A stretch of 64,000 nucleotides of DNA, taken from positions 288,001 through 352,000 of the forward strand of contig CAVPNL010000003.1 of assembly GCA_963706575.1 (NCBI GenBank). The letters run 5' to 3'. A program made the translations under genes and the position numbers. Below the pieces are notes generated by a model. It had not been told where the DNA came from and ran no database searches. It saw only the letters and a list, made by a program, of their open reading frames with translations. Source of the stretch: an uncultured delta proteobacterium. Lineage in GTDB: Bacteria; Desulfobacterota; Desulfobacteria; Desulfobacterales; JAHEIW01. Shown piece after piece: positions 1-64,000 of the stretch (position 1 is its first letter; every line of letters starts with the position of its first letter).

Positions 1-589
1 GAAGGTGTGATAAATTTTTGTTGCATGGAAACTAAACATCGATAAATCTCCGAAATTACCAATTTTTTCCCCGTTTACCTCCACCCCGAATGAGTGAGCT
101 GCATCATAAATTACTCGCAAACCATACCGGTCTGCTATTTGTTGAATTCCTTGACGGTATCACATGGATAACCGAAATACGTGGACCGGCAAAATTGCAG
201 TGGTATTCGGTGTAATCATGCTTTCAATGCGCGTAGGGTCTAAATTATACGTATATGGGTCAATGTCACAAAATACAGGAGTGATTCGATTCCAGTATAA
301 AACATGAGGCGTGGCAGCAAATGTAAAAGGAGTAGTGATTACTTCCCCTGACAATCGCAACGCTTGACATGCTAATTGCAAGGCCAGTGTTCCATTGCAG
401 AAAAGGCTGATGTTGGGAACATCCAGGTACTTCTTGAGCTCTGCTTCAAATTCCAGGTGCTGAGGATCCCACGTTTGTCAGCCACTGAGAATCCCAGATT
501 TCATCAATTTTTCTGTAAACGGCTGCCCGATCTGGTAATGGCGGTCTTGAAATGTAGATTGGTTCTTCGAACGGCGTAATTTGAGCCAT
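1..589 (-). CDS. DegT/DnrJ/EryC1 family sugar aminotransferase (5' part, apparent frameshifts near ~465 and ~165; runs off window)
   Basis: Manual translation from ATG 589: MAQITPFEEPIYISRPPLP..WLTN.G..HLEFEAELKKYL..FCNGTLALQLA..EVITTPFTFAAT..PVFCDID..TTAILPVHVF. Confidence 0.85.
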
Positions 590-769
590 AATTATGGATG
601 ACATCCCATGGAATAGATTATAATTTCTCCGGGCAAACGTACTTATAGCTATGCAAGCCTAGTCTTACGCTAACATTCCGGTTGCTATTAAAGTCAGTTA
701 GATGCCCGGAGTTGCTAAAATTTGCTGTAAAAATATTTTGTTAAGGCTGAACACGGCATTTAGAAAACA

Positions 770-784
770 GCAATATATATGCCA
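770..784 (-). promoter_or_regulatory. sigma54 -24/-12 promoter
   Basis: TGGCATATATATTGC (GG-N10-GC) upstream of the aminotransferase. Confidence 0.7.
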
Positions 785-857
785 CCTTTAGGTGAGTTGA
801 AATTTCGTGTTATATTAGAGATATAGGATCCTGCAAGAGATCAGAGATAGCTTTTAG

Positions 858-871
858 GTCAATTTTGTGAC
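858..871. promoter_or_regulatory. Palindromic activator site GTCA-N6-TGAC (FleQ/FlrA-box-like)
   Basis: GTCAATTTTGTGAC about 75 bp upstream of the sigma54 site; second copy at 1884-1897. Confidence 0.5.
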
Positions 872-980
872 ACCCGAACAGAAAATTTTGCCTATTGCAT
901 CTGCAAACTAGAACGATATCATAGTGAATTGGGATAAAAATGAATTGGTCTGGATAAGGAGGATTATTAACGAATAAAAC

Positions 981-1721
981 CTATTCCGCATACCCCATTT
1001 GCTGTAAATAATGGCCAAAATACTGATTGCACAGGGCTAAGTTTTCTGGGGTCATTTGGTGTTTAAATCTGCCCGACACACCTTGGTTATAATGCAAAAA
1101 TCCTTGCATCTTTTTATTGTTTAAAATTCGATTTTGCGAATAACTCTCAATTATCTCTTCGAGCTGTGAAGATGCTAATTTTAAATCTAAAAAGTCCATC
1201 AATTTGATCATCTCTCTTTTTGGGTTGGAAACTAAATCTTCATACCTGCAAATTAATATTTGATTTAATTGGCGATATTGATTCCAAACACCCAATACGT
1301 CGTGGGCAAACATGATAGCGTTTTCCAGATTATTCAATTTGGCAAATGTGTCCGTCCTTCGCTTAGAGCGCAAATCATTGCCATGTTCGAAAGCTGAGAT
1401 AGCAACATCTCTAGGATCACGGTAGATATAGGTAATCTTAAAAATCCCCTTTCGAACAAGTTCCTTTAAGGCAGCGGTGGGACCCGAGTGGGTCTTTACT
1501 GCGAACGTGAAGCCTGCATGGTGCAAAACCTCAAGACGCCTTAAATTGAAAGGGCTCAGCACCTCAATATTGCAGTTGTGGTACAACAGCATATCGTTAA
1601 GCTCAAATTTATCTCTAATGAATCTCACATCTTGATGCCCTGCACGTATCAGAAGATCATTTGTTAAATTAAAATACCAGCCAGTTCCTGCCTTTTGCAT
1701 TCCTGCTGAGATGACAATCAT
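981..1721 (-). CDS. Sulfotransferase domain protein
   Basis: PAPS-binding motifs GMQKAGTGW, VKTH, YIYRDPRDVAIS, RYEDL. Confidence 0.85.
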   Translation of the reverse strand: MIVISAGMQKAGTGWYFNLTNDLLIRAGHQDVRFIRDKFELNDMLLYHNCNIEVLSPFNLRRLEVLHHAGFTFAVKTHSGPTAALKELVRKGIFKITYIYRDPRDVAISAFEHGNDLRSKRRTDTFAKLNNLENAIMFAHDVLGVWNQYRQLNQILICRYEDLVSNPKREMIKLMDFLDLKLASSQLEEIIESYSQNRILNNKKMQGFLHYNQGVSGRFKHQMTPENLALCNQYFGHYLQQMGYAE

Positions 1722-1798
1722 ACTAGAATTTTCCTGGTTTGGATATTTCGCTATTTTAATTAAAATGTTGAGGGCACTAATTCAGTAATGGATATCGT

Positions 1799-1813
1799 GC
1801 AAATAATATACCA
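1799..1813 (-). promoter_or_regulatory. sigma54 -24/-12 promoter
   Basis: TGGTATATTATTTGC upstream of the sulfotransferase. Confidence 0.6.
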
Positions 1814-1883
1814 ATTTCGATAAAAAAAAGAACAATAATTTAAGATAATTATAACAATCCTAAATATTAAGCTCATCTGCGAA

Positions 1884-1897
1884 GTCAATTATATGAC
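1884..1897. promoter_or_regulatory. Palindromic activator site GTCA-N6-TGAC
   Basis: GTCAATTATATGAC at similar spacing to the sigma54 site as 858-871. Confidence 0.5.
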
Positions 1898-1945
1898 GAA
1901 CAGGAAACGGCCAAATGTTTATATGCATACTTAAGTATAAACCTC

Positions 1946-1973
1946 TAAAGTAATTTTTATCTATTACCGATAT
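1946..1973 (+). promoter_or_regulatory. sigma28 (FliA)-like promoter
   Basis: TAAA-N16-ACCGATAT upstream of the TPR gene. Confidence 0.45.
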
Positions 1974-2014
1974 TTATATCATGTGATATTAACTTTTTTA
2001 ATGGATTGAAATAA

Positions 2015-3202
2015 ATGGAATTTTTAAGTGTTGGAAATACCGACATATTCTCAGCGACAATCCAGCAGCCCGCTCAGCTGGAATCGTTGGCCAATAATGC
2101 GCTTTCAAAGGGGATCGATCTTTACCGGCGACAGGACTATGAAGGCGCCATCAGAGAATTCCGCCGCTCGATCGGTCTGGGGCCAAACTCAACGCATTCA
2201 TCCGATGCCTCCAGCTATATGGCCAACGCCTATATAGCCCTGGGCGATACGGAAGGTGCGATCAAAGCCTATGAGGGCGCCATCCGCCGAAGCCCCGATC
2301 GGGATGATATTTACATCAGTTTGGGCAACCTCTACTTTTCCGAAGGCAGGTATGACGAAGCCGCTGAAGTCTATAAAAAAGCGGTCAAGATTTGGTCGAG
2401 CGCCGATAATCATTACGCCCTGGGGCAGGCGTATTTGAATGCCGGACGGCATTCAGAGGCAGATCGGGAATTTAATACGGTTTTGCGCATGGAACCCGAC
2501 AAACCCGGCGGGTATTATGGCCTGGGCCTGAATTTCAGCAAACAGGGCCGCTATGAAGACGCCATTTTACAGTTTAAGGAAGCCATTCGAGTCGATCCCA
2601 AATTCTATGATGGTTACGCAGAGGTGGGATATGCCTATGCGGATCTGGGTGAAATGGATGAGGCCCAGCGGATAGTGGACATCCTCGAGCCGATGGCACC
2701 GGAGCTGGCAGATACCCTCAGCCGCCACATGTACAAGGTGGATCCCCCCAAATTTATGTTTTCCTTTGCCGATGCAAGCTTTAATTACATGCTGCCCTGG
2801 AAAACCCCTCTGTCGGCTCTGGACGCGTATCTGGCAACGCCAAATGCGGAAAAAACGTTCACGATGAAGTTTCAGTTTGACAAAGAAATGGACCGCGAGT
2901 CCGTCGAAAATGTGCTCAACTGGAATATCGGCCATTCGACCCAGAGCGGGCCCGGCCAGGCATACAATTTCGGCTTTCCGGTTCCGGATACTGAAGTTGC
3001 CTTGTCCCCTATTCCCAAAAGCGTCTATTACGATGAAGATAATTTAACCGCTATCGTTTATTTTGATGTCCGACAGAACTCCGCCGGAGACGGCACCATC
3101 GATCCGACCCACATTGAATTTAAATTCACCGGAGAAGACGCCTACGGAAACAAAATGAATCCCAAATACGATCAATTCATGGGATTTTCCGGAGTAGCAT
3201 AA
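2015..3202 (+). CDS. Tetratricopeptide repeat protein with beta-rich (Ig-like?) C-terminal domain
   Basis: Several TPR repeats (YISLGNLY, HYALGQAY, YYGLGLNF); C-terminal FQFDKEMD.. segment. Confidence 0.85.
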   Translation: MEFLSVGNTDIFSATIQQPAQLESLANNALSKGIDLYRRQDYEGAIREFRRSIGLGPNSTHSSDASSYMANAYIALGDTEGAIKAYEGAIRRSPDRDDIYISLGNLYFSEGRYDEAAEVYKKAVKIWSSADNHYALGQAYLNAGRHSEADREFNTVLRMEPDKPGGYYGLGLNFSKQGRYEDAILQFKEAIRVDPKFYDGYAEVGYAYADLGEMDEAQRIVDILEPMAPELADTLSRHMYKVDPPKFMFSFADASFNYMLPWKTPLSALDAYLATPNAEKTFTMKFQFDKEMDRESVENVLNWNIGHSTQSGPGQAYNFGFPVPDTEVALSPIPKSVYYDEDNLTAIVYFDVRQNSAGDGTIDPTHIEFKFTGEDAYGNKMNPKYDQFMGFSGVA

Positions 3203-3361
3203 GCAAGGCATAGCGTAAATTTCTTCATAACCGCTGATTTCCGGTCAATTTTATCAAGCCTCCTCTATCTTCCTTAATTTTGTTCACCTCTTTTATCTTC
3301 AAATCTTCCAACCTTTAAATTTGAAAAATAAATGGAAATTTTAGGCGCTAAAACAAAGACT

Positions 3362-3388
3362 TAAGTTTTTACGCAGAACGGCCGATAT
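3362..3388 (+). promoter_or_regulatory. sigma28 (FliA) promoter
   Basis: TAAG-N15-GCCGATAT. Confidence 0.65.
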
Positions 3389-3482
3389 AACTATATAATC
3401 ACATATAAAGCCGATGGACTATTTTTAAAGAATTATGACCTAAAAGATAACAGACCCCATCAAATAGATATGAATCAAAGTT

Positions 3483-5064
3483 ATGGCCGTCAAAAATAAA
3501 AAAAATTGCACCTGTAAAAAAAATGAACTGGAACTGTCACTGATCGAAAGCGAAGAAAAATTTCGACTGCTGATGGAACTGGCCACCGATGGAGTGCTGG
3601 TGGTCCAGGACGGTAAAATCAAAGAGGTCAATTATTATCTGGCCAAGATGTGCGGTTACACCATTGACGAAGTACTCGATACCGACCTCGCCAGCTTTTT
3701 TCATGCAAACGACATCGAAACCATTGAGACCATCTACGAGAAACCGTTAATAGACGACAACGCACTGGCGGTTCATGATTTAACCCTGATGTGCAAAAAT
3801 GGGCACCGGGTCGAAGTGGAAGTCATCGCGGGCCGATTCATTTTTCAAAGCAAACCTTCGAACCTTCTGGTGGTGCGCAATATTTCAGACCACAGCAAAT
3901 CAGACCACGAGCTGGAGCGCACCCGCCAGCTGGAATCCATTGCCGCGTTGTCCGGGGGTATTGCTCACGACTATAATAATTTGTTAACCGCAATCATCGG
4001 CAATATCTCCCTGGCCCAGACCTATCTGGATCCTGATGATAAAGTATTCCTGCTGCTCAGCCAGGCCCTGACAGCCTCCAAAACTGCCAAGGACTTGACC
4101 CAAAAGCTGATCACGTTTTCCAAGGGCGGATCACCGGATAAAAAGGTTGCCGCAGTCGCCAATTTAGTTAAAAACGCCACTGAATTCACCTTGAGCGGTT
4201 CCACTCTTAAAGCTGACTTTAATTTTACGGACAACCTCTGGCCGGTGGAAGTGGACAGAAGTCAGATCGGGCAGGCGATTCACAACGTGATCATGAATGC
4301 CCGCGAGGCGATGCCGCAAGGCGGTCTACTTGAAATCAGCGCCCAAAATGTCACCAGCGATGATGATTTGTCCAATTTGAGAAATGGCAAATATGTAAAG
4401 ATATCCATTACCGACTGCGGCAAAGGTATCGCCTCAAAAAAATCTGGATAAAATTTTTAATCCCTATTTTTCAACTAAAAAAATGGGCAATAAAAAGGGT
4501 ACCGGGCTGGGGTTATCCATCTGCCACTCGATTATTCGAAAGCACGGCGGCAACGTGACAGTGGAGTCCAAATACCGCCGGGGCACTACGTTTCACATCT
4601 ATTTGCCCAGTGCCAACGGAAAATCACCCGATCAAATAACTGCTGATACCATCGAACAGGAAATTCCGATTTTTGGGGAAGGCCGTATCCTGGTAATGGA
4701 TGATGAAGCGATGATACGCAAACTCGCCGGTGAGCTATTGAGCTATCTGGGCTATGAAGTTGACTTTGCACTGGACGGTGCCGAAGCCATCAACCGCTAC
4801 AAAGAGGCGATGAACGCAAAAAAACCGTTTGATGCCGTCATATTGGATTTGACCGTTAAGGGTGGCATGGGCGGCAAAGAAACCATCAAGAAACTGACCA
4901 AAATTGATCCGCATGTGGTTGCTATCGTGTCCAGCGGCTACTGCAATGATCCCGGCATTACCGACTTCGGTCAATACGGGTTTAGCGGAGTGGTAACGAA
5001 ACCGTATACGATGAGCGAGTTGGGTGAAAAATTAAATCAGGTTGTTTCCAACCGACAAAATTAA
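3483..5064 (+). CDS. PAS-domain hybrid sensor histidine kinase/receiver (frameshift in A-run near 4440)
   Basis: PAS; H-box [12 protein letters not shown]-box NAREAM; G1 DCGKGI; second ORF has GTGLGLS and a receiver domain (VMDDE, ILDL, KPY). Confidence 0.9.
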
Positions 5065-5214
5065 CGTCTTGCCAAATTGAAGTTCTTAGAATGCATTTCT
5101 AAAATCCTTGCCTATTGCTATCCTTTTGACCTAAAATGAACGCATAAAAATCCCCAAAGTTATGCAATTATTTTTTAAGGAATCCTACCCGTCGAGAGCC
5201 TCGGGGTCTAACGG

Positions 5215-7177
5215 ATGAATATTCGCTTAAATAAGAACAAAATAATTATTTTCATCGTATTAATTTTCGGTGTGATCTGCGGTAGCCTGACGGGCGCCTT
5301 TTTTGCGCTCACCCACGATCTGCCCCAGATCCGCTCGCTGGAAAATTTCGAGCCCGATGCGGTTACCCGCATTTATTCCGCCGACAAAATCTTGCTGACC
5401 GAACTATTCATTGAGAAACGCGAACCCGTGCCCCTGAAAACCATCCCCCGGCTGTTAAGGGCAGCGCTGGTGGCAACCGAAGACCGCAAATTTTATAAAC
5501 ACAGCGGTGTCGACCTGAGGGGCATCACCCGGGCAATCCTCAAGGATATTAAGGCCGGCGAATTCGTTGAAGGCGCAAGCACCATTACCCAGCAGCTGTC
5601 GAAAACGCTTTTTCTAACGCCTCGAAAAACGCTGGTACGCAAAATAAAAGAGGCCATTTTGGCATTTCAACTCGAGCGCCGTTACACCAAAGATGAAATA
5701 TTGGAATTGTACCTCAACCAGGTTTACTTCGGTAGCGGCGCCTACGGCGTGGAATCTGCAGCCAAAATATTTTTTGGTAAATCCGTAAAGGATTTAAGCC
5801 TGGCGCAATGTGCACTGGTAGCCGGTATGCCCAAATCGCCTTCACGCTATTCTCCTCTGGTAAATCCGGATCTGGCCATCAAAAGGCGAAATACCGTACT
5901 AAGACAAATGCGTGACACGGATATTATTTCCGATGCGGCCTATCAACAGGCAGTTAATGAAGCGCTTTATACCGATGACCGTCGATTCAATCAGTCAAAA
6001 GCACCTTATTTTGTCGAATATATTAAACGTTCTCTTGAAGATGAACTGGGATCAACCCGACTGTATAAAGGCGGTTTATCCGTTTATACAACCCTTGATT
6101 ACAGCCTGCAATCAGCGGCCGAAAAGGCAGTGACTGACGGACTCTCAGCGCTGACCCAGCGGATGAAACAGGCGCAAATAGCGGAACCGGATCCCCAGGC
6201 CGCCCTGATATCGATCGATTTAACTTCCGGCGGCATTTTGGCCATGGTGGGCGGCAAAAATTTTAATGACAGCCGTTTTAACCGTGCCTCCATGGCTCTC
6301 CGGCAGCCCGGATCGGCCTTCAAGCCGTTTGTGTATGCCTATGCTATCGAGCAGGGTTTCGCCCAAAATAAAATAATTCTGGATGCACCGGTGGTATATC
6401 GAGGCGCGCAGGACGGCAATGACTGGAAACCTCAAAATTTTTCTTTGGGATATAAAGGCGAAATGACATTGCGCCGTGCACTGACAGTCTCCCAGAATAT
6501 CCCGGCGGTTCGATTGCTGCAAATGCCTAGGACCTGACTCGGTGGCCCAGTTCGCCCATCAACTCGGCATCAAATCACACCTGGCCGGTAATTTGTCACT
6601 GGCCTTGGGCACGTCGGAGATCACTCTCATGGATTTGACATCTGCATATTCTGTATTTCCGAATAAGGGCGAAAAGATTAGACCGTTTGGCGTCCTGGAG
6701 ATTGTCGATCGACAGGGTCGCGTGATCTGGCGGGCCAAATCCCAGAGGAGGCTGGTGATGTCGCGTGCCGGTGCAGCCATTGTGACCAATATGCTGGAAG
6801 GTGTGATCAAGGAAGGTACCGGCAGGCGCGCTCGTATTCTTGGCAGAGCTGTCGCAGGAAAAACCGGAACGACAAATGACTATAAAGATGCTTTGTTCAT
6901 CGGCTTTTCACCGCGTGTGATTGCCGGCGTCTGGGTAGGCCGGGACGCCGGCGGCAGCCTGGGGGGGAAAGAAACCGGGGCCAGAGCCGCTTTACCCATA
7001 TGGATTGACTATATGAAAGTGTCCCTTCCAAATGAGCCGAATCAATACTTCGACATTCCCGACGATGTCAGCCAGATTCGCATGGACCCCATCACCGGTC
7101 TAGCGCAGCCCGTCGATTCAAAGCGATCCGTTGTTGCCTTGTTTAAAAAAGGCACCGAGCCCTCAGATCGTCGATAG
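5215..7177 (+). CDS. mrcA: Penicillin-binding protein 1A (frameshift near 6530)
   Basis: EDRKF, GASTITQQL, RKIKE transglycosylase motifs; SAFK, SQN, KTGT transpeptidase motifs. Confidence 0.9.
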
Positions 7178-7262
7178 CGTCATGCCGCACGCCGCTTTTT
7201 CCTTTTGTTTACGATCAATTAGGGTTTAATTAAAGAGCAAACAATGATATGAAAGCCGCATT

Positions 7263-7718
7263 ATGATACGAAAAGCAAACATCAAAGACGTAAAGTCGAT
7301 TCACGGGCTCTTACAAGAATATGGCAAAAAAGAAGAACTTCTGGCACGTCCGTTAAGTGAACTATATGATCATGTCAGGGATTTTTCTGTGTATATGGAT
7401 GAGAGCAATAAACAGATGATCGGCTGTTGCGCCATGCAGTTCTGCTGGGAAGATCTTGCCGAAATTCGATCGCTGGCTGTCCTTCCTGAACACCTGGGTA
7501 AAAATATCGGGACAAAGCTTGTGGAAACGGTTTTACAGGAGGCTGAATCGTTTAACGTCAAAAAAGTGTTCACCCTCACCTACAAACCGGACTTTTTCAA
7601 ACAATTCGGATTCATTCAAATCGAGCGCTCCGATTTACCGTTGAAAATCTGGGCGGATTGCATCATCTGTATTAAATTCCCGGACTGCGATGAAATCGCT
7701 ATGATGAAAGAGTTTTAA
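7263..7718 (+). CDS. GNAT N-acetyltransferase (short amino-acid N-acetyltransferase/ArgA-like)
   Basis: WEDLAEIRSLAV, VFTLTY, LPLKIWADC..C.KFPDCDE. Confidence 0.85.
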   Translation: MIRKANIKDVKSIHGLLQEYGKKEELLARPLSELYDHVRDFSVYMDESNKQMIGCCAMQFCWEDLAEIRSLAVLPEHLGKNIGTKLVETVLQEAESFNVKKVFTLTYKPDFFKQFGFIQIERSDLPLKIWADCIICIKFPDCDEIAMMKEF

Positions 7719-7721
7719 AAA

Positions 7722-7854
7722 AAAGTGCCTAAAGTGACTAAAATGAGCTAAAGTGCCTAAAATTTTGGTGTCGCTACGCTCCATCTTTTTTATAAAAATG
7801 ATAGAATGCCTTAACTTTAGGCACTTTAGATCACTTTAGGCATTTTAGGCATTT
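7722..7854. repeat. Family-A tandem-repeat hairpin element, copy A1
   Basis: ~42 bp inverted arms of CTAAA(A/G)TG-type 9-10 nt units; loop shared with A2. Confidence 0.9.
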
Positions 7855-7904
7855 CTGGAAATAGACTGGATCGGGTATTACGCACCAAATTGAATACTCT
7901 CAGG

Positions 7905-8966
7905 TTATGTATAGATCACATTAAGCGGAATTGGAGGATATTTCGATACCCCCGGCTTCGGAAGGATGTGCTGCTCGCCGACTGTTAGCCAGTGCAGGTC
8001 TGGTTTAATTTCTCGCAACTTGCCGTCTTCAGGTTCACGGGCATGGTATGTTCGGGTATAGCTTGCCTGAAAAATGCAAACCCCGCATCTTTTCTCCCGC
8101 GCCACGACATAATTCTTTTTGAAAGCCCGGAGTGATAGGCCCTGGGCTCCAGCGATTTCCTCCAGTTCCTTAAGGGAGCGTTTTATCAAAATCGCTTTGG
8201 ATTCACCCCGCTCGGAGAGACGAATCAATGCCCTGGATTCACTGCTGCCCACATATACAGTAGAGATCCCCGGAATCCGTTTAAGATACTGGGCAGCGAC
8301 GATGGCAGCCGTTCGTCTTCCACCCACCATCACCGGTAGTCCATAATACTCAAAAAACTTCTTTTGGATATCTTCAGCATATTTATCGCCTTTTTCGAAG
8401 ATATCCTTAGATATATATCTCAAGCTTCGGGCCATGTCTTCTGCTGCTTCGGTTATCGGCCAATCAATCCGTACATGAAAATGGGTAAGCCCATATCGAT
8501 TCTTCGCCAGTCTGGCTGAATCTCCCTGTATCAGCAGGGCATAATCCACCGGCAGCAATATTTTTAAAAAATTTCTAAAATAGATGGATTCCAGATATTT
8601 CCAGTTGCGGTCAAACTTATCTGATAGGGGTAGTGTTTTTGAGCGCAAAAGATTCTTCTTGGTGGTTTTATTGAGATCGAAAAACCGGATGTACTTTTTA
8701 TGCTCCGGCAGCACCGAATCTTCGACAAAGATGACAAGAAAGGTGTTCTGGGATTCGTATTCCTGATCTGGAATGCGCCCGCGAGGTTTTAACTCCCGCT
8801 TTTCAACAAATGGGAAGCGGTTTTGGCGAGAAATAAAATTATGATATGAATCAATCAGTGCATATTGCAGTAAAAATTGATCCAGTTCATCCCTTAGCAG
8901 TTCGTAATATGAGCGCCTTAGCTTTTCAACCTGACTAAGTTCTTCCCTATATTTCCAGTGAGCCAA
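7905..8966 (-). CDS. Hypothetical protein (353 aa)
   Basis: Long ORF, TTG start with AGGAG RBS; no recognised domain. Confidence 0.75.
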   Translation of the reverse strand: MAHWKYREELSQVEKLRRSYYELLRDELDQFLLQYALIDSYHNFISRQNRFPFVEKRELKPRGRIPDQEYESQNTFLVIFVEDSVLPEHKKYIRFFDLNKTTKKNLLRSKTLPLSDKFDRNWKYLESIYFRNFLKILLPVDYALLIQGDSARLAKNRYGLTHFHVRIDWPITEAAEDMARSLRYISKDIFEKGDKYAEDIQKKFFEYYGLPVMVGGRRTAAIVAAQYLKRIPGISTVYVGSSESRALIRLSERGESKAILIKRSLKELEEIAGAQGLSLRAFKKNYVVAREKRCGVCIFQASYTRTYHAREPEDGKLREIKPDLHWLTVGEQHILPKPGVSKYPPIPLNVIYT

Positions 8967-9114
8967 AATTTTCTCCTAATCTAAATATGTGAATCCCTGC
9001 TTTTCATTCATTTTCATGCAAGATTCAGGCATTATGTTATCATGAATTATTATAGAGTTAAAGCAGGAAAATCTTCCGGCTGGTCTGTTGAATGGGATAG
9101 TAGGACTTAATAAT

Positions 9115-9420
9115 TAGAACCCATCTCAAAGATATATATAACGCCCAACGCTACAGTTTTAAATCTATAAAAAGTGCTTACAACACAAAATGAGCTAAAA
9201 TTAAAAATGATCTAAAATGTCTAAAATTATGGTCGAGCTAGCGCAGCACAGGCGTTTGCGCCATGTGGCGCTCCATCTTTTATTATAAAGATGACAGAAT
9301 TCCTCAACTTTAGGCATTTTAGCTCATTTTAGTCATTTTAGGCACTTGTAACTTTCCAGCACCTTTGGAACTTTTTTCTCTGTCTTCCAAGATGAACTGC
9401 TAATTTTGAGATAGCTTTTA
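9115..9420. mobile_element. MITE-like element (TAGAACCCATCTCAAA termini) containing nested family-A copy A2 (9187-9347)
   Basis: Imperfect 17 bp terminal inverted repeat (13/17), same TIR as 16281-16426. Confidence 0.6.
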
Positions 9421-9421
9421 G

Positions 9422-10129
9422 TTATTTATTTTCTATCTTTTCGATCCAAAGATATATTTTTTCACGATAGCCATAGCACAGTAATGCTAAAATCAGGCAG
9501 GCCGCAATCACAACCCCGAGCAGAACATAATTTTGTTCATATAGGAATCCACCCTGCAGGCTTAAGGCAAATGTACCCGGCATTCTGCCAATACCGGCCA
9601 GCAAAATAAAAATCTTCATCGGCAAGGTGCTTACACCAAGCGCCAGGCACAGGTAGTCTTTGGGAAACCCCGGAAATAAAAACAGGATAAACAATACAAT
9701 GATCCCCTGGCGTTTGACCAGTCCATCAATTTTTTGAAACTGGTGCGCCGGAATCCGTTTCCGCACATACCGCTCACCCACAAAACGACCAATCACAAAA
9801 TTCAACCAGGAACCCACTGTCAGACCGATACTGGAATAGATAAAACCCGCCAGCGTCCCAAACAAATAACCGCCAATAAATCCCGTCGCTTCGCCCGGCA
9901 CGGGCGCGAAAATGACCTGAAGAATCTGAATCATCATGAAAACCGGCGGCGCGCTGGTTCCAAAGGAGGAAATAAGGAGTCTGATTTTTTCCCTATCGGA
10001 AAACAATCGGTATAAATCGGTGATCTTTTCCCAGATCGGAATCCGAAACCAGAACACCACAAATCCAATTACAATCAGCGCCAAAATAATGAGGATCTTA
10101 AATTTATTTGCAGTGGCTTTTGGGGGCAT
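9422..10129 (-). CDS. TVP38/TMEM64 (DedA-like) membrane protein
   Basis: LQVIFAPVPGE, GYLFG, LFPGFPKD, GRMPG. Confidence 0.85.
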   Translation of the reverse strand: MPPKATANKFKILIILALIVIGFVVFWFRIPIWEKITDLYRLFSDREKIRLLISSFGTSAPPVFMMIQILQVIFAPVPGEATGFIGGYLFGTLAGFIYSSIGLTVGSWLNFVIGRFVGERYVRKRIPAHQFQKIDGLVKRQGIIVLFILFLFPGFPKDYLCLALGVSTLPMKIFILLAGIGRMPGTFALSLQGGFLYEQNYVLLGVVIAACLILALLCYGYREKIYLWIEKIENK

Positions 10130-10204
10130 AATTTGATGGAACTGGACAAGCGGATAACAGATAGCGATCGCAAGTTACCTTTATTCTGGCCTTATCTTCT
10201 TTTT

Positions 10205-10480
10205 TTACTTTTTTTCACCATTTCGTTTTTTTCGGGTTAGCGCTTTTTTTCGAGACCACCTTTCAAAAAAACTGATCGTGCCGGAATTATAGGCCCGCTT
10301 TACCCGCTCTTCATGAACCTGAATGCCCTCCGGTCCCTTGACGGCCTCCCTCAGGCACTCTGTTTTGCAGAAGCAGACCATACAACTCTCCGGGGTATGC
10401 CTTAAACCATCTTTTCCCAACGGAAAGACAGTGTCGAGTTTTCCGAAACAGTATGGATATTCTTTTTTTCTTTGTGTCAT
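10205..10480 (-). CDS. Small Cys-rich hypothetical protein
   Basis: CFG..CxxCxCKTEC; co-oriented with radC. Confidence 0.7.
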   Translation of the reverse strand: MTQRKKEYPYCFGKLDTVFPLGKDGLRHTPESCMVCFCKTECLREAVKGPEGIQVHEERVKRAYNSGTISFFERWSRKKALTRKKRNGEKK

Positions 10481-10540
10481 TGCCTAATAGTGTTGATCCA
10501 ATACACCTATTGTCAAAAGTTAATTTCAATTCGGAAGCAG

Positions 10541-11281
10541 CTAAGTCCCCTGCTCCGTCAGCTTTTCGAACTCCCGGTTCATACGCGTGATATAGCCCCG
10601 GTCCGCAAAGCTGAAATATCGATTGTCTCCGATGATCAGATGTTCGTGAACAACCATTCCCATCACCTTGCCGGCAAAAACCAGTTGACGGGTAACGGCA
10701 ACATCTTCCGAGGAGGGTTTCGGGTCGCCCGAAGGGTGATTGTGCGCAAAAATAAGGGCAGCAGCATCATGGCTGAGGGCGGCTTGGATGACTTCGCGGG
10801 GATATACGCTGCTCGCGGTCAACGTTCCTTCAGAAATAGTCCTGGCAGCAATCACCTGGTTTTTGGAGTTCAAAAATATGACTTTGAAAATTTCTCGCTT
10901 TTTATCGCCAATGCTATGGTACAGGTAATCGAAAAGCATCTTTGAATCATTTATTGCATCTTTATGAATGAGTTTCTTTTCAAGATACCTGTCGGCAACG
11001 GCTTTGATCAGTTTAATGCCGAAAATGTTTTTGGGGCCGATGCCGTTGATTTTGCTCAGCTCCAGGGTGGTGGCCTCGAGCACCCCCTGCAGCGTTTTAA
11101 ATCTCTTCAAGGCCTCTTTAGCCGCACCTTTGCAATCTTTGCGCGGCATGGCCAGTGTGAGCAAAAGTTCGATGACCTCATAGTCGTGAAAACCATCAAG
11201 GCCGCCGGCCAGGAATCGCTCGCGCAGTCTTTGTCTGTGACCCTCGCCTTTAGGCGATTTTTTGGCTCCATCTTTGGGCAT
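10541..11281 (-). CDS. radC: RadC family JAB-domain protein
   Basis: GHRQRLR, HhH motif, HNHPSG..PS.ED..T. Confidence 0.92.
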   Translation of the reverse strand: MPKDGAKKSPKGEGHRQRLRERFLAGGLDGFHDYEVIELLLTLAMPRKDCKGAAKEALKRFKTLQGVLEATTLELSKINGIGPKNIFGIKLIKAVADRYLEKKLIHKDAINDSKMLFDYLYHSIGDKKREIFKVIFLNSKNQVIAARTISEGTLTASSVYPREVIQAALSHDAAALIFAHNHPSGDPKPSSEDVAVTRQLVFAGKVMGMVVHEHLIIGDNRYFSFADRGYITRMNREFEKLTEQGT

Positions 11282-11326
11282 AGAACTGTTCGCGGTTCTA
11301 AGTTATTTTGGTGGCAATTGCTTATT

Positions 11327-11418
11327 GGTTTCAGGTTTCGGGTGTCAGGTGTCAGAATGGATCGAGCTGAAAATCTATCGGATCAGATGCTATACACTAA
11401 AACCTGACACCTGAAACC
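11327..11418. repeat. Family-B heptamer hairpin element (GGTGTCA/GGTTTCA .. CCTGACA/CCTGAAA)
   Basis: Inverted arms of 7-nt units between gpsA and radC. Confidence 0.8.
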
Positions 11419-11453
11419 TTTATTTCAACGAAACGCTTAAAGCGCAACCCGCC

Positions 11454-12494
11454 TTAATCCTCATCCAACTCCTGCTTAAGTGTTCGCGTCATTAACCGGT
11501 AGACAGCCTCTTTCGGCGCCAGATCTTCATAAAGAATGTGATAAATCTCGCGGCATATCGGCATTTCAACGCCGAGCTTGCGGGAATAATTATAAACGGA
11601 TTTTGCGGTTTTGACCCCCTCTGCCACCATGTGCATTTCATCCAGTATTTGCTGAAGCTTTTTGCCTTTACCTAGTTGTATGCCAACCGAATAGTTTCGG
11701 CTGAGATTACCCGTACATGTTAAAACCAGATCACCAAATCCGGCAAGACCGGTAAAGGTTCTTGGATTGGCTCCCAGATGAAGTCCCAGGCGACGGACCT
11801 CGGTCATTCCTCTTGTAATAAGCGCTGCCCGGGTATTCAAACCCATTCCGAGTCCATCCAGGATGCCGGATGCAATCGCAATTACATTTTTAACAGAGCC
11901 ACCCAGTTCAACACCGACAATGTCTTCACTGGTATAAACCCTGAAATACGGTGCTGCAAATACGTGCTGTATCCTGGCGGCAATCTCAGGATTCCGGCAC
12001 GCCACGGTTACGGTAGTGGGCATTTTTTGGGCGACTTCTTTGGCAAAACTGGGTCCGGAAATCACCGCCAGCCGGTCCGCCTCGACTTCGGGAATATTCT
12101 CTTTGATCACACCTGACATGGTTAGATGGGTTTTTTGCTCAATCCCTTTGGAAGCAGAAGTAATGATCGTGCCCGCAGACAAATGCCCGGCCATTTGCCG
12201 GGTCACATCCCGCATAACATGCGAAGGCACCACAATGATAATTAGATGCTTATGCGACACGACGTCGACCAGATCATTTGAAACCGATAGATTGGGTGAC
12301 AGTTGATGGTCCGGAAGATAAAGCTTATTTTCGTGAAATTGCTCAATGTGGTCTTTGACCTCTTTTTCAAAGACCCAGAGATCAGTCTGAAATCCTTTGC
12401 AGGCCAACAGATCGGCAATGGCCGTGCCCCAGCTCCCCGCGCCCACGACACCAATTCGATAGGTGTTCGGATCTATTTCGCTGTTAATTTCCAT
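11454..12494 (-). CDS. gpsA: NAD(P)H-dependent glycerol-3-phosphate dehydrogenase
   Basis: GAGSWGTA, SKGIE, SGPSFA, KNVIAI, GDLVLTC, SRN. Confidence 0.95.
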   Translation of the reverse strand: MEINSEIDPNTYRIGVVGAGSWGTAIADLLACKGFQTDLWVFEKEVKDHIEQFHENKLYLPDHQLSPNLSVSNDLVDVVSHKHLIIIVVPSHVMRDVTRQMAGHLSAGTIITSASKGIEQKTHLTMSGVIKENIPEVEADRLAVISGPSFAKEVAQKMPTTVTVACRNPEIAARIQHVFAAPYFRVYTSEDIVGVELGGSVKNVIAIASGILDGLGMGLNTRAALITRGMTEVRRLGLHLGANPRTFTGLAGFGDLVLTCTGNLSRNYSVGIQLGKGKKLQQILDEMHMVAEGVKTAKSVYNYSRKLGVEMPICREIYHILYEDLAPKEAVYRLMTRTLKQELDED

Positions 12495-12499
12495 AATCT

Positions 12500-14929
12500 C
12501 TATTCTTCTTTTTCTGCCAATCTGGCGGCACCGACAACCCGTTCCTCGGCATCCATACCCATCAGTTTCACGCCCTGGGTATTGCGGCTAATTACCGATA
12601 TCGAGTTGACCTGCATTCGAATTACCTTGCCGATATTGGTCATCAGCATCAAATCATCATCTTCTGATACCAATAGTATCCCTATGACCAGCCCGTTGCG
12701 TTCAGTGGTTTTTATCGAAATGACACCCTTGCCACCGCGTTTCTGGACCGGGTATTCATCAATCGAGGTCCGCTTGCCGTACCCGTTTTCGGTTAGTGCA
12801 AACAAGGTTTGGCCGTGGCTCAGGACTTCCGCCCCAACAATTTGATCTCCTTTGGCCAGGCGCATTCCCCGAACCCCGGTCGCAACCCGCCCTGATGGCC
12901 GGACATCGGATTCGTGAAAGCGGATGGCTTTCCCCATGCGGGACCCCAGGAACACATTCAGCGTGCCATCGGTAATACGCGCTGCAATCAATTCATCGCC
13001 CTTAAGAAGATTCAGCGCAATGATACCGCCGGAACGGGGGCGGCTGAATGCCATTAAATCCGTCTTCTTAATCACGCCATATTTAGTCGCCATTAGAACA
13101 TGATAGCCCGGCTCAAATTCCGGTACTGCCAATACGGTGGTCAGCCTTTCATCTTTTCCGAAATTCAGCAGATTCACAATCGCCTTGCCAAGGCTCATAC
13201 GACCGGCCTGGGGCATATCGTAGACCTTACGCCAGTAAACTCGGCCCTGATTGGTAAAAAAAAGAAACGTGTGGTGGGTAGAAGCGACAAACAAATGTTC
13301 GACAAAATCATCTTCTTTGGTCCCCATCGCTGTTTTGCCTTTACCGCCCCGGCGTTGGTTCCTGTATAGTGTGATCGGATTGCGTTTTATATAGCCGCGT
13401 TTGGAAATTGTAACGACCATATCCTCTTCAACAATCATATCCTCTATGGTAATTTCTTTGGTCTCTTCAATAATTTCGGTATAACGATCATCACCAAACT
13501 GCTCCTGTATCTCTGTAAGCTCCTCTTTTATAATATTGAGGACCAGTCGCTCACTGGCAAGAATTTCTTTAAACCGGGCGATGTCTTTAAGGATATTTTT
13601 ATAATCCTTCTGGATCTTTTCACGTTCAAGGCCGGTCAGTCGCTGCAATCGCATATCTAAAATCGCCTGGGCCTGCTTTTCGCTCAAACTAAATTTTTTG
13701 ATCAGCTGGTCTTTGGCCTCGGCCGGTGATTTGGATGCGCGAATCAAGGCCACCACATCATCCAGATTATCCAGCGCGATCTTTAAACCTTCAAGTATAT
13801 GCGCCTGGTCTTCGGCCCTTTTCAAGTCATAGCGGGTGCGCCGTATGACGATTTCTTTGCGATGCAGAACGAAATATTGCAGAATCTCTTTAAGATTCAA
13901 AATTTCAGGCCGTCCATTGACAACCGCCAGAAAAATGATTCCGAAACTGGTTTCCAGACGAGTATGTTTATAAAGTTGATTGATGATCACTCCGGCGATC
14001 TGGTCTTTTTTTAGTCCCAGCGCGATTCGCATTCCTTCGCGGTCCGATTCATCCCTGACAAATCTTATGCCTTCGATGTTCTTATCTCTTATCAGTTCAG
14101 CAATCTTTTCAATCAGCTTGGCTTTATTTACCTGGTAGGGCAGCTCTGTGATGACCAGGGTCTCCCGCTGGGTGCGTTTGTCTTTTTCAACCAGAAGCCT
14201 GGCCCTGATACGGACCGCACCCCGTCCGGTTTGATAGGCAGATCTTATACCCTCAGTTCCATAGATCATGCCACCTGTGGGAAAATCAGGGCCCGGCACA
14301 AGTTCAATAAGCTCAGCGGCTGAAATCTGCGGGTTATCGATAAGGGCTTTTAGGGCTTCAATAACTTCAGACAGATTGTGGGGCGGAATATTGGTGGCCA
14401 TTCCCACAGCGATACCGGCCGACCCGTTGATCAGCAAACTGGGAATCTTGGCCGGCAATACGACCGGTTCAAATAAGGACTCATCATAGTTGGGAGCAAA
14501 ATCAACCGTCTCTTTTTCTAAATCTTCCAGCAATTCATGGGCCAATCGCTTCATCCGGATTTCGGTGTAGCGCATAGCTGCCGGTGGGTCCCCATCAACG
14601 GAGCCAAAGTTGCCCTGACCATCAACCAGGGGATAGCGCATGGAAAAATCCTGGGCCAACCGCACGATCGTATCATACACAGCCGCATCACCATGGGGAT
14701 GAAATTTACCGATAACATCACCGACGATGCGGGCCGATTTTTTATACGGCTTGTTCCAGTCGTTTTTTAGCTCGCGCATGGCAAAAAGAACCCGGCGGTG
14801 GACCGGCTTGAGCCCATCGCGGACGTCCGGCAAGGCCCGGCCAATGATGACGCTCATGGCGTAATCCAGATACGATTTTTTCATTTCTTTTTCGATGCTG
14901 ATTTCAGCATGATTTTCGCTTTGGTACAT
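12500..14929 (-). CDS. gyrA: DNA gyrase subunit A
   Basis: [22 protein letters not shown], GyrA-box QRRGGKG. Confidence 0.97.
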
Positions 14930-14948
14930 CTTTACTCCAGAACTAAAA

Positions 14949-15146
14949 GTTATTCGTTATTGGTTATTGGTCATTATGTAAACGACTCATGTTTCATATG
15001 TCACGTGTCAGAGGACAGAAGACAGATGATTAAAACTGGAAAATGAAGCATTCTATCCGACTTCTGTTTTCTGTTCTCAGTCATCTGTTTACTGACACCT
15101 GACATCTGAAACCTGACACCTCCCACTAGCTTACACCTGACACCTA
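14949..15146. repeat. Composite/nested tandem-repeat hairpin elements upstream of gyrA
   Basis: GTTATT(C/G) arm; family-B arms enclosing GACAGA..TCTG arms. Confidence 0.75.
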
Positions 15147-15158
15147 AAATCACTTTGC

Positions 15159-16232
15159 TTACCGACCCTGTTCGATCATCTGTTGATAACTTGCCTGGTA
15201 GATTTCAGCCAGGGTTAAAAACGCGGTCACCACCAGAGGGCCGTAAATTATACCCAGGATACCGAACAGTTTCAATCCGCCAATTATGGAAAGAAACACA
15301 ATTAAGGTATGCATCCGCACCCGTTGACCGACCAGCTTGGGTTTGAAAAAATATTCGATAAAGCTTGAAAGGACGATATAAAAAATCAGGAAAAAGATAC
15401 CGGCGCCGATGCGCCCCTGCAGAAACAACAACATTGCGGCCGGCACAAATACGCCGCCGATGCCCAGGATCGGCAAAAAGGCCAGCAGCCCCATGATGAC
15501 CCCCCACAGAAATGGTGATTTTAACCCAAAGAGGGCAAACACAATTCCGCCCAGGGTACCCTGTATCAGTCCGCCCAACCCATTGCCTAAAAGTATGGCC
15601 GCGGCAATATCTTTGAATTTTTGAATCAATTTTTGGTCCTGATCCTCAGGCAAGGGAGATAGTTTGACGATAAAAGACATCAGACGCCCGCTGTCAAGTA
15701 ACAGATAAAAGGTAATCAGCAGCATAAAAAAGAAATTGATGATAAATTTGAACACATTGGTCGTAATGGACCGTGCTTGCTCATACAAAAAGAGCCCCAC
15801 CACCCTGCCCACTTCGGCAATTGCTCGATTGAGTTGCTCAGCGGTGATCTGGATTTTAAATTTTGCAAGAAACTGATTGATCGTTCCAAATAAATCGCTT
15901 TTTTCAAGCAGTTCCATGATGGGCTTGCTTTGCAGGGCTGCTTTGGCGGTTAAATATAAATCCCAGGCTTCATTGGCTAAAACCCCGATGAAAAACGAAA
16001 GCGGTAAAAAAAGAACCAAAAATATCAGAAAACACGTCAAAACCGAGGCAAAAGTCGAGTTTAGTTTCTGATTCAAAAAATTATAAACCGGAGAAAAAAC
16101 ACCGCTAACCACGATAGCCAGAATGATGACCGACAAAAATGGCCAGAGAAGCCACCCCATCAATAAACAAGATACAATAAATACAGCCAGAAAAAACCAT
16201 AGAATCATATCCCGGGAGCCTTGATTGCTCAC
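15159..16232 (-). CDS. AI-2E family transporter
   Basis: Multi-TM protein, FG..GIIYGP motif; GTG start at 16232 after GGAGG (the longer ORF start lies inside a MITE). Confidence 0.88.
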   Translation of the reverse strand: MSNQGSRDMILWFFLAVFIVSCLLMGWLLWPFLSVIILAIVVSGVFSPVYNFLNQKLNSTFASVLTCFLIFLVLFLPLSFFIGVLANEAWDLYLTAKAALQSKPIMELLEKSDLFGTINQFLAKFKIQITAEQLNRAIAEVGRVVGLFLYEQARSITTNVFKFIINFFFMLLITFYLLLDSGRLMSFIVKLSPLPEDQDQKLIQKFKDIAAAILLGNGLGGLIQGTLGGIVFALFGLKSPFLWGVIMGLLAFLPILGIGGVFVPAAMLLFLQGRIGAGIFFLIFYIVLSSFIEYFFKPKLVGQRVRMHTLIVFLSIIGGLKLFGILGIIYGPLVVTAFLTLAEIYQASYQQMIEQGR

Positions 16233-16280
16233 ATTACCTCCAACTATAAAAAGTTTAACGCCATCCGTCATGACGGCCTT

Positions 16281-16426
16281 TAGAACCCATCTCAAAAATG
16301 CCTTTTGGCCCAATATCTTTGTTGGTGCCTCGTTTAAAATCCTCAACATACAATAGTATGCCTCCGGTTTTAAACTCGGCCCCGCCGCGATCTTGAACCA
16401 AAATCCTATTTTTGAGATTGGTTCTA
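16281..16426. mobile_element. 146-bp MITE-like element
   Basis: TAGAACCCATCTCAAAA / TTTTGAGATTGGTTCTA TIR (16/17), TA at both ends, internal hairpin. Confidence 0.75.
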
Positions 16427-16614
16427 ATTAAACGGGTATCCTTTGAATCAGGATACACAAGGTATAACCTAAACTGATCGTTTCAAATTTTATAAATGGG
16501 GATGCACGCTCATTCAAACGCGCCTCAACACAAAGCTGTTGCCCGTATCACACGGCTGGCCATTGCAATGATGATACACAAGAAGGGCTCTTGTAAGATT
16601 TTAGGACAGGCTTT

Positions 16615-16770
16615 TTATCTGGCGACAAACCCTCCGGCTGCAAAAATAAGAAGGGTTTCATAAATAAAAACAGGGGTCCAGCTGTCAAATATGGCATAAA
16701 CAATCCCGCCACCAATGATTGCCGGCACGGCACAAAAAACCAAAATACCTAACTTTCGGCTGATGTCCAT
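16615..16770 (-). CDS. Small two-TM membrane protein (51 aa), below the ORF-track cutoff
   Basis: MDISRKLGILVFCAVPAIIGGGIVYAIFDSWTPVFIYETLLIFAAGGFVAR with AAGGAGG RBS. Confidence 0.7.
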   Translation of the reverse strand: MDISRKLGILVFCAVPAIIGGGIVYAIFDSWTPVFIYETLLIFAAGGFVAR

Positions 16771-16938
16771 TCGTGTTGAACCTCCTTTTCAACTAAAAAG
16801 CCTTTGGAGATAACGCCGCTCCAAACCGATGGCTTATGGGGCAAAAAAATCCAATATTTTCAAAGGGATTGACAACTCAGAATTCAACTAACTATTAGCA
16901 ATTATTAGAAAAAAAGTAAAGAAAAAAATTATAAAAAA

Positions 16939-17041
16939 GGGTTCAAGGTTCAACGTTCAGGGTTAAAGGTTAAAGAATCCGATATTGTTATAAAATCTAA
17001 CCGCTGAACCCAGAACCGCGTTATCCAGAACCTCTGAACCC
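16939..17041. repeat. Family-D heptamer hairpin element (GGTTCA .. GAACC)
   Basis: Inverted tandem arms just after the thiolase stop. Confidence 0.75.
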
Positions 17042-17053
17042 TTGACTGCTGCT

Positions 17054-18353
<1,300 letters not shown>

Positions 18354-18423
18354 TTAATTTGCTTAACAAATACGAAAAAAGGATTTATAACACGGATAAG
18401 AAGCCAAGGTCAACGGAGATAAC

Positions 18424-19200
18424 ATGTGTTTAATTCTTTTTTCATACAAGTTGCACCCCGATTACCGCTTGATACTGGCGGCCAACCGGGATGAATTTTA
18501 TAACCGCCCGACCGCTTCCCTGGATTACTGGTCAGACCATCCCGACGTGCTGGCCGGACGCGATTTAAAAGGCAACGGCACCTGGCTCGGGATCACCCGA
18601 TCCGGGCGCCTAGCGGCCATAACCAACTACCGGGAGCCGGCCCGCACATGGAAAATGCCCCTTCACGCGGTATTCTCATCCGCGATTTTCTCACCGGAAA
18701 CGCATCCCCGGAGCATTATCTTAAAGCCGTCAGCAAAAAAAGTGAGCGCCTACAATGGATTTAATTTAATCACCGGCGACCCGTCCGGACTCTATTACTA
18801 TTCGAATCGTGCCACCCGCGTCCGGCAATTGCAACCCGGGCTTTACGGTATCAGCAACCATCTAATAGACACTGCCTGGCCGAAGATTCAAAGAGGCAAA
18901 GGCCTGCTGAAGGGCCAGCTGAGCGGCCGGGAAAAAATCGATATTAAAAAAATCTGGGAAATTCTTGCCGACCGATCGCTGCCGGCGGATGAGGACTTAC
19001 CGGACACCGGTGTGGGGTTGCAATGGGAACGGATTTTAGCGCCGCTGTTCATCAGCAGCCCGGATTACGGGACACGCTCCTCATCGATTGTTCTGATGGA
19101 ATATTCCGGTCAGATAACCTTTATGGAACGCACATTTTTAAATGCCGACAATGCTGCAGGGGACGGAGAAACCGTAACGTACAGTTTTAAGGTAAAATAA
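18424..19200 (+). CDS. NRDE/TANGO2 family protein
   Basis: MCLI..AANRDEF..RP, GTWLG, YGTRSS; likely a short compensated frameshift mid-gene. Confidence 0.9.
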   Translation: MCLILFSYKLHPDYRLILAANRDEFYNRPTASLDYWSDHPDVLAGRDLKGNGTWLGITRSGRLAAITNYREPARTWKMPLHAVFSSAIFSPETHPRSIILKPSAKKVSAYNGFNLITGDPSGLYYYSNRATRVRQLQPGLYGISNHLIDTAWPKIQRGKGLLKGQLSGREKIDIKKIWEILADRSLPADEDLPDTGVGLQWERILAPLFISSPDYGTRSSSIVLMEYSGQITFMERTFLNADNAAGDGETVTYSFKVK

Positions 19201-19247
19201 TAATCCAGGGGTCGGGGAGTTTTGTCATTCCCGGCCTGTCACTTAAT

Positions 19248-20612
19248 CTACTTTATCTTTTTGGCCTTTGAATTCCGTATCAGCTGCCGCCACTTATCAA
19301 GTCTTTCTTTAATGGTCTTTTCAAAGCCCCTGCTGGTTGGGGCGTAAAAGTGCTGCCCTTTGAGCTTATCCGGCAAATATTCCTGGGCCACAACGGCATC
19401 CTGGTAGTTGTGGGCATATTTATAATTTTTGCCGTAGCCAAGATCTTTCATCAGCCGGGTGGGTGCATTGCGGATATGAAACGGTACCGGAAGGGAACCT
19501 GTTTTTTTGACAACGCTGTTGACCTGGCTAAAAGCCGAATAAATGCTGTTGCTTTTTGGCGCTGTCGCCAGATAGACGGCCGCCTGGGCAAGGGCCAGTT
19601 CACCTTCCGGATGCCCCAGGAATTTAAAAGCCTCCATGGCGCTCAGCGTAATGCCGAGTGCATCGGGGTCGGCGTTGCCGATATCTTCTGAGGCAAAGCG
19701 CACCATTCGGCGAGCGATGTAAAACGGATCTTCTCCGGCCGCCAGCATGCGCGCCAACCAATAAAGGGCCGCATCCGGATCGCTGCCCCTCAGGCTTTTG
19801 TGAAGTGCTGAGATGATATTGTAATGTTCCTCGCCGGCTTTGTCATAGACCAGCGCCTTTTTCTGGATGGCGGTTTCTAAATCCTTTAAGGTAATGTTGC
19901 CGCCGGTTGTCGAACTCTCGGGTTTTTGTTTTGACAGCACCAGCGAAGCCGCAACCTCCAGGCTGTTTAACGCTACCCGTCCATCGCCATCTGCTATTCG
20001 TATGATGTAATCGCATGCTTGCGGATCGAGTTGGAGGTTTCGGCCCCCCAGGCCGCGTGATTCGTCATTTAATGCCAGTTCAATGATAGCGGAAATGTCT
20101 TCCTCGGTGAGCCGGTTCAAGGTGATCACCCGGCAGCGGGACAATAACGGGGCGATAACTTCAAAGGAGGGATTTTCGGTGGTGGCTCCGATCAGTGTAA
20201 TCAAGCCGCTTTCCACATGATGCAGAAATGCATCTTGCTGGGCTTTGTTAAATCGATGGATTTCATCGACAAACAGAATCGTTCGTTTGCGGTGAATTTG
20301 CTGTTGATTTCGGGCTTCTGCAATAACCGCGCGTATTTCTTTGACGCCCGAAAGCACAGCCGAAAAATGAACAAAATAGGACCGGGTTTCCCCGGCGATA
20401 ATGCGGGCCAGCGTTGTTTTGCCGCAACCCGGAGGCCCCCAGAATAACATGGAAAAAATTCGATCTTCTTCAATCGCGTGCCGGATCAGAGACCCCGCGC
20501 CCACGACATGATCCTGGCCGACAAACTCGCTGATATTGCGCGGCCGCATTCGCTCCGCCAGCGGCCTGATTGCTTCAGCCGCTTTTTGGGCGTGATAATC
20601 GAAGATGTCCAT
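19248..20612 (-). CDS. rarA: Replication-associated recombination protein A
   Basis: PLAERMRP, GPPGCGKTT, DEIHRFNKAQQD, ASEDIG. Confidence 0.95.
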   Translation of the reverse strand: MDIFDYHAQKAAEAIRPLAERMRPRNISEFVGQDHVVGAGSLIRHAIEEDRIFSMLFWGPPGCGKTTLARIIAGETRSYFVHFSAVLSGVKEIRAVIAEARNQQQIHRKRTILFVDEIHRFNKAQQDAFLHHVESGLITLIGATTENPSFEVIAPLLSRCRVITLNRLTEEDISAIIELALNDESRGLGGRNLQLDPQACDYIIRIADGDGRVALNSLEVAASLVLSKQKPESSTTGGNITLKDLETAIQKKALVYDKAGEEHYNIISALHKSLRGSDPDAALYWLARMLAAGEDPFYIARRMVRFASEDIGNADPDALGITLSAMEAFKFLGHPEGELALAQAAVYLATAPKSNSIYSAFSQVNSVVKKTGSLPVPFHIRNAPTRLMKDLGYGKNYKYAHNYQDAVVAQEYLPDKLKGQHFYAPTSRGFEKTIKERLDKWRQLIRNSKAKKIK

Positions 20613-20657
20613 TAAAAATACCCTTGGTATTTTTGTTATTGGTTAATTCCCTTGGAA

Positions 20658-22001
20658 TTATTTCCGCGCCCTGCCCTTTGGTTTACGATTTTCGCGCGGC
20701 CGGAACAGAATTCGAATGGGGGTCTTGTCCAGACCCGCCTGTGCACGGATCTGATTGATTAAAAAGCGTTTATAGGAAAAATGGACCGCTGCCGGATAGT
20801 TGACAAAGCAAACAATGGTGGGCGGCCCGGTGGTCACCTGGGTGATGTAATAAAATTTGATCGGTTTCCCGCGATGGAGCGGCGGGGGATTTTTGGCCAT
20901 TGATGTTTCCAGAATCCGATTCAGCTGTCCGGTGCCAATTCGTTGCGCGTACTGCTCGTAGACATCGTCAACCAATTTAAAGATTTTTGTCACCCGCTGG
21001 CCCGTCAGGGCCGATATGGTCATGGCGGGCGCAAAGCTTAAAAATTTGGCCTGCATCCTCAATTCATCCATGTATTTTTTTACGGTATGGGTGTCTTTTT
21101 CCAAAAGATCCCACTTGTTCAGTAAAAAGATACAACCACACCCGCGCTCAAATGCATACCCGGCAATACTGATATCCTGCTCGGTAATGCCCTCGCTGGC
21201 ATCCAGCACAATAAGCGCCACATCACAGCGATCCAGGCTCCGCAGCGCTTTGATGATGGAAAATTTTTCAATTTTCTGGTTGACTTTTCCCTTGCGGCGA
21301 ATACCGGCCGTGTCCATCAGCAGGTAGGCTTTGCCGTCCACCTGGCAGAGGGAGTCAATCGCATCCCGGGTGGTTCCCGGTCGATCGCTGACCAGATGCC
21401 GTTCCTGGCCTAATATGCGATTGATCAAAGAAGATTTGCCCACATTGGGCCGTCCAACCACCGCCAGGCCGATAGTGCCTTCAGCCGCCTCCCGGCCCCG
21501 TCCTTTATCAATTGCAGCAAGCCCGGCAACCAGGGCATCGAGAAAATCGGTTATCCCGTAACGATGCTCAGCCGATATCGGAAACAGCGGTTCAATACCC
21601 AGGCTGTAAAAATCCGACACCTGGGTTTCCTGTTCGGCGCCATCTATTTTGTTCACGGCGTAAAAGACCGGCTTGTCGGTGATGCGCAGGAGCTCGATAA
21701 TATCCCGGTCAAACGGGGAAATACCCCCTTTGCCGTCCAGCAGCAAAATGATCACATCGGCATCTTCAATGGCCTGGAGAACCTGGAAGCGAATTCCGTC
21801 AGAAAACGCGTCTCCTTCGGTAAAGCCACCGGTATCCACGAGGGTGAATTCAACTTCGTTCCAGGTTGCGTCTCCGTAATGACGGTCACGGGTAACCCCG
21901 GGAAAATCATCCACCAATGCATCTCTGGTGTGGGTGACCCGATTGAAAAGAGTGGATTTACCGACATTGGGACGGCCGACAATAGCAACAATGGGTTTCA
22001 T
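20658..22001 (-). CDS. der: Ribosome biogenesis GTPase Der
   Basis: Two GRPNVGKS G-domains plus KH-like C-terminus. Confidence 0.97.
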
Positions 22002-22015
22002 AATAAACTCTATTG

Positions 22016-22249
22016 AAATAAAAATTAAAATGAGCGTTTCAAATTTTAAAAAATGGGGAAACCTTCTTATTTTTAAGAAATTCTATCGTTTTTACTTTTA
22101 AAATTTGAAACCCTGCGGGATTGTCGATCTTATCGCATCTACGGCGTCAGATGCCGTCCGCCGTCTTGCATAGTTAACTATAGCGGAACGACATCTTCCT
22201 TGTAGCTGCGGCAACCTCGACAATCGCTCAATTTAGTTAAGATTTATTT
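22016..22249. repeat. Multi-hairpin intergenic element
   Basis: Perfect 16 bp IR 22036-51/22096-111; second hairpin 22119-22225; outer imperfect IR. Confidence 0.65.
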
Positions 22250-22823
22250 TCTTTTTGATTCGTTAACGAAAACAACGCCAATGGGCTACATTTATGGCTT
22301 ATTGCACTAAATTGCAAGAATTTCATATGGGGAATAAAAGGACCGTTTTATAAACAGGTAATAATGATGTTTTGAAATTGTCAGATTATCGCTGATTCTG
22401 TAAAGCGGTGTTAAAAGGGATAGGGGGCATTCGTTTATAGCAGTGAGCACAAAAATCAGCTTTGTGCATATCGCTTATCAGATATCACGGTATTTTAGTC
22501 AGGGCTGATTTCAAATCTCTGTTGGCGTAATCTGCAATTTTGAGACTTGAAAATATTTGGGATTACCTGAAGATATATGTAATAAATTGCGGTTGTCTCT
22601 TTATAGCCGCAATATATAATTTTAAGAATTTGTGAATATCGTTTACAAATCTTAACCCTTTTATTTTTAATATTTAAAGTTTCCCGAAGGAATCAGTTCG
22701 GGGATAATTTGCGCAGAAATTGTTTCTTCCCACTTAATTAAGATTACACCATCTCTATCTATGTAATATGTAACATCATGCTTTTTCCCATCAGAGCCGG
22801 GTATTGAATCTTAATAAATAGCT

Positions 22824-23330
22824 TTATTTTTCCTTTAGATTGTTAACCTCCAGTAGTTTATTAACTTCCATCAATCTATGTGCTTTCTCTCTCTTAAGTT
22901 CAATATTGACTCTATCAGTATTAATATATCTCAGAGCCTCAGTAGGGCATATCCTTACGCATGTTGGATCACCATCACATTGATTACAAACTACTGCTTT
23001 TCCTAGCTTACGATCTACAAAACAAGCACCAAATGGACATGCGTAGCTACAAGCACTACAACCTATACATTTTCGATCATCAATTGCCAAGGAACCAGTT
23101 TCAGAATTCCTTTGGATAGCCTGATTTGGACAAACATGCATACACATTGCGGTTTCGCATTGCATACATGTCGATGGTACAACGTTAATTCGTCCATCTT
23201 TTTCCTTAATAATCGCCCTGATTCGAGAACGCTCGGGGTTACATTCACTTGAATTTCGTAATGAGCATGCAACTTCACACATTCGACAAGCAGTACATTT
23301 TGAGCTATCTATAATTACTACAAACCCCAT
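22824..23330 (-). CDS. 4Fe-4S dicluster protein (AOR-associated, DmsB-like)
   Basis: Four CxxC-type cluster motifs. Confidence 0.9.
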   Translation of the reverse strand: MGFVVIIDSSKCTACRMCEVACSLRNSSECNPERSRIRAIIKEKDGRINVVPSTCMQCETAMCMHVCPNQAIQRNSETGSLAIDDRKCIGCSACSYACPFGACFVDRKLGKAVVCNQCDGDPTCVRICPTEALRYINTDRVNIELKREKAHRLMEVNKLLEVNNLKEK

Positions 23331-23489
23331 GATCGTCTCCTTTTCACTTTTAAAATAGCACTGTCATATTCTTCAGGCATAGTAAAAAATAGCGAATTTT
23401 GAATCTTCATATGAAATTAGATTAAATCATATTCTATATCTTTGTAATTTGAAATTTTCGGCATAGGTTTGGCTGCACATGATATATAA

Positions 23490-25466
23490 TCACTTATTGT
23501 TAGAAAAGGGGGTAATCTTTTCTAAATCCATTGCGACATCGCCAAGATTTAGTTTTTGCAGTGTTTTAATAGTTGGAAATCCTGTTCGAATATCCCAGCC
23601 CATGCCTTTATAATAATCATCCTTCATCTTTTCAAATTTATTAATATCCAATTCATCATCCGGCCAGGTTCCGGGTAACTTTCTATTAAACAAGCGTTTT
23701 GGCAATGTATCATGATCCCTGCTGATGCCCTCTCTAATAACAAAAGCCCTTTCTTGGGCTGCTACTCTCGAAGAAGCTTCTAAAAGATCATCAATGCTTA
23801 TTTTACATCCTTGGCCCGCGGAAATTACTTCTGACTGAAATTCAATACCTAATCCCATATTTAACATGATTGTATTCCATCTGCATTGTCCCAACATATC
23901 ACTAACGGCACTCAATTTATGTGCTAATGCAGCCAAGCCTCCTCTTCCAGTATAATCGAATTGTCCAATTGAGATATTTTCTAAAAAATTCTCGGCTTCT
24001 TTTACCGCTTCTTTTACTATGGACATAGCCTTTTTGCCTTCCCAACTGTTCGGGTTGGCTAAACTGGTCATACCTGAACCTTTGTTTATACCTAACTTAT
24101 CGAATGATGCATAACGACTTCGAAATTCATCCCCGCCTCTAGGATTAACTGCAGAACCGATAGCTCTTGATCGCCAATTAATGACATTCGTGCCGCCCAT
24201 AGTTAATCCTTTTATATTCAGAGCTTCCTTAGGATTACCACCCACCTTATCTTTAGCTTCTTGAACAGAAGAGCCCAAAATTTCGCCGAATCCCTCCTTC
24301 TTACAAATTTTATCCATCATTATATTTATTGCGGTTCCATCACCCCAATTAAGTTCAATTCCGTCTAAATCCCGCTTTGTAATTTTCCCATTCTCATAAA
24401 GTTCCATTGCCCATGCCAGCATTCTTGCTGCAGTGATTACATCAAGTCCCATTTTCTGGCACTTTAGAGAAAATTCGTACCATGACCTAAAATTTGAGTC
24501 TTTTAACACCCACATGGTGGCCTGGTAAAAGTTACAGTTTGCCATTAACGGACCAAAATCAGGAATGTCATAATGATCAACACATCTGACCTGGCAGTTG
24601 AAACAACCAATTTTCCCGTCACCAACGCTGCTCTTATGCTTTTGCCAGAATGGCTCATGTCCATTCTTTAATTCTTTCTGCTTTTCCCATTCACTTGACT
24701 CATAATTTCCTAAAACATTTGCCCATGCTCCACCTTCGTTTTCTACTACCGGCTTTGTCTCGGCTCCAGATATCAGCGGTTTCTGTTTTTCTAAAGCTTG
24801 AAGGCACAGTTCTAAGAATCTACTGGAATCAAAAATAGAAATCCCTTTCGTTCCTCTAACTGCTAAAGCCTTAAGATTTTTTGATCCCATGACAGCCCCC
24901 ATTCCGGTTCTGCCGGCAGAATTTCCTAATCTACTTTGAATCGTTGCATAAACAACTTGGTTCTCACCAGCAGGGCCAATGCAAGCCACTTGTATATCAG
25001 GATCGGATAATGAATTTCTAATGGCTCCAGGAGTTTGGTAGCAATCCATGCCCCATAAATCTTGGGCGCTTCTTATTTGTATATCATCATTATCAATAGC
25101 AATATATACTGGCTCCTTTGATTTTCCCTCAACGACTAAACTATCAAAGCCCGCGTACTTAAGTTCTGGTCCCCAAAATCCTCCCATACTCGACATTCCG
25201 AGTAGCCCATTAGCAGGCGACTTAGCAGCAATTTCGGTACGACCTGACCCAGGTACCATAGTTCCTGTCAAAGGGCCAACGCTGAAAATTAGTTTGTTTT
25301 CAGGATCTAATGGTTTTATGTCGGGTGTTAGTTCCTTATACATAATACGTGAATTAAAACCTCGACCACCGATCCATTGCGAAACATATTTTGAGCTTGG
25401 CTCCATAGTTATCTTTTTTGATGTCAAGTTGACCCTAAGAATATTTCCGCCACGCAAATAACTCAT
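23490..25466 (-). CDS. Aldehyde:ferredoxin oxidoreductase family (tungsten) enzyme
   Basis: GGRG, GPLTGT, IGPAGEN, GRTGMGAVMGSKNLKA, GCFNC..RC, MGLD. Confidence 0.9.
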   Translation of the reverse strand: MSYLRGGNILRVNLTSKKITMEPSSKYVSQWIGGRGFNSRIMYKELTPDIKPLDPENKLIFSVGPLTGTMVPGSGRTEIAAKSPANGLLGMSSMGGFWGPELKYAGFDSLVVEGKSKEPVYIAIDNDDIQIRSAQDLWGMDCYQTPGAIRNSLSDPDIQVACIGPAGENQVVYATIQSRLGNSAGRTGMGAVMGSKNLKALAVRGTKGISIFDSSRFLELCLQALEKQKPLISGAETKPVVENEGGAWANVLGNYESSEWEKQKELKNGHEPFWQKHKSSVGDGKIGCFNCQVRCVDHYDIPDFGPLMANCNFYQATMWVLKDSNFRSWYEFSLKCQKMGLDVITAARMLAWAMELYENGKITKRDLDGIELNWGDGTAINIMMDKICKKEGFGEILGSSVQEAKDKVGGNPKEALNIKGLTMGGTNVINWRSRAIGSAVNPRGGDEFRSRYASFDKLGINKGSGMTSLANPNSWEGKKAMSIVKEAVKEAENFLENISIGQFDYTGRGGLAALAHKLSAVSDMLGQCRWNTIMLNMGLGIEFQSEVISAGQGCKISIDDLLEASSRVAAQERAFVIREGISRDHDTLPKRLFNRKLPGTWPDDELDINKFEKMKDDYYKGMGWDIRTGFPTIKTLQKLNLGDVAMDLEKITPFSNNK

Positions 25467-26224
25467 TGTAATTTCCTCTCTTCGTCCAAAATTAATCGAG
25501 CAATTTTCAGCAAAGATAATTCATTGAACCTCAACTTTTCATTAATCATAATAAATTTAGGAGTCGGAAAATTTTTTATTTTTTGACAAGTAATGAATTG
25601 ATGCATTTGTACCGTTAATGAGAATATTTCATCACTATTCCATATTCATCTTGGGATGCAATACACAGGCCTCTTCAGAGCTCCAGACTACTTGCCATAG
25701 TCCTCAAAACGTCCGATTGTATTATCCATATGCAAATTATCACAGTTTTGCAAGATGTCAAAATGCAGGATGCGTGCATGAAGCTAATTTTATGAAGTGT
25801 TCGAATAATTTGAGATTAGAGTAAGGAAGGTGAATTTTTACAAAAGGTTAGATGTATAGCCGTTATATAAAATCGAACATATTTTTATATTATATTTTGT
25901 TTTATTAATTGCTCTAAAAAAGCCAAATAGCTTTTCCAAGTAAAAATTACCGATTAACAGAAAGAAAAAACACTAATTTACCTCAATAAAGCGCCGAAAT
26001 GGTTTTGGCTTAACATCACTGCCCTTATGGGGAAACAGCTATAAGGATTGGGGCTTTGCAAATAGGTTGGATATCTGCTACATATTGAATCTGTCATTAT
26101 CAGTAATTTCACAAGTCCTTTACTTCTTGGGATATTCCTTTTATCTTACTTTACCTCCAGGGATCATTGACAAAATTATCCAAATTTTTCCTAAGTAATC
26201 GTACGAAGTTGATGAGGACCAACT

Positions 26225-28246
26225 ATGTGGAAACGCGCTGTTTGCACTAAGGATTGTCCGGACACATGCGGTCTGTTGGCCGAGGTCAAGGACGGGCGGA
26301 TCGTAACCGTCAAGGGTGACCCGGATCACCCGTTCACTGACGGCTTTATCTGCAAGAAAGCCAGCCACTTTCCCGAACACGTCCACTCGCCAAAACGCAT
26401 CACCACCCCGCTCAGGCGGACCGGCCCCAAAGGTGCCGGCAAATTCGAACCGATCGATTGGGGCAAGGCCTTGGATGAAGTGGCCTCCTGGATCAAGTCC
26501 GTCTCCTCTGAATTCGGCCCTGAGGCCATCCTGCCATACTCCTATGGTGGACACATGGGCTTAGTCCACCGCAACGCTGGTCACGCCTTTTTCAATCGAT
26601 TGGGAGCCAGCTGCCTGAAGTACACCATCTGCAGTCCGGCGGCCACGGCCGGATACGAAGCCAGTCTGGGTAGTGGACCCAGCACCGAAATCCAATCGGT
26701 TTCCCAGTCAGATTACATAATTATTTGGGGCAGTAACACCCTGACCACCAACGTTCATGCCTGGCCCCATTTTAACATGGCCCGGAAGACCGGGGCTAAG
26801 CTAGTGGTCATCGATCCCTACCGCAATCGGACGGCCAAACGGGCCGATGTGCACCTGATGGTCAAACCTGGCACCGATGCCGCCCTGGCCCTTGCCATGA
26901 TACAGGTGCTGATTGACCGTGATCTGATCGATCGCGATTTCATCGCCCACAAAACAGTGGGCTTTGAGGAATTGAAGGTCAGGGCTGCAAAGTACACCCC
27001 GGCCCGGGCGGCCGATATCTGTGGTTTGTCCGAGGAGATGATAACCCGATTGGCCGAGGATTATGGACGGGCCAGGGCACCTTACATCCGAACCGGATGG
27101 GGGCCGGCCCGCCAGCTAAAAGGGGCCATGGCGATGCGGACCATCGCCCTGTTGCCCGCCCTGGTTGGAGCTTTTGATAAGCCGGGTGGAGGGATCACCC
27201 GCATGTTGGGTGGTGCGCCCAGCGACCTGAGGCGTTTGACACGATCGGATTTGCGTCCGCCCAGCACGCGGACTGTCAACATGGTTGAACTGGGGAACGC
27301 TCTGACCAGACTGGATGATCCGCCAATCAAACTGCTTTACGTCTATCTGTCCAACCCGGCCGTGGTGGCTCCGCAGTCCCGCGAGGTATTGACCGGATTG
27401 GCTCGTGAAGACCTGTTCGTAGTTGTTCAGGAGATGTTCCCAACCGACACTACCAGCTACGCCGATATCGTTCTGCCTGGGGCCAGTTTTCTAGAGGCCA
27501 CTGATCTTTACCGGGCCTATGGCCACAATTATATCCAAATGGCACAACCGGTCATTCCACCAGTGGGACAGAGCCGCTCCACCCTGACCATCTTCCAAGA
27601 TCTGGCGGCTCGTATCGGTTTTAAAGACGACGTCTTTTCCCTTCACGAGATGGACTTCATTGAAGGTTTTTTAAGTGAAGAGTCTCCCTATCTGGAGGGG
27701 GTCGATTTTGAGGCTTTAAAGTCCGGCCGGCCGGTGAGGCTAAACATACCGTCCAACCCTTATGCCGATGGATTCTCCACACCGTCAGGCAAAGTGGAAT
27801 TCTACTCGCAGGCGATGGCCGATCAGGGTCTCGATCCCCTTCCCGACGGTCAGCCGTTAAGGGATCCAAATGGCGGGGGTAGCTACAGCCTGGAATTCAT
27901 AACCCCACCCCACCATTTCTTCCTCAACTCGGCCTTCAACGAGATAGACAGACTAAGGGAAAGAGCTGGTCGGGCCCGGGTGATGATCCATCCCGAAACC
28001 GCCCGAATCAGGGGTATAGCCGACGGCGATCCAGTGAGGGTGTTCAATAACCGTGGAGAGTGCAGCTTTCTGGCCCAGGTGACCGATGACACCCAGGCCG
28101 GGCTTTTAGTGGCCGAGGGCCTGCACTGGCCCAGCCTTTCGCCCGGCGGCGGCGCTAACCAACTGACCAGTCAGCGGCTCACCGACATGGGTGAGACCTG
28201 TGCCTTCCATTGCAACTTGGTTGAAGTTCAACCACAGGGTAATTAA
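26225..28246 (+). CDS. Molybdopterin (bis-MGD) oxidoreductase family protein
   Basis: CTKDCPDTC..C, WGSN, VIDP, ADIVLP, C-terminal Mo-binding domain. Confidence 0.9.
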   Translation: MWKRAVCTKDCPDTCGLLAEVKDGRIVTVKGDPDHPFTDGFICKKASHFPEHVHSPKRITTPLRRTGPKGAGKFEPIDWGKALDEVASWIKSVSSEFGPEAILPYSYGGHMGLVHRNAGHAFFNRLGASCLKYTICSPAATAGYEASLGSGPSTEIQSVSQSDYIIIWGSNTLTTNVHAWPHFNMARKTGAKLVVIDPYRNRTAKRADVHLMVKPGTDAALALAMIQVLIDRDLIDRDFIAHKTVGFEELKVRAAKYTPARAADICGLSEEMITRLAEDYGRARAPYIRTGWGPARQLKGAMAMRTIALLPALVGAFDKPGGGITRMLGGAPSDLRRLTRSDLRPPSTRTVNMVELGNALTRLDDPPIKLLYVYLSNPAVVAPQSREVLTGLAREDLFVVVQEMFPTDTTSYADIVLPGASFLEATDLYRAYGHNYIQMAQPVIPPVGQSRSTLTIFQDLAARIGFKDDVFSLHEMDFIEGFLSEESPYLEGVDFEALKSGRPVRLNIPSNPYADGFSTPSGKVEFYSQAMADQGLDPLPDGQPLRDPNGGGSYSLEFITPPHHFFLNSAFNEIDRLRERAGRARVMIHPETARIRGIADGDPVRVFNNRGECSFLAQVTDDTQAGLLVAEGLHWPSLSPGGGANQLTSQRLTDMGETCAFHCNLVEVQPQGN

Positions 28247-28658
28247 GATACCAACAAATCAACCGGTATTCATAATTTTGGTCAGCTCAGACATCAACAG
28301 TGCACCCTAAGTGCCGGAGCACCAGACTGGATAATGCATTAGCTAAAGTAATCAATTACGGATAGAGATGTTGTATGGAGAATTTAGCACTTTGATATGA
28401 TAAAAATCACAATAATTGATTATTAGATCGGATTCTATAGATTAATCGGGACAAAACTAAGAGTGAAAAGCTTTTATTGGTTGAACTACTGGAATAGATG
28501 AAAAGAATATCAAAAAATATGGTGGTCTCATGTTGTATTAAGTCAATAATAAGGGAGCCTTCACAGCAGGTATCTGACCACCCTTTCCTTGGCAAGTGTC
28601 AAGACAAGTTCGTTTTCTCTCAATTTGTCAGTGTCTTATAATATTTGATTTTTTGCTA

Positions 28659-28868
28659 TTAATCCTGAACATGGGATGTATCATTCAATTTAAGCAATTT
28701 CTTCCTTGTTTTCTCTGGAAGATCATTTAATTCAATATAGGGCTGATCCCCCCAGCCAAGAACTTCAACGGATTTTCCATCAGTCTTGGCCCAAACAAGA
28801 CCTAAACTTGGGAGAGGAATTTTGGTGTATTCAGGGCTAAAGTCTCCAAATCGCTTCGGCTTAAACAT
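28659..28868 (-). CDS. Small hypothetical protein downstream of acs
   Basis: 69-aa ORF, purine-rich RBS, 24 bp after the acs stop. Confidence 0.55.
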   Translation of the reverse strand: MFKPKRFGDFSPEYTKIPLPSLGLVWAKTDGKSVEVLGWGDQPYIELNDLPEKTRKKLLKLNDTSHVQD

Positions 28869-28892
28869 GGTATTCCCTTCTTAGTACGCTTA

Positions 28893-30929
28893 CTATTTGT
28901 CTGTGACCAAATGTTTGATATCATCAACAATGTCGGGATTTGCCAATGAGGTTACATCTCCAACGTCCCTTTTATTCGATAGGTCACCGAGAACCCGTCG
29001 CATAATCTTTCCGGACCTTGTCTTCGGCATATCTTTTACGATCCATATTTTTCTCGGTTTTGCGATTTTTCCGATTGCGTCACAGACGATATCCGAAATT
29101 CTGTTAGCTAATTCATCGCTGGCCTCGAATCCAGGTTTTAAAGCAACGTACAAATCCGGTACCTTTCCCTTGATTTCGTGAGCTACAGGCACCACCGCCG
29201 CTTCTGCTACCTCCGGGACAACCAGCGCGGCCGATTCGATTTCTTTGGTTCCAAGCCGGTGTCCGGAAACATTGATGACGTCGTCAACTCGTCCTAAGAT
29301 GCGATAATATCCATCTTCGGTCTCCACTGCAGCATCACCGGCAAAATACGGCCAATCGCGCCAATCCTTGCTTTTCATGTTTTTGCAGTATTTTTTATAA
29401 TATTGAGCTATATAGCGATGGCGGTCACCCCATATGGTCTGAAAAGCACCTGGCCACGGGTTTTGAATGCAAATATTCCCAGCCTTGCCGGATCCTCTCT
29501 CAACGATATTGCCCTCTTCATCATAGATGATCGGATGAATTCCTGGCATTCCCGGACCGGCACTGCCGGGTTTCATGGGGGTTACGGCCGGAATCGTGCT
29601 GCACAAGAAACCCCCGTTTTCCGTCTGCCACCAGGTATCGACGATGGCCGCCTTGCCCTTGCCTACGACCTCGTAGTACCATTTCCAAACTTCCGGTTCG
29701 ATAGGTTCGCCGACGGTGGTCATGTGCTTGAATTTATAATCATACTTGACGGGTTCATCCGGGCCGATTTTGCGCAGAGCCCGGATGGCGGTGGGAGCGG
29801 TGTGGAAAATGTTGACATCCAGGTTCCGGGCGATTCGCCAGGGGCGCCCCGGATCTGGAAAGTTGGGCACGCCTTCGTAGACGACCGATGACGCGCAAAG
29901 TGCCAGAGGACCGTAAACAATATATGAATGTCCGGTAATCCAACCGATGTCGGCCATACACCAGTATACGTCCTCCGGGTGGATGTCCTGCACGTATTTG
30001 GATGTGCCGGCAACATAAGCGAGGTAACCACCGGTGCCGTGCTGGCAGCCTTTCGGTTTACCGGTTGTACCGCTGGTGTACATCAAAAACAGCGGGGCTT
30101 CAGCGGGCATGGGAACCGGATCGATGCGTTGACCATAGTAGTTTTTTAGAACGTCGTTTACAAAATAATCTCGACCTTTCACCATGGGTGTCTCGCTTGA
30201 ACTTTTCCCCGGATAACGCTGCCAGACAAGCACCTTATCCACTTTCTGGCCGTCCTTCTCAGCCAGCTCAACAGCAATATCTGCGTTTTCTTTGTGATTC
30301 AGCAGATTCCCGGCTCTGTAATAGGCATCCGTTGTGATGAGGACGTTACTACCGGAATCAACGATTCGATCAGCACACGCCCTCCCGCTGAATCCACCGA
30401 ACACCTCAGAATGGATAACTCCGAGACGGGCGCAAGCCAGCATGGTGATGGGAAGCTCGGCGACCATCGGCATGTGGAGAGTTACTCGATCTCCGGCTTT
30501 TAACCCCGCAAAATCCCTTAACAATGCCGCAAACTCATTTACCCGGACATAAAGTTCCTGATAAGTGATATGTTCGACTTTTTCTTCTTCGGGTTCGGGA
30601 ACAAAATGGATAGCCGTCTTGTTTTTGTTCTTGGCCAAATGACGATCCACACAATTATAACTGGCGTTGATCTTGCCCCCGACAAACCATTTCCAGCAGG
30701 GTGCATCGCTGGTATCAAGGATAGTATGCCAGTACTCATACCAGTCGAGAAGATCCGCATACTCCTTGAAACAATTGGGAAAGTTGTCCAGGCTGAATCG
30801 TTCAAAGATCCCGGGATCGGTCATATTGGCCTGGGCAATAAATTCTGACGAAGGATAATAGTATTTCTCCTCTTGCCAGTGAACAGCGATTTGTGCTTCA
30901 GATGTTTCGACAACTTCTTTTTCTGCCAT
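28893..30929 (-). CDS. acs: Acetate--CoA ligase
   Basis: YTSGTTGKPKG, DIGWITGH, DTWWQTE, PKTRSGKIMRR; start MAEKEV after AAGGAG. Confidence 0.95.
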   Translation of the reverse strand: MAEKEVVETSEAQIAVHWQEEKYYYPSSEFIAQANMTDPGIFERFSLDNFPNCFKEYADLLDWYEYWHTILDTSDAPCWKWFVGGKINASYNCVDRHLAKNKNKTAIHFVPEPEEEKVEHITYQELYVRVNEFAALLRDFAGLKAGDRVTLHMPMVAELPITMLACARLGVIHSEVFGGFSGRACADRIVDSGSNVLITTDAYYRAGNLLNHKENADIAVELAEKDGQKVDKVLVWQRYPGKSSSETPMVKGRDYFVNDVLKNYYGQRIDPVPMPAEAPLFLMYTSGTTGKPKGCQHGTGGYLAYVAGTSKYVQDIHPEDVYWCMADIGWITGHSYIVYGPLALCASSVVYEGVPNFPDPGRPWRIARNLDVNIFHTAPTAIRALRKIGPDEPVKYDYKFKHMTTVGEPIEPEVWKWYYEVVGKGKAAIVDTWWQTENGGFLCSTIPAVTPMKPGSAGPGMPGIHPIIYDEEGNIVERGSGKAGNICIQNPWPGAFQTIWGDRHRYIAQYYKKYCKNMKSKDWRDWPYFAGDAAVETEDGYYRILGRVDDVINVSGHRLGTKEIESAALVVPEVAEAAVVPVAHEIKGKVPDLYVALKPGFEASDELANRISDIVCDAIGKIAKPRKIWIVKDMPKTRSGKIMRRVLGDLSNKRDVGDVTSLANPDIVDDIKHLVTDK

Positions 30930-31122
30930 GAGTGCGCTCTCCTTGACTTGTAATCGCGTTGTTAATGAAGCCTGTAAAACCTTACTTTGTATTATAATTT
31001 TGACTCGAACCACATGCTAAAAAATAAATTAAGTGTCAATGCCGTTTCATTAAACGTTTTATAAGGCCAAAAACTTAGCAAACGAGTCAAGTTTCAATAT
31101 ATTGTGGTACAAAAAACAAACA

Positions 31123-31204
31123 GATACTGGATCCCGGTTTCTGGATACTGGATAAAATAAGGAATGCTTTCTTCTTATCTACCCAGCATCGAGCATCCGG
31201 CATC
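31123..31204. repeat. Family-E heptamer hairpin element (GATACTG .. CAGCATC)
   Basis: Inverted tandem arms. Confidence 0.75.
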
Positions 31205-31490
31205 GCTTCGCCTCACCAACGGAATATGATTCTCAGCAACTCGTCGGTTTGAGGCGAAGCTTCGCTATCAAATGGGTTTGTAGACGGTAGGTATAGTGAA
31301 ATTGTTTTAGTTTTATTCTGTGCTTACGCTGATGTTTTCTTCCGGGGCGAACTCGTTCGGTGGTTTGAGCATATATTTTTTGCCATTTGTTCGGTGCTCA
31401 CCGGACAGCAGCAGTTGTTCATTACCAACCAGCATGCCACCAAGGAAGTGCGTGATATCCTGACAAAAGGCCCAAAGGAGCAAGCAACTG

Positions 31491-31679
31491 ATAACAGCTT
31501 ATATAGCTGCGATGACGGATGAGGTATTTCTGGCTGATACCAAAACGTAATACGCCGTAATCCGTAATCTGAAAATCATCGGCGAGGCTACCAAAAACCT
31601 GTCCGCTGAATTGCGGGCCAAGTATCCCGACCTCCCCTGGAGAAGTATGGCAGCGGTCAGGGATAGGTTAATTCATAAT
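31491..31679 (+). pseudogene. HepT/DUF86 toxin remnant
   Basis: ITAYIAAMTDEVFLADTKT*YAVIRNLKIIGEATKNLSAELRAKYPDLPWRSMAAVRDRLIH (RxxxxH motif), internal stop, truncated. Confidence 0.8.
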
Positions 31680-32092
31680 TGCAGAAGGAGCGGCTAACTC
31701 TTCGCTGCACCGGATCTTGCTGTCGGGCCTGGAATCGGCGGTCGCAGGCCCTTTGAAGTGACGAAACAGGATAACATCGACTAGCAAGGTCATTGACCCC
31801 ATAGAAGATACGCCGTCCGTTTTGCCCGAAGATCCTTCCACCGGACCCTTGCCATCGTGGGGACTATGCTATCGGATCTTACGGTTCCGTGAGGCAACGA
31901 TAATAATGTTGCGAGGCCGGCGAGTTTGGCCCGAATTCAATTTTCTGTGACGACTATTTCAAAAATATTTGGACACAAATACGCTCCGCTAGAAAAGATG
32001 AATTACCAAAAATCTCGTTGATCTCGATACAGGCCTCTTTTTCCTGGTCTGGAACCATCACGTAACTTTTGAACAACCTCTACTTTTAAGGA

Positions 32093-32587
32093 CTACCACC
32101 ACACCCACACTCCCATAAGCGTGGTGACGGATCCCAAAAGGCACCAAACGCCATTAATTAGGGTCCACCAAGCTGTTATTGTGCCAATATTTCTTCCTAG
32201 GGCAAGCAGTAAGAAAAACATGAACCATAAGGTCGCCCACATAAACCACAGCAGGGCCAAAAGAGGAGTAGCAAGAGAAAGCAATCCCGCCGGAATTGCT
32301 ATCAAGGATACAGGCAGGCAGTACCATCCCAACCCCTTCACATCTAAGTCCCAGATTTGAGTGGCCGCCACATACAAATAGGTAAATGCGAACAAACATG
32401 TTAATGCGGCGCCGAAAAACTCACCCGATCCTTCGCCGGTAAAGATTATCCTAAAAACGCCTCCTAACTGCAGTGCCGCGACAAAAATGTTCATCGGGAT
32501 CACGGCTTTATTGGACATTAAGCCCAGCATCCAAATTGCATTGATGATGAGGACAAAACCGACATACCATAAGCCAAGACCTAACAT
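32093..32587 (-). CDS. AmiS/UreI family amide channel (copy 2)
   Basis: MLGLGLWYVGFVL..N, LFAFTYLY, GLGWYC, W..WA.LWF. Confidence 0.9.
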   Translation of the reverse strand: MLGLGLWYVGFVLIINAIWMLGLMSNKAVIPMNIFVAALQLGGVFRIIFTGEGSGEFFGAALTCLFAFTYLYVAATQIWDLDVKGLGWYCLPVSLIAIPAGLLSLATPLLALLWFMWATLWFMFFLLLALGRNIGTITAWWTLINGVWCLLGSVTTLMGVWVWW

Positions 32588-32689
32588 AATTACCCTCCCT
32601 TTTTCCTAATTGGTCAAAATGTTGTAAACCTTTCTACAAGGGCCAAGATTATAGCACTTTCTTACCTCCTTCCACATACCAAAAAATAA

Positions 32690-33795
32690 CGGTTCTATAA
32701 CCTAAAAAAAGGCTGCAAATTGTCCTGATGTGACAAAATAGTTTGGTAATATCTCCTCAAAAAAAGGAGGAGATATTATGAATATCGATCAACTCAGAGC
32801 AAAATTTCCAAATGAAAACGTTTGTAGACAATTTTTCGAATCAATCATCTGGCGACATGGACGCATTTGTCTACACTGCCAATGCCAAAAATCTTATCGC
32901 ATCTGTGGCGCCAGTTCCCGGCTAGGTCTTTACGAATGTGGGCAATGTAAACGCCAATTTACCGTCACCACCAAAACTCCAATGCACAGCACCAAGCTGC
33001 CGTTATGGAAGTGGCTGTTAGCGATGTATTATATGATCAATTCAAGCAAAGGCATATCCTCGGTATTTTTGGCCAAATGGGTTGGCATCTCTCAAAAAAG
33101 CGCCTGGAAACTGGGTCATGCGGTGAGCGAGATGATGGACCCCGCTGCTGAGATCCTGCCGGCACTTAACGGTATGGTTGAGCTGGATGAAAAATACGTT
33201 GGTGGCAAACCCCGTTATCAACAAGGAATTAAACACAAACGCGGCAAAGGCACCGACAAGCAATGAGTATTGGTGGCCGTTGAACGCAATGGCCCGGTTC
33301 GGGCTGTACCGGTGGCTAGTGACAAAATCTCTGAGCTTTTCCCGCAGGTGGAGCGCTTTGTTGATAAGGATGCGTATCTGATCACTGATGAAAACCGCGC
33401 CTATCGATCCATTGGCAAGCAGTTTGCCGCTCATGATTGGGTTAACCACAGCCACAAAGAGTATGCACGCGGCAATATTCATAACAATACCGCCGAATCC
33501 TTTAGCGCTATTTTGGAACGCGCTAAACAGGGGGTGTTTCATTATTTGAGTAAGAAACATTTATCCCGTTACCTTCACGAAATCGGTTTTCGGTGGGACC
33601 ATCGAATCCCAGAGTTAAAGCTTACAAAAAAAGGTGACCTCAAACTGGTCATGAAACCAATGTCGGTTATAATAAAGCTTAAATCACTTCTATCTCGTGC
33701 TTCCGGTAGACAGCTACGAAGATCATTAAATGACTGCATTTTGTGCCTTGAACCTGTTTGACTAAAAAGCAGCCTTTTTATTGGTTATAATTCCG
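32690..33795 (+). mobile_element. IS1595-family insertion sequence
   Basis: TIRs CGGTTCTATAACCTAAAAAAAGGCTGC / GCAGCCTTTTTATTGGTTATAATTCCG; 8-bp target duplication AAAAATAA. Confidence 0.92.
32778..33761 (+). pseudogene. IS1595 (ISXO2-like) transposase with in-frame TGA at 33264-33266
   Basis: Zn ribbon, VELDEKYVGG, LITDE, HNNTAESF. Confidence 0.85.
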
Positions 33796-34094
33796 AAAAA
33801 TAAATTAAGTGTTATATTTTCATCCGTACTTCTTAGGACTCCACATAGGAATTAACGGTGAAATTCAACTTATTAGTTCCGGCTGTGGTATTCCTAATTC
33901 CTCTTCTCACATTTTATAAGTTTTAAAAAACCCCATCCCACATATAGACAGGGCTTTTTAGACAAATTAACCCTACTAGGCAACTCATTAAATTTTATGT
34001 ATGGTATTGCAATTCCGTAATTATTGATCCACTAAATTTAGAAACGACACTTAAAAATTACGTTGTAGAATTTAATAAGTTTCCGACTACGTGG

Positions 34095-35114
34095 CTACGT
34101 CGGGATGCCTTCAATTTTGCACTCGGATGTGCCGGCGGTAGACCTGGTAATCTTTTCTACATTGGCCCTGGCCTTTTCAGGATCATTAATCCAGAGGCGG
34201 TAAAATTCATAAGGACACACAGGTACGCCTTTTGCATCTTCATTTGACTTTATTTTTCCCGTATAGCCCCGGTGCAACAGTTTAAAAAGGTGATTCTGGG
34301 ACTGCCAATTCTTACGAGCATCCCTTATAGCGCTGACTGACAGTTCGGCATATTGATTTTCCATAGGTGATTCTCCGCATTCACCCAGCACCCTGCCGTC
34401 GAAGCCAACGAGGTTAGAATGTCCGAAGTAGTAGTATACGCCGTCCCATCCGGCACAATTTGCCACTGCCACATAAGAGGTATTCGCCCATGCCATAGCA
34501 GCTGCCATCATTACCTGCTGTTGTTTCGGGGGATACATGTAACCCTGGCAACGCACGATCAATTCCGCGCCTCTCATGGCACAGTCACGCCAGATTTCCG
34601 GGTAATTGCCGTCGTCACAGATAATCAGACTGACTTTCAAGCCTTTGGGCCCCTCAGTAACATAGGTGCTGTCCCCAGGATACCACCCCTCTATGGGGCA
34701 CCATGGCATGATCTTTCTGTACTTTTGAACGATATTGCCCTTGTTGTCGATTAGTAACAGAGTGTTATATGGGACTTTTTTTGGATGTTCTTCGTGTTTT
34801 TCGCCTGTTAGCGAAAAGACTCCCCAGAGGCCGGTTTTTTTACATGCTTCAGCAAAGATATCCGTTTCATCACCGGGGATGACTGCAGACAAGTCCATAC
34901 ATTCATCAGGATCATAAAGAATCCCTTCGGTGCTATATTCTGGGAAAATGATTAAATCTAAGCCGGGATGGCCTATTTGCACACCCTCCATATAATCAGC
35001 TATTTTGTGACAATTGTCTATAATCTCATCTTTTGTGTGGAAGCGGGGCATCCCATAATTTACCACCATGACACCCACGTTATCTTTGCTCGATGAAATA
35101 TCTCCGTGTCTCAT
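34095..35114 (-). CDS. amiE: Aliphatic amidase (nitrilase superfamily)
   Basis: MRHGDISSS start, [38 protein letters not shown] (E-K-C triad). Confidence 0.95.
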
Positions 35115-35206
35115 TTTTTTCCTCCTCTCTTCTAATTTACAGAATTGTTGACTGTTGCCAGTTAGACATATTAAGAATCCTAAACTATTATGTGTCACCT
35201 CCCTCC

Positions 35207-35713
35207 TTATATATATTTCAGAGCCAAGGCCACGCCTTGATTAGAATGAGGTAGCCCGGCACACTGCTGGCAATACCGTTGATGACTGTCCAAATACCGG
35301 TGCTTTTCCAATATTCTTTCCGAGACCCAATAACAGAAAAACATGAACCACAAGCTGGCCCACATTAGCCAGAGAATACACAGGCCGATGTCGGGGAAAG
35401 CAGTGAAAGCAGTTGGAGTGGCTATAATAGCCACCAGCAGGCAGTACCAACCCAGTCCCCTACCTTCAAGATTCCAGATGACATTTATGGCTACCCACAA
35501 ATAGGTGAAAGCAAACAATAAGGATTGCATGCCATAAAAATAAGACGTGATTTCTTCCCCTTGAAGAGCCACTGTACGCATTACACCCGCAAAAATTAAA
35601 AGACCTGTGAAAGCATTCATAGGAATCACGTGCTTATCATCTAAAACACCTAAAAGCCATATACCGTTCATAAAAAGAACAAAACCCACATAAACCAATG
35701 CACAACCCACCAT
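35207..35713 (-). CDS. amiS: AmiS/UreI family amide channel (copy 1; C-terminal frameshift)
   Basis: [27 protein letters not shown]; alternate frame continues [11 protein letters not shown] as in copy 2. Confidence 0.88.
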
Positions 35714-35962
35714 TCCCCTTAGCCTACCTCCTTTCTTTACAACGTTATAAATGAGTCATGATCGGTCCTTTCCCTGGGTCTTTCACCACAACGAAATTGC
35801 CATTTCTGGTTCTGCAATTAATATTAACGACTATTCCGGCGTGATGAACTCAACGGTAAAAACCAATCTGTTGCAGCTGATGATCGCCTTATGCGTGTGC
35901 GTGGAATTTTAGGACCTTACAGAAACGGAAACAAAAAAAGGAATCAGGATTTCAACATTATA

Positions 35963-35979
35963 AGCAATCTTTATACCAA
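35963..35979 (-). promoter_or_regulatory. sigma54 promoter of amiS-amiE
   Basis: TTGGTATAAAGATTGCT. Confidence 0.7.
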
Positions 35980-36078
35980 ATCGAGAAAAGCGCCTCCGTT
36001 TTATATCTATCTATCTGATATATTGATATATTTCTGTTAGGGTAAAAAGACTTACCAGATAAACAAGAGCTGTGAAAA

Positions 36079-36116
36079 TGTTCTATTTTGGAACAAATTT
36101 AAAATAAAATAGAACA
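36079..36116. promoter_or_regulatory. Candidate upstream activator sequence
   Basis: TGTTCTATTTTGGAACA (TGT-N11-ACA) plus inverted AAAATAGAACA, about 100-140 bp upstream of the sigma54 site. Confidence 0.55.
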
Positions 36117-36401
36117 CTTATGTACCGAATTGATTTAAATGAGAAATATTTTATAATTACAAGTTGTTATTTACGATCAATATAAAAAAAACTTGTAAAC
36201 GTAAATCTATTCCTATATGGTGAAAAAAGTTAGGGGTAAAATTCAAACTCGCTTGTTTCTGTCCACTTGATGTTCCTATTCATGTTCCTTCGGTAATTTT
36301 TCCACCTCGTCTCACACATTGATTTCGCAAAGGGCAAAAAAATCCGCATTGGAATTAAAACCCTAAATCAGATAAAAAAATTCTTGGGCGGAAAATTTAC
36401 A

Positions 36402-38546
36402 ATGAAGAAGATAGGTTTGCTTTTTTCTTTAAGCGGTACGATTTCCATCGTTGGAGAGGGTCAGCTACAAGCTGCTTTGCTTGCAATTGAGGAAGTAAAT
36501 AAAAAAAGTAATCTGAAATTTGAATCGGTGATTCGAGATGATAAATCAGACCCACGCATAGCTGCCCAGGAAGCATACAGTCTTTTTACGGATGTTAAAA
36601 TCGATACACTGGTAGGCTGTTACATGTCCTCTCTACGCAATTCGATCAAACCAGTTTTAAATGAAACTGGAGGATTATTGATCTATCCAACTCTTTATGA
36701 AGGAGAACAATTTCATCCTAACATCTTCTATCTTGGAGCTGTACCCAATCAACAAGTCGAACCACTGCTTTCATGGGCAACAAACAATGTATCCGATAAT
36801 TTTATTTTGGTTGGATCTGATTATGTGTATCCCCGCTCCACAAATAGACAAGTAAGACAATGGGTCGAAAACGCTGGTGGCAATGTGTACCTTGAGACCT
36901 ATTTCCCATTAGGCTGCACCAAATTCGATGATTTCTTTAAAAAACTGAGTAATCTGTGTAAAAGAGTCTCTTCATTCGTCGTTTTTTCTACTATAGTCGG
37001 GAATAGTGTTGTTTCTTTTTATAAAGAATACAAGAGAAAAAAAATACCTTTTCCTATTATCAGTCCCATTACCTCTGAAAGAGAAATACAAAGCATTGGA
37101 AAAGAGGCATCGTGTGGCCACATTTGTACCTCGGCGTATTTTCAAACAATTGAAACTGAAATGAACCAAAGATTTATAAGTGCGTTCAAACGGCGCTTCG
37201 GTGATCAACCTATTAGCCGCGAAATGGCGGCAACCTACGATGCGATCCGTTTGCTAGCCGCGGCATATAACCGAATATCAAGTGTTCCTTGGGGAAAAAA
37301 TGAAACCGAAAAAGTCCGTATGTCTTTAAAGGATTTATCATTTCAAGGCATTCAAGGCAAAGTGCTTATAGATTCTAAGTCCCAGCACCTGTGGCAATGG
37401 TCGCGTATTGGGAGGATCAATCCTGAAGGTAAAATTGAAGCCTTTTGGGAGTCGCCAGGCCTTATTCCTCCCAAGGTAGATACGAGCAAAATAGGATTAA
37501 CAATTAGCGATAATTGGGATTTAAATCGAGATTGTAATTTTCGTTCATTAGTTGGCACCAATAAAAAGCTTTTAGAATGCATTCAACTGGCCAAAGTTGC
37601 CGCTATGACTTCGTGCAATGTTTTGATAACGGGTGACACTGGAACAGGTAAAGAACTGCTTGCAAGAGCGATACACGCAGCAGGTTCCCGACATAATTTC
37701 CCTTTTGTTCCCATAAATTGTGCAAACATTCCACGAGATTTAATTGAAAGTGAGCTTTTTGGATATGAAGAAGGTGCCTTTACCGGGGCAAAGAAAGGCG
37801 GCAAAGTGGGCAAATTTGAAATGGCCAACGGTGGAACGATTTTTCTAGATGAAATTGGCGAAATGCCAAACGATATGCAGGCTCATCTATTAAGAGTTAT
37901 TGAGGATATGGAAATATACAGAGTAGGGGGAACCGAAGCCGTTCGCTTGAAGGCTCGGTTGATCGCATCGACCAATAAAGATTTATCACGAGAAATCACT
38001 CAGACGGAATCTTTTCGAAAAGATCTTTTCTATCGATTGAGTGTTTTCCACATTGAGCTTCCTGACCTATGTGATCGAATAGATGACCTCTCTCAGCTTG
38101 CCGATCATTTCCTCCAGCGTTTATGCCGCAAGAACGCCATAGAAAAGAAATTGGCACCAGAGACCTTGAAGGCCCTGGAAAACCATTCATGGCCAGGAAA
38201 TGTTCGCGAATTGAGTAATGTTATTGAAAGATCTTATTATTTAGCCTTGGACTCAAAGTTCATCTGTCCCGATCACTTGCCTGACTATATTATTCATCCT
38301 CAACCTGCGAGGGATCATATAAATAAAACTGATGAGTTAAGTTCTCAAAATGCCATGTCACTCTATAGGTTACCTAAAAATCTTACATCTATAAAAAAAA
38401 CAGAAGAGTATCTTATCAAGCAAATTCTTGAACACTGCGGCTTTAACATCAGGAGAGCCTCCTTGTTACTTGGCATTTCGAGAAGCACGTTGTACCGAAA
38501 AATCAAAAAGTATAAAATTAATACAAAACAGGAATTTTTTATTTAA
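36402..38546 (+). CDS. AmiC-like amide sensor fused to a sigma54-dependent activator (AAA+, Fis HTH)
   Basis: GCYMS, YPTLYEG, GSDYVYPR (AmiC); GDTGTGKE, GAFTGA, FLDEIGEM, WPGNVREL, LGISRSTLYRK. Confidence 0.9.
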   Translation: MKKIGLLFSLSGTISIVGEGQLQAALLAIEEVNKKSNLKFESVIRDDKSDPRIAAQEAYSLFTDVKIDTLVGCYMSSLRNSIKPVLNETGGLLIYPTLYEGEQFHPNIFYLGAVPNQQVEPLLSWATNNVSDNFILVGSDYVYPRSTNRQVRQWVENAGGNVYLETYFPLGCTKFDDFFKKLSNLCKRVSSFVVFSTIVGNSVVSFYKEYKRKKIPFPIISPITSEREIQSIGKEASCGHICTSAYFQTIETEMNQRFISAFKRRFGDQPISREMAATYDAIRLLAAAYNRISSVPWGKNETEKVRMSLKDLSFQGIQGKVLIDSKSQHLWQWSRIGRINPEGKIEAFWESPGLIPPKVDTSKIGLTISDNWDLNRDCNFRSLVGTNKKLLECIQLAKVAAMTSCNVLITGDTGTGKELLARAIHAAGSRHNFPFVPINCANIPRDLIESELFGYEEGAFTGAKKGGKVGKFEMANGGTIFLDEIGEMPNDMQAHLLRVIEDMEIYRVGGTEAVRLKARLIASTNKDLSREITQTESFRKDLFYRLSVFHIELPDLCDRIDDLSQLADHFLQRLCRKNAIEKKLAPETLKALENHSWPGNVRELSNVIERSYYLALDSKFICPDHLPDYIIHPQPARDHINKTDELSSQNAMSLYRLPKNLTSIKKTEEYLIKQILEHCGFNIRRASLLLGISRSTLYRKIKKYKINTKQEFFI

Positions 38547-38779
38547 CACGAATATTCTTCCAGAGGAAAGGGACAATGATCTGAGCTTGCTTTATTCGAG
38601 CGTGAGCATCGCAAAAATAGGATAGTATGTAAAGCCGGTTGGTTTAAGTTGTTGGACAAATCAAGCTTTAATTATAGCAAATAAGTCCTTCAAAAGGCAG
38701 AGTCAATTGAACTCTAACCTGGCCCACAGGGCCAAGGTTTCCATGTTTAACTTAAAGTTGCATATAAAATCATGACAAA

Positions 38780-39550
38780 TCAGGTCGTCGCTTGATTTTC
38801 CTTTTTTCTTCCATTAGGGCAAATATAAAGACACATGCCACAGACACCAAGTGCAGATGTCTTTTTCAACTTGCTAAGATATTTGTCACACTTGAGGGCA
38901 TCAAAGCGAATTTCTCTGGGATCCTCTTCCCTAAATGGCTCACCTGTAAAGGCCTTTACAGGGCAAATGTCAACGCATTCATGACAATCACCGCAGCGTT
39001 CCTCCATCGGTTTGTTGGCAACTTTTAGAGGTGCATCAGTAAGGATGGTGCCCCAACGTACCCTTGGGCCAACTTCCGGAGTTACCAGAAGGCAGCATTT
39101 TCCAATCCATCCCAAACCTGAGAGGCGCGCGGCCATTTTGTGGGAGAAGATGCCATAAAGCTCCTCGTTATATGTATTCTCCTGGGTTGAAGGTATTGGT
39201 AGCGTTCGGTGTCCCTTGCGTTGGAGAACCCCACTTAGCCGTGACGATGTGTGATCCAGGCGCTGATTAATAACGTCGTAGGCATGATGTTTGTAATTCA
39301 TGCTTACAGGGCTTGAAAATCGGTTTGGCTGTTGGTCCACTATGGCATGAGATAGGGCGATCCCCAATGAAATAGCCCGCGGAAACTGAGTAGCTGCTTC
39401 TTCCCAAAATTTTTCGATGGACTCCTGAGCAGGTGATAAATCTGCAATTCCAAAGAAATCTGTTCCCATTTCAACAGCCAGTTTATTTAGTTTAGCTTCG
39501 AGTTCCATTTCATTCGGTTTCGTTTTCAGTAAAGCTTTCGGGTAACACAA
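38780..39550 (-). CDS. QueG-like 4Fe-4S protein (true start probably 39511)
   Basis: SHKMAA..SGLGWIGK, GPRVR, CGDCHECVDICP, CGMC..ICP. Confidence 0.8.
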   Translation of the reverse strand: MCYPKALLKTKPNEMELEAKLNKLAVEMGTDFFGIADLSPAQESIEKFWEEAATQFPRAISLGIALSHAIVDQQPNRFSSPVSMNYKHHAYDVINQRLDHTSSRLSGVLQRKGHRTLPIPSTQENTYNEELYGIFSHKMAARLSGLGWIGKCCLLVTPEVGPRVRWGTILTDAPLKVANKPMEERCGDCHECVDICPVKAFTGEPFREEDPREIRFDALKCDKYLSKLKKTSALGVCGMCLYICPNGRKKENQATT

Positions 39551-40060
39551 CTCTATTTAGACTTATTCCAGTGTGAGGTCAACACAAACTGAGATTAGCA
39601 CGGCATTCGAAAAAGTCATAATATCATACCAATCAGACTCAAATTTCTAGGGTTCAAAAGGCTGGAATCACTTGCAATAACATGAAAGTTGTGTTTTGCA
39701 CCGATTCTTGCAATATTTTTTTGATATTCAAATCCAAAACTCAAAAGATTTCCAAAAAGCACACATAAAATATGTAGTGTTCTGCCATTTTCGGATTGAG
39801 TTACAGATTGCGCATGACAAATCCATAATTTTTTAGCAGCTCGTTTTGTTTGCCTTAGTTTTAAATCTGTGAGGGCTTAAATTTTGTTGGATGTGCTAAC
39901 GCAATATGAAATTTTGGGGTTTTGTAGATTAGGTTTAAATCAGAGGAAATTTTACTGAACTGAAACTTGGGATATCCCGCTAGAAAAACAAATATCAGGT
40001 TGCCGGTGAATATCAAAGCAGGGGGTTGCAAGGTATGATTATCGGGAAAAAGAGTCAACT

Positions 40061-40843
40061 TTAGGCACTGATCTTAGGGGCCTTGGGTCGCAGGAGCGCT
40101 TCAACCACATTGCGCACATATTGCTCGTCGGAAATTCCATCGATGGCTTCTTGCGGAAAGCTTACAATGCTTTTAAAATACCCACTGAGCTCATGGAAAA
40201 GCTCAACCCGGGCCCGGGGCTCCAGGTCATTGCGTCGCACGATTGACTCAACCGCAATCTGGGCTTCTAAAGGAGTGACATTTTGTCTGAGGCGGGCTTC
40301 TATATGAGGATATTCACGAAAGGAATTGTATTTGCTCTCTAAAAGTTGGTTCAAGTCCGGTTCGGCAATACGAGGACTCCAGACCACAACGGTATTGGCC
40401 GCAAAATCTCCCAAACGTTGAGATCGCCTGTTAAACAGACATGCCAGACCACCAACCAGATACAGCGCCGGCAAACTGTCGACAAATCTTAACAGATTCC
40501 GGATGACAATCTGGCTGAATTGAAGCCGCAACCCCTGTTCATCCATAACTCTGAGCCGCAAAAGCCGTTTGCCCAGTGTTTGTCCCTGCCAGTACCACTC
40601 TGTTAAAATGCCGTAGCCGATCGAAACAACAAAAAAACCAATAATATTGGCCGCCATTGCCAGATCACGGCTGAGAATACCCAGGAGTCCGAAAACCACA
40701 TTTAATATCGTAATAAGGGCAAAAATCGTCCCCAGATCGATTGCCCAGGCCAAAAAGCGCGTAATCGGCCCCGCCAGCAGCAGCGAAAATTCGATCCCCT
40801 CAGGGGTTTTAATGATGAGTGTATTTGTTTTGCTGGATAACAT
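40061..40843 (-). CDS. RDD family protein
   Basis: RFLAWAID, GQTLGKR, QRLGD. Confidence 0.9.
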   Translation of the reverse strand: MLSSKTNTLIIKTPEGIEFSLLLAGPITRFLAWAIDLGTIFALITILNVVFGLLGILSRDLAMAANIIGFFVVSIGYGILTEWYWQGQTLGKRLLRLRVMDEQGLRLQFSQIVIRNLLRFVDSLPALYLVGGLACLFNRRSQRLGDFAANTVVVWSPRIAEPDLNQLLESKYNSFREYPHIEARLRQNVTPLEAQIAVESIVRRNDLEPRARVELFHELSGYFKSIVSFPQEAIDGISDEQYVRNVVEALLRPKAPKISA

Positions 40844-40854
40844 AGTACGTAATT

Positions 40855-41000
40855 AAATGAGCTAAAATTCAAAATGCCTAAAATGAGCTAAAATTATTGT
40901 CGAGTTCATTTTTCAACGTCTTTGCCAAATTTCTTATGATTCATAAATTTCTCTTTTAAATTTTAGGCATTTTAGATCACTTTAGATCATTTTAGGCATT
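40855..41000. repeat. Family-A copy A3 with a four-helix-bundle 5' remnant
   Basis: Arms 40855-95/40959-41000; loop reads MNHKKFGKDVEK*TRQ* on the minus strand. Confidence 0.9.
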
Positions 41001-41996
41001 TATTCTTTCTGACTTTCTCCCGGCTATTCCCAGAAACAACGCCAGAATAATCAATTCAAAAACGCCGAATCCAATTTTGACTGCGTACGGCATGACCGGT
41101 TCATGATATTGTGAAAAAAAGGCTTCAATAATTCCAGCCCACACCAGCATCAGGGCCACACCGGATATGAGCGTCACCAGATCATTGGATATTTTGCGCA
41201 GCCGCATTCGCAAAGATATCGGTTTGCCCCATCCGATAAGCGCCCCGGCCAGTACAATGCCGGCCTGCCCGGCAAGCAAAATGGCCGGAATTTCAACAGC
41301 CCCGTGTGGCAGCAACCAGCCTAAGAGGAAGGACGTCTCCCCCGCCATCACATAATCGACGGCCACCGCCCCTAAAATGATGCCATTATAAAATAGCATG
41401 ACCAATGTGCCGATCCCCCAGGTCAGACCCAGCGCCAGCGTTAGAATGGCCACTTTGGTATTGTGCGTCATCAAAAATGAAGAAAAGGTAGTTTTGGCGC
41501 CTTTGAGACGATCGGCATTGACGTCTTCTTCCTTTTTTACCCGCTCAGACGGATCCCCCTGTAGATGAGAAAACGGAAGCAGTATCTGTTTTGTATTCGA
41601 ATCCACGATAACCGTAAATCCGCCAAAGGTTGCGCCCACCCCGATCGCCAGCAGGCAGATCCAGAATGCGCGAATATGTTTGCGGAACGTCTGCGGAAAG
41701 GTAGTGAAAAACCAGTGCAACGGCCGGAGCCGGTGAGGCTTTTCGCGGGTTTCATGGATCTCCCCAAAGGCTCTGCCCACCAAGGCTTCAAGATAAAGTC
41801 GGGTGTTCGGCTCAGCAGAAAAAGTCGAAATTTTAGCCAGACCTGCCGAGGCCCGTTGATAAAGATAATGAAAGCGTTCAAGCTGCCCGAGCGTTAGCGT
41901 GACCTCCGGTTTTTTTTCAAGCCGGTCTAAAACCGCTTCCAACTCCGACCAGCAGGGTCGCTCCTCGGTGATGAATTTTGGTAGATCGATTATCAT
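40992..41996 (-). CDS. Stage II sporulation protein M family membrane protein
   Basis: HNTKV, FYNG, PHGAVEIPA, AGIIEAF. Confidence 0.88.
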   Translation of the reverse strand: MIIDLPKFITEERPCWSELEAVLDRLEKKPEVTLTLGQLERFHYLYQRASAGLAKISTFSAEPNTRLYLEALVGRAFGEIHETREKPHRLRPLHWFFTTFPQTFRKHIRAFWICLLAIGVGATFGGFTVIVDSNTKQILLPFSHLQGDPSERVKKEEDVNADRLKGAKTTFSSFLMTHNTKVAILTLALGLTWGIGTLVMLFYNGIILGAVAVDYVMAGETSFLLGWLLPHGAVEIPAILLAGQAGIVLAGALIGWGKPISLRMRLRKISNDLVTLISGVALMLVWAGIIEAFFSQYHEPVMPYAVKIGFGVFELIILALFLGIAGRKSERINA

Positions 41997-42005
41997 ATCG
42001 CTAAT

Positions 42006-42483
42006 AAATGAGCTAAAATTTAAAATGCCTAAAATGATCTAAAATTAAGGAAATATTTTATAGCGAGTATAAATGATTTACTTGCTTCCAATTGATGTAA
42101 AAAGAGCAAGTAGTTCGCTGCATTCATCATAATCGGCCTTTATTTCTTTCCATTTTAACCATTTTACTTCTGTAATTACTTCTAACCAGAATTGAGTTTC
42201 ACTTGACTCGCTTTCACATATTTTTATTTTATTTCTAAAATCCGCTTTGCTTCTTGCTCGATTGGCTTCGCGGTAATTAGCGCCAACTGAAGTTCCGGCT
42301 TTTGTAAGTTGATTTCTAACAACTCTTCCTTCTGGAGTATTGGGTAATTTGGCTGATATCTTAATTATTCTAACAGCAAATTGTCGGGTTCGTTTTTCAA
42401 GGTCTTTGGCAAATTTCTTACGACTCATGGGTTTTCTCTTAATTTTTAGGCATTTTAGCTCATTTTAGTTCATTTTAGGCATT
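42006..42483 (-). mobile_element. Family-A copy A4, full-length, carrying a four-helix-bundle gene
   Basis: Inverted tandem arms 42006-46 / 42441-83 flank the ORF. Confidence 0.8.
42078..42428 (-). CDS. Four-helix-bundle protein (23S rRNA intervening-sequence protein family)
   Basis: QLTKAGTSVGANYREA.RARS.ADF..K..I.E.E..ET.FWL. Confidence 0.92.
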   Translation of the reverse strand: MSRKKFAKDLEKRTRQFAVRIIKISAKLPNTPEGRVVRNQLTKAGTSVGANYREANRARSKADFRNKIKICESESSETQFWLEVITEVKWLKWKEIKADYDECSELLALFTSIGSK

Positions 42484-43864
42484 CTCTAATTATAAAACTT
42501 GTCTCCTCTTCAGACGAAAGATACTGTGAAACCATCTCCGAGCAGAGGTTTTCGGAATTCAACATGGCAAAACCCACACCGCGTCTTTGCAAAACTTTTT
42601 GGGTTTCCTGTATCCGCCGCCATACCATGTGCCCGCCCAGATCGTTGTAAATATCATTAACCGAAGAAACGGATTCAGAGGCAAAAAGCGGTTTCACGAC
42701 CGTGGGCTTGATCATGTTGACCAGCACCACATGGTTTCTTGAAATTAGATCGATGTGCCGTGTAAAACTATCCGCCAGAACCGGATCATCTAAATGGGTC
42801 AAGAAAACCAGCAAGGCCCGTCGACGGATCTTGGTACCGATAAATGTGAACAATTCAGCAAAATCTGGAGAAACCCGGTGCGGTTGCAAGGTGTAAAGCG
42901 CATCCCGGCAAACATCGAAATGCGCTTTGCCCATTTTGGCTTTTAAAAATGCACGTATCTTGTCGTCAAAGGTCAGCAAACCAAACAAATCCCCCTGCCT
43001 TTCCGCGGCCAGCGCCATGATCAGGGCAGCCGTAATAAATCGCTGCAGCACCGTGGTGAATTCGTCAGCATGCTTTTGTTCTTCCTCCCCATGGCTCGAC
43101 AGAGAGTTGCCCTCAGAAGATCTGGCGCTTAATCGCGAGGCATCGATGATGACATAGATTTGCTGGGTCCTCTCGATCTGATAAACTTTTGTAATCGGCA
43201 AGCCTCGCTTGGCGGTCGTCTTCCAGTGAATATCTTCAAAACTGTCACCGGGAAGGTATTCGCGGAGCTGCTCAAAATCCCGCCCTTTACCGATTTGCCG
43301 CTGGGCGTGAATCCCCAGTCCCCTGTTTAAAAAAAGCGCACTTAGATTTTTGCGCTCCTCAAAAAGATTGGGATAAACCCGAATCTCCATGTTAATCCGA
43401 AGCGCCGTGCGGACAGACCAGAATCCCCATAATGATGCGGTCTCCAGATAGCACCAATCAATCGGGTAACGTCCCTGTTTCAGGCCCTTGAGCAACCAGA
43501 CGATAGATGACAACGGATTATCTTCCGGCAGCTCGACGCTGAGCTCCACTGCCGGTGAATAAATTTCTTGCGGGAATGCCAAACCCAATCGAATGCGTTT
43601 GACCGCCCGTTTCTCGTTTTCAATCTGCAGATCAAAATGGCCCTGCCTGCCCTTTGAAATCCGAACAACCTCCGGCAGCATGACGCGTATACCCGCCAGC
43701 CGTCCCCGTGAACGATGAGCATCCATGATCACAACAGCCAGGATAGCCGCCGCCACAACGATGGTGGGCACAACCACAGCGTCAACCACCACCAGCAGCA
43801 GCGTAGCTGGCAGAAGGATCAGCCCTGCAAAAAAAAGAAGGCGGTATGTCGGCACCAATTTCAC
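42470..43864 (-). CDS. DUF58 domain protein (vWA-like)
   Basis: FEQLREYLPGD..IHWK.TA; terminal codons probably frameshifted (true end ~YLSLKRRQVL). Confidence 0.9.
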   Translation of the reverse strand: MKLVPTYRLLFFAGLILLPATLLLVVVDAVVVPTIVVAAAILAVVIMDAHRSRGRLAGIRVMLPEVVRISKGRQGHFDLQIENEKRAVKRIRLGLAFPQEIYSPAVELSVELPEDNPLSSIVWLLKGLKQGRYPIDWCYLETASLWGFWSVRTALRINMEIRVYPNLFEERKNLSALFLNRGLGIHAQRQIGKGRDFEQLREYLPGDSFEDIHWKTTAKRGLPITKVYQIERTQQIYVIIDASRLSARSSEGNSLSSHGEEEQKHADEFTTVLQRFITAALIMALAAERQGDLFGLLTFDDKIRAFLKAKMGKAHFDVCRDALYTLQPHRVSPDFAELFTFIGTKIRRRALLVFLTHLDDPVLADSFTRHIDLISRNHVVLVNMIKPTVVKPLFASESVSSVNDIYNDLGGHMVWRRIQETQKVLQRRGVGFAMLNSENLCSEMVSQYLSSEEETSFIIRECLK

Positions 43865-43936
43865 TATTCGGTCACCTGACCTGTTTCAGTTTAACAGCTT
43901 TAATTCAGTGCAATAATCCAAGTCTTCGTAGGCAAC

Positions 43937-44046
43937 AAATGCCTAAAGTGAACTAAAATGAGCTAAAATGCCTAAAATTAAATAACGACTGAAATCCTTC
44001 CAAAATTTTAGGCACTTTAGGCATTTTAGTCATTTTAGGCACTTTT
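43937..44046. repeat. Family-A copy A5 (minimal loop)
   Basis: Arms 43937-79 / 44003-46. Confidence 0.9.
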
Positions 44047-44068
44047 TGAATATTGTAAAAAACTATCA

Positions 44069-45034
44069 TTAACGTGGGACGGCAATTTCCTTTAGAATAG
44101 ATTCAATGACCTCCCTGACCGTCAGTCCCTCGATTTCATATTCGGGCCGCAGAATCAGTCGATGTTCCAGCACCGGATAAGCCATTGTTTTGATATCATC
44201 GGGGGTAACAAAGTCCCGCCCGCTAATAGTTGCAAACGCCCGGCTGGAAAGCAGCAACGCCTGGGTGGCCCGCGGCCCGGCGCCGACCATAACGCTTTGA
44301 TGGTTACGGGTTTTACGTACGATGTCCACCACGTAAGCGACCAGGTCTTCCTTGACGAGAATCCCTTCCAGGGCCGTGCGCAGTTTGGGTAAGACCTCCG
44401 GTTTGATGATCTGCTGAACCGCACCACTGGCCAGCGTATCCTCAGGCGTGTCTTTACCCAGCATTCGTCGCGCGAGCGTGAGTTCCTCATCTTCGCCGGG
44501 AAGATCCATATTAATTTTAAGCATAAACCGATCTTTCTGGGCTTCGGGCAGCGGATAGGTGCCCTCATATTCGATCGGGTTTTGGGTGGCAAACACTGTA
44601 AAATTCGCGGGCAGCGGATGCGTCTCGCGGTCGATGGTGACCGTGCGTTCCTGCATGGCCTGCAATAGTGCCGATTGCGTTTTGGCCGGTGCCCGGTTGA
44701 TTTCATCCGCCAGCAAAAAGGAGCAAAAAACCGGGCCCTTTACCAGCGAAAATTCACTGGTCTGCAGGTTAAAGACATGCGTTCCGGTGATATCGGTCGG
44801 CATCAAATCCGGCGTAAATTGAATACGCGCGAAATCACATTGCATCACGTGCGCCAGGGTCCGCACCAGCAGGGTTTTCGCTATTCCGGGCACGCCTTCG
44901 ATGAGCGCATGCGTGCCGGTAAAAATCGCAATCAACGCCTGATCGACCACATGCTCGTAACCGATGATCACCTTGGCGACTTCCTGTTTCGTTTTTAAAA
45001 GGACCTTTTTTAAAATTTCCGTATTTTCATTCAT
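44069..45034 (-). CDS. moxR: MoxR family AAA+ ATPase
   Basis: GVPGIAKT, RIQFTPDLMP, DEINRA, ATQNPIEYEGTYPLPEAQ.DRF. Confidence 0.95.
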   Translation of the reverse strand: MNENTEILKKVLLKTKQEVAKVIIGYEHVVDQALIAIFTGTHALIEGVPGIAKTLLVRTLAHVMQCDFARIQFTPDLMPTDITGTHVFNLQTSEFSLVKGPVFCSFLLADEINRAPAKTQSALLQAMQERTVTIDRETHPLPANFTVFATQNPIEYEGTYPLPEAQKDRFMLKINMDLPGEDEELTLARRMLGKDTPEDTLASGAVQQIIKPEVLPKLRTALEGILVKEDLVAYVVDIVRKTRNHQSVMVGAGPRATQALLLSSRAFATISGRDFVTPDDIKTMAYPVLEHRLILRPEYEIEGLTVREVIESILKEIAVPR

Positions 45035-46373
45035 CGTATCTTCCCTTTGAAATTATTTTACTGATCCGTCGATAACCGCTGACCGGATCAATGAATTTGG
45101 GGCTGCGTTCTGTTATCATTTTAAAGGCTGATTTTATTTTCGCCAGCTGATCGTTGCGAAACCGCTTTTCAGGTTGAATCGTGCGTTCCCATTCCCGTAT
45201 GCATGCCTGCAAAATGTGCCGGGTGGGGATATTACGGCGCAACAGGCTGATCAAACCCTGGGTGGAATCCCGATCCGAGATGAAATCTCCGTCCGGTTGT
45301 GCCTGGCTTCTCTTCGGCGGGGGCACAAAATAAACTGAATTCTTCCAGATGAACAAAAGCGCTAAAACTGCCACCGTAAATATAAACCAGTGAAAGCGGT
45401 ATTTTTTAATCAGGCTCAGTACCCCGGGGTGTTTGAAGATGCCGAAATGGGTTTCATCAAAGACGACGGTTGCGCTTTCACCGAGCGCCCAGGCTAAAAG
45501 TTCCGGATGGCGATCAGATCGCAGCGCTTCATTACTCAGGAAAAACGAATCCGCCGAAAGCACCAGACTGCCGCTGCCATAATATTTTTCAACAATGACC
45601 GGCCGGCCATCTGCAGCATAAATCACCTGCCAGGTGTCATCAAGATCATCAAAATACAGCGCGGTATGCCAGGAGATCGCTTGGGGCAGGCCGTTTAGAT
45701 CGGACGCGGATAGACCATCACGGACATTAGCCGCTTTATCCGGCGGCTTTTCGGCAAACGCAAAAACCAGCCCCCATTTATCTTTTAAAGAAACACAGTC
45801 GCCCTGCTTTACAGATGTCACGGGGTCGGGCCCTTCCTCCAATTTTTTATCTTCTTTATTTGGCGCATTTGAAGCATTTTCAGTTGGGTACGGCTTTGAT
45901 CGATTTTGCTTATCGTTGGATGCATCTTTTTGTCGGGCATTATCTTTATCTTCGATTTCATTTTTGGGCGCCGCGCATTTTGACATTCGCCAGTTTGGCG
46001 GTTTTTTCTCAACCGGCAGAAAAGACAAAACCAGGCGGCCGCCGGCATTTGTTAGTCGCTCAAATACCTTGAACCACTCTGCGGAAACGGAATCGGAATC
46101 AAATACGGATGTTCCGATATAAATAAAGGCAGTGTTTTCGTTAAATTCTAACGTTTGCACGGGATGGTAATTGCGACTGACCACAGCGTCATTAATATTT
46201 TCCAGACTGCTGTAGAATGCGCGGCTACCCAGCGGATCGCTGCGCAATGATGAATAGGCCGGATATACATCCCCGGCTTCAAAGCGCAGCAAAAATAACT
46301 TAAACACACCGAACATGAAGCCCGACACAATGACGAAGAAAATAATTATCCGTATGGCCTTAACGTTGAGCAA
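45027..46373 (-). CDS. DUF4350-type membrane-anchored protein
   Basis: N-terminal TM, SS..SDP.G..A, VFDETH, C-terminal TM; MoxR context. Confidence 0.7.
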   Translation of the reverse strand: MLNVKAIRIIIFFVIVSGFMFGVFKLFLLRFEAGDVYPAYSSLRSDPLGSRAFYSSLENINDAVVSRNYHPVQTLEFNENTAFIYIGTSVFDSDSVSAEWFKVFERLTNAGGRLVLSFLPVEKKPPNWRMSKCAAPKNEIEDKDNARQKDASNDKQNRSKPYPTENASNAPNKEDKKLEEGPDPVTSVKQGDCVSLKDKWGLVFAFAEKPPDKAANVRDGLSASDLNGLPQAISWHTALYFDDLDDTWQVIYAADGRPVIVEKYYGSGSLVLSADSFFLSNEALRSDRHPELLAWALGESATVVFDETHFGIFKHPGVLSLIKKYRFHWFIFTVAVLALLFIWKNSVYFVPPPKRSQAQPDGDFISDRDSTQGLISLLRRNIPTRHILQACIREWERTIQPEKRFRNDQLAKIKSAFKMITERSPKFIDPVSGYRRISKIISKGRYDE

Positions 46374-48000
46374 GTATCATTACCTTTTTTTGAATGGCCT
46401 CAAAATCGTCCAGATCAGGGCGGCTGATTTTATACATGCCGTACCAGACACGCTCAAATATTTCCCTGCCTTTGGAAAAGGCCGGCAACAAGCCCTTTTT
46501 TTGATGGGCCCTGCGCTGCAGTTCCATTTCATAATCTTGATTGGATTTAAACTTTTCAATCGTGATCAATTCGTGTTCAGCCAGATCGGCGAGGGATGCC
46601 AGATAGAACGCCCGGATTGCGAGACGCAATGACCCCTTTTCGGCCAGTTGGCGCGCCAGATCCAACCAGCGGTTTGCGGGCAAATCGTCAGCGGTGGTAT
46701 CTTCGTCTTCCAGATCGGGTGTGGATTCAACCGCCACCGCTGCTATTTCTGTGTGGGCCGCCTGCCGGCGCACCCATGAACGCCATAGAATATATACCAG
46801 CGCACACAAAAGCCCGATAAGCAGGGCAATAACGGCAATCCGCACGGATGACACCCAGTTTGCATCCGGTGAGGCAGCACGCCGCTCACCGCCGGGCAGC
46901 AGGCCGATCAGCCAATCGATCAGTTTGTTAATCCAGCTTATGATGGTATTAAAAGCCTTTGCCATTTTATCAATAATCCACGCCACCACCGAGGCGATAG
47001 GCCCCTCTGGCTCTTTTTCATCCTCAGCGATTCTCTCTCTGGGCATGCGCCAGACAAATTCCCGCCGTTCCATCACTTCGTCAATAGAGCGATCCAGTGC
47101 TTCGGGCGAGGTGAAACCGGTTTGGGTCGCTGTTAACGGTATGGGGTTGACGGCCAATAATGCCACAACCAAGACACCGATGACGGCCGCGTTGCGATTA
47201 CGCAGCAGGCCTTTCAATTCTGTTTTCAGATCGTCACCTGACTTCAAGGCCGCACCATAAAAACACCGCAGAACATAAACGGTCTTGACCAGCGGATTCA
47301 TACACAAATAGGTCATGCCGATGGTTACCACCCAGAAGGTTGTGTTGATGACGTGAGTTCCGCTCAGGGTAAACATGGATTCGATACCCAAATAATTTTT
47401 CAATAGGTGGGGCAAGACATAAATTGCAGCGGCGATATTTATAAAAACCACGCTGCCAAACATAAAAAAAACCGACATCAAAATATGATTCTGCCGCGGC
47501 CACAGCTTGGCCTGAAACCACGCTTTTTTGCATAACGTTCTCAGATCGTGAAGTTCGGTCGGCGCCACGACCGTTGCATTTTGATAGAAGGCATAGCACC
47601 AGCCAAACGGAAGGAAGACCAGGGCCGCCAGTGGTAGAATGAAAAAAGCGGTTGCATGAATGATGGTCTGATTTGCGGCAAGCGACAGAACGCGCTGCAA
47701 GGTCCATCGCGGCATTGGTTCTCCGCTGATTTTCAACTTTACCCTTGCAGCGAACACGACATGCCAGCATTTCATCCATATATAAAGCAGCGCAAGACCC
47801 AGAGAGGCCACCGCATGGTAGCTCCTGGCATCGGCGCTGCGACTCATATCGGCCCAAAAATAAAACAGGCCCAGTAAAAACGGCAACGTTCCGATCAAGT
47901 AGCTGGAAAGCAAAAACAGGGGCGTCTTTCGTAGTAAATGCACCGCTTCTTCCAAAAGGAGGACCACACCCTTGCGGTGTTGTTTTGATCTGGGTTTCAT
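46360..48000 (-). CDS. Membrane protein with DUF4129-like C-terminus
   Basis: Multi-TM; A.R..YLA.L..L, KSNQDY..EL, FERVWYG; start MKPRSK coupled to the upstream stop. Confidence 0.75.
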   Translation of the reverse strand: MKPRSKQHRKGVVLLLEEAVHLLRKTPLFLLSSYLIGTLPFLLGLFYFWADMSRSADARSYHAVASLGLALLYIWMKCWHVVFAARVKLKISGEPMPRWTLQRVLSLAANQTIIHATAFFILPLAALVFLPFGWCYAFYQNATVVAPTELHDLRTLCKKAWFQAKLWPRQNHILMSVFFMFGSVVFINIAAAIYVLPHLLKNYLGIESMFTLSGTHVINTTFWVVTIGMTYLCMNPLVKTVYVLRCFYGAALKSGDDLKTELKGLLRNRNAAVIGVLVVALLAVNPIPLTATQTGFTSPEALDRSIDEVMERREFVWRMPRERIAEDEKEPEGPIASVVAWIIDKMAKAFNTIISWINKLIDWLIGLLPGGERRAASPDANWVSSVRIAVIALLIGLLCALVYILWRSWVRRQAAHTEIAAVAVESTPDLEDEDTTADDLPANRWLDLARQLAEKGSLRLAIRAFYLASLADLAEHELITIEKFKSNQDYEMELQRRAHQKKGLLPAFSKGREIFERVWYGMYKISRPDLDDFEAIQKKVMILAQR

Positions 48001-48323
48001 TGCGGCTTCCACCACCCCATTTCCCATAACGTTCCTTCGTGAAATGAGGAAGGAAGCGACAGCAGAATTTGCCCCAGATAATAGAAGAATACCCATAGAA
48101 ACATTGCACCCAGCAGAAAATGGATAACCTTGGCAAATCGGCCAAACCGGCTTAGGCTGGAAGCATCGGCATTGATTTTGTTGCCCAGGCAGGCAGCACA
48201 CAGGACTTTGTCCTCATGCTCGGTCACACATTCGCGACAAAAATAGCGATGGCACTCCGGACAGCGGGCAACCGCTTCCCGTAACATATGATTGAAGCAT
48301 CGCTGATGCAGCAGATCTTCCAT
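47997..48323 (-). CDS. B-box-like zinc-finger membrane protein
   Basis: CxxH..CxxC...CxxC....CxxC followed by a TM helix. Confidence 0.8.
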   Translation of the reverse strand: MEDLLHQRCFNHMLREAVARCPECHRYFCRECVTEHEDKVLCAACLGNKINADASSLSRFGRFAKVIHFLLGAMFLWVFFYYLGQILLSLPSSFHEGTLWEMGWWKPQ

Positions 48324-49381
48324 CAGGACATCCTTTTCTCAGCACCGGTATCGATCGACGTGGTCGGCAGAGCTGAAGGCTGGTGAATGGCTTGCTGAGG
48401 ATTTCTTAATAGGAAAAGCCCCAGGATCCCGATAAAAGCAGCGCCGCTGATCGCAATAATATTAACCGTCATTATTAGGGGACTTTCCCAGGGCGTGGTA
48501 CTGGAAAGCAGCTTGAACAATTCCCATTGGTTCCGCAAAATTTCCGGGTGCCTGAATGCAATACCCATGCTGACAACATAGCCGGCAATAAAAGAAAAAC
48601 AAACATACCCCAGCGCCGCCCAGGTTAAGGTGCGAACAGAGCGGTTCAAATTACTCTCGTGCTGCTTGACCAGGGCCACGACCACACAGATTCCCAGCAG
48701 CATCGTTGCTGCCGATCCCAGAAGCGTCAGGGCCACATGGGTGAGCATAAAGCTGGCCGCGACGATGAGACCATCGGCGACCAATAAAGCAAATAAAAAT
48801 AAATGCACCCGCCCGTGTTCATGCTTTTGTCCTTCCAGCCCGTGTCTCTCGGTACCGCCTGTAGATCTTTCGGTTCGCCGGGCGGATGAGGAAACCTGTT
48901 GTTGATCAAAGACGGCCGGATTGATTCGTCCCTGTCGCTGTTCGATGATCGATCTAAGCCGGTTCATCACAGGTTCAGTCGTTTTTAAGCGATGCAGCGG
49001 ATACAATTTTTCAGTCTGAACAGCCGTTAGCAGAACCGTTTCACAGGTGGGGCCTTTTAAAACGTTTATCAGCAAAATAAGCAGTATGGCCGCAGCGATT
49101 ACTGCGGGAAAAAGCCGCCAGCCGCCCCCGGAAGTAACCGCAAAAAAACAGAATAGGCCCAACAGGGCCCCGAGAATTATATTCGCAATTCTTCCCGACC
49201 CGGTTTTACGAGTGATGATGGCCTGAATATCATCGAAGTAATATCGCTTATAGTCCTCTACACCCAACCGCGAATAGATCTGAAGCAAATGGTCGGAACC
49301 TTGCCAGAGGGTATGATGTCCGATTAAAAAGCCCTTTTTTTTACCGGGCAATCTTCGGTATGCTTGTGTTTTGTTGGCCAT
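48323..49381 (-). CDS. Hypothetical membrane protein
   Basis: Multiple TM segments, translationally coupled. Confidence 0.75.
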   Translation of the reverse strand: MANKTQAYRRLPGKKKGFLIGHHTLWQGSDHLLQIYSRLGVEDYKRYYFDDIQAIITRKTGSGRIANIILGALLGLFCFFAVTSGGGWRLFPAVIAAAILLILLINVLKGPTCETVLLTAVQTEKLYPLHRLKTTEPVMNRLRSIIEQRQGRINPAVFDQQQVSSSARRTERSTGGTERHGLEGQKHEHGRVHLFLFALLVADGLIVAASFMLTHVALTLLGSAATMLLGICVVVALVKQHESNLNRSVRTLTWAALGYVCFSFIAGYVVSMGIAFRHPEILRNQWELFKLLSSTTPWESPLIMTVNIIAISGAAFIGILGLFLLRNPQQAIHQPSALPTTSIDTGAEKRMS

Positions 49382-49444
49382 TTTTAGCTGAAATTAAAGT
49401 TCCTCAACAGATTTTTTGTGCTTCTTAAGATTAACCCCTTTAAT

Positions 49445-49521
49445 AATCACGAAAACACGAAATTAAAAAAGCACGAGATTTTTTGTTTTTCGTGTTTTTA
49501 CCTTTTCGTGCTTTCGTGATT
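49445..49521. repeat. Family-F hairpin element (CACGAAA .. TTTCGTG), copy 1
   Basis: Inverted tandem arms; second copy at 59289-59351. Confidence 0.85.
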
Positions 49522-49565
49522 AATTCTTTTTCTGCTGCTCAAGTTTAAGCAACTGTGTTTGGCCC

Positions 49566-50129
49566 CTATGTCGCCATCAGGCTGCCAAAAAACAGAATCC
49601 ACGCGGCAATTTGTAAACAGGCAATCGTAAAAGCCAGGACAAATCGGATTTTAGTCCGTGGAATGATACTGCCGGGAGCACCCCAGTATCGGATGACCAT
49701 AAAGAGAACGACGGGCGCTGTAATAAGGGTAAACCATACAAATATCATTGAAATCAGCGCGATATACAAAGCTACTTTGTCATAGCATACACGATGGTTT
49801 TCCAGATTTTTTATCTTGTGTTTGGTTTTCCCCGTTTCCAGACAGACCGGACAAAGATGCCGGTCGTTGAATTCAACGTCGCACAGCGCACATAAAAACC
49901 GACCACAGGACGAACAGGCGACGGCCGCCTTTTTCCCAGGGTGATAAAAGCAACCGGCTTCTTTCTCAGCCTGCAGTGGATCTCCGGTTTGGCCGGAGGG
50001 CAGTTTACGAAAAATAGCCGGATAAACATCCGCGCGTGTCAGTTCCTTACATGTCGGACACGGGATCAGCGCAAAGGTGTTGATCGTCTCAGTGTTGAAC
50101 GGTATTTTGCACTGGGTGCACGAAAGCAA
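49566..50129 (-). CDS. Zinc-ribbon/B-box membrane protein
   Basis: CxxC..CxxC, CFYHP..CSSCGRFLCALC..CPVC, then TM helices. Confidence 0.8.
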   Translation of the reverse strand: MLSCTQCKIPFNTETINTFALIPCPTCKELTRADVYPAIFRKLPSGQTGDPLQAEKEAGCFYHPGKKAAVACSSCGRFLCALCDVEFNDRHLCPVCLETGKTKHKIKNLENHRVCYDKVALYIALISMIFVWFTLITAPVVLFMVIRYWGAPGSIIPRTKIRFVLAFTIACLQIAAWILFFGSLMAT

Positions 50130-50202
50130 AACTTGGCTCCTTATGATTTATTTTTAACGGCCACACCGCCCCAACCGGCCGGATATGTCTATGAAATTTT
50201 AC

Positions 50203-50333
50203 TGGAGAGACGGAGTACTTAAGATTTCGGAATGCAGATTGCGGATTTCGTATTTCGAATGTGCGATAGGTTTGATATTTAAATCTAAAATCCGCAATCT
50301 AAAATCCGCAATTAATTTTGCTCCATTACTCCA
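50203..50333. repeat. Nested hairpin elements (GGAGT/ACTCC outer; GATTTCG/AATCCGC inner 50223-50312)
   Basis: Two sets of inverted tandem arms. Confidence 0.75.
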
Positions 50334-50347
50334 TGGAAAATTCAGAA

Positions 50348-51115
50348 TTAAATTTCTCCTGATTTTATCACCCGGGTATCACAGATTCGGTCATGCAGCG
50401 TGCGTTTTTGCTCGTCGAACCCGGCCATGATGTAACCAATACCCAGAATCAACCCGCTGATGTATTTTGCAAAATGCCGACCGATTGCCCTCGCAAAGCT
50501 GACCTTATCGCCTTCTGACATGACTACTTTTAATTTACAGGCCATTTTTCCCGGAGTGGCTGCATATTTGCCCACAAACCAGGATTCATAGATAGCGGGT
50601 ATGATAAAATTAAGAATCGCGGAGATCAGTTGAATAATGGCAAATGCAGCGGGCTCATCAAAGGAGGAGACCCCCATAAAGGTAAGCGGGACATAAATAA
50701 TGGCGCTGGCGATTGCCATGATAATATAGTCAATAAACCAGGCGCCCACACGGATCCAAAAACCGGCATATTCCATCTCACCGGCAAGCGTAACGCCTTC
50801 TTTGATTTTTTGAACAAAAAGCGGTTTACAGCTCGCGCACACCCACGCTTCGGCGAACCGAATCATATCATCTTCAGCAAAAGCCTGGCCGCATTCAGAG
50901 CATAAGGATTGCTTCACCGGCGAGGCCGCCTGTACCGCTTGGGAGCTCCCTTGGGTTTTGCGCCGCACAAAAAGGCCCAATTCTTCCCACCCTTGCATGC
51001 CGGGTTGCCACACGAGCGTCTGGGAATCAATTTTGCGGTTTTTTATCAGTGACTGCAGCTCGGTTTTGTCTATGGGACCGACCTGTCGGTCCCCATCGGC
51101 ATAATATAAATTCAT
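50348..51115 (-). CDS. GYF_2 (DUF4339) + zinc ribbon + RDD protein
   Basis: YY..G.QVGP..TLVW.PGM..W; CSECG..CASC; YAGFWIR, TPGK, HDRIC.T. Confidence 0.88.
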   Translation of the reverse strand: MNLYYADGDRQVGPIDKTELQSLIKNRKIDSQTLVWQPGMQGWEELGLFVRRKTQGSSQAVQAASPVKQSLCSECGQAFAEDDMIRFAEAWVCASCKPLFVQKIKEGVTLAGEMEYAGFWIRVGAWFIDYIIMAIASAIIYVPLTFMGVSSFDEPAAFAIIQLISAILNFIIPAIYESWFVGKYAATPGKMACKLKVVMSEGDKVSFARAIGRHFAKYISGLILGIGYIMAGFDEQKRTLHDRICDTRVIKSGEI

Positions 51116-51175
51116 TTTTATTCGATCCGGTTTCCAGGTTGCGAACCTAACTCTAATGTATTGATATATGAGTCT

Positions 51176-51202
51176 ATATCGGTTGCAGCCGCGAAAAACT
51201 TA
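51176..51202 (-). promoter_or_regulatory. sigma28 (FliA)-like promoter of the MoxR operon
   Basis: TAAG-N15-ACCGATAT. Confidence 0.6.
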
Positions 51203-51207
51203 AGCCC

Positions 51208-51247
51208 TAACGTCCTGATTGAGCAAAAAGGCTCAATCAGGACGTTA
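51208..51247. terminator. Perfect 17-bp hairpin, probable terminator of the aap operon
   Basis: TAACGTCCTGATTGAGC-6nt-GCTCAATCAGGACGTTA. Confidence 0.7.
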
Positions 51248-51376
51248 ATAATTATCAGAACAAATTTTGATTCCCACTATGACTAATAACGGATAGCAAA
51301 TAACGAATAACCAAGGGCTATTTTAGCATAAATCCGATTATTCGGCTTCATTTTTCGGGAAACGCAGGATGTGGCC

Positions 51377-52153
51377 CTAGTGCAAAATCTGGCTGAGAAA
51401 CAGTTTGGTGCGGTCGTGTTGGGGATTTTCAAAAAACTCTTCGGGTGTGTTGCCTTCTACAATTTGGCCGAAATCCATAAAAAGCACCTGGTGCGCCACG
51501 CTTTTGGCAAAACCCATTTCGTGACTGACCACGATCATGGTCATCCCTTCCTGGGCGAGTTCGATCATCGCATCCAGCACTTCCTTGATCATCTCAGGAT
51601 CAAGTGCAGATGTGGGCTCATCAAAGAGCATTATTTTCGGCGACATACAAAGACTGCGCGCAATGGCGACCCGTTGTTGCTGGCCGCCTGATAGCTGGCC
51701 GGGATATTTCTGGGCTTGTTCGGCAATTTGGACCTTCTCCAGATTATGCATGGCGGTTTCTTCGGCTTCTTTCTTGGGGATCTTCCGAACCCATATGGGT
51801 CCCAAAGTGAGATTGTCGAGGATGGTCAAATGCGGAAACAAATTAAAATGCTGAAACACCATGCCCACTTCGGCCCGTATTTTCTCAATATTTTTTAAGT
51901 CGTTCGTTAATTCGATCCCGTCCACTATAATTTTGCCCCGTTGATGTTCTTCAAGACGATTGATACATCGGATCAGCGTGGACTTACCGGACCCGGAAGG
52001 TCCGCAGATAACGATACGTTCCTGCTTTTTAACCGTAAGGTTAATGCCTTGCAGAACATGAAAATCGCCATACCATTTATGCATTTCGATAATTTCGATG
52101 ATGGCATCGTTTGCCATAGAACTTTCTGTCTTCTCTGACTTCTGGTTTACCAT
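51377..52153 (-). CDS. aapP: Amino-acid ABC transporter ATPase
   Basis: [25 protein letters not shown]. Confidence 0.9.
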
Positions 52154-52202
52154 AACGATTCTCTCATCTTGAATTTAGATTTAATTTAGCTTTTGTTGCT
52201 CA

Positions 52203-53297
52203 TTAAAGACCTGTTTCTAGCTCACGTTCTAAACGCCGGCTGTAATTGGACATAAAGAAACAGCATAAAAAATAAATCAGGGCCACAAAAATATAGGCTT
52301 CGGCTGAAAAACCCATCCACTTTGGATCGCTTAGAATCGTCTGTGTGGTTCTCAGCAAATCGAAAAGGGCAATGATAACCACCAGAGAAGTATCTTTAAA
52401 GGCTGATATCAATTGTTGAACTGAAGGCGGTATCACTATTTTTAAAGCCTGGGGAAGAATAACCAGCCGCATGGTCAGGTAATAGCTTAATCCTATAGAA
52501 TCTGCTGCCTCATACTGCCCGCGCGGGATGGCCTGCAATCCGCCACGAACGACTTCGGCAATATAGGCTGCGGTAAAAAGGATGATGGCAACCATGGCTC
52601 TTAAAATTTTGTTGATGGTAACACCCTCGGGTAAAAATAAGGGGAGTACGACCGAAGACATGAACAACATACTGATGAGGGGTACACCGCGGATGAGTTC
52701 AATATAAACAACGCTTAGTGTTTTTATCGCCGGCATTTTGGATCGGCGTCCCAAAGCCAATACAATCCCTAAGGGGTAAGCAACCGTTAAGCCGAAAACC
52801 GACAATGTTAGCGTTAATGGAAGCCCTCCCCATTGCGTGGTTTCAACCGGTGACAAACCGAGAAGCCCGCCTTTCATCAGGAGCCCCATCACAAAGAGGC
52901 CAATAAGCCAGGCATAGAGCAGTGATTTTTTCCAGTGATTTCGGTTCCGGCTATAGAATAGAAGCCCGATTAACAGCACCATAGCCACCAAAGGTCGCCA
53001 TTGCTGCTCATACGGGTAAAATCCGAAAATGATAAACCTTATATTGGCAGGTATAAGAGACCAGCAGGCACCATCGCTCTGCCGGCATTCCGCCCCTGTA
53101 GAGACCCAGAGGCTGTCGATAAACGCCCAGCGAATCAGCGGCGGTACGATCACCCACAAACAATAAACCGCTATGATGGTCAGAATGGAGTTAAACCAAC
53201 TATTAAATAAATTAAATCTTATCCAGCCGATGACGCCCACATGAGTCACCGGTGGTTTTATGACTTCGCTCTTTTTAATTTGATCCGCCTTTTCCAT
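52203..53297 (-). CDS. aapM: Amino-acid ABC transporter permease
   Basis: WGGL.LT, RGVPLI, FKDTSLV. Confidence 0.88.
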   Translation of the reverse strand: MEKADQIKKSEVIKPPVTHVGVIGWIRFNLFNSWFNSILTIIAVYCLWVIVPPLIRWAFIDSLWVSTGAECRQSDGACWSLIPANIRFIIFGFYPYEQQWRPLVAMVLLIGLLFYSRNRNHWKKSLLYAWLIGLFVMGLLMKGGLLGLSPVETTQWGGLPLTLTLSVFGLTVAYPLGIVLALGRRSKMPAIKTLSVVYIELIRGVPLISMLFMSSVVLPLFLPEGVTINKILRAMVAIILFTAAYIAEVVRGGLQAIPRGQYEAADSIGLSYYLTMRLVILPQALKIVIPPSVQQLISAFKDTSLVVIIALFDLLRTTQTILSDPKWMGFSAEAYIFVALIYFLCCFFMSNYSRRLERELETGL

Positions 53298-53305
53298 TCG
53301 GCAGT

Positions 53306-54508
53306 CTATCTTTCTACAAGGGCCATTTTTTTATTATACCAATTCATAAATGCGGACGTCGAAAGACTGAAAAAAAGATAAACCAACATGATCATGGCCA
53401 CGCCTTCAATCGCCTGTCCGGTTTGATTGATGGCTGTACCGGCAACTGAGACAAAATCGGGATAACCGATGGCCACTGCCAACGAACTGTTTTTGGTAAG
53501 GCTCAACATCTGACTGGTCAACGGCGGGATGATCACTCTCAGCGCCTGGGGTAAGATTACCAACTGCAGTACCCGGTTGGGTCTGAGTCCGATGGACATG
53601 GCCGCTTCCCGTTGCCCTTTGCTCACGGCTTGGATACCTGCGCGCACGGCTTCCGCAACAAAGGCTGCCGTATAAAGCACTAACCCCAGTAAAAGGGCAG
53701 TGAATTCGGGACTGACATTGAGTCCGCCTTGGAAATTGAAACCTTTGAGTTCAGGAACACTCATCGTGGTTGGAGTTCCCCCCGCCAACCAAACTAAAAG
53801 CGGGAGCAAGATGAGAATGCCGACGGATACGCTAAAAACAGGAAATGTCATGCCGGTTCTGGCCTGTCGCCTGCGCGCCCAGCGACGCAGAAAAAAAACA
53901 CTTACACAACCTGCCAGAAAAGCTAAAGCCATATAGGTATGCGCAGGATGGAATTCCGGAACGGCAAAAACAAGGCCGCGATTACTCAGGAAAACACCGT
54001 TAAACGGGCTCAATGCCTGTCGGGGACCCGGAAGGATTTCATAAAAGAATGCATACCAGAAGAAAAGCTGCAACAAGATCGGTATGTCCTGAAAGACCTC
54101 GATATAGACAGCCGCCACTTTGGATACCAGCCAATTTGTGGATAAGCGAGCGATACCCATCAAGGTGCCGAGGATAACCGTTAGGACAATCCCGATAAAT
54201 GAAACCAGCAGCGTATTTAAAACGCCAACAAATAAAGCGCGCGCGTATCTGTCTGCAGCGGAATAGGAAATTAAAGATTCACCGATTTCAAAAGAAGCTT
54301 CCTTTTGAAGAAAACCGAACCCCGTGGCTATGGCTTGCCTTTCAAGGTTGGCGATGGTGTTGGAAACGAGATAATATCCGAGCAGCCCCACCATAGCCAG
54401 GACGCCCAGCTGATAAAGAATGGATCGCTTACGCGGATCATACCAGAAAGCAACTTTACCCGATGCTGGGCTGGGCGCGGCGGCTGCGGTTTCCTTCATC
54501 ATCTTCAA
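53306..54508 (-). CDS. aapQ: Amino-acid ABC transporter permease
   Basis: TGFGFL, GFNFQGG, KNSSLAVAIGYPD. Confidence 0.88.
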   Translation of the reverse strand: MKMMKETAAAAPSPASGKVAFWYDPRKRSILYQLGVLAMVGLLGYYLVSNTIANLERQAIATGFGFLQKEASFEIGESLISYSAADRYARALFVGVLNTLLVSFIGIVLTVILGTLMGIARLSTNWLVSKVAAVYIEVFQDIPILLQLFFWYAFFYEILPGPRQALSPFNGVFLSNRGLVFAVPEFHPAHTYMALAFLAGCVSVFFLRRWARRRQARTGMTFPVFSVSVGILILLPLLVWLAGGTPTTMSVPELKGFNFQGGLNVSPEFTALLLGLVLYTAAFVAEAVRAGIQAVSKGQREAAMSIGLRPNRVLQLVILPQALRVIIPPLTSQMLSLTKNSSLAVAIGYPDFVSVAGTAINQTGQAIEGVAMIMLVYLFFSLSTSAFMNWYNKKMALVER

Positions 54509-54682
54509 GTCCAGGCTCGTAGAATATAGTGTTCTATTAAGTGGTTATACCGCTTTTCATAATAAGGTTCCGAATTACGGAATTGCGGCATAAGTGGTTG
54601 TAAAAAAACGTTTGAATATCGGAACGTTTTTTTGACAGCCACTATATATCGTTGGAATTCTTTTTTTAACAAGAATTGTATA

Positions 54683-54707
54683 AAGGTGCCACTGAAAGTG
54701 GCACCTT
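54683..54707 (-). terminator. Hairpin after aapJ
   Basis: AAGGTGCCACT-GAA-AGTGGCACCTT. Confidence 0.6.
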
Positions 54708-54721
54708 ATTAAAATGAATAA

Positions 54722-55741
54722 TTACTTAAATGGCGGTGCATACATCAGCCCACCATTTTTCCATTGAGCATTCAAACCACGCTCAATTTTTAGGGGCGTA
54801 TCGACACCGACATTGCGTTCAAAGATTTCACCATAGTTGCCGACCTGTTTAATGATATTATAGGCCCACTTTTCATCCAACCCCAATGCCTTGCCGTTAC
54901 CTTCGCTGACACCTAAATATCTCTGAATTATGGGGTCCTTGCTTTTAGCCATTTGATCTACATTTTTTGAGGTGATTCCCAGATCTTCAGCCTCAATCAA
55001 TGCCAGAACCGTAAAATTAACAATATCATACCACTGGTCGTCTCCGTGGCGCACGACAGGTGCCAGGGGTTCCTTTGAAATGAGTTCCGGCAAAATAATG
55101 TAATCATCCGGATTGGGAGCAACGGACCGGGTAGAGGCCAACTGGGATGCATCCGAAGTGAGTACGTCACAGCGCCCGGCAAAAAATGCTTTGGCTAATT
55201 CAGGAGTGCTCTCGATAACGACCGGTTTCATCTTCATATTGTTGGCCCTGAAATAATCCGCCAAATTAAGCTCGGTGGTCGTGCCCGGCAATACGCACAC
55301 CGTGGCGCCATCGAGTTCTTTGGCGCCTTTCACACCCAATTTCTTGGGCACCAAAAAACCCTGCCCATCATAATAATTCACATGCACAAAATTTAGACCC
55401 AAAGCGGTTTCACGACCCAATGTCTGCGTACAGTTCCTCGTTAACACGTCGATTTCACCGGACTGCAATGCTGTAAAACGGGTTTTGGCTGATAAGGGTA
55501 CGAATTTTAATTTGTCCGGCACACCGAAAACCGCCACCGAGACCGCCCGGGCAGTATCGACATCAAGTCCGCGCCACACCCCTTTTTCATCCGGTTTGGA
55601 GAACCCAAACAAGCCTTCATTAACACCGACCGAAATAAACCCTTTGGCTTTAACATCGTCTAATGTGCCGGCCAGCGCAAAGCCGGCTGTTAGAACCACC
55701 GCCATTAAGACAACAACACATAATGTGAAACGCTTCATCAT
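54722..55741 (-). CDS. aapJ: Amino-acid ABC transporter substrate-binding protein
   Basis: Signal peptide; RFTALQSGEIDVL, ISKEPL, VGNYGE, GGLMYAPP. Confidence 0.9.
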   Translation of the reverse strand: MMKRFTLCVVVLMAVVLTAGFALAGTLDDVKAKGFISVGVNEGLFGFSKPDEKGVWRGLDVDTARAVSVAVFGVPDKLKFVPLSAKTRFTALQSGEIDVLTRNCTQTLGRETALGLNFVHVNYYDGQGFLVPKKLGVKGAKELDGATVCVLPGTTTELNLADYFRANNMKMKPVVIESTPELAKAFFAGRCDVLTSDASQLASTRSVAPNPDDYIILPELISKEPLAPVVRHGDDQWYDIVNFTVLALIEAEDLGITSKNVDQMAKSKDPIIQRYLGVSEGNGKALGLDEKWAYNIIKQVGNYGEIFERNVGVDTPLKIERGLNAQWKNGGLMYAPPFK

Positions 55742-56238
55742 TTTTCCTCCTCTTTTTTTGAATTAAGGTTTTCCCGGCGGAATTCATCAAGAAAACCAGA
55801 CCGCCGACGACAATTCTGGCTGGCAAATCCGAACGCTTAAATACCCCATTCCAGTCTAAATAGGCTCAGGAAATCCTAAACAGAAAAATGAATGCTCCTC
55901 ATCAATTAAACAACTGAAATTAAATAAAACGTCTATAGCAGAAAGAAATCGGGTTTGGCAACAAAAATATATGACTGAAAAATCCGCTCTCAGGTTCGAA
56001 TGTCAAATTTTACAATTGACATATCCTTGAATTTTTCTTATTAATTCAAGCGCATATTATTCAGATTATTTTAAGAACCTTTACAGTTAGCTCCTCGCAA
56101 ATATAGGCGTCTACTTCTAACTGAAATAATGCTAGATTTTTAACGTTGGTTGAAGAAAAACAACCCATTTGGGGGTGGTGTTAAGCGCTGGGAACCTGAA
56201 AAGGATCCGAATTGAGCCTGCCAAAATGCAAGGAGGAA

Positions 56239-56451
56239 ATGGTGAAGCGCGATCTAAACATCGAAGAATGGCAGGAACGGTCTCCCGTTGAGCGCCGCGG
56301 CGATCGGGACAAACGAAGGAAAAACAGCCAAAAATATTTTGCCGGCATCCTGGAAAGAAGAACCGGAAAAGAGCGTCGGGATATCACGGAGCGCAGAGAT
56401 CGCTGGTTACGGGTCGGTAAATGGCGCAGTGAGTCGGTTTTCGACGAATAA
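56239..56451 (+). CDS. Small Arg-rich protein with ERR/DRR repeats
   Basis: AAGGAGG RBS before ATG 56239. Confidence 0.65.
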   Translation: MVKRDLNIEEWQERSPVERRGDRDKRRKNSQKYFAGILERRTGKERRDITERRDRWLRVGKWRSESVFDE

Positions 56452-56565
56452 GCCGTGTGGGGAGACACAAAATTTTATTATAATTGTAAAATCTTTTTTA
56501 TATGATAACCAAGGGGCAAAGTCTTTTAATGACTTTGCCATTTTTATGACTGGGGGAGAAATTAA

Positions 56566-57106
56566 ATGATCACAACCGATGATACGGCCCTGGTGCTTAT
56601 TGATATTCAGGAAAAATTAGCTCGGGCCATGCACAACAAAGAGGCCTTGTTTGATAATCTCAAAAAAATAGTTAAAGGGGCCCGCATATTGGGGCTGCCC
56701 ATCCTATGGGCTGAACAAAATCCGGATGGTCTGGGACCGACGATCCAAGAGATTGCCGACCTCCTGCCGGACAAGAAACCGGTGAGCAAATTCAGCTTCA
56801 GCTGTTGCGGCAATGAATCGTTTATGAAAAATCTCAAAGCCGCCAACTGCAAAAACATGCTGGTTGCCGGTATTGAAGCACACGTCTGTGTTTACCAGAC
56901 CGTGGCCGATTTAGTAAATCTAAAATTCAATGTTCAGGTTGTCGCCGATGCGGTCGCCTCCCGAACTCCTGAAAACAGATTGATCGGCCTCGAAAAAAGT
57001 AAAGCCGCCGGTGCCGGCGTAACCAGTACCGAAACGGCATTGTTTGAATTGCTCAAAGACGCCACGCAGCGACCACTTTAAGGAAATTATTCAAGTGGTG
57101 AAATAG
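56566..57106 (+). CDS. Isochorismatase-family hydrolase (terminal frameshift)
   Basis: LIDIQE, EQNP.GLG.T, K..FSC, GIEAHVCV.QT. Confidence 0.88.
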
Positions 57107-57111
57107 TCGAT

Positions 57112-57777
57112 ATGAATTGGAATATTATATATGATTTTCTGACCGGCCCGGCACTCTGGTTTACCTTCATCTTTTTTAGCGGTGGCCTGCTGCTCCGAAT
57201 CGCCCTCTTGTTTCGGCTGAGCCTCAAAAAGGACCGGGTCATTTATAATCATTTCAGCTTTGGCTGGGGCCTGCGATCGATTGTTCAATGGTTAATTCCC
57301 TGGGCCAGTGCCTCTATGCGTCAGCAACCGGTATTTGCCATGGTTGCTTTTATCTTTCATCTCTCGTTACTGGCTGTTCCCCTGTTTTTGAGTGCCCACA
57401 TCCTGCTGTGGGATGAAGCTTTCGGCATCAGCCTGTGGTCCCTGCCCGATGTGCTGGCCGATGGGTTGACGCTGGTTCTGATTGGCGCTGCCGTCTTTTT
57501 ATTCATCCGCCGTCGTGTCAAACCCGAAGTTAGGATTTTAACCAGCTCATGGGACTATTTTCTGCTGATTATGACGACATTGCCTTTTTTAACCGGCTTT
57601 TTGGCATATCACCAATGGGGCCCCTACGAAGTGCTGCTGATTCTGCATATTTTTTTAAGCCAGGTTCTCTTGATCCTGATTCCAATAACCAAGCTGGGGC
57701 ATATGATTCTTTTCTTTTTTACCCGGGCGTTTATCGGCTTTGAGATGGGAGGACGCAGGGGGGCTCGCTCCTGGTAA
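57112..57777 (+). CDS. NarI-like membrane cytochrome b (HmcE/TmcC-like)
   Basis: TM helices with His (FH, AH, LH, GH), IP.TKL.H. Confidence 0.8.
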   Translation: MNWNIIYDFLTGPALWFTFIFFSGGLLLRIALLFRLSLKKDRVIYNHFSFGWGLRSIVQWLIPWASASMRQQPVFAMVAFIFHLSLLAVPLFLSAHILLWDEAFGISLWSLPDVLADGLTLVLIGAAVFLFIRRRVKPEVRILTSSWDYFLLIMTTLPFLTGFLAYHQWGPYEVLLILHIFLSQVLLILIPITKLGHMILFFFTRAFIGFEMGGRRGARSW

Positions 57778-57802
57778 TTGCACAAAAGCGTTTTGAAATC
57801 CA

Positions 57803-57890
57803 TTCACCACGAAGAGCACGAAGAACCACAAAGATAAAATAGAATTTATTAGATTTCTCCCTTTGTGTCCTTCCTGAACTTTGTGGTGAA
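57803..57890. repeat. Family-G hairpin element (CACGAAG/CACAAAG .. CTTTGTG)
   Basis: TTCACCAC..GTGGTGAA termini, ~9-nt units. Confidence 0.8.
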
Positions 57891-57940
57891 ATTTAAACTT
57901 AAAAACACATTTTTCCTCTAAATAAAGAATCGAGACTTTT

Positions 57941-59281
57941 TTGATGACAAGCCCTGCCGAAAAGAAATTTGAGTTTGAAAATCCTTCGGATTCTCCTGTA
58001 GATGTGAGCCGCGTGCGTCAAATACTGGCTGCCAACGATGGCGCCCGCATTCGAACCTGGCTGAGCATTTGCTCCCGCTGCGGGTTGTGCGCGGAAAGTT
58101 GCTTTGTCTATGTCAGCAATGATCGAGATCCCCGCCTGAGTCCGGCCTATAAATTCAGACACACACTCGGTGAAATGATTCGGCGCAAGGGCAAAGTGGA
58201 CCGCGCCTTTCTGGAAAAATGCTATGAAATCGCCTGGCTGCAATGCACCATGTGCAAGCGCTGTTCGATGTATTGTCCCTTTGGGATCGATGTCGCCACC
58301 ATGATCGCCATCACCCGCAGTGTCTGCCACTCTCAGGGGGTGACGCCCAAACAACTGGCCTTTTTTTCGGATCATTGCGATAAAACCGGAAACCACATGG
58401 GCATCCCGGTGGAAGAACTGGTCGATACGTGCGAGTGGATGGTCGAAGAGGTAGAAGATGATTACCGGGGGGTAGACATCCCGGTGGATCAGCCCGGCGT
58501 CAGGTATATGTATACCATTAATCCGCGAGAGCCCGTTTATTACCCCCAGGACATTTCAAACGCCGCCATTATCTTTGCGGCTGCAAAAGAAAGCTGGACC
58601 ATTCCCACTTTCGGCTGGGATTGCACCAACCTGCCCATGTTTGCGGGCAACCGCAATCTGGCCGGCAAACAGGTCAAAAATGTTTACGAAAAAGCCCAGC
58701 AGCTAAACGCGCAGTATATTCTGATTACCGAATGCGGACACGCCTATCGCTCAATGGCCTTCGAAGGACCCTATCTTGCCGGATACGCGGATGGCAAGCC
58801 GCCGGTGGAAATTGTTCATTACGTCCAGTTGCTCTATGAATACCTGCGGGACGGTCGCATTAAAATCGACCCCGACAAAAAAATCAAAGAACCGATCACC
58901 TACCAGGACCCCTGCAATGTATCTCGCAACGGCGGTCTCTGGGAACATGCCCGCAAAATCATACCCTATATTGCCGAAGATTTTCGAGATATGGCCCCCA
59001 ACCGCGAACATAACCACTGCTGCGGCGGCGGCGGGGGCATAATGCCGATGGGACCGGACTACAAACCCTTCAGGATGGCTTCCGGGAAACTAAAGGCCGA
59101 TCAAATCAAGGAAACCGGAGCCAAAATCGTGATCACACCCTGCCACAATTGCTTTGATCAAATCAACGATCTGAGTGAAGCATACGAACTGGGAATCACG
59201 GCGCTTTCCTTAAAAGAAATCATCGTTGAAGCCATGATCATACCCGACCACATGAAATTGGAGCCCCAAAAGGAAGATTGA
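57941..59281 (+). CDS. Fe-S/CCG-domain oxidoreductase (HmcF/TmcB/HdrD-like)
   Basis: CSRCGLCAESC, CTMCKRC..YCP, YQDPC, CCGGGGG, PCHNC. Confidence 0.88.
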   Translation: MMTSPAEKKFEFENPSDSPVDVSRVRQILAANDGARIRTWLSICSRCGLCAESCFVYVSNDRDPRLSPAYKFRHTLGEMIRRKGKVDRAFLEKCYEIAWLQCTMCKRCSMYCPFGIDVATMIAITRSVCHSQGVTPKQLAFFSDHCDKTGNHMGIPVEELVDTCEWMVEEVEDDYRGVDIPVDQPGVRYMYTINPREPVYYPQDISNAAIIFAAAKESWTIPTFGWDCTNLPMFAGNRNLAGKQVKNVYEKAQQLNAQYILITECGHAYRSMAFEGPYLAGYADGKPPVEIVHYVQLLYEYLRDGRIKIDPDKKIKEPITYQDPCNVSRNGGLWEHARKIIPYIAEDFRDMAPNREHNHCCGGGGGIMPMGPDYKPFRMASGKLKADQIKETGAKIVITPCHNCFDQINDLSEAYELGITALSLKEIIVEAMIIPDHMKLEPQKED

Positions 59282-59288
59282 TTTTTTT

Positions 59289-59351
59289 ATCACGAAAACA
59301 CGGAAATTAAAAAGCACGAAATCTTACTTTAGCCTTTCGCGCTTTCGTGAT
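59289..59351. repeat. Family-F hairpin element, copy 2
   Basis: ATCACGAAAACAC..AAAGCACGA..TTTCGTGAT. Confidence 0.8.
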
Positions 59352-59383
59352 TAATTTTTCCTGTTTGGCTCAGCCTGCCCGGC

Positions 59384-60154
59384 TTAAGATTGGAAACTTG
59401 CGATTAATGCGGCCCCTATGGCCCCGGTTACCTGGGTCTTTTGCGACACCTCAATGCCATACCCGGTTTTGTTTTCCAGAGCCTTGACCACCCCTTTGTT
59501 TTTAGCGACCCCACCGGTCATCATCAAAGGCGCTGACAGACCGATGCGACCGGCCATGGCGACCACCCGGGAGGCAATCGATTCGTGGATGCCGGCAATG
59601 ATATTTTCTCTTTTCTCTCCTTTGGAGATAAGAGAAATCACTTCTGATTCCGCAAAAACGGTACACAGGCTGCTGATTTTCGCCGGCGTGTCAGCTTCCA
59701 GCGAAACCCCGCCAAAATCATTGATATCAACTTCAAGTGCCCGGGCCATCACTTCCAGAAATCGTCCCGTACCGGCCGCACACTTATCATTCATGGCAAA
59801 ATCCTTCACGCCGCCATTTTCATCAACCACGATGGCTTTGCTGTCCTGACCGCCGATATCGATAATCGAGCGCACGGCCGGATTCAGATAATGGGCACCA
59901 ACAGCATGGCAGGTGATCTCGGTAACCGCCTTGTCGGCGAAGACAACACTTTTGCGACCGTAACCGGTTGCAATAATTTTATCTACGGCGGACGCTTTTA
60001 TCCCCAGATCGGCGATAATGTCTTGATAGACTTTCGTCCCGGCGTCCTGCGCATTATAGCCGGTTAACATCACCCGGTCGGAAATCAGGTTGCCGTCCTT
60101 AACAACAGCCGCCTTGGTCGTTATCGAACCCACATCGATCCCCACTGTAATCAT
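59384..60154 (-). CDS. 2-hydroxyacyl-CoA dehydratase activator (HgdC/BcrA-D type ATPase)
   Basis: GIDVGS, TGYGR, DIGGQDSK, MNDKCAAGTGRF, CTVFAESE. Confidence 0.92.
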   Translation of the reverse strand: MITVGIDVGSITTKAAVVKDGNLISDRVMLTGYNAQDAGTKVYQDIIADLGIKASAVDKIIATGYGRKSVVFADKAVTEITCHAVGAHYLNPAVRSIIDIGGQDSKAIVVDENGGVKDFAMNDKCAAGTGRFLEVMARALEVDINDFGGVSLEADTPAKISSLCTVFAESEVISLISKGEKRENIIAGIHESIASRVVAMAGRIGLSAPLMMTGGVAKNKGVVKALENKTGYGIEVSQKTQVTGAIGAALIASFQS

Positions 60155-60182
60155 ACCTTCACCTCACGTGTACCCAATCATA

Positions 60183-60311
60183 TGGCATAGCGCATAGTGC
60201 AGGCGCATGGTGTTAAAAAAAGATTATTTGAAAGAAAAGTGCATTGATTGATAGCAACTCTCGCAGTCAACATTTTTTTGCGCTATGCCCCATGCCCCAT
60301 GCGCTATGCCA
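60183..60311. repeat. Family-J heptamer hairpin element (GCATAGC .. GCTATGC/CCCATGC)
   Basis: TGGCATAGCGCAT / ATGCGCTATGCCA termini. Confidence 0.85.
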
Positions 60312-60376
60312 AATAGAGCTACATAGATCTGATCACCATGCTACGATACCTATCCCTGAAATCTGCAGACCCGCAA

Positions 60377-61621
60377 TCACTTCTTATTCTTTAGGACCTC
60401 CATAAATGCATCAATGCGGGTCTCAATCTGGCTTTCGGAAAAACTTCGTTCATCAACCATATCGGCCTCAATCAGCAAGGTCGGGATGCCTCTTTTTTGC
60501 TGAATGATTTTCTGGATATCATACTGACCGAGCGAGTAAGGTTTGCAGCTGCGGTTGGAATGCATCACCAGGCCGTCAACTTCATATTTATCGATCATTC
60601 CCATGACATTTTCAGCCATTTCATCAACGCTGATATTCAGGTAAATGCGGGCATAGCCTTCTGCCATCGAATCCAAAAAATTGTCTTCCTTAAGATATTT
60701 CAGTGAGCTGCACCAGGCCGATGTATAGGTGTCCGCCACCAGGCAGGCGCCTTGAGCGGCAAATTTTTCAGATAACCAGCGCGTCCGATACCAGACCGGC
60801 AGGTTATCCCATAAAAGCCGATACTTTTCATCCGGTACCGCACCGATTCCAGCGCCAACCCGCTCTTTCATTTCTTTTAAAAGCGCCGTGTAATAGTCAA
60901 TCGCAACCTGGGTGCCGCGCAGGGTCACGATTAAGGCCAGGTGAAAAAAAGCGTCAAAGGCGCTCATCGGTGACGGCCTGTGAGTGGTGGTGTCCAGCAC
61001 CGCCTGCCACAAACGCTGGCCCTCAATGGCCAGTCGGCCGACTTCGGCCATGCGGTCTTCGTCTGCTTTCTTGCCACAGACCTTTTCAAGAAATTCCACA
61101 TATTCGCTGATCTGTTCGCGCACATATTTTTTGGCGTCATCTGAAAATTCGGTGTGGCAAAAAGGTGTGTCCAGAATAAACAGCGGCACATCATAAAACC
61201 GCGCCTGAATTTCGTACCATTTGAGAACCGTCCCGCAGATATTGTTGCAGCAGACCAGCATGTCCGGCCGGGGCAACCCGCCGATCGGCCCCCCGTCGAT
61301 CGGCGCGCAAGCGATATCCGCACGCGCATACGAGCAAAGATCTCGCGAATACCCCATGGCCTCCGCCTTTTCGCAAAGATCCACGCCCATTTTAGCGGCC
61401 CCGATCATGGCGCCGTGATTTTCCGGATACACCGGAATGACATCCATGGCAATGAGGGGTTCCACCGGACCGCCACTGGTAATCCAGGCTACCTTTTTGC
61501 CTGTTTGCTCGGCGGTCTTGGCCTCGATGTAGTACTCGGTCATGATCTCTTTCATCTGCTTTACGCACTTGATCTTGCGTTTTTCCAGCTCTAGATCTTT
61601 CCCCTGTTTTTTTTCAGACAC
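60377..61621 (-). CDS. 2-hydroxyacyl-CoA dehydratase subunit (HgdA/BcrB-like)
   Basis: YPEN, DLCSY, NNIC, NRSCK, TRIDAF.E. Confidence 0.85.
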   Translation of the reverse strand: MSEKKQGKDLELEKRKIKCVKQMKEIMTEYYIEAKTAEQTGKKVAWITSGGPVEPLIAMDVIPVYPENHGAMIGAAKMGVDLCEKAEAMGYSRDLCSYARADIACAPIDGGPIGGLPRPDMLVCCNNICGTVLKWYEIQARFYDVPLFILDTPFCHTEFSDDAKKYVREQISEYVEFLEKVCGKKADEDRMAEVGRLAIEGQRLWQAVLDTTTHRPSPMSAFDAFFHLALIVTLRGTQVAIDYYTALLKEMKERVGAGIGAVPDEKYRLLWDNLPVWYRTRWLSEKFAAQGACLVADTYTSAWCSSLKYLKEDNFLDSMAEGYARIYLNISVDEMAENVMGMIDKYEVDGLVMHSNRSCKPYSLGQYDIQKIIQQKRGIPTLLIEADMVDERSFSESQIETRIDAFMEVLKNKK

Positions 61622-61645
61622 ACCTATTCCCTCACGTTAAGCGCT

Positions 61646-62764
61646 TTAAAGAAGTTCGATGAACGCTTCCAATCTTGTCCTTAATTGTTCTTCTGAAGTC
61701 TGCTGATCTTCTATCTCCAGTAACATACTGGGAATTCCGGCTCGATCCAATAATTCCTTTATATACGGAAAATCAAAGGCATGCGGATCACAAAATTTCA
61801 AAAGAACAAAGATGACCCCCTGGGCTCGCGTATTTTCTACCATTTTTAAAAGACTGTCACCCCGGCTGAAACAATCGCGGTGTTTGGCCGGACAAATGAT
61901 ACGATTAAAATAGCGCTGTCCGATGGAATTCAATAGATCCCCTTCCGGATCTACCGTTCCCTCAAAATAGCGTGATCCGGTGCAGAGATCATCCCACACC
62001 ACGGTTCCTCCGGCATCTTCTATTGGCTGATAGATCTCCGGCATGCTGCAGATACCACCGGTCAGCACCAGTCGTTTCTCCGCGGTATCGGTTTCTGGGT
62101 TTTGGGTTTGCAGCAGATCAACAACCGCTGACAGCCTTTCGGCTAACTCATTACGGTCCATCACCATCGAAGCCTTGACAATCGCGTGAAGGTCACGGCT
62201 GCTCATCGTTCCAGAATGATCTCTTCTGATTTCATAGATGCGCTGTAAACCGGTTCGAATTTGATTAAAGGTTTGAATGGCTTTCGATAATTTCTCCGGG
62301 GTAATTTCAACCCCCAGCCCGGCCTCGAGATCGTGGTGAAATTTTTTGATGACTGCCTGCATGTAATCTTCAGCGCTTTTGGTATTTAATTTGACCGGCA
62401 GCACCAGATCCAGATGTAAGCTCAAACCGGCATTTAATCGCCAGATGTCGGATAATCTTTGAATGGAATCGCAGGTATGCGGAAAAACAGTGCCGTCTAA
62501 AAAGTCCAGCTTACCTGTGAGCGCATCATCCAGGGCGCCGCGAATGAGGCTGCAGCTGTAGGCCTGAAGATGGCCGTCGGCTCTGGAAACCGCACCGCCG
62601 GCGCCCAGTATCCGATACGGAAGCGCACCGGCAGCCCATATAATTTCTTCCGGTGCATAAGAGCAAAAATATCCGACAACTCTGCCCTGGGTCTCTGCTT
62701 TCCAACTTCTGGCGTAGCCGATCGGATCGTTGGCAATATCATGAAATTGTTTTAATACTTGCAT
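61646..62764 (-). CDS. 2-hydroxyacyl-CoA dehydratase subunit (HgdB/BcrC-like)
   Basis: FCSYAPEE, HTCDS, DDLCTG.R, KFCDP, TRLEAF.E. Confidence 0.85.
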   Translation of the reverse strand: MQVLKQFHDIANDPIGYARSWKAETQGRVVGYFCSYAPEEIIWAAGALPYRILGAGGAVSRADGHLQAYSCSLIRGALDDALTGKLDFLDGTVFPHTCDSIQRLSDIWRLNAGLSLHLDLVLPVKLNTKSAEDYMQAVIKKFHHDLEAGLGVEITPEKLSKAIQTFNQIRTGLQRIYEIRRDHSGTMSSRDLHAIVKASMVMDRNELAERLSAVVDLLQTQNPETDTAEKRLVLTGGICSMPEIYQPIEDAGGTVVWDDLCTGSRYFEGTVDPEGDLLNSIGQRYFNRIICPAKHRDCFSRGDSLLKMVENTRAQGVIFVLLKFCDPHAFDFPYIKELLDRAGIPSMLLEIEDQQTSEEQLRTRLEAFIELL

Positions 62765-63029
62765 TTCCTGATGCCTTCTATGAAGAGGTCTTCAACGTCA
62801 AGATAGTTATCATGAGAGAATTTGCTACGGCAATGGTGATCTCTTTTCATTATTTTTGCTTGACTCTGATACAATGTAGCTTTAATGTAGCTTTATTAAA
62901 TATTGGTTTAGATTGCAATCTTTAAATTAAAAACGTAATTTCAATTAGTTATATAGCGGTATAAATAGCTCTGTGTTAAATCGAAAATACGTCTGAGGAT
63001 TAAAAACCAAAGCGAAGAGGCATTTCACC

Positions 63030-63233
63030 GTGGCGAATGCAAAAAATCAAAATAAGAAACCGGTAGCGGTTAAAAATGATTCCGCCGCTGAATCACCGAA
63101 TAGCAAGGTTAAATTTGAAATATACGGTGAGGAAATGATCGAAAAGCGAGTCAAGTCCAGTGGCAACAGCGGCAGGGTTTATCTGCCGCCCAATTGGGTC
63201 GGCCACAAGGTGAAAATAATCAGAACCGATTAA
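63030..63233 (+). CDS. DUF2080 family small protein
   Basis: EKRVK.SGNSGRVYLP..WVG.KVKIIR. Confidence 0.75.
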   Translation: MANAKNQNKKPVAVKNDSAAESPNSKVKFEIYGEEMIEKRVKSSGNSGRVYLPPNWVGHKVKIIRTD

Positions 63234-63259
63234 TCTTTCCATCGATAAGGAATTTGCCC

Positions 63260-63697
63260 GTGGATAATTTTCAAATAAGACGGCTAAGCGTTGAAGATGC
63301 AGAAGAGATCACCCGGATTTACGCTGAGATTACGCGGCGGCCGGTTGAACCGGATTTTAAAAAAGTTGTCGAAGAACATGCCCAAAGCGAGGATGAGGCC
63401 TGTTTCGTTGCCGAACATCAGGGCAAGGTTGTCGGGTTTATGATCAGCTACATTCTGACCGCGGGATTTGGTGAAACCAAAAGTGCCTGGATTGCCACCT
63501 TGGGAGTCGACCCCAATTTCATGGGCCAGGGAATCGGCGCCAGCATGGCCAAAAAAATATTTGAAATTTACAAGGCCGCTGGCATAGAAAACGTCTACAC
63601 GACGGTCCGCTGGGATTCAACCGATATGCTTTCCTTTTTTAAAACCCTCGGATTCGACCGCAGCAAGTTTATCAACCTGCGAAAGGTGATTGATTAG
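63260..63697 (+). CDS. GNAT N-acetyltransferase
   Basis: FVAE..GKVVGF, LGVDP..MGQGIG, FFK.LGF. Confidence 0.85.
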   Translation: MDNFQIRRLSVEDAEEITRIYAEITRRPVEPDFKKVVEEHAQSEDEACFVAEHQGKVVGFMISYILTAGFGETKSAWIATLGVDPNFMGQGIGASMAKKIFEIYKAAGIENVYTTVRWDSTDMLSFFKTLGFDRSKFINLRKVID

Positions 63698-64000
63698 AAC
63701 AGCCCCGCTTTGCCTTTAAAACGATGGAGACTATTGATTTCAATTCCAAGAAGTTCTGAAATCCTGAATTTTGCTTCCATTCCCATGGCAAGGCCGGGTT
63801 GAGGATTAATTAGACCCAATTGAAGATCTTCTCTTATTTCAGCCATTATGACAGGGTCCGTTAAATCTCTTAACGAAACCCCCAGCTTATTGGCCACAAA
63901 ATTTTTTGCATCCTTTATCCTCATTCCTCGGGACATTTGCATACGGGCAACCAGATCTCCGGCTGCGCGTAATCCGCCCATGCCCGAAACAACGCCATGC
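63694..64000 (-). CDS. mtbB: Dimethylamine:corrinoid methyltransferase, C-terminal part
   Basis: SGMGGLRAAGDLVARMQ...MRI..AK..VA.KLGV...DL.D..IM.E.REDL.LG resembles the MtbB C-terminus. Confidence 0.75.
   Translation of the reverse strand, partial: HGVVSGMGGLRAAGDLVARMQMSRGMRIKDAKNFVANKLGVSLRDLTDPVIMAEIREDLQLGLINPQPGLAMGMEAKFRISELLGIEINSLHRFKGKAGLF

Follow-up and report, generated by a model that had tools for sequence, protein, structure and literature searches.

In REP/REPIN-RAYT systems and MITEs, an autonomous gene sits amid its cognate repeats, accompanied by many gene-less hairpins, and repeats and protein co-evolve. Integron cassettes combine a single gene with a hairpin (attC) of conserved shape and variable sequence. 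Passages of Warrier et al. (2016; PMC4990558) describe the 23S IVS of Coxiella burnetii as an S23p-family ORF between terminal inverted repeats, in sense orientation to the transcript, with a stem cut by RNase III at the first heptamer. Degenerate heptamers in Xanthomonas and Nostoc, as presented in part of Rehm et al. (2015; PMC4692102), occur in groups of ~4 units, intergenic, near the upstream stop codon and rare between divergent genes, with 70-75 inverted pairs per genome; these authors read them as G-quadruplex formers. Sections of two reports on Avd of diversity-generating retroelements (PMC10053308; bioRxiv 2023.10.23.563531) depict a pentameric four-helix-bundle ring in which all five protomers grip a stem-loop.

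The window analyzed here, a 64,000-nt stretch of DNA from an uncultured delta proteobacterium, holds a cassette consisting of a left word-array, one promoterless-looking gene and an inverted word-array, together with hairpins that have no gene but the same arms as such cassettes. They are likely remains, stripped of the gene, of a widespread selfish cassette whose class likely includes the known spacer (IVS) of some ribosomal RNA genes.

Hairpins in the Window and Genome

An initial annotation of the window had proposed a series of intergenic hairpins with tandem-repeat arms, and these are real: the repeat units are present at every site it named (Table 1). The hairpin design holds at most of them, the exceptions being 14949 and 51279, which are lone arms with no clear partner; 15000/15010 and 50203 do carry their repeat units, but each proves to be two families, one nested inside the other. 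Repeat periods run from 6 to 10 nt instead of the suggested 7-9 nt, the supposedly AT-rich spacers exceed the AT content of the remaining intergenic sequence by a small margin only (0.62 vs. 0.59), and a position close behind stop codons (about 4-63 nt) is found for most of the window examples, 31123 excepted. Arms not found by inverted-repeat coordinates were defined by self-alignment. In line with the proposed distinction from classical REP, ERIC and CRISPR repeats, the hairpins match no Rfam family, Rfam CRISPR models find nothing in the window, and the arms are head-to-tail units of 6-10 nt, inverted, with no evenly spaced repeats and spacers as in CRISPR arrays.

Table 1. Tandem-repeat arms, hairpins and cargo gene in the window (positions in nt).
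Position	Strand	Feature	Details
7723..7854	.	Family-A gene-less hairpin, convergent gene pair	Arms 7723-7764/7813-7854; fold z -7.6
9115..9420	.	Classical-type miniature inverted-repeat element with own terminal repeats	Family-A hairpin inside at 9187-9341
11333..11419	.	11327-type hairpin without gene, 7-nt unit	Arms 11333-11355/11397-11419; congener cargo four-helix-bundle cluster 1
14949..14977	.	Single left arm of the 14949 type (7-nt unit)	Cognate cargo four-helix-bundle cluster 6
14995..15147	.	Nested hairpins, 15000-type outer arms, 15010-type inner arms	Cognate cargo clusters 1 and 4
16937..17043	.	Gene-less hairpin, 7/8-nt unit	Self-alignment and fold; cognate cargo four-helix-bundle cluster 7
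31123..31204	.	Gene-less hairpin, 7-nt unit	Cognate cargo four-helix-bundle cluster 19 (L096, L271)
40853..40994	-	Family-A hairpin with cargo-gene remnant in loop	Loop 40898-40944
42007..42045	-	Family-A arm downstream of cargo gene, complete cassette	
42078..42428	-	Cargo gene, 116-aa four-helix-bundle protein (PF05635, TIGR02436)	Same orientation as operon
42439..42483	-	Family-A arm upstream of cargo gene, complete cassette, end of DUF58 gene	
43933..44048	.	Family-A gene-less hairpin, moxR/DUF58 junction	Fold z -8.8; other families here in most congeners
49444..49522	.	Gene-less hairpin, 8/9-nt unit	Arms 49444-49476/49490-49522; cognate GxxExxY cluster 30, in this genome at C19:8588
50195..50342	.	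Nested hairpins, outer 8-nt unit	Outer-unit cargo clusters 25 and 10
50224-50312	.	Inner hairpin of 50195..50342, 7-nt unit	Arms 50238-50267/50283-50312; cargo cluster 3, in this genome at C4:480476
51279..51314	.	Lone right arm, 14949 type	Self-alignment
57803..57892	.	Gene-less hairpin, 9-nt unit	Cognate cargo GxxExxY cluster 26 (L051-L053)
59286..59354	.	Gene-less hairpin, 49445 type, convergent gene pair	Fold and self-alignment
60180..60314	.	Gene-less hairpin, 7-nt unit	Arms 60180-60201/60293-60314; cognate cargo four-helix-bundle cluster 21 (L088)

Among 12 gene-less hairpins folded, 10 were better than all 200 of their shuffles; for the hairpin at 59285, 1 of 200 shuffles was as good, and the composite at 14995-15140 was not significant (z -1.3). 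A strict detector found eight loci in the window, one of them a mis-pairing into the cargo ORF, compared with one in a mirror control, none in a complement control and an average of 0.12 across 50 shuffles. Genome-wide, hairpins with tandem-repeat arms number 532 inverted loci (mirror control 61, complement 42, two shuffles 7 and 13), in ~17 word families with fixed 5'/3' polarity (924 word loci forward, 6 reverse); these totals are lower bounds, because lone arms and weak hairpins lie outside the count. By crude gene calls, the median distance behind a stop codon is 39 nt, with 52% within 40 nt. Since ~8-11% of co-directional and convergent gene junctions in the genome hold a copy, the class may also shape operon mRNA processing. 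Where one hairpin is combined with another, the arrangement is nested (14 cases), never tandem or interleaved (0 of each).

Cargo Genes and Arm Words

In the complete family-A cassette, a PF05635 ORF lies between terminal inverted repeats that form a predicted stem (42007..42483); the minimum-energy fold (z -2.2) has the two arms paired, and the centroid is weak. The protein matches PDB 2RLD (5 chains, E 3.6e-18). At lower coordinates, 47 nt left over from the 5' end of the family-A cargo gene make up the loop at 40898-40944 (91.5% identity, E 8e-15), and genome G003 has a 5'+3' deletion form at the junction of this hairpin. Such clear remnants are found in only 2 gene-less loops among 479 units, other loop matches being short or to arm sequence.

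The initial annotation had suggested that each arm type might be paired with a small cargo gene of its own. All 10 non-A units do enclose genes, in this genome or a congener, so that the 11 named arm types (A plus ten) each have a cargo form, nine with PF05635 four-helix-bundle proteins and two with PF13366 GxxExxY proteins of nuclease fold; the enclosed genes examined are PF05635 or PF13366 and were located by searching for those two families. The cargo examined is drawn from just two known families. The pairing itself is also upheld, arm type tracking cargo clade across different junctions and phyla. Family-A words are kept by 69 of 75 cross-phylum relatives of the window gene, cluster-4 words by none of the 75; in a second clade, the less identical the proteins, the more their words differ (rho -0.60, n 65). 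When cargo genes at different junctions are compared in pairs, the arm words are shared by 15 of 15 pairs at ≥80% identity and by 9 of 1495 at <30%. Cassettes have the orientation of the upstream gene in 37 of 39 clade/site cases. The largest cargo cluster, of 17 copies, occupies a single junction with weak arms and is thus inherited vertically. Cargo distribution is patchy and the genes are often broken; two cargo-rich genomes have no gene-less hairpins in 80 and 38 kb, respectively.

To our knowledge, no catalytic site has been described for the four-helix-bundle proteins. The GxxExxY cargo, for which no solved homologue was found by sequence, is predicted to be a nuclease of the PD-(D/E)XK type, both by fold and by catalytic residues: an alignment-based structure model (pLDDT 87.7, vs. 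42 for a single-sequence model) has its best match in Cas4 SSO0001 (E 3e-4, Z 7.9), with restriction enzymes scoring equally well, and residues E47, D86, E96 and K98 are conserved in ≥90%.

Turnover at Gene Junctions

As the initial annotation would lead one to expect, the hairpins are not vertically conserved in the manner of ordinary terminators: among congeners, an orthologous junction may be tight, gene-less, nested or cargo-bearing, with differing words, and families swap, nest or are missing. The arms and loop of 7723..7854 are ≥92% identical to a copy on another contig (C6) with unrelated flanks, and one loop 8-mer is common to 50 family-A loops, again with copies in unrelated flanks. 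No loop motif common to different families was found; enriched loop words are family-specific or belong to inner arms. In four sequencing runs, all of them contigs from mixed organisms, joints fall at repeats and give no sign of excision or expression. At locus L102, comparison with an empty site in this genome shows a single suggestive 8-nt direct repeat.

Possible Origins

Architecture, polarity, word-clade pairing, dispersal of near-identical gene-less copies, nesting and, in some cases, gene loss by internal deletion are directly supported. On this basis, the elements are probably a class of selfish cassettes without a transposase, spreading between gene junctions, with proteins that likely recognize their own arm word and hairpins that are likely gene-less derivatives. 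Counting against this reading are the abundant words without cargo, the lack of surplus target-site duplications and the wobble pairs without strand bias (all given below), together with the four-helix-bundle proteins being without known catalytic site, the two cargo-rich genomes free of gene-less hairpins, the transport of some family-A copies in a miniature element, the vertical inheritance of the largest cargo cluster and the scarcity of clear remnants.

One alternative, which seems rather unlikely, is that the cassettes are passive: word and gene would covary through linkage, and spread would come from miniature transposons, arm-to-arm recombination, gene conversion or whole-junction exchange between relatives. 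Co-phylogeny is expected from linkage alone, and an element of ~310 nt with its own terminal repeats does move the family-A hairpin, carrying it at many sites, with 148- and 196-nt relatives also common; however, most hairpins examined lack outer terminal repeats of the miniature-element kind. Also in keeping with passive spread, for several abundant words (68, 41 and 27 units) this genome, 92% complete, yielded no cargo to match, so that strict in-trans pairing would need past or transient cargo, and target-site duplications are no more frequent in 479 hairpins or 45 cassettes than in shuffles within the same family (p 0.35 and 0.65), although degenerate ends could hide recent or very short ones. 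Linkage leaves unexplained, though, how arms stay intact and polar across phyla amid changing flanks, and why the cargo protein is under strong purifying selection (median dN/dS 0.07-0.32 over 25 clusters).

Less likely still is a role in host regulation, in which the hairpins would adjust operon mRNAs as sites of RNase III action or of stability, the small proteins would read them and the turnover would be adaptation. Different families do re-occupy the same junctions, hairpin density per kb is 3x lower in divergent regions, and part of Rehm et al. (2015; PMC4692102) reports repeat sites conserved between two Xanthomonas species. Against this, junctions are tight in some congeners, both families are absent from 4 of 12 order-level genomes, cargo is patchy and often broken, and wobble pairs have no bias to the transcribed strand (466 vs. 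425, p 0.18), which lends no support to selection acting on an RNA stem.

That the hairpins are ordinary terminators, or local slippage or template-switch products arising independently at each site, would suit their positions behind stop codons and their good folding but is very improbable, T-tracts following the stem in sense less than in antisense (53 vs. 89 of 360) and thus giving no terminator U-tract, hairpins lying inside operons whose genes abut in relatives, polarity being fixed, and the loops common to distant sites and the word-specific cargo already contradicting it.

If the elements are selfish cassettes, transcription could be by read-through from the upstream gene, and the arms would fold into a stem of 25-45 bp. 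The protein it encodes, either a ring resembling Avd or a nuclease of the PD-(D/E)XK type, may bind its own word, possibly with one unit per subunit; binding might recruit a nuclease or host repair machinery, and the cassette or its gene-less form would then be copied into stop-start junctions and the loops of older hairpins. The host, which encodes RNase III, may tolerate this if cutting of the inter-gene stem keeps both reading frames whole, as 23S rRNA stays working. Retro-mobility through a host RT was considered and set aside as a minor variant only: the single RT in this genome (C4:301693; group-II-intron-like by eye) lies at a distance from every PF05635 gene, and G007 (97% complete), a genome with both cargo and hairpins, gave no PF00078 match.

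A broader and more tentative proposal is of a transposase-free, cross-phylum element class with a word code, in which each ring-forming or nuclease protein would read its own 6-10 nt repeat and copy cassettes or gene-less forms into junctions and rival loops; 23S IVS and orphan heptamer repeats would be by-products, and Avd a recruited relative. Three orphans would thereby be joined: bacterial heptamer-type repeats, the origin of ORF-bearing 23S rRNA IVS, and PF05635 and PF13366, two large families of small proteins without an assigned function. If true, nature would supply a collection of proteins that each bind a different sequence word, along with a means of moving that needs no known transposase. 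The word-to-clade table allows a direct and cheap test, the comparison of cognate with non-cognate binding.

Comparison with Known Systems

No description of the class was found in the literature consulted, subscription journals and supplements being outside its scope and possibly bearing on novelty. Term searches of accessible text found the cargo unmentioned in MacGregor (2015; PMC4679880) and bioRxiv 2026.10.21.760802; a passage of Zhang (2013; PMC3936711) places PF05635 genes within cas operons, and arms are unmentioned in that passage. The class is not without precedent, since single members are in print, the Coxiella IVS and the inverted heptamer pairs of Xanthomonas. The cargo of the Coxiella IVS belongs to the same protein family, and the tandem heptamers printed ahead of its ORF, in the portion of that source cited above, are identical to two units of the 15010-type inner arms at 14995..15147. 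The cassettes described here, in contrast, lie between protein genes (none of the 8 PF05635 hits falls in the 23S gene of this genome, C4:131249-134293), and differ further in the large number of words, in having another cargo family besides the first, and in copies without a gene that run into the hundreds. The Xanthomonas and Nostoc repeats, as far as the relevant part of Rehm et al. (2015; PMC4692102) goes, differ in having one word per genome, with no cargo gene mentioned there, and in sites mostly kept between two species, as opposed to the turnover seen here. Avd is homologous to the four-helix-bundle cargo, but cassettes whose flanks were inspected have no RT gene, template or variable repeat beside them as in diversity-generating retroelements. 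Integron cassettes differ in that here the gene is inside the loop and copies are scattered singly, with no integrase or array. Compared with REP/REPIN elements and MITEs, finally, the arms are tandem short words rather than palindromes of 20-40 nt, no target duplication was found, and the enclosed genes examined, located through PF05635 and PF13366, encode small proteins paired with their own words and no HUH or DDE transposase.

Hairpin Census and Genomic Setting

The repeat units listed in the initial annotation are present where it placed them, and its inverted arms hold for most of them, folding far better than shuffles; the exception is a composite that folds no better than shuffles. A detector requiring an exact 6-mer to occur twice in each arm finds 8 loci in the window versus 0.12 in shuffles. 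Run genome-wide on G000 (5.67 Mb), the same detector gives 532 inverted loci versus 61 mirror and 42 complement loci, and 7 and 13 in shuffled sequence; 13 of the locus pairs resemble assembly duplicates, and the assembly is 6% contaminated. Most units (479 of 530) sort into 18 clusters by word, the short arm repeat, and two of these clusters make up family A. Polarity is fixed, with the word in the 5' arm at 924 word-loci and the reverse at 6, a count somewhat favored by the picking of words by frequency. By a crude gene caller that missed some short genes, the 479 units lie in co-directional (360), convergent (71) and divergent (43) settings or within called genes (5), with 0.58, 0.64 and 0.19 units per kb of co-directional, convergent and divergent intergenic DNA. 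There is no excess of target duplications, and wobble pairs show no strand bias. All 14 neighboring different-family cases are nested, from only three family pairs, one of which supplies ten.

Part of family A is carried within an ordinary miniature element, of a classical-type inverted-repeat family with about 50 copies in G000, mostly of 148 or 196 nt. Its transposase might reside in two longer spans.

Repeat units with their cargo clusters, and other features (window positions unless a contig is named)
Feature	Position	Cargo cluster	Cargo family or remark
Unit	11327/15000	1	PF05635
Unit	15010	4	PF05635
Unit	14949/51279	6	PF05635
Unit	16939	7	PF05635
Unit	31123	19	PF05635
Inner unit	50203	3	PF05635
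Outer unit	50203	25 (10 related)	PF05635
Unit	60183	21	PF05635
Unit	49445/59289	30	GxxExxY
Unit	57803	26	GxxExxY
Family-A cassette	42007-42483		PF05635/TIGR02436
Composite	14995-15140
Loop with cargo remnant	40898-40944
Miniature family	16280-16427, 9115-9420
Longer spans	C13:13432 (1337 nt), C17:29623 (1036 nt)
Armless GxxExxY gene	C9:54311-54702
Further hairpin	54541-54646
PYLIS_2 match	63939-64000 (-)
Extra stretch	~22000-40000
Split transposase	32778-33761		IS1595-type
Thiolase gene	17054-18341
Penicillin-binding-protein gene	5215-7177

Several other features of the window deserve mention. The further hairpin has longer repeated units and is overlapped by contigs of many organisms (summed depth ~660, two sediment runs); it may be another abundant family. 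The distance from the DUF58 operon to gyrA is ~10-12 kb in five genomes (G007, G010, G012, G013, G015) versus 28 kb here, and the extra stretch is likely an island, because it holds AT-rich genes and a split transposase. At the window edge, the Rfam match hints that a gene for a pyrrolysine-containing methyltransferase lies immediately outside. The thiolase and penicillin-binding-protein genes are each broken over two frames and the DUF58 frame continues into an arm, possibly through assembly errors; the thiolase split in congeners is only apparent, the query having retained the frameshift.

Cargo Genes

The family-A arms of the window flank a 116-aa gene whose product is a relative of the five-chain structure 2RLD. 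G000 has eight PF05635 matches (two rows being duplicates) and four PF13366 matches, most between arms whose words differ among them. Across 22 genomes of the genus, PF05635 occurs in 21 and PF13366 in 18; of the rows listed (108 and 35), almost every full-length one supplied flanks and most short fragments were omitted, and the 125 distinct cargo ORFs so obtained form 37 clusters. The proposal that arm families other than A enclose genes of their own is borne out by word lists and printed flanks: all ten non-A units have a cargo form, with matching cargo inside G000 itself only for family A, the 50203 inner unit and the 49445 unit.

The cargo genes are under purifying selection and are oriented as the upstream gene in 37 of 39 clade/site cases; in a predicted model, GxxExxY would adopt a PD-(D/E)XK fold in which the catalytic positions are conserved. 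The largest cluster and GxxExxY cluster 27, the latter missing the catalytic aspartate, have weak or no arms and are each confined to one junction, which looks like domestication. Armless GxxExxY genes with an altered catalytic motif at one junction (on contig C9, and loci L066, L077, L078 and L140) are possibly domesticated copies. At loci L217, L251 and L349, right-type arms lie upstream of the cargo gene and left-type arms downstream: either polarity is reversed or the gene sits between two hairpins.

Arm Words and Protein Clades

The anticipated co-phylogeny of arm type and cargo clade is seen within the genus and, in a stronger test, outside it. Among the 87 of 112 usable cargo ORFs with an inverted word set, different-junction pairs share words in 15/15 cases at protein identities of at least 80%, 5/15 at 60-80%, then 6/69 and 21/262, and 9/1495 below 30% (two junction identifiers are one duplicated site). 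A tree of 65 proteins has 34 word-label changes versus 53 shuffled, a result eased by near-copies. Outside the genus, the best 80 of 540 relatives of the window protein (64-91% identity) span Desulfobacterota, Planctomycetota, Bacteroidota, Calditrichota and others, and 66 of these 80 have family-A arms of correct polarity; with data-derived words, family-A words are common to 69 of 75 usable relatives and cluster-4 words to 0 of 75. Among the best 80 of 200 metagenome relatives of a cluster-4 protein, family-A words occur in 0/70 and exact cluster-4 words in 12/70. In this set the 7-nt unit diverges as the proteins do (rho -0.60 between word distance and protein identity, n = 65, the entries being kin).

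Dispersal and Turnover

Judged from sequence, gene-less copies are dispersed copies, because linkage groups of 68, 32 and 14 loci share at least 85% identity over arms and loop with flanks lacking identity, and a single loop 8-mer recurs in 50 family-A loops. Cargo remnants persist in one window loop and one on contig C6. At the level of the order, eight genomes with cargo have 15 inverted versus 1 mirror loci in 404 kb (none in G019 and G021), and four without either cargo family have 3 versus 6 in 323 kb.

The same junctions vary in arm family, cargo or emptiness among congeners, contrary to the terminator-like vertical conservation that the initial annotation named as a refutation of its proposal. 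In 138 comparisons of window junctions, by automatic, noisy labels with which printed sequences agree in kind, 46 have the same arm family, 42 a different one, 35 are uncalled and 15 are short gaps. The complete cassette stands at the SpoIIM/DUF58 junction in G000, G031 and G032. There G005 has a deletion form, several genomes have family A, either gene-less or nested, and four have another family; the junction is empty in G004 and G009. One efflux-gene junction holds cluster 4 or cluster 6 by genome, with a gene-less third family in G000, and a second is occupied by cluster 1 or cluster 7. The moxR/DUF4350 overlap has no element in 17/17. By eye, L003 (radC/gpsA in G001) and L143 (DUF58/moxR in G031) are the same multi-family nested composite at different junctions, which suggests that such composites move as units.

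Possible Mechanism

What the sequences show is how the elements are built, that words pair with protein clades, and that copies disperse, undergo deletion and nest. As to mechanism, we consider it rather probable that cassettes would be transcribed through read-through, that each cargo protein would bind its own word, and that a nuclease or host repair route would copy the cassette into junctions and loops. Two analogies support this reading. In Avd, the homologous pentamer of diversity-generating retroelements, five protomers are described as contacting one stem-loop (PMC10053308; bioRxiv 2023.10.23.563531), and a ring of five would fit arms built of three to five units. The Coxiella 23S rRNA intervening sequence (IVS) is described as having two to four heptamers, with RNase III cutting at the first (PMC4990558); these heptamers are the same as units at 15010. 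For the same observations, passive spread of the elements seems unlikely, and a host regulatory system more doubtful still. Simple terminators are a very improbable reading; terminator tracts were looked for at the hairpins and none was found.

Comparison with Known Systems

Inverted heptamer pairs have been published from Xanthomonas, described there without cargo (PMC4692102), and no account of the cassette class was found in the openly accessible literature searched. The cassettes do not appear to belong with IS/MITE elements, no excess of target duplications having been found here. The REP/RAYT pair, as generally understood, is alike in having autonomous and gene-less forms. ORF-bearing IVS are alike in working, but the hairpin cassettes are placed in mRNA junctions and, lying outside rRNA, are not members of that class. 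What is new here is that the words of one genus are completely tabulated against protein clades, that words drift as proteins become more distant, and that elements replace one another at the same junction.

Follow-up and report, generated by a model that had tools for sequence, protein, structure and literature searches.

How did a gene for a small four-helix-bundle protein, packed between inverted arrays of a short tandem word, come to sit at a junction inside an operon of host genes, and what are the many similar arrays elsewhere in the same genome? The cassette lies in a window of 64,000 nucleotides, positions 288001 to 352000 of contig C3 (G000:C3:288001-352000) in the genome that we call G000. 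We describe the cassette and its protein, its gene-less derivatives, the pairing of the word with one protein clade, and the alleles of the host junction in related genomes, and then weigh the routes by which the element may have spread.

The cassette, its operon and its protein

The host operon has the order MoxR-DUF58-SpoIIM-RDD, as judged from profile matches of the neighbors, and the four-helix-bundle gene lies on the same strand. All features are given along the transcribed minus strand. The upstream host gene encodes a DUF58 protein (PF01882; 42470-43864). The 5' arm (42441-42483) consists of four to five tandem units CTAAA(A/G)TG-N1-2, and it is followed by a spacer (42429-42440) in which the purine-rich AAGAGAAAA may be a weak ribosome-binding site. 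Then come the gene itself (42078-42428, 116 amino acids; S23p/TIGR02436/PF05635), a 3' arm with the same word as its reverse complement (42006-42046), and the downstream host gene, for a SpoIIM-like membrane protein (PF01944; 40992-41996), whose stop codon falls within the next arm array. A preliminary description of the locus had reported an AT-rich gene co-oriented with its DUF58 and spoIIM-like neighbors, and this is confirmed, the open reading frame having 36% GC compared to 46% for the window. No promoter is evident for the gene itself, and its expression would depend on the transcript of the host operon. No transposase, integrase, or nuclease is encoded in the cassette, which is about 480 bp long, and no clear target duplication was found there; the lack of a transposase and of a clear target duplication had already been noted.

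The same description gave the arms as inverted, about 42 bp long, and built of units of 9 to 10 nucleotides. Their places and their units stand, but they do not form a perfect 42-bp repeat, since the best ungapped inverted match between 42006-42046 and 42441-42483 is 22 nucleotides at 95%. Folded as RNA, the arms are predicted to join imperfectly over 26 pairs, interrupted by small loops, at -28.2 kcal/mol, an energy equalled or beaten by 156 of 5083 gene-flank pairs of G000. The whole cassette RNA (511 nt) gives a fold z of -1.95, a modest gain over shuffles, and its terminal stem is closed in the predicted fold.

Compared with all of its orthologues, the DUF58 gene contains an additional base near the 3' end (window 42470-42520), so that its frame enters the 5' arm; the orthologues end at the TAA at 42490-42492. 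The extra base is either a real frameshift or an assembly error. Elsewhere in the window, a penicillin-binding-protein-like gene (5215-7177) and a thiolase-like gene (17054-18341), both named from their translations, appear to be split over two frames, hinting at indel errors in the G000 assembly.

In profile searches the 116-residue protein matched TIGR02436 with 83.6 bits and PF05635 with 69 bits, and its sequence matched that of PDB entry 2RLD with an E value of 3.6e-18. It is basic, with 23 lysines and arginines against 15 aspartates and glutamates. A single-sequence structure model shows four helices (pLDDT 86) and best matches the S23-family pentamers 2RLD (TM 0.79-0.82) and 2GSC, and by analogy to these the protein would form a pentameric ring. 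The four-helix-bundle fold has no known catalytic role. The family membership claimed in the preliminary description is thus sound, and the kinship that it saw with Avd, the accessory protein of diversity-generating retroelements (PDB 4DWL, 8UB7), is present in weaker form. The two proteins share the fold (TM about 0.7, E 0.05-0.06), a basic character, and pentameric relatives, but they differ in sequence (12% identity), and there is neither a linked reverse transcriptase nor a template/variable repeat pair adjoining the cassette, whose neighbors are the MoxR-operon genes. The Avd pentamer is reported to engage all five of its protomers in binding an RNA stem-loop (10.1101/2023.10.23.563531).

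The layout of the cassette recalls the intervening sequences (IVS) found in 23S rRNA, a likeness proposed from the outset and which holds for the architecture. In the IVS of Coxiella, an S23p reading frame lies in a 28-bp stem, its start codon is preceded by tandem heptamers, and RNase III cuts the RNA (PMC4990558). The cassette shares several features with the S23p-type IVS that this paper describes for Coxiella burnetii and Leptospira: a terminal stem has the reading frame of a PF05635/TIGR02436 protein in its loop, short repeats stand in tandem ahead of the start codon, the reading frame often decays, and the sizes are similar, 428-444 nt for the IVS and about 480 for the cassette (PMC4990558). 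Unlike the IVS, however, the cassette sits between protein-coding genes, uses a word of 9 to 10 bases, and is accompanied by about a hundred gene-less copies. A full-text literature search, with subscription papers and supplements outside its scope, returned no published description of such a cassette outside 23S rRNA and no paper mentioning TIGR02436.

Gene-less copies are cassettes that lost the reading frame

Four more arm pairs without the intact gene had been reported in the window, and all four are present. One of them, at 40855-41001, does have content: on the minus strand at the spoIIM/RDD junction, it retains both arms and the first 14 codons of the gene, 88% identical to the intact gene over 49 nt, and is a deleted second cassette. 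The other three, recognized by the arm pattern, have no gene. The pair at 43939-44045 encloses a 26-nt loop at the MoxR/DUF58 junction, that at 7722-7851 is a miniature with a common spacer of about 50 nt between convergent genes, and that at 9190-9345 is a miniature with a 79-nt variant of the spacer. Further tandem-word arrays, of GGTGTCA, GTTATTG, GGTTCAA, and AATCCGC types, lie in the window at 11327-11419, 14949-15140, 16940-17041, and 50230-50312, several of them as inverted pairs; tandem-word arrays across the genome make up 122 inverted pairs, with the G-richer arm first in 96.

The G000 genome has 270 arrays of CTAAA(A/G)TG-N1-2, 135 of each polarity, where an order-4 Markov copy of it has 3. 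Grouped into sites, the arrays make 160, with 107 left-then-right pairs, no pair in the right-then-left order, and 53 single arrays, many of which have a decayed partner. The intact gene is present in just one of the 107 paired sites, namely at 42078-42428, which puts gene-less copies ahead by about 100 to 1, and no reading frame other than the four-helix-bundle gene was found between arms of this type in G000. Most arms in the simple pairs, 157 of 208, contain four or five cores. With five duplicate-contig sites removed, 79 pairs share one spacer family, about 50 nt long or longer through nested inserts. The miniature copies are mostly 70-95% alike, which speaks against a recent burst. No empty alleles were found within the G000 assembly, where duplicated contigs carry the same elements.

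The gene-less copies derive from the cassette through loss of the reading frame. The 3' motif of the miniature spacer is present in 7 of 80 full cassettes elsewhere, and in one cassette, L060, both spacer halves flank the reading frame, so that a miniature is a cassette minus its reading frame. We also considered whether the spacer is a stable DNA minihairpin, for which the known motif is GC-GNA-GC; of the 43 loops, 24 conform to GNA, a mixture that does not support the claim. An Rfam search of the sequences gave three weak chance matches and nothing else.

Gene calls made with a simple ORF caller give approximate counts for the settings of these sites. Called genes flank 152 of the sites on both sides; these genes are co-oriented at 117 sites, convergent at 26, and divergent at 9, and divergent gaps are depleted in sites (9/152, compared to 483/3112 of all gaps; chi-square p = 0.003).

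REP and BIME elements with their RAYT genes, and the bacterial MITEs, are intergenic hairpins in high copy number, with one coding copy and many noncoding ones, nested in each other and in either orientation. The CTAAA(A/G)TG family shares the high copy number, the single coding copy, the nesting, and the use of both orientations, and its terminal inverted repeats with many dispersed noncoding copies are MITE-like. It is unlike them in that the coding copy specifies a four-helix bundle rather than an HUH or DDE transposase, that the arms are tandem arrays, and that there is no clear target duplication. The element is IVS-like in layout and REP- or MITE-like in population structure, and fails each comparison on a defining feature.

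Two families of short repeats in other bacteria also bear comparison. The portions available of the two reports describe paired heptamer repeats GGGAATC in Xanthomonas, with inverted pairs in 70 of 186 patterns in X. campestris (PMC4692102), and arrays of the repeat TAACTGA in Beggiatoaceae (PMC4679880). As characterized there, both resemble the arm family as intergenic tandem arrays with about four units preferred and many inverted pairs, rare between divergent genes and near stop codons; the roles proposed for them are as G-quadruplexes or regulator sites (PMC4692102, PMC4679880). They differ in having another word, and those portions of the two reports make no tie to a four-helix-bundle gene (PMC4692102, PMC4679880).

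A word paired with a protein clade, and changing junctions

The association of arms and gene on which the preliminary description rested extends well beyond G000. None of the three outcomes that it named as telling against its reading was observed: further members of the family have arms, empty sites exist in relatives, and the occurrence of arms goes with the gene. We examined the flanks of the best 80 of 540 confirmed homologues in the genome collection, 64-91% identical to the protein; the closest of them carries the label Desulfobacterales. At least two cores of the word occur near the gene in 77 of these 80, compared to 38 of 872 control windows taken from the same homologue loci. On a stricter count both arms are present in 61 of the 80; several misses lie at contig ends, and a few have swapped arms. 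By phylum label, the word was found in 29 of 31 homologues from Thermodesulfobacteriota, 16 of 16 from Planctomycetota, 11 of 11 from Bacteroidota, 9 of 9 from Myxococcota, and 3 of 4 from Calditrichota, the rest of the best 80 being four phyla with one homologue each and five homologues without a label, for a total of nine phylum labels. The cassettes of this clade occupy many unrelated sites, in about 59 neighbor contexts.

In a tree of 116 proteins, the word accompanies 80 of the 83 members of one clade (SH-aLRT 99) and none of the 33 proteins outside it; this was a quick tree (119 columns, 58 of 113 forks open) of which we use that one branch. Homologues outside the clade mostly have inverted arrays of other words, mostly of 7 bases, and so, in G000, do most of the seven further genes of the family. 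At four-fold sites, the clade members differ from the gene at 42078-42428 by a median of 0.67, which is saturated. Because the word has been kept while silent sites were saturated, something appears to read it, and the simplest candidate is its constant companion, the protein; a mere need for a hairpin would not preserve the letters. Binding of the protein to its own word would also be in keeping with its basic character, the four to five units per arm, and, by analogy, the stem-loop binding of Avd.

In the homologues L073, L107, and L113, the arms stand in swapped order around the gene, compared to the 107 left-right pairs in G000. A second protein family, GxxExxY, has the same packaging: three of its four genes (G000:C19:8585, C6:266174, and C6:909823) are framed by their own inverted 9-base arrays, and gene-less arms of GxxExxY type nest within the loops of CTAAA(A/G)TG-family miniatures.

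The density of arms also follows the gene within the genus. The median number of pattern matches per Mb is 10.3 where a clade gene is present (7 genomes) and 1.8 where none is (15 genomes; p = 0.002), the genomes compared being related, hence not independent, and 68-97% complete. Some arms occur in 20 of 21 relatives, and at least 13 members of the genus have arms with no clade gene found in their incomplete MAGs. Nine arm-bearing genomes turned up in a phylum sample of 160; one has a clade member, and none was found in the other eight, which are incomplete MAGs. One clade member in this sample lies in a genome without a match to the pattern, and its arms are the swapped variant. The occurrence of arms in genomes without a clade gene means that the arms outlast the gene or that another helper exists.

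We found no vehicle that carries the gene. The word pattern matches 58 stretches of viral contigs, most of them single arrays; none has the gene within 900 nt, and none has other cargo between arms of this type. Matches from plasmids (30 records) and phages (2 records) are all <60% identical, and none belongs to the clade. Two viral contigs (L153-L156 and L170-L173) have recurrent arm pairs with a 22-nt loop and no gene nearby. The Y1 family, the sole transposase family searched, gave six matches in G000, and the inspected Y1 genes are flanked by other palindromes or by none, not by the CTAAA(A/G)TG word. Upstream of one gene, which we take to be mutL-like, two kinds of element occupy one site: a four-helix-bundle cassette at G000:C20:5958 and C6:747710, and a Y1 (RAYT-like) gene with REP-like palindromes at C19:5817.

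The DUF58/spoIIM junction was surveyed at 30 DUF58 loci from 61 genomes, and it occurs filled, broken, replaced, and empty. The full gene is present at three loci (G000, G019, and G021), an internally deleted gene at one, and a 5' remnant at one; eight have gene-less arms of the CTAAA(A/G)TG word and seven have other repeat words or their remains. Empty sites, which the preliminary description had looked to as a sign of mobility, are found at six loci, where stop and start codons overlap; two more are near-empty, and two have a different gene downstream. In the host tree, G009 and G004, which have empty alleles, branch among relatives with filled ones, G009 grouping with G000 and G005 at 100/100. 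G005 mirrors G000: its DUF58/spoIIM junction has a remnant, and its next junction has a copy of full length that is interrupted by a premature stop. Decay of the gene thus includes an internal deletion (G006), that premature stop, and remnants (G000, G003, and G005). Filled alleles read TAA(T)...ATGAT in place of the A/GTGA overlap of stop and start in the empty ones, a picture that selection on stop and start codons would produce as well as a target duplication.

The silent divergence of the gene tracks the order of the hosts but is lower than that of its neighbors (G000 to G019, 0.17 compared to 0.37), which could reflect AT-rich codon use or later transfer. Because it follows the host order, the gene is probably old at this junction and often lost, rather than freshly hopping. 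Most simply, an old insertion was followed by a local duplication and by repeated losses, some of them near-precise; separate gains at the junction are possible. Over 400 kb of 3.9 Mb, seven sites are shared with the closest relative: five have arms in both genomes, two have a different repeat element instead, and none of the seven is a clean filled/empty pair with a target duplication. With the word tied to the clade and the junction alleles changing, the gene plus its word form a unit that comes and goes.

Routes of spread and their meaning

To one account of these observations we give about an even chance: a selfish cassette of about 480 bp, whose ring protein likely recognizes a word private to its clade, and which spread as DNA with one intact gene acting in trans. 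The cassette and its roughly 100 gene-less derivatives would move between intergenic sites as DNA with the help of host enzymes, and the protein from the one intact gene would serve the gene-less copies. The proposed DNA step draws on the orientation of the miniatures. Insertion by way of mRNA would give a polarity relative to transcription, and the asymmetric spacer of the gene-less copies lies 27 one way and 27 the other, which favors a DNA-level step; such random orientation could also come from later flipping between the arms. There is no replication-strand bias either, with miniatures divided 21 to 25 relative to GC skew and 31 ambiguous.

The first alternative, which we consider rather unlikely, is a host-domesticated RNA regulon, in which the ring protein binds the tandem word in mRNA and the roughly 100 hairpins are selected as control or stability elements, with mobility secondary. 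Ring-shaped readers of this general kind have a precedent in TRAP, which binds tandem triplet repeats. In its favor, sites are depleted between divergent genes (9/152, compared to 483/3112), and shared sites keep some hairpin even where its type has changed. The protein is well conserved and apparently vertical at the MoxR operon, the self-complementary arms mean that orientation need not matter, and Avd offers an RNA-binding relative (10.1101/2023.10.23.563531). A regulon is harder to reconcile with a gene that is repeatedly broken or lost and arms that persist where the gene was not found, and with target junctions that vary freely between close relatives and include empty alleles. Nor does the sense strand have any advantage in G-U pairs among the 73 co-oriented miniatures (273 compared to 273).

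Less probable again is spread at the RNA level in the manner of an IVS, as the preliminary description had it in part, with RNase III freeing the cassette RNA and a reverse transcriptase in trans, with the protein as an Avd-like helper, copying it into new junctions. The architecture is that of the RNase III-cut Coxiella IVS with its tandem heptamers (PMC4990558), the modeled fold resembles Avd, and G000 has an RNase III gene and one reverse transcriptase, which is group II intron-like by sequence and lies on another contig, not linked to the cassette. Among gene-bearing cassettes there is a weak trend toward better folding of the sense strand (34 compared to 25, p = 0.064, rows not independent; G-U pairs 351 compared to 277), and at 68 of 73 loci the upstream reading frame runs in the same direction. 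Dependence on a host promoter explains this co-orientation equally well, as the gene would be read from the host operon transcript. The miniatures, however, have no polarity to transcription and no sense-strand advantage in folding (34 compared to 39, p = 0.61), and the flanking genes are convergent at 26 sites and divergent at 9. None of 109 homologue loci matches 23S rRNA, and the 23S gene of G000 has no S23p-like insert. Sixteen public RNA runs were found, none with more than 10% of the words, and the eight that were compared hold contigs of related strains, mostly 85-95% alike; the apparent joints in them fall in the arms and are other repeat copies. Processing of the predicted stem in RNA, as a side effect or as a function, is possible.

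That the arms are an independent MITE- or REP-like family moved by an unlinked transposase, with the gene a passenger captured once, is improbable in spite of the gene's presence in one of 107 paired sites, the six Y1 matches, and the nesting of elements in each other's loops as in REP mosaics, because a different word goes with every four-helix-bundle clade examined, so that many separate captures would be needed, the inspected Y1 genes are flanked by other palindromes or none, and no other cargo lies between arms in G000 or the 58 viral-contig matches.

The cassette may be one member of a wider class of selfish elements, an idea that we put forward tentatively and that may well not hold. Such a class would be free of transposases, each clade of ring proteins reading its own tandem word in DNA or RNA, of four to five units and about one per subunit, and mobilizing its cassette together with hundreds of gene-less hairpins. 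The 23S IVS would be one niche of this class, and the unexplained families of 7- to 10-base intergenic repeats would be its miniatures.

The cassette connects two long-open puzzles, the function of the S23p/four-helix-bundle family and the origin of abundant intergenic tandem-repeat hairpins. The pairing of clade and word is directly testable, with a named protein, a named ligand of 9 to 10 bases, and natural noncognate controls in the same genome. If the protein mobilizes copies in trans, this would be a new route by which DNA spreads; if it only binds, the family would be a modular set of sequence-specific readers of nucleic acids.
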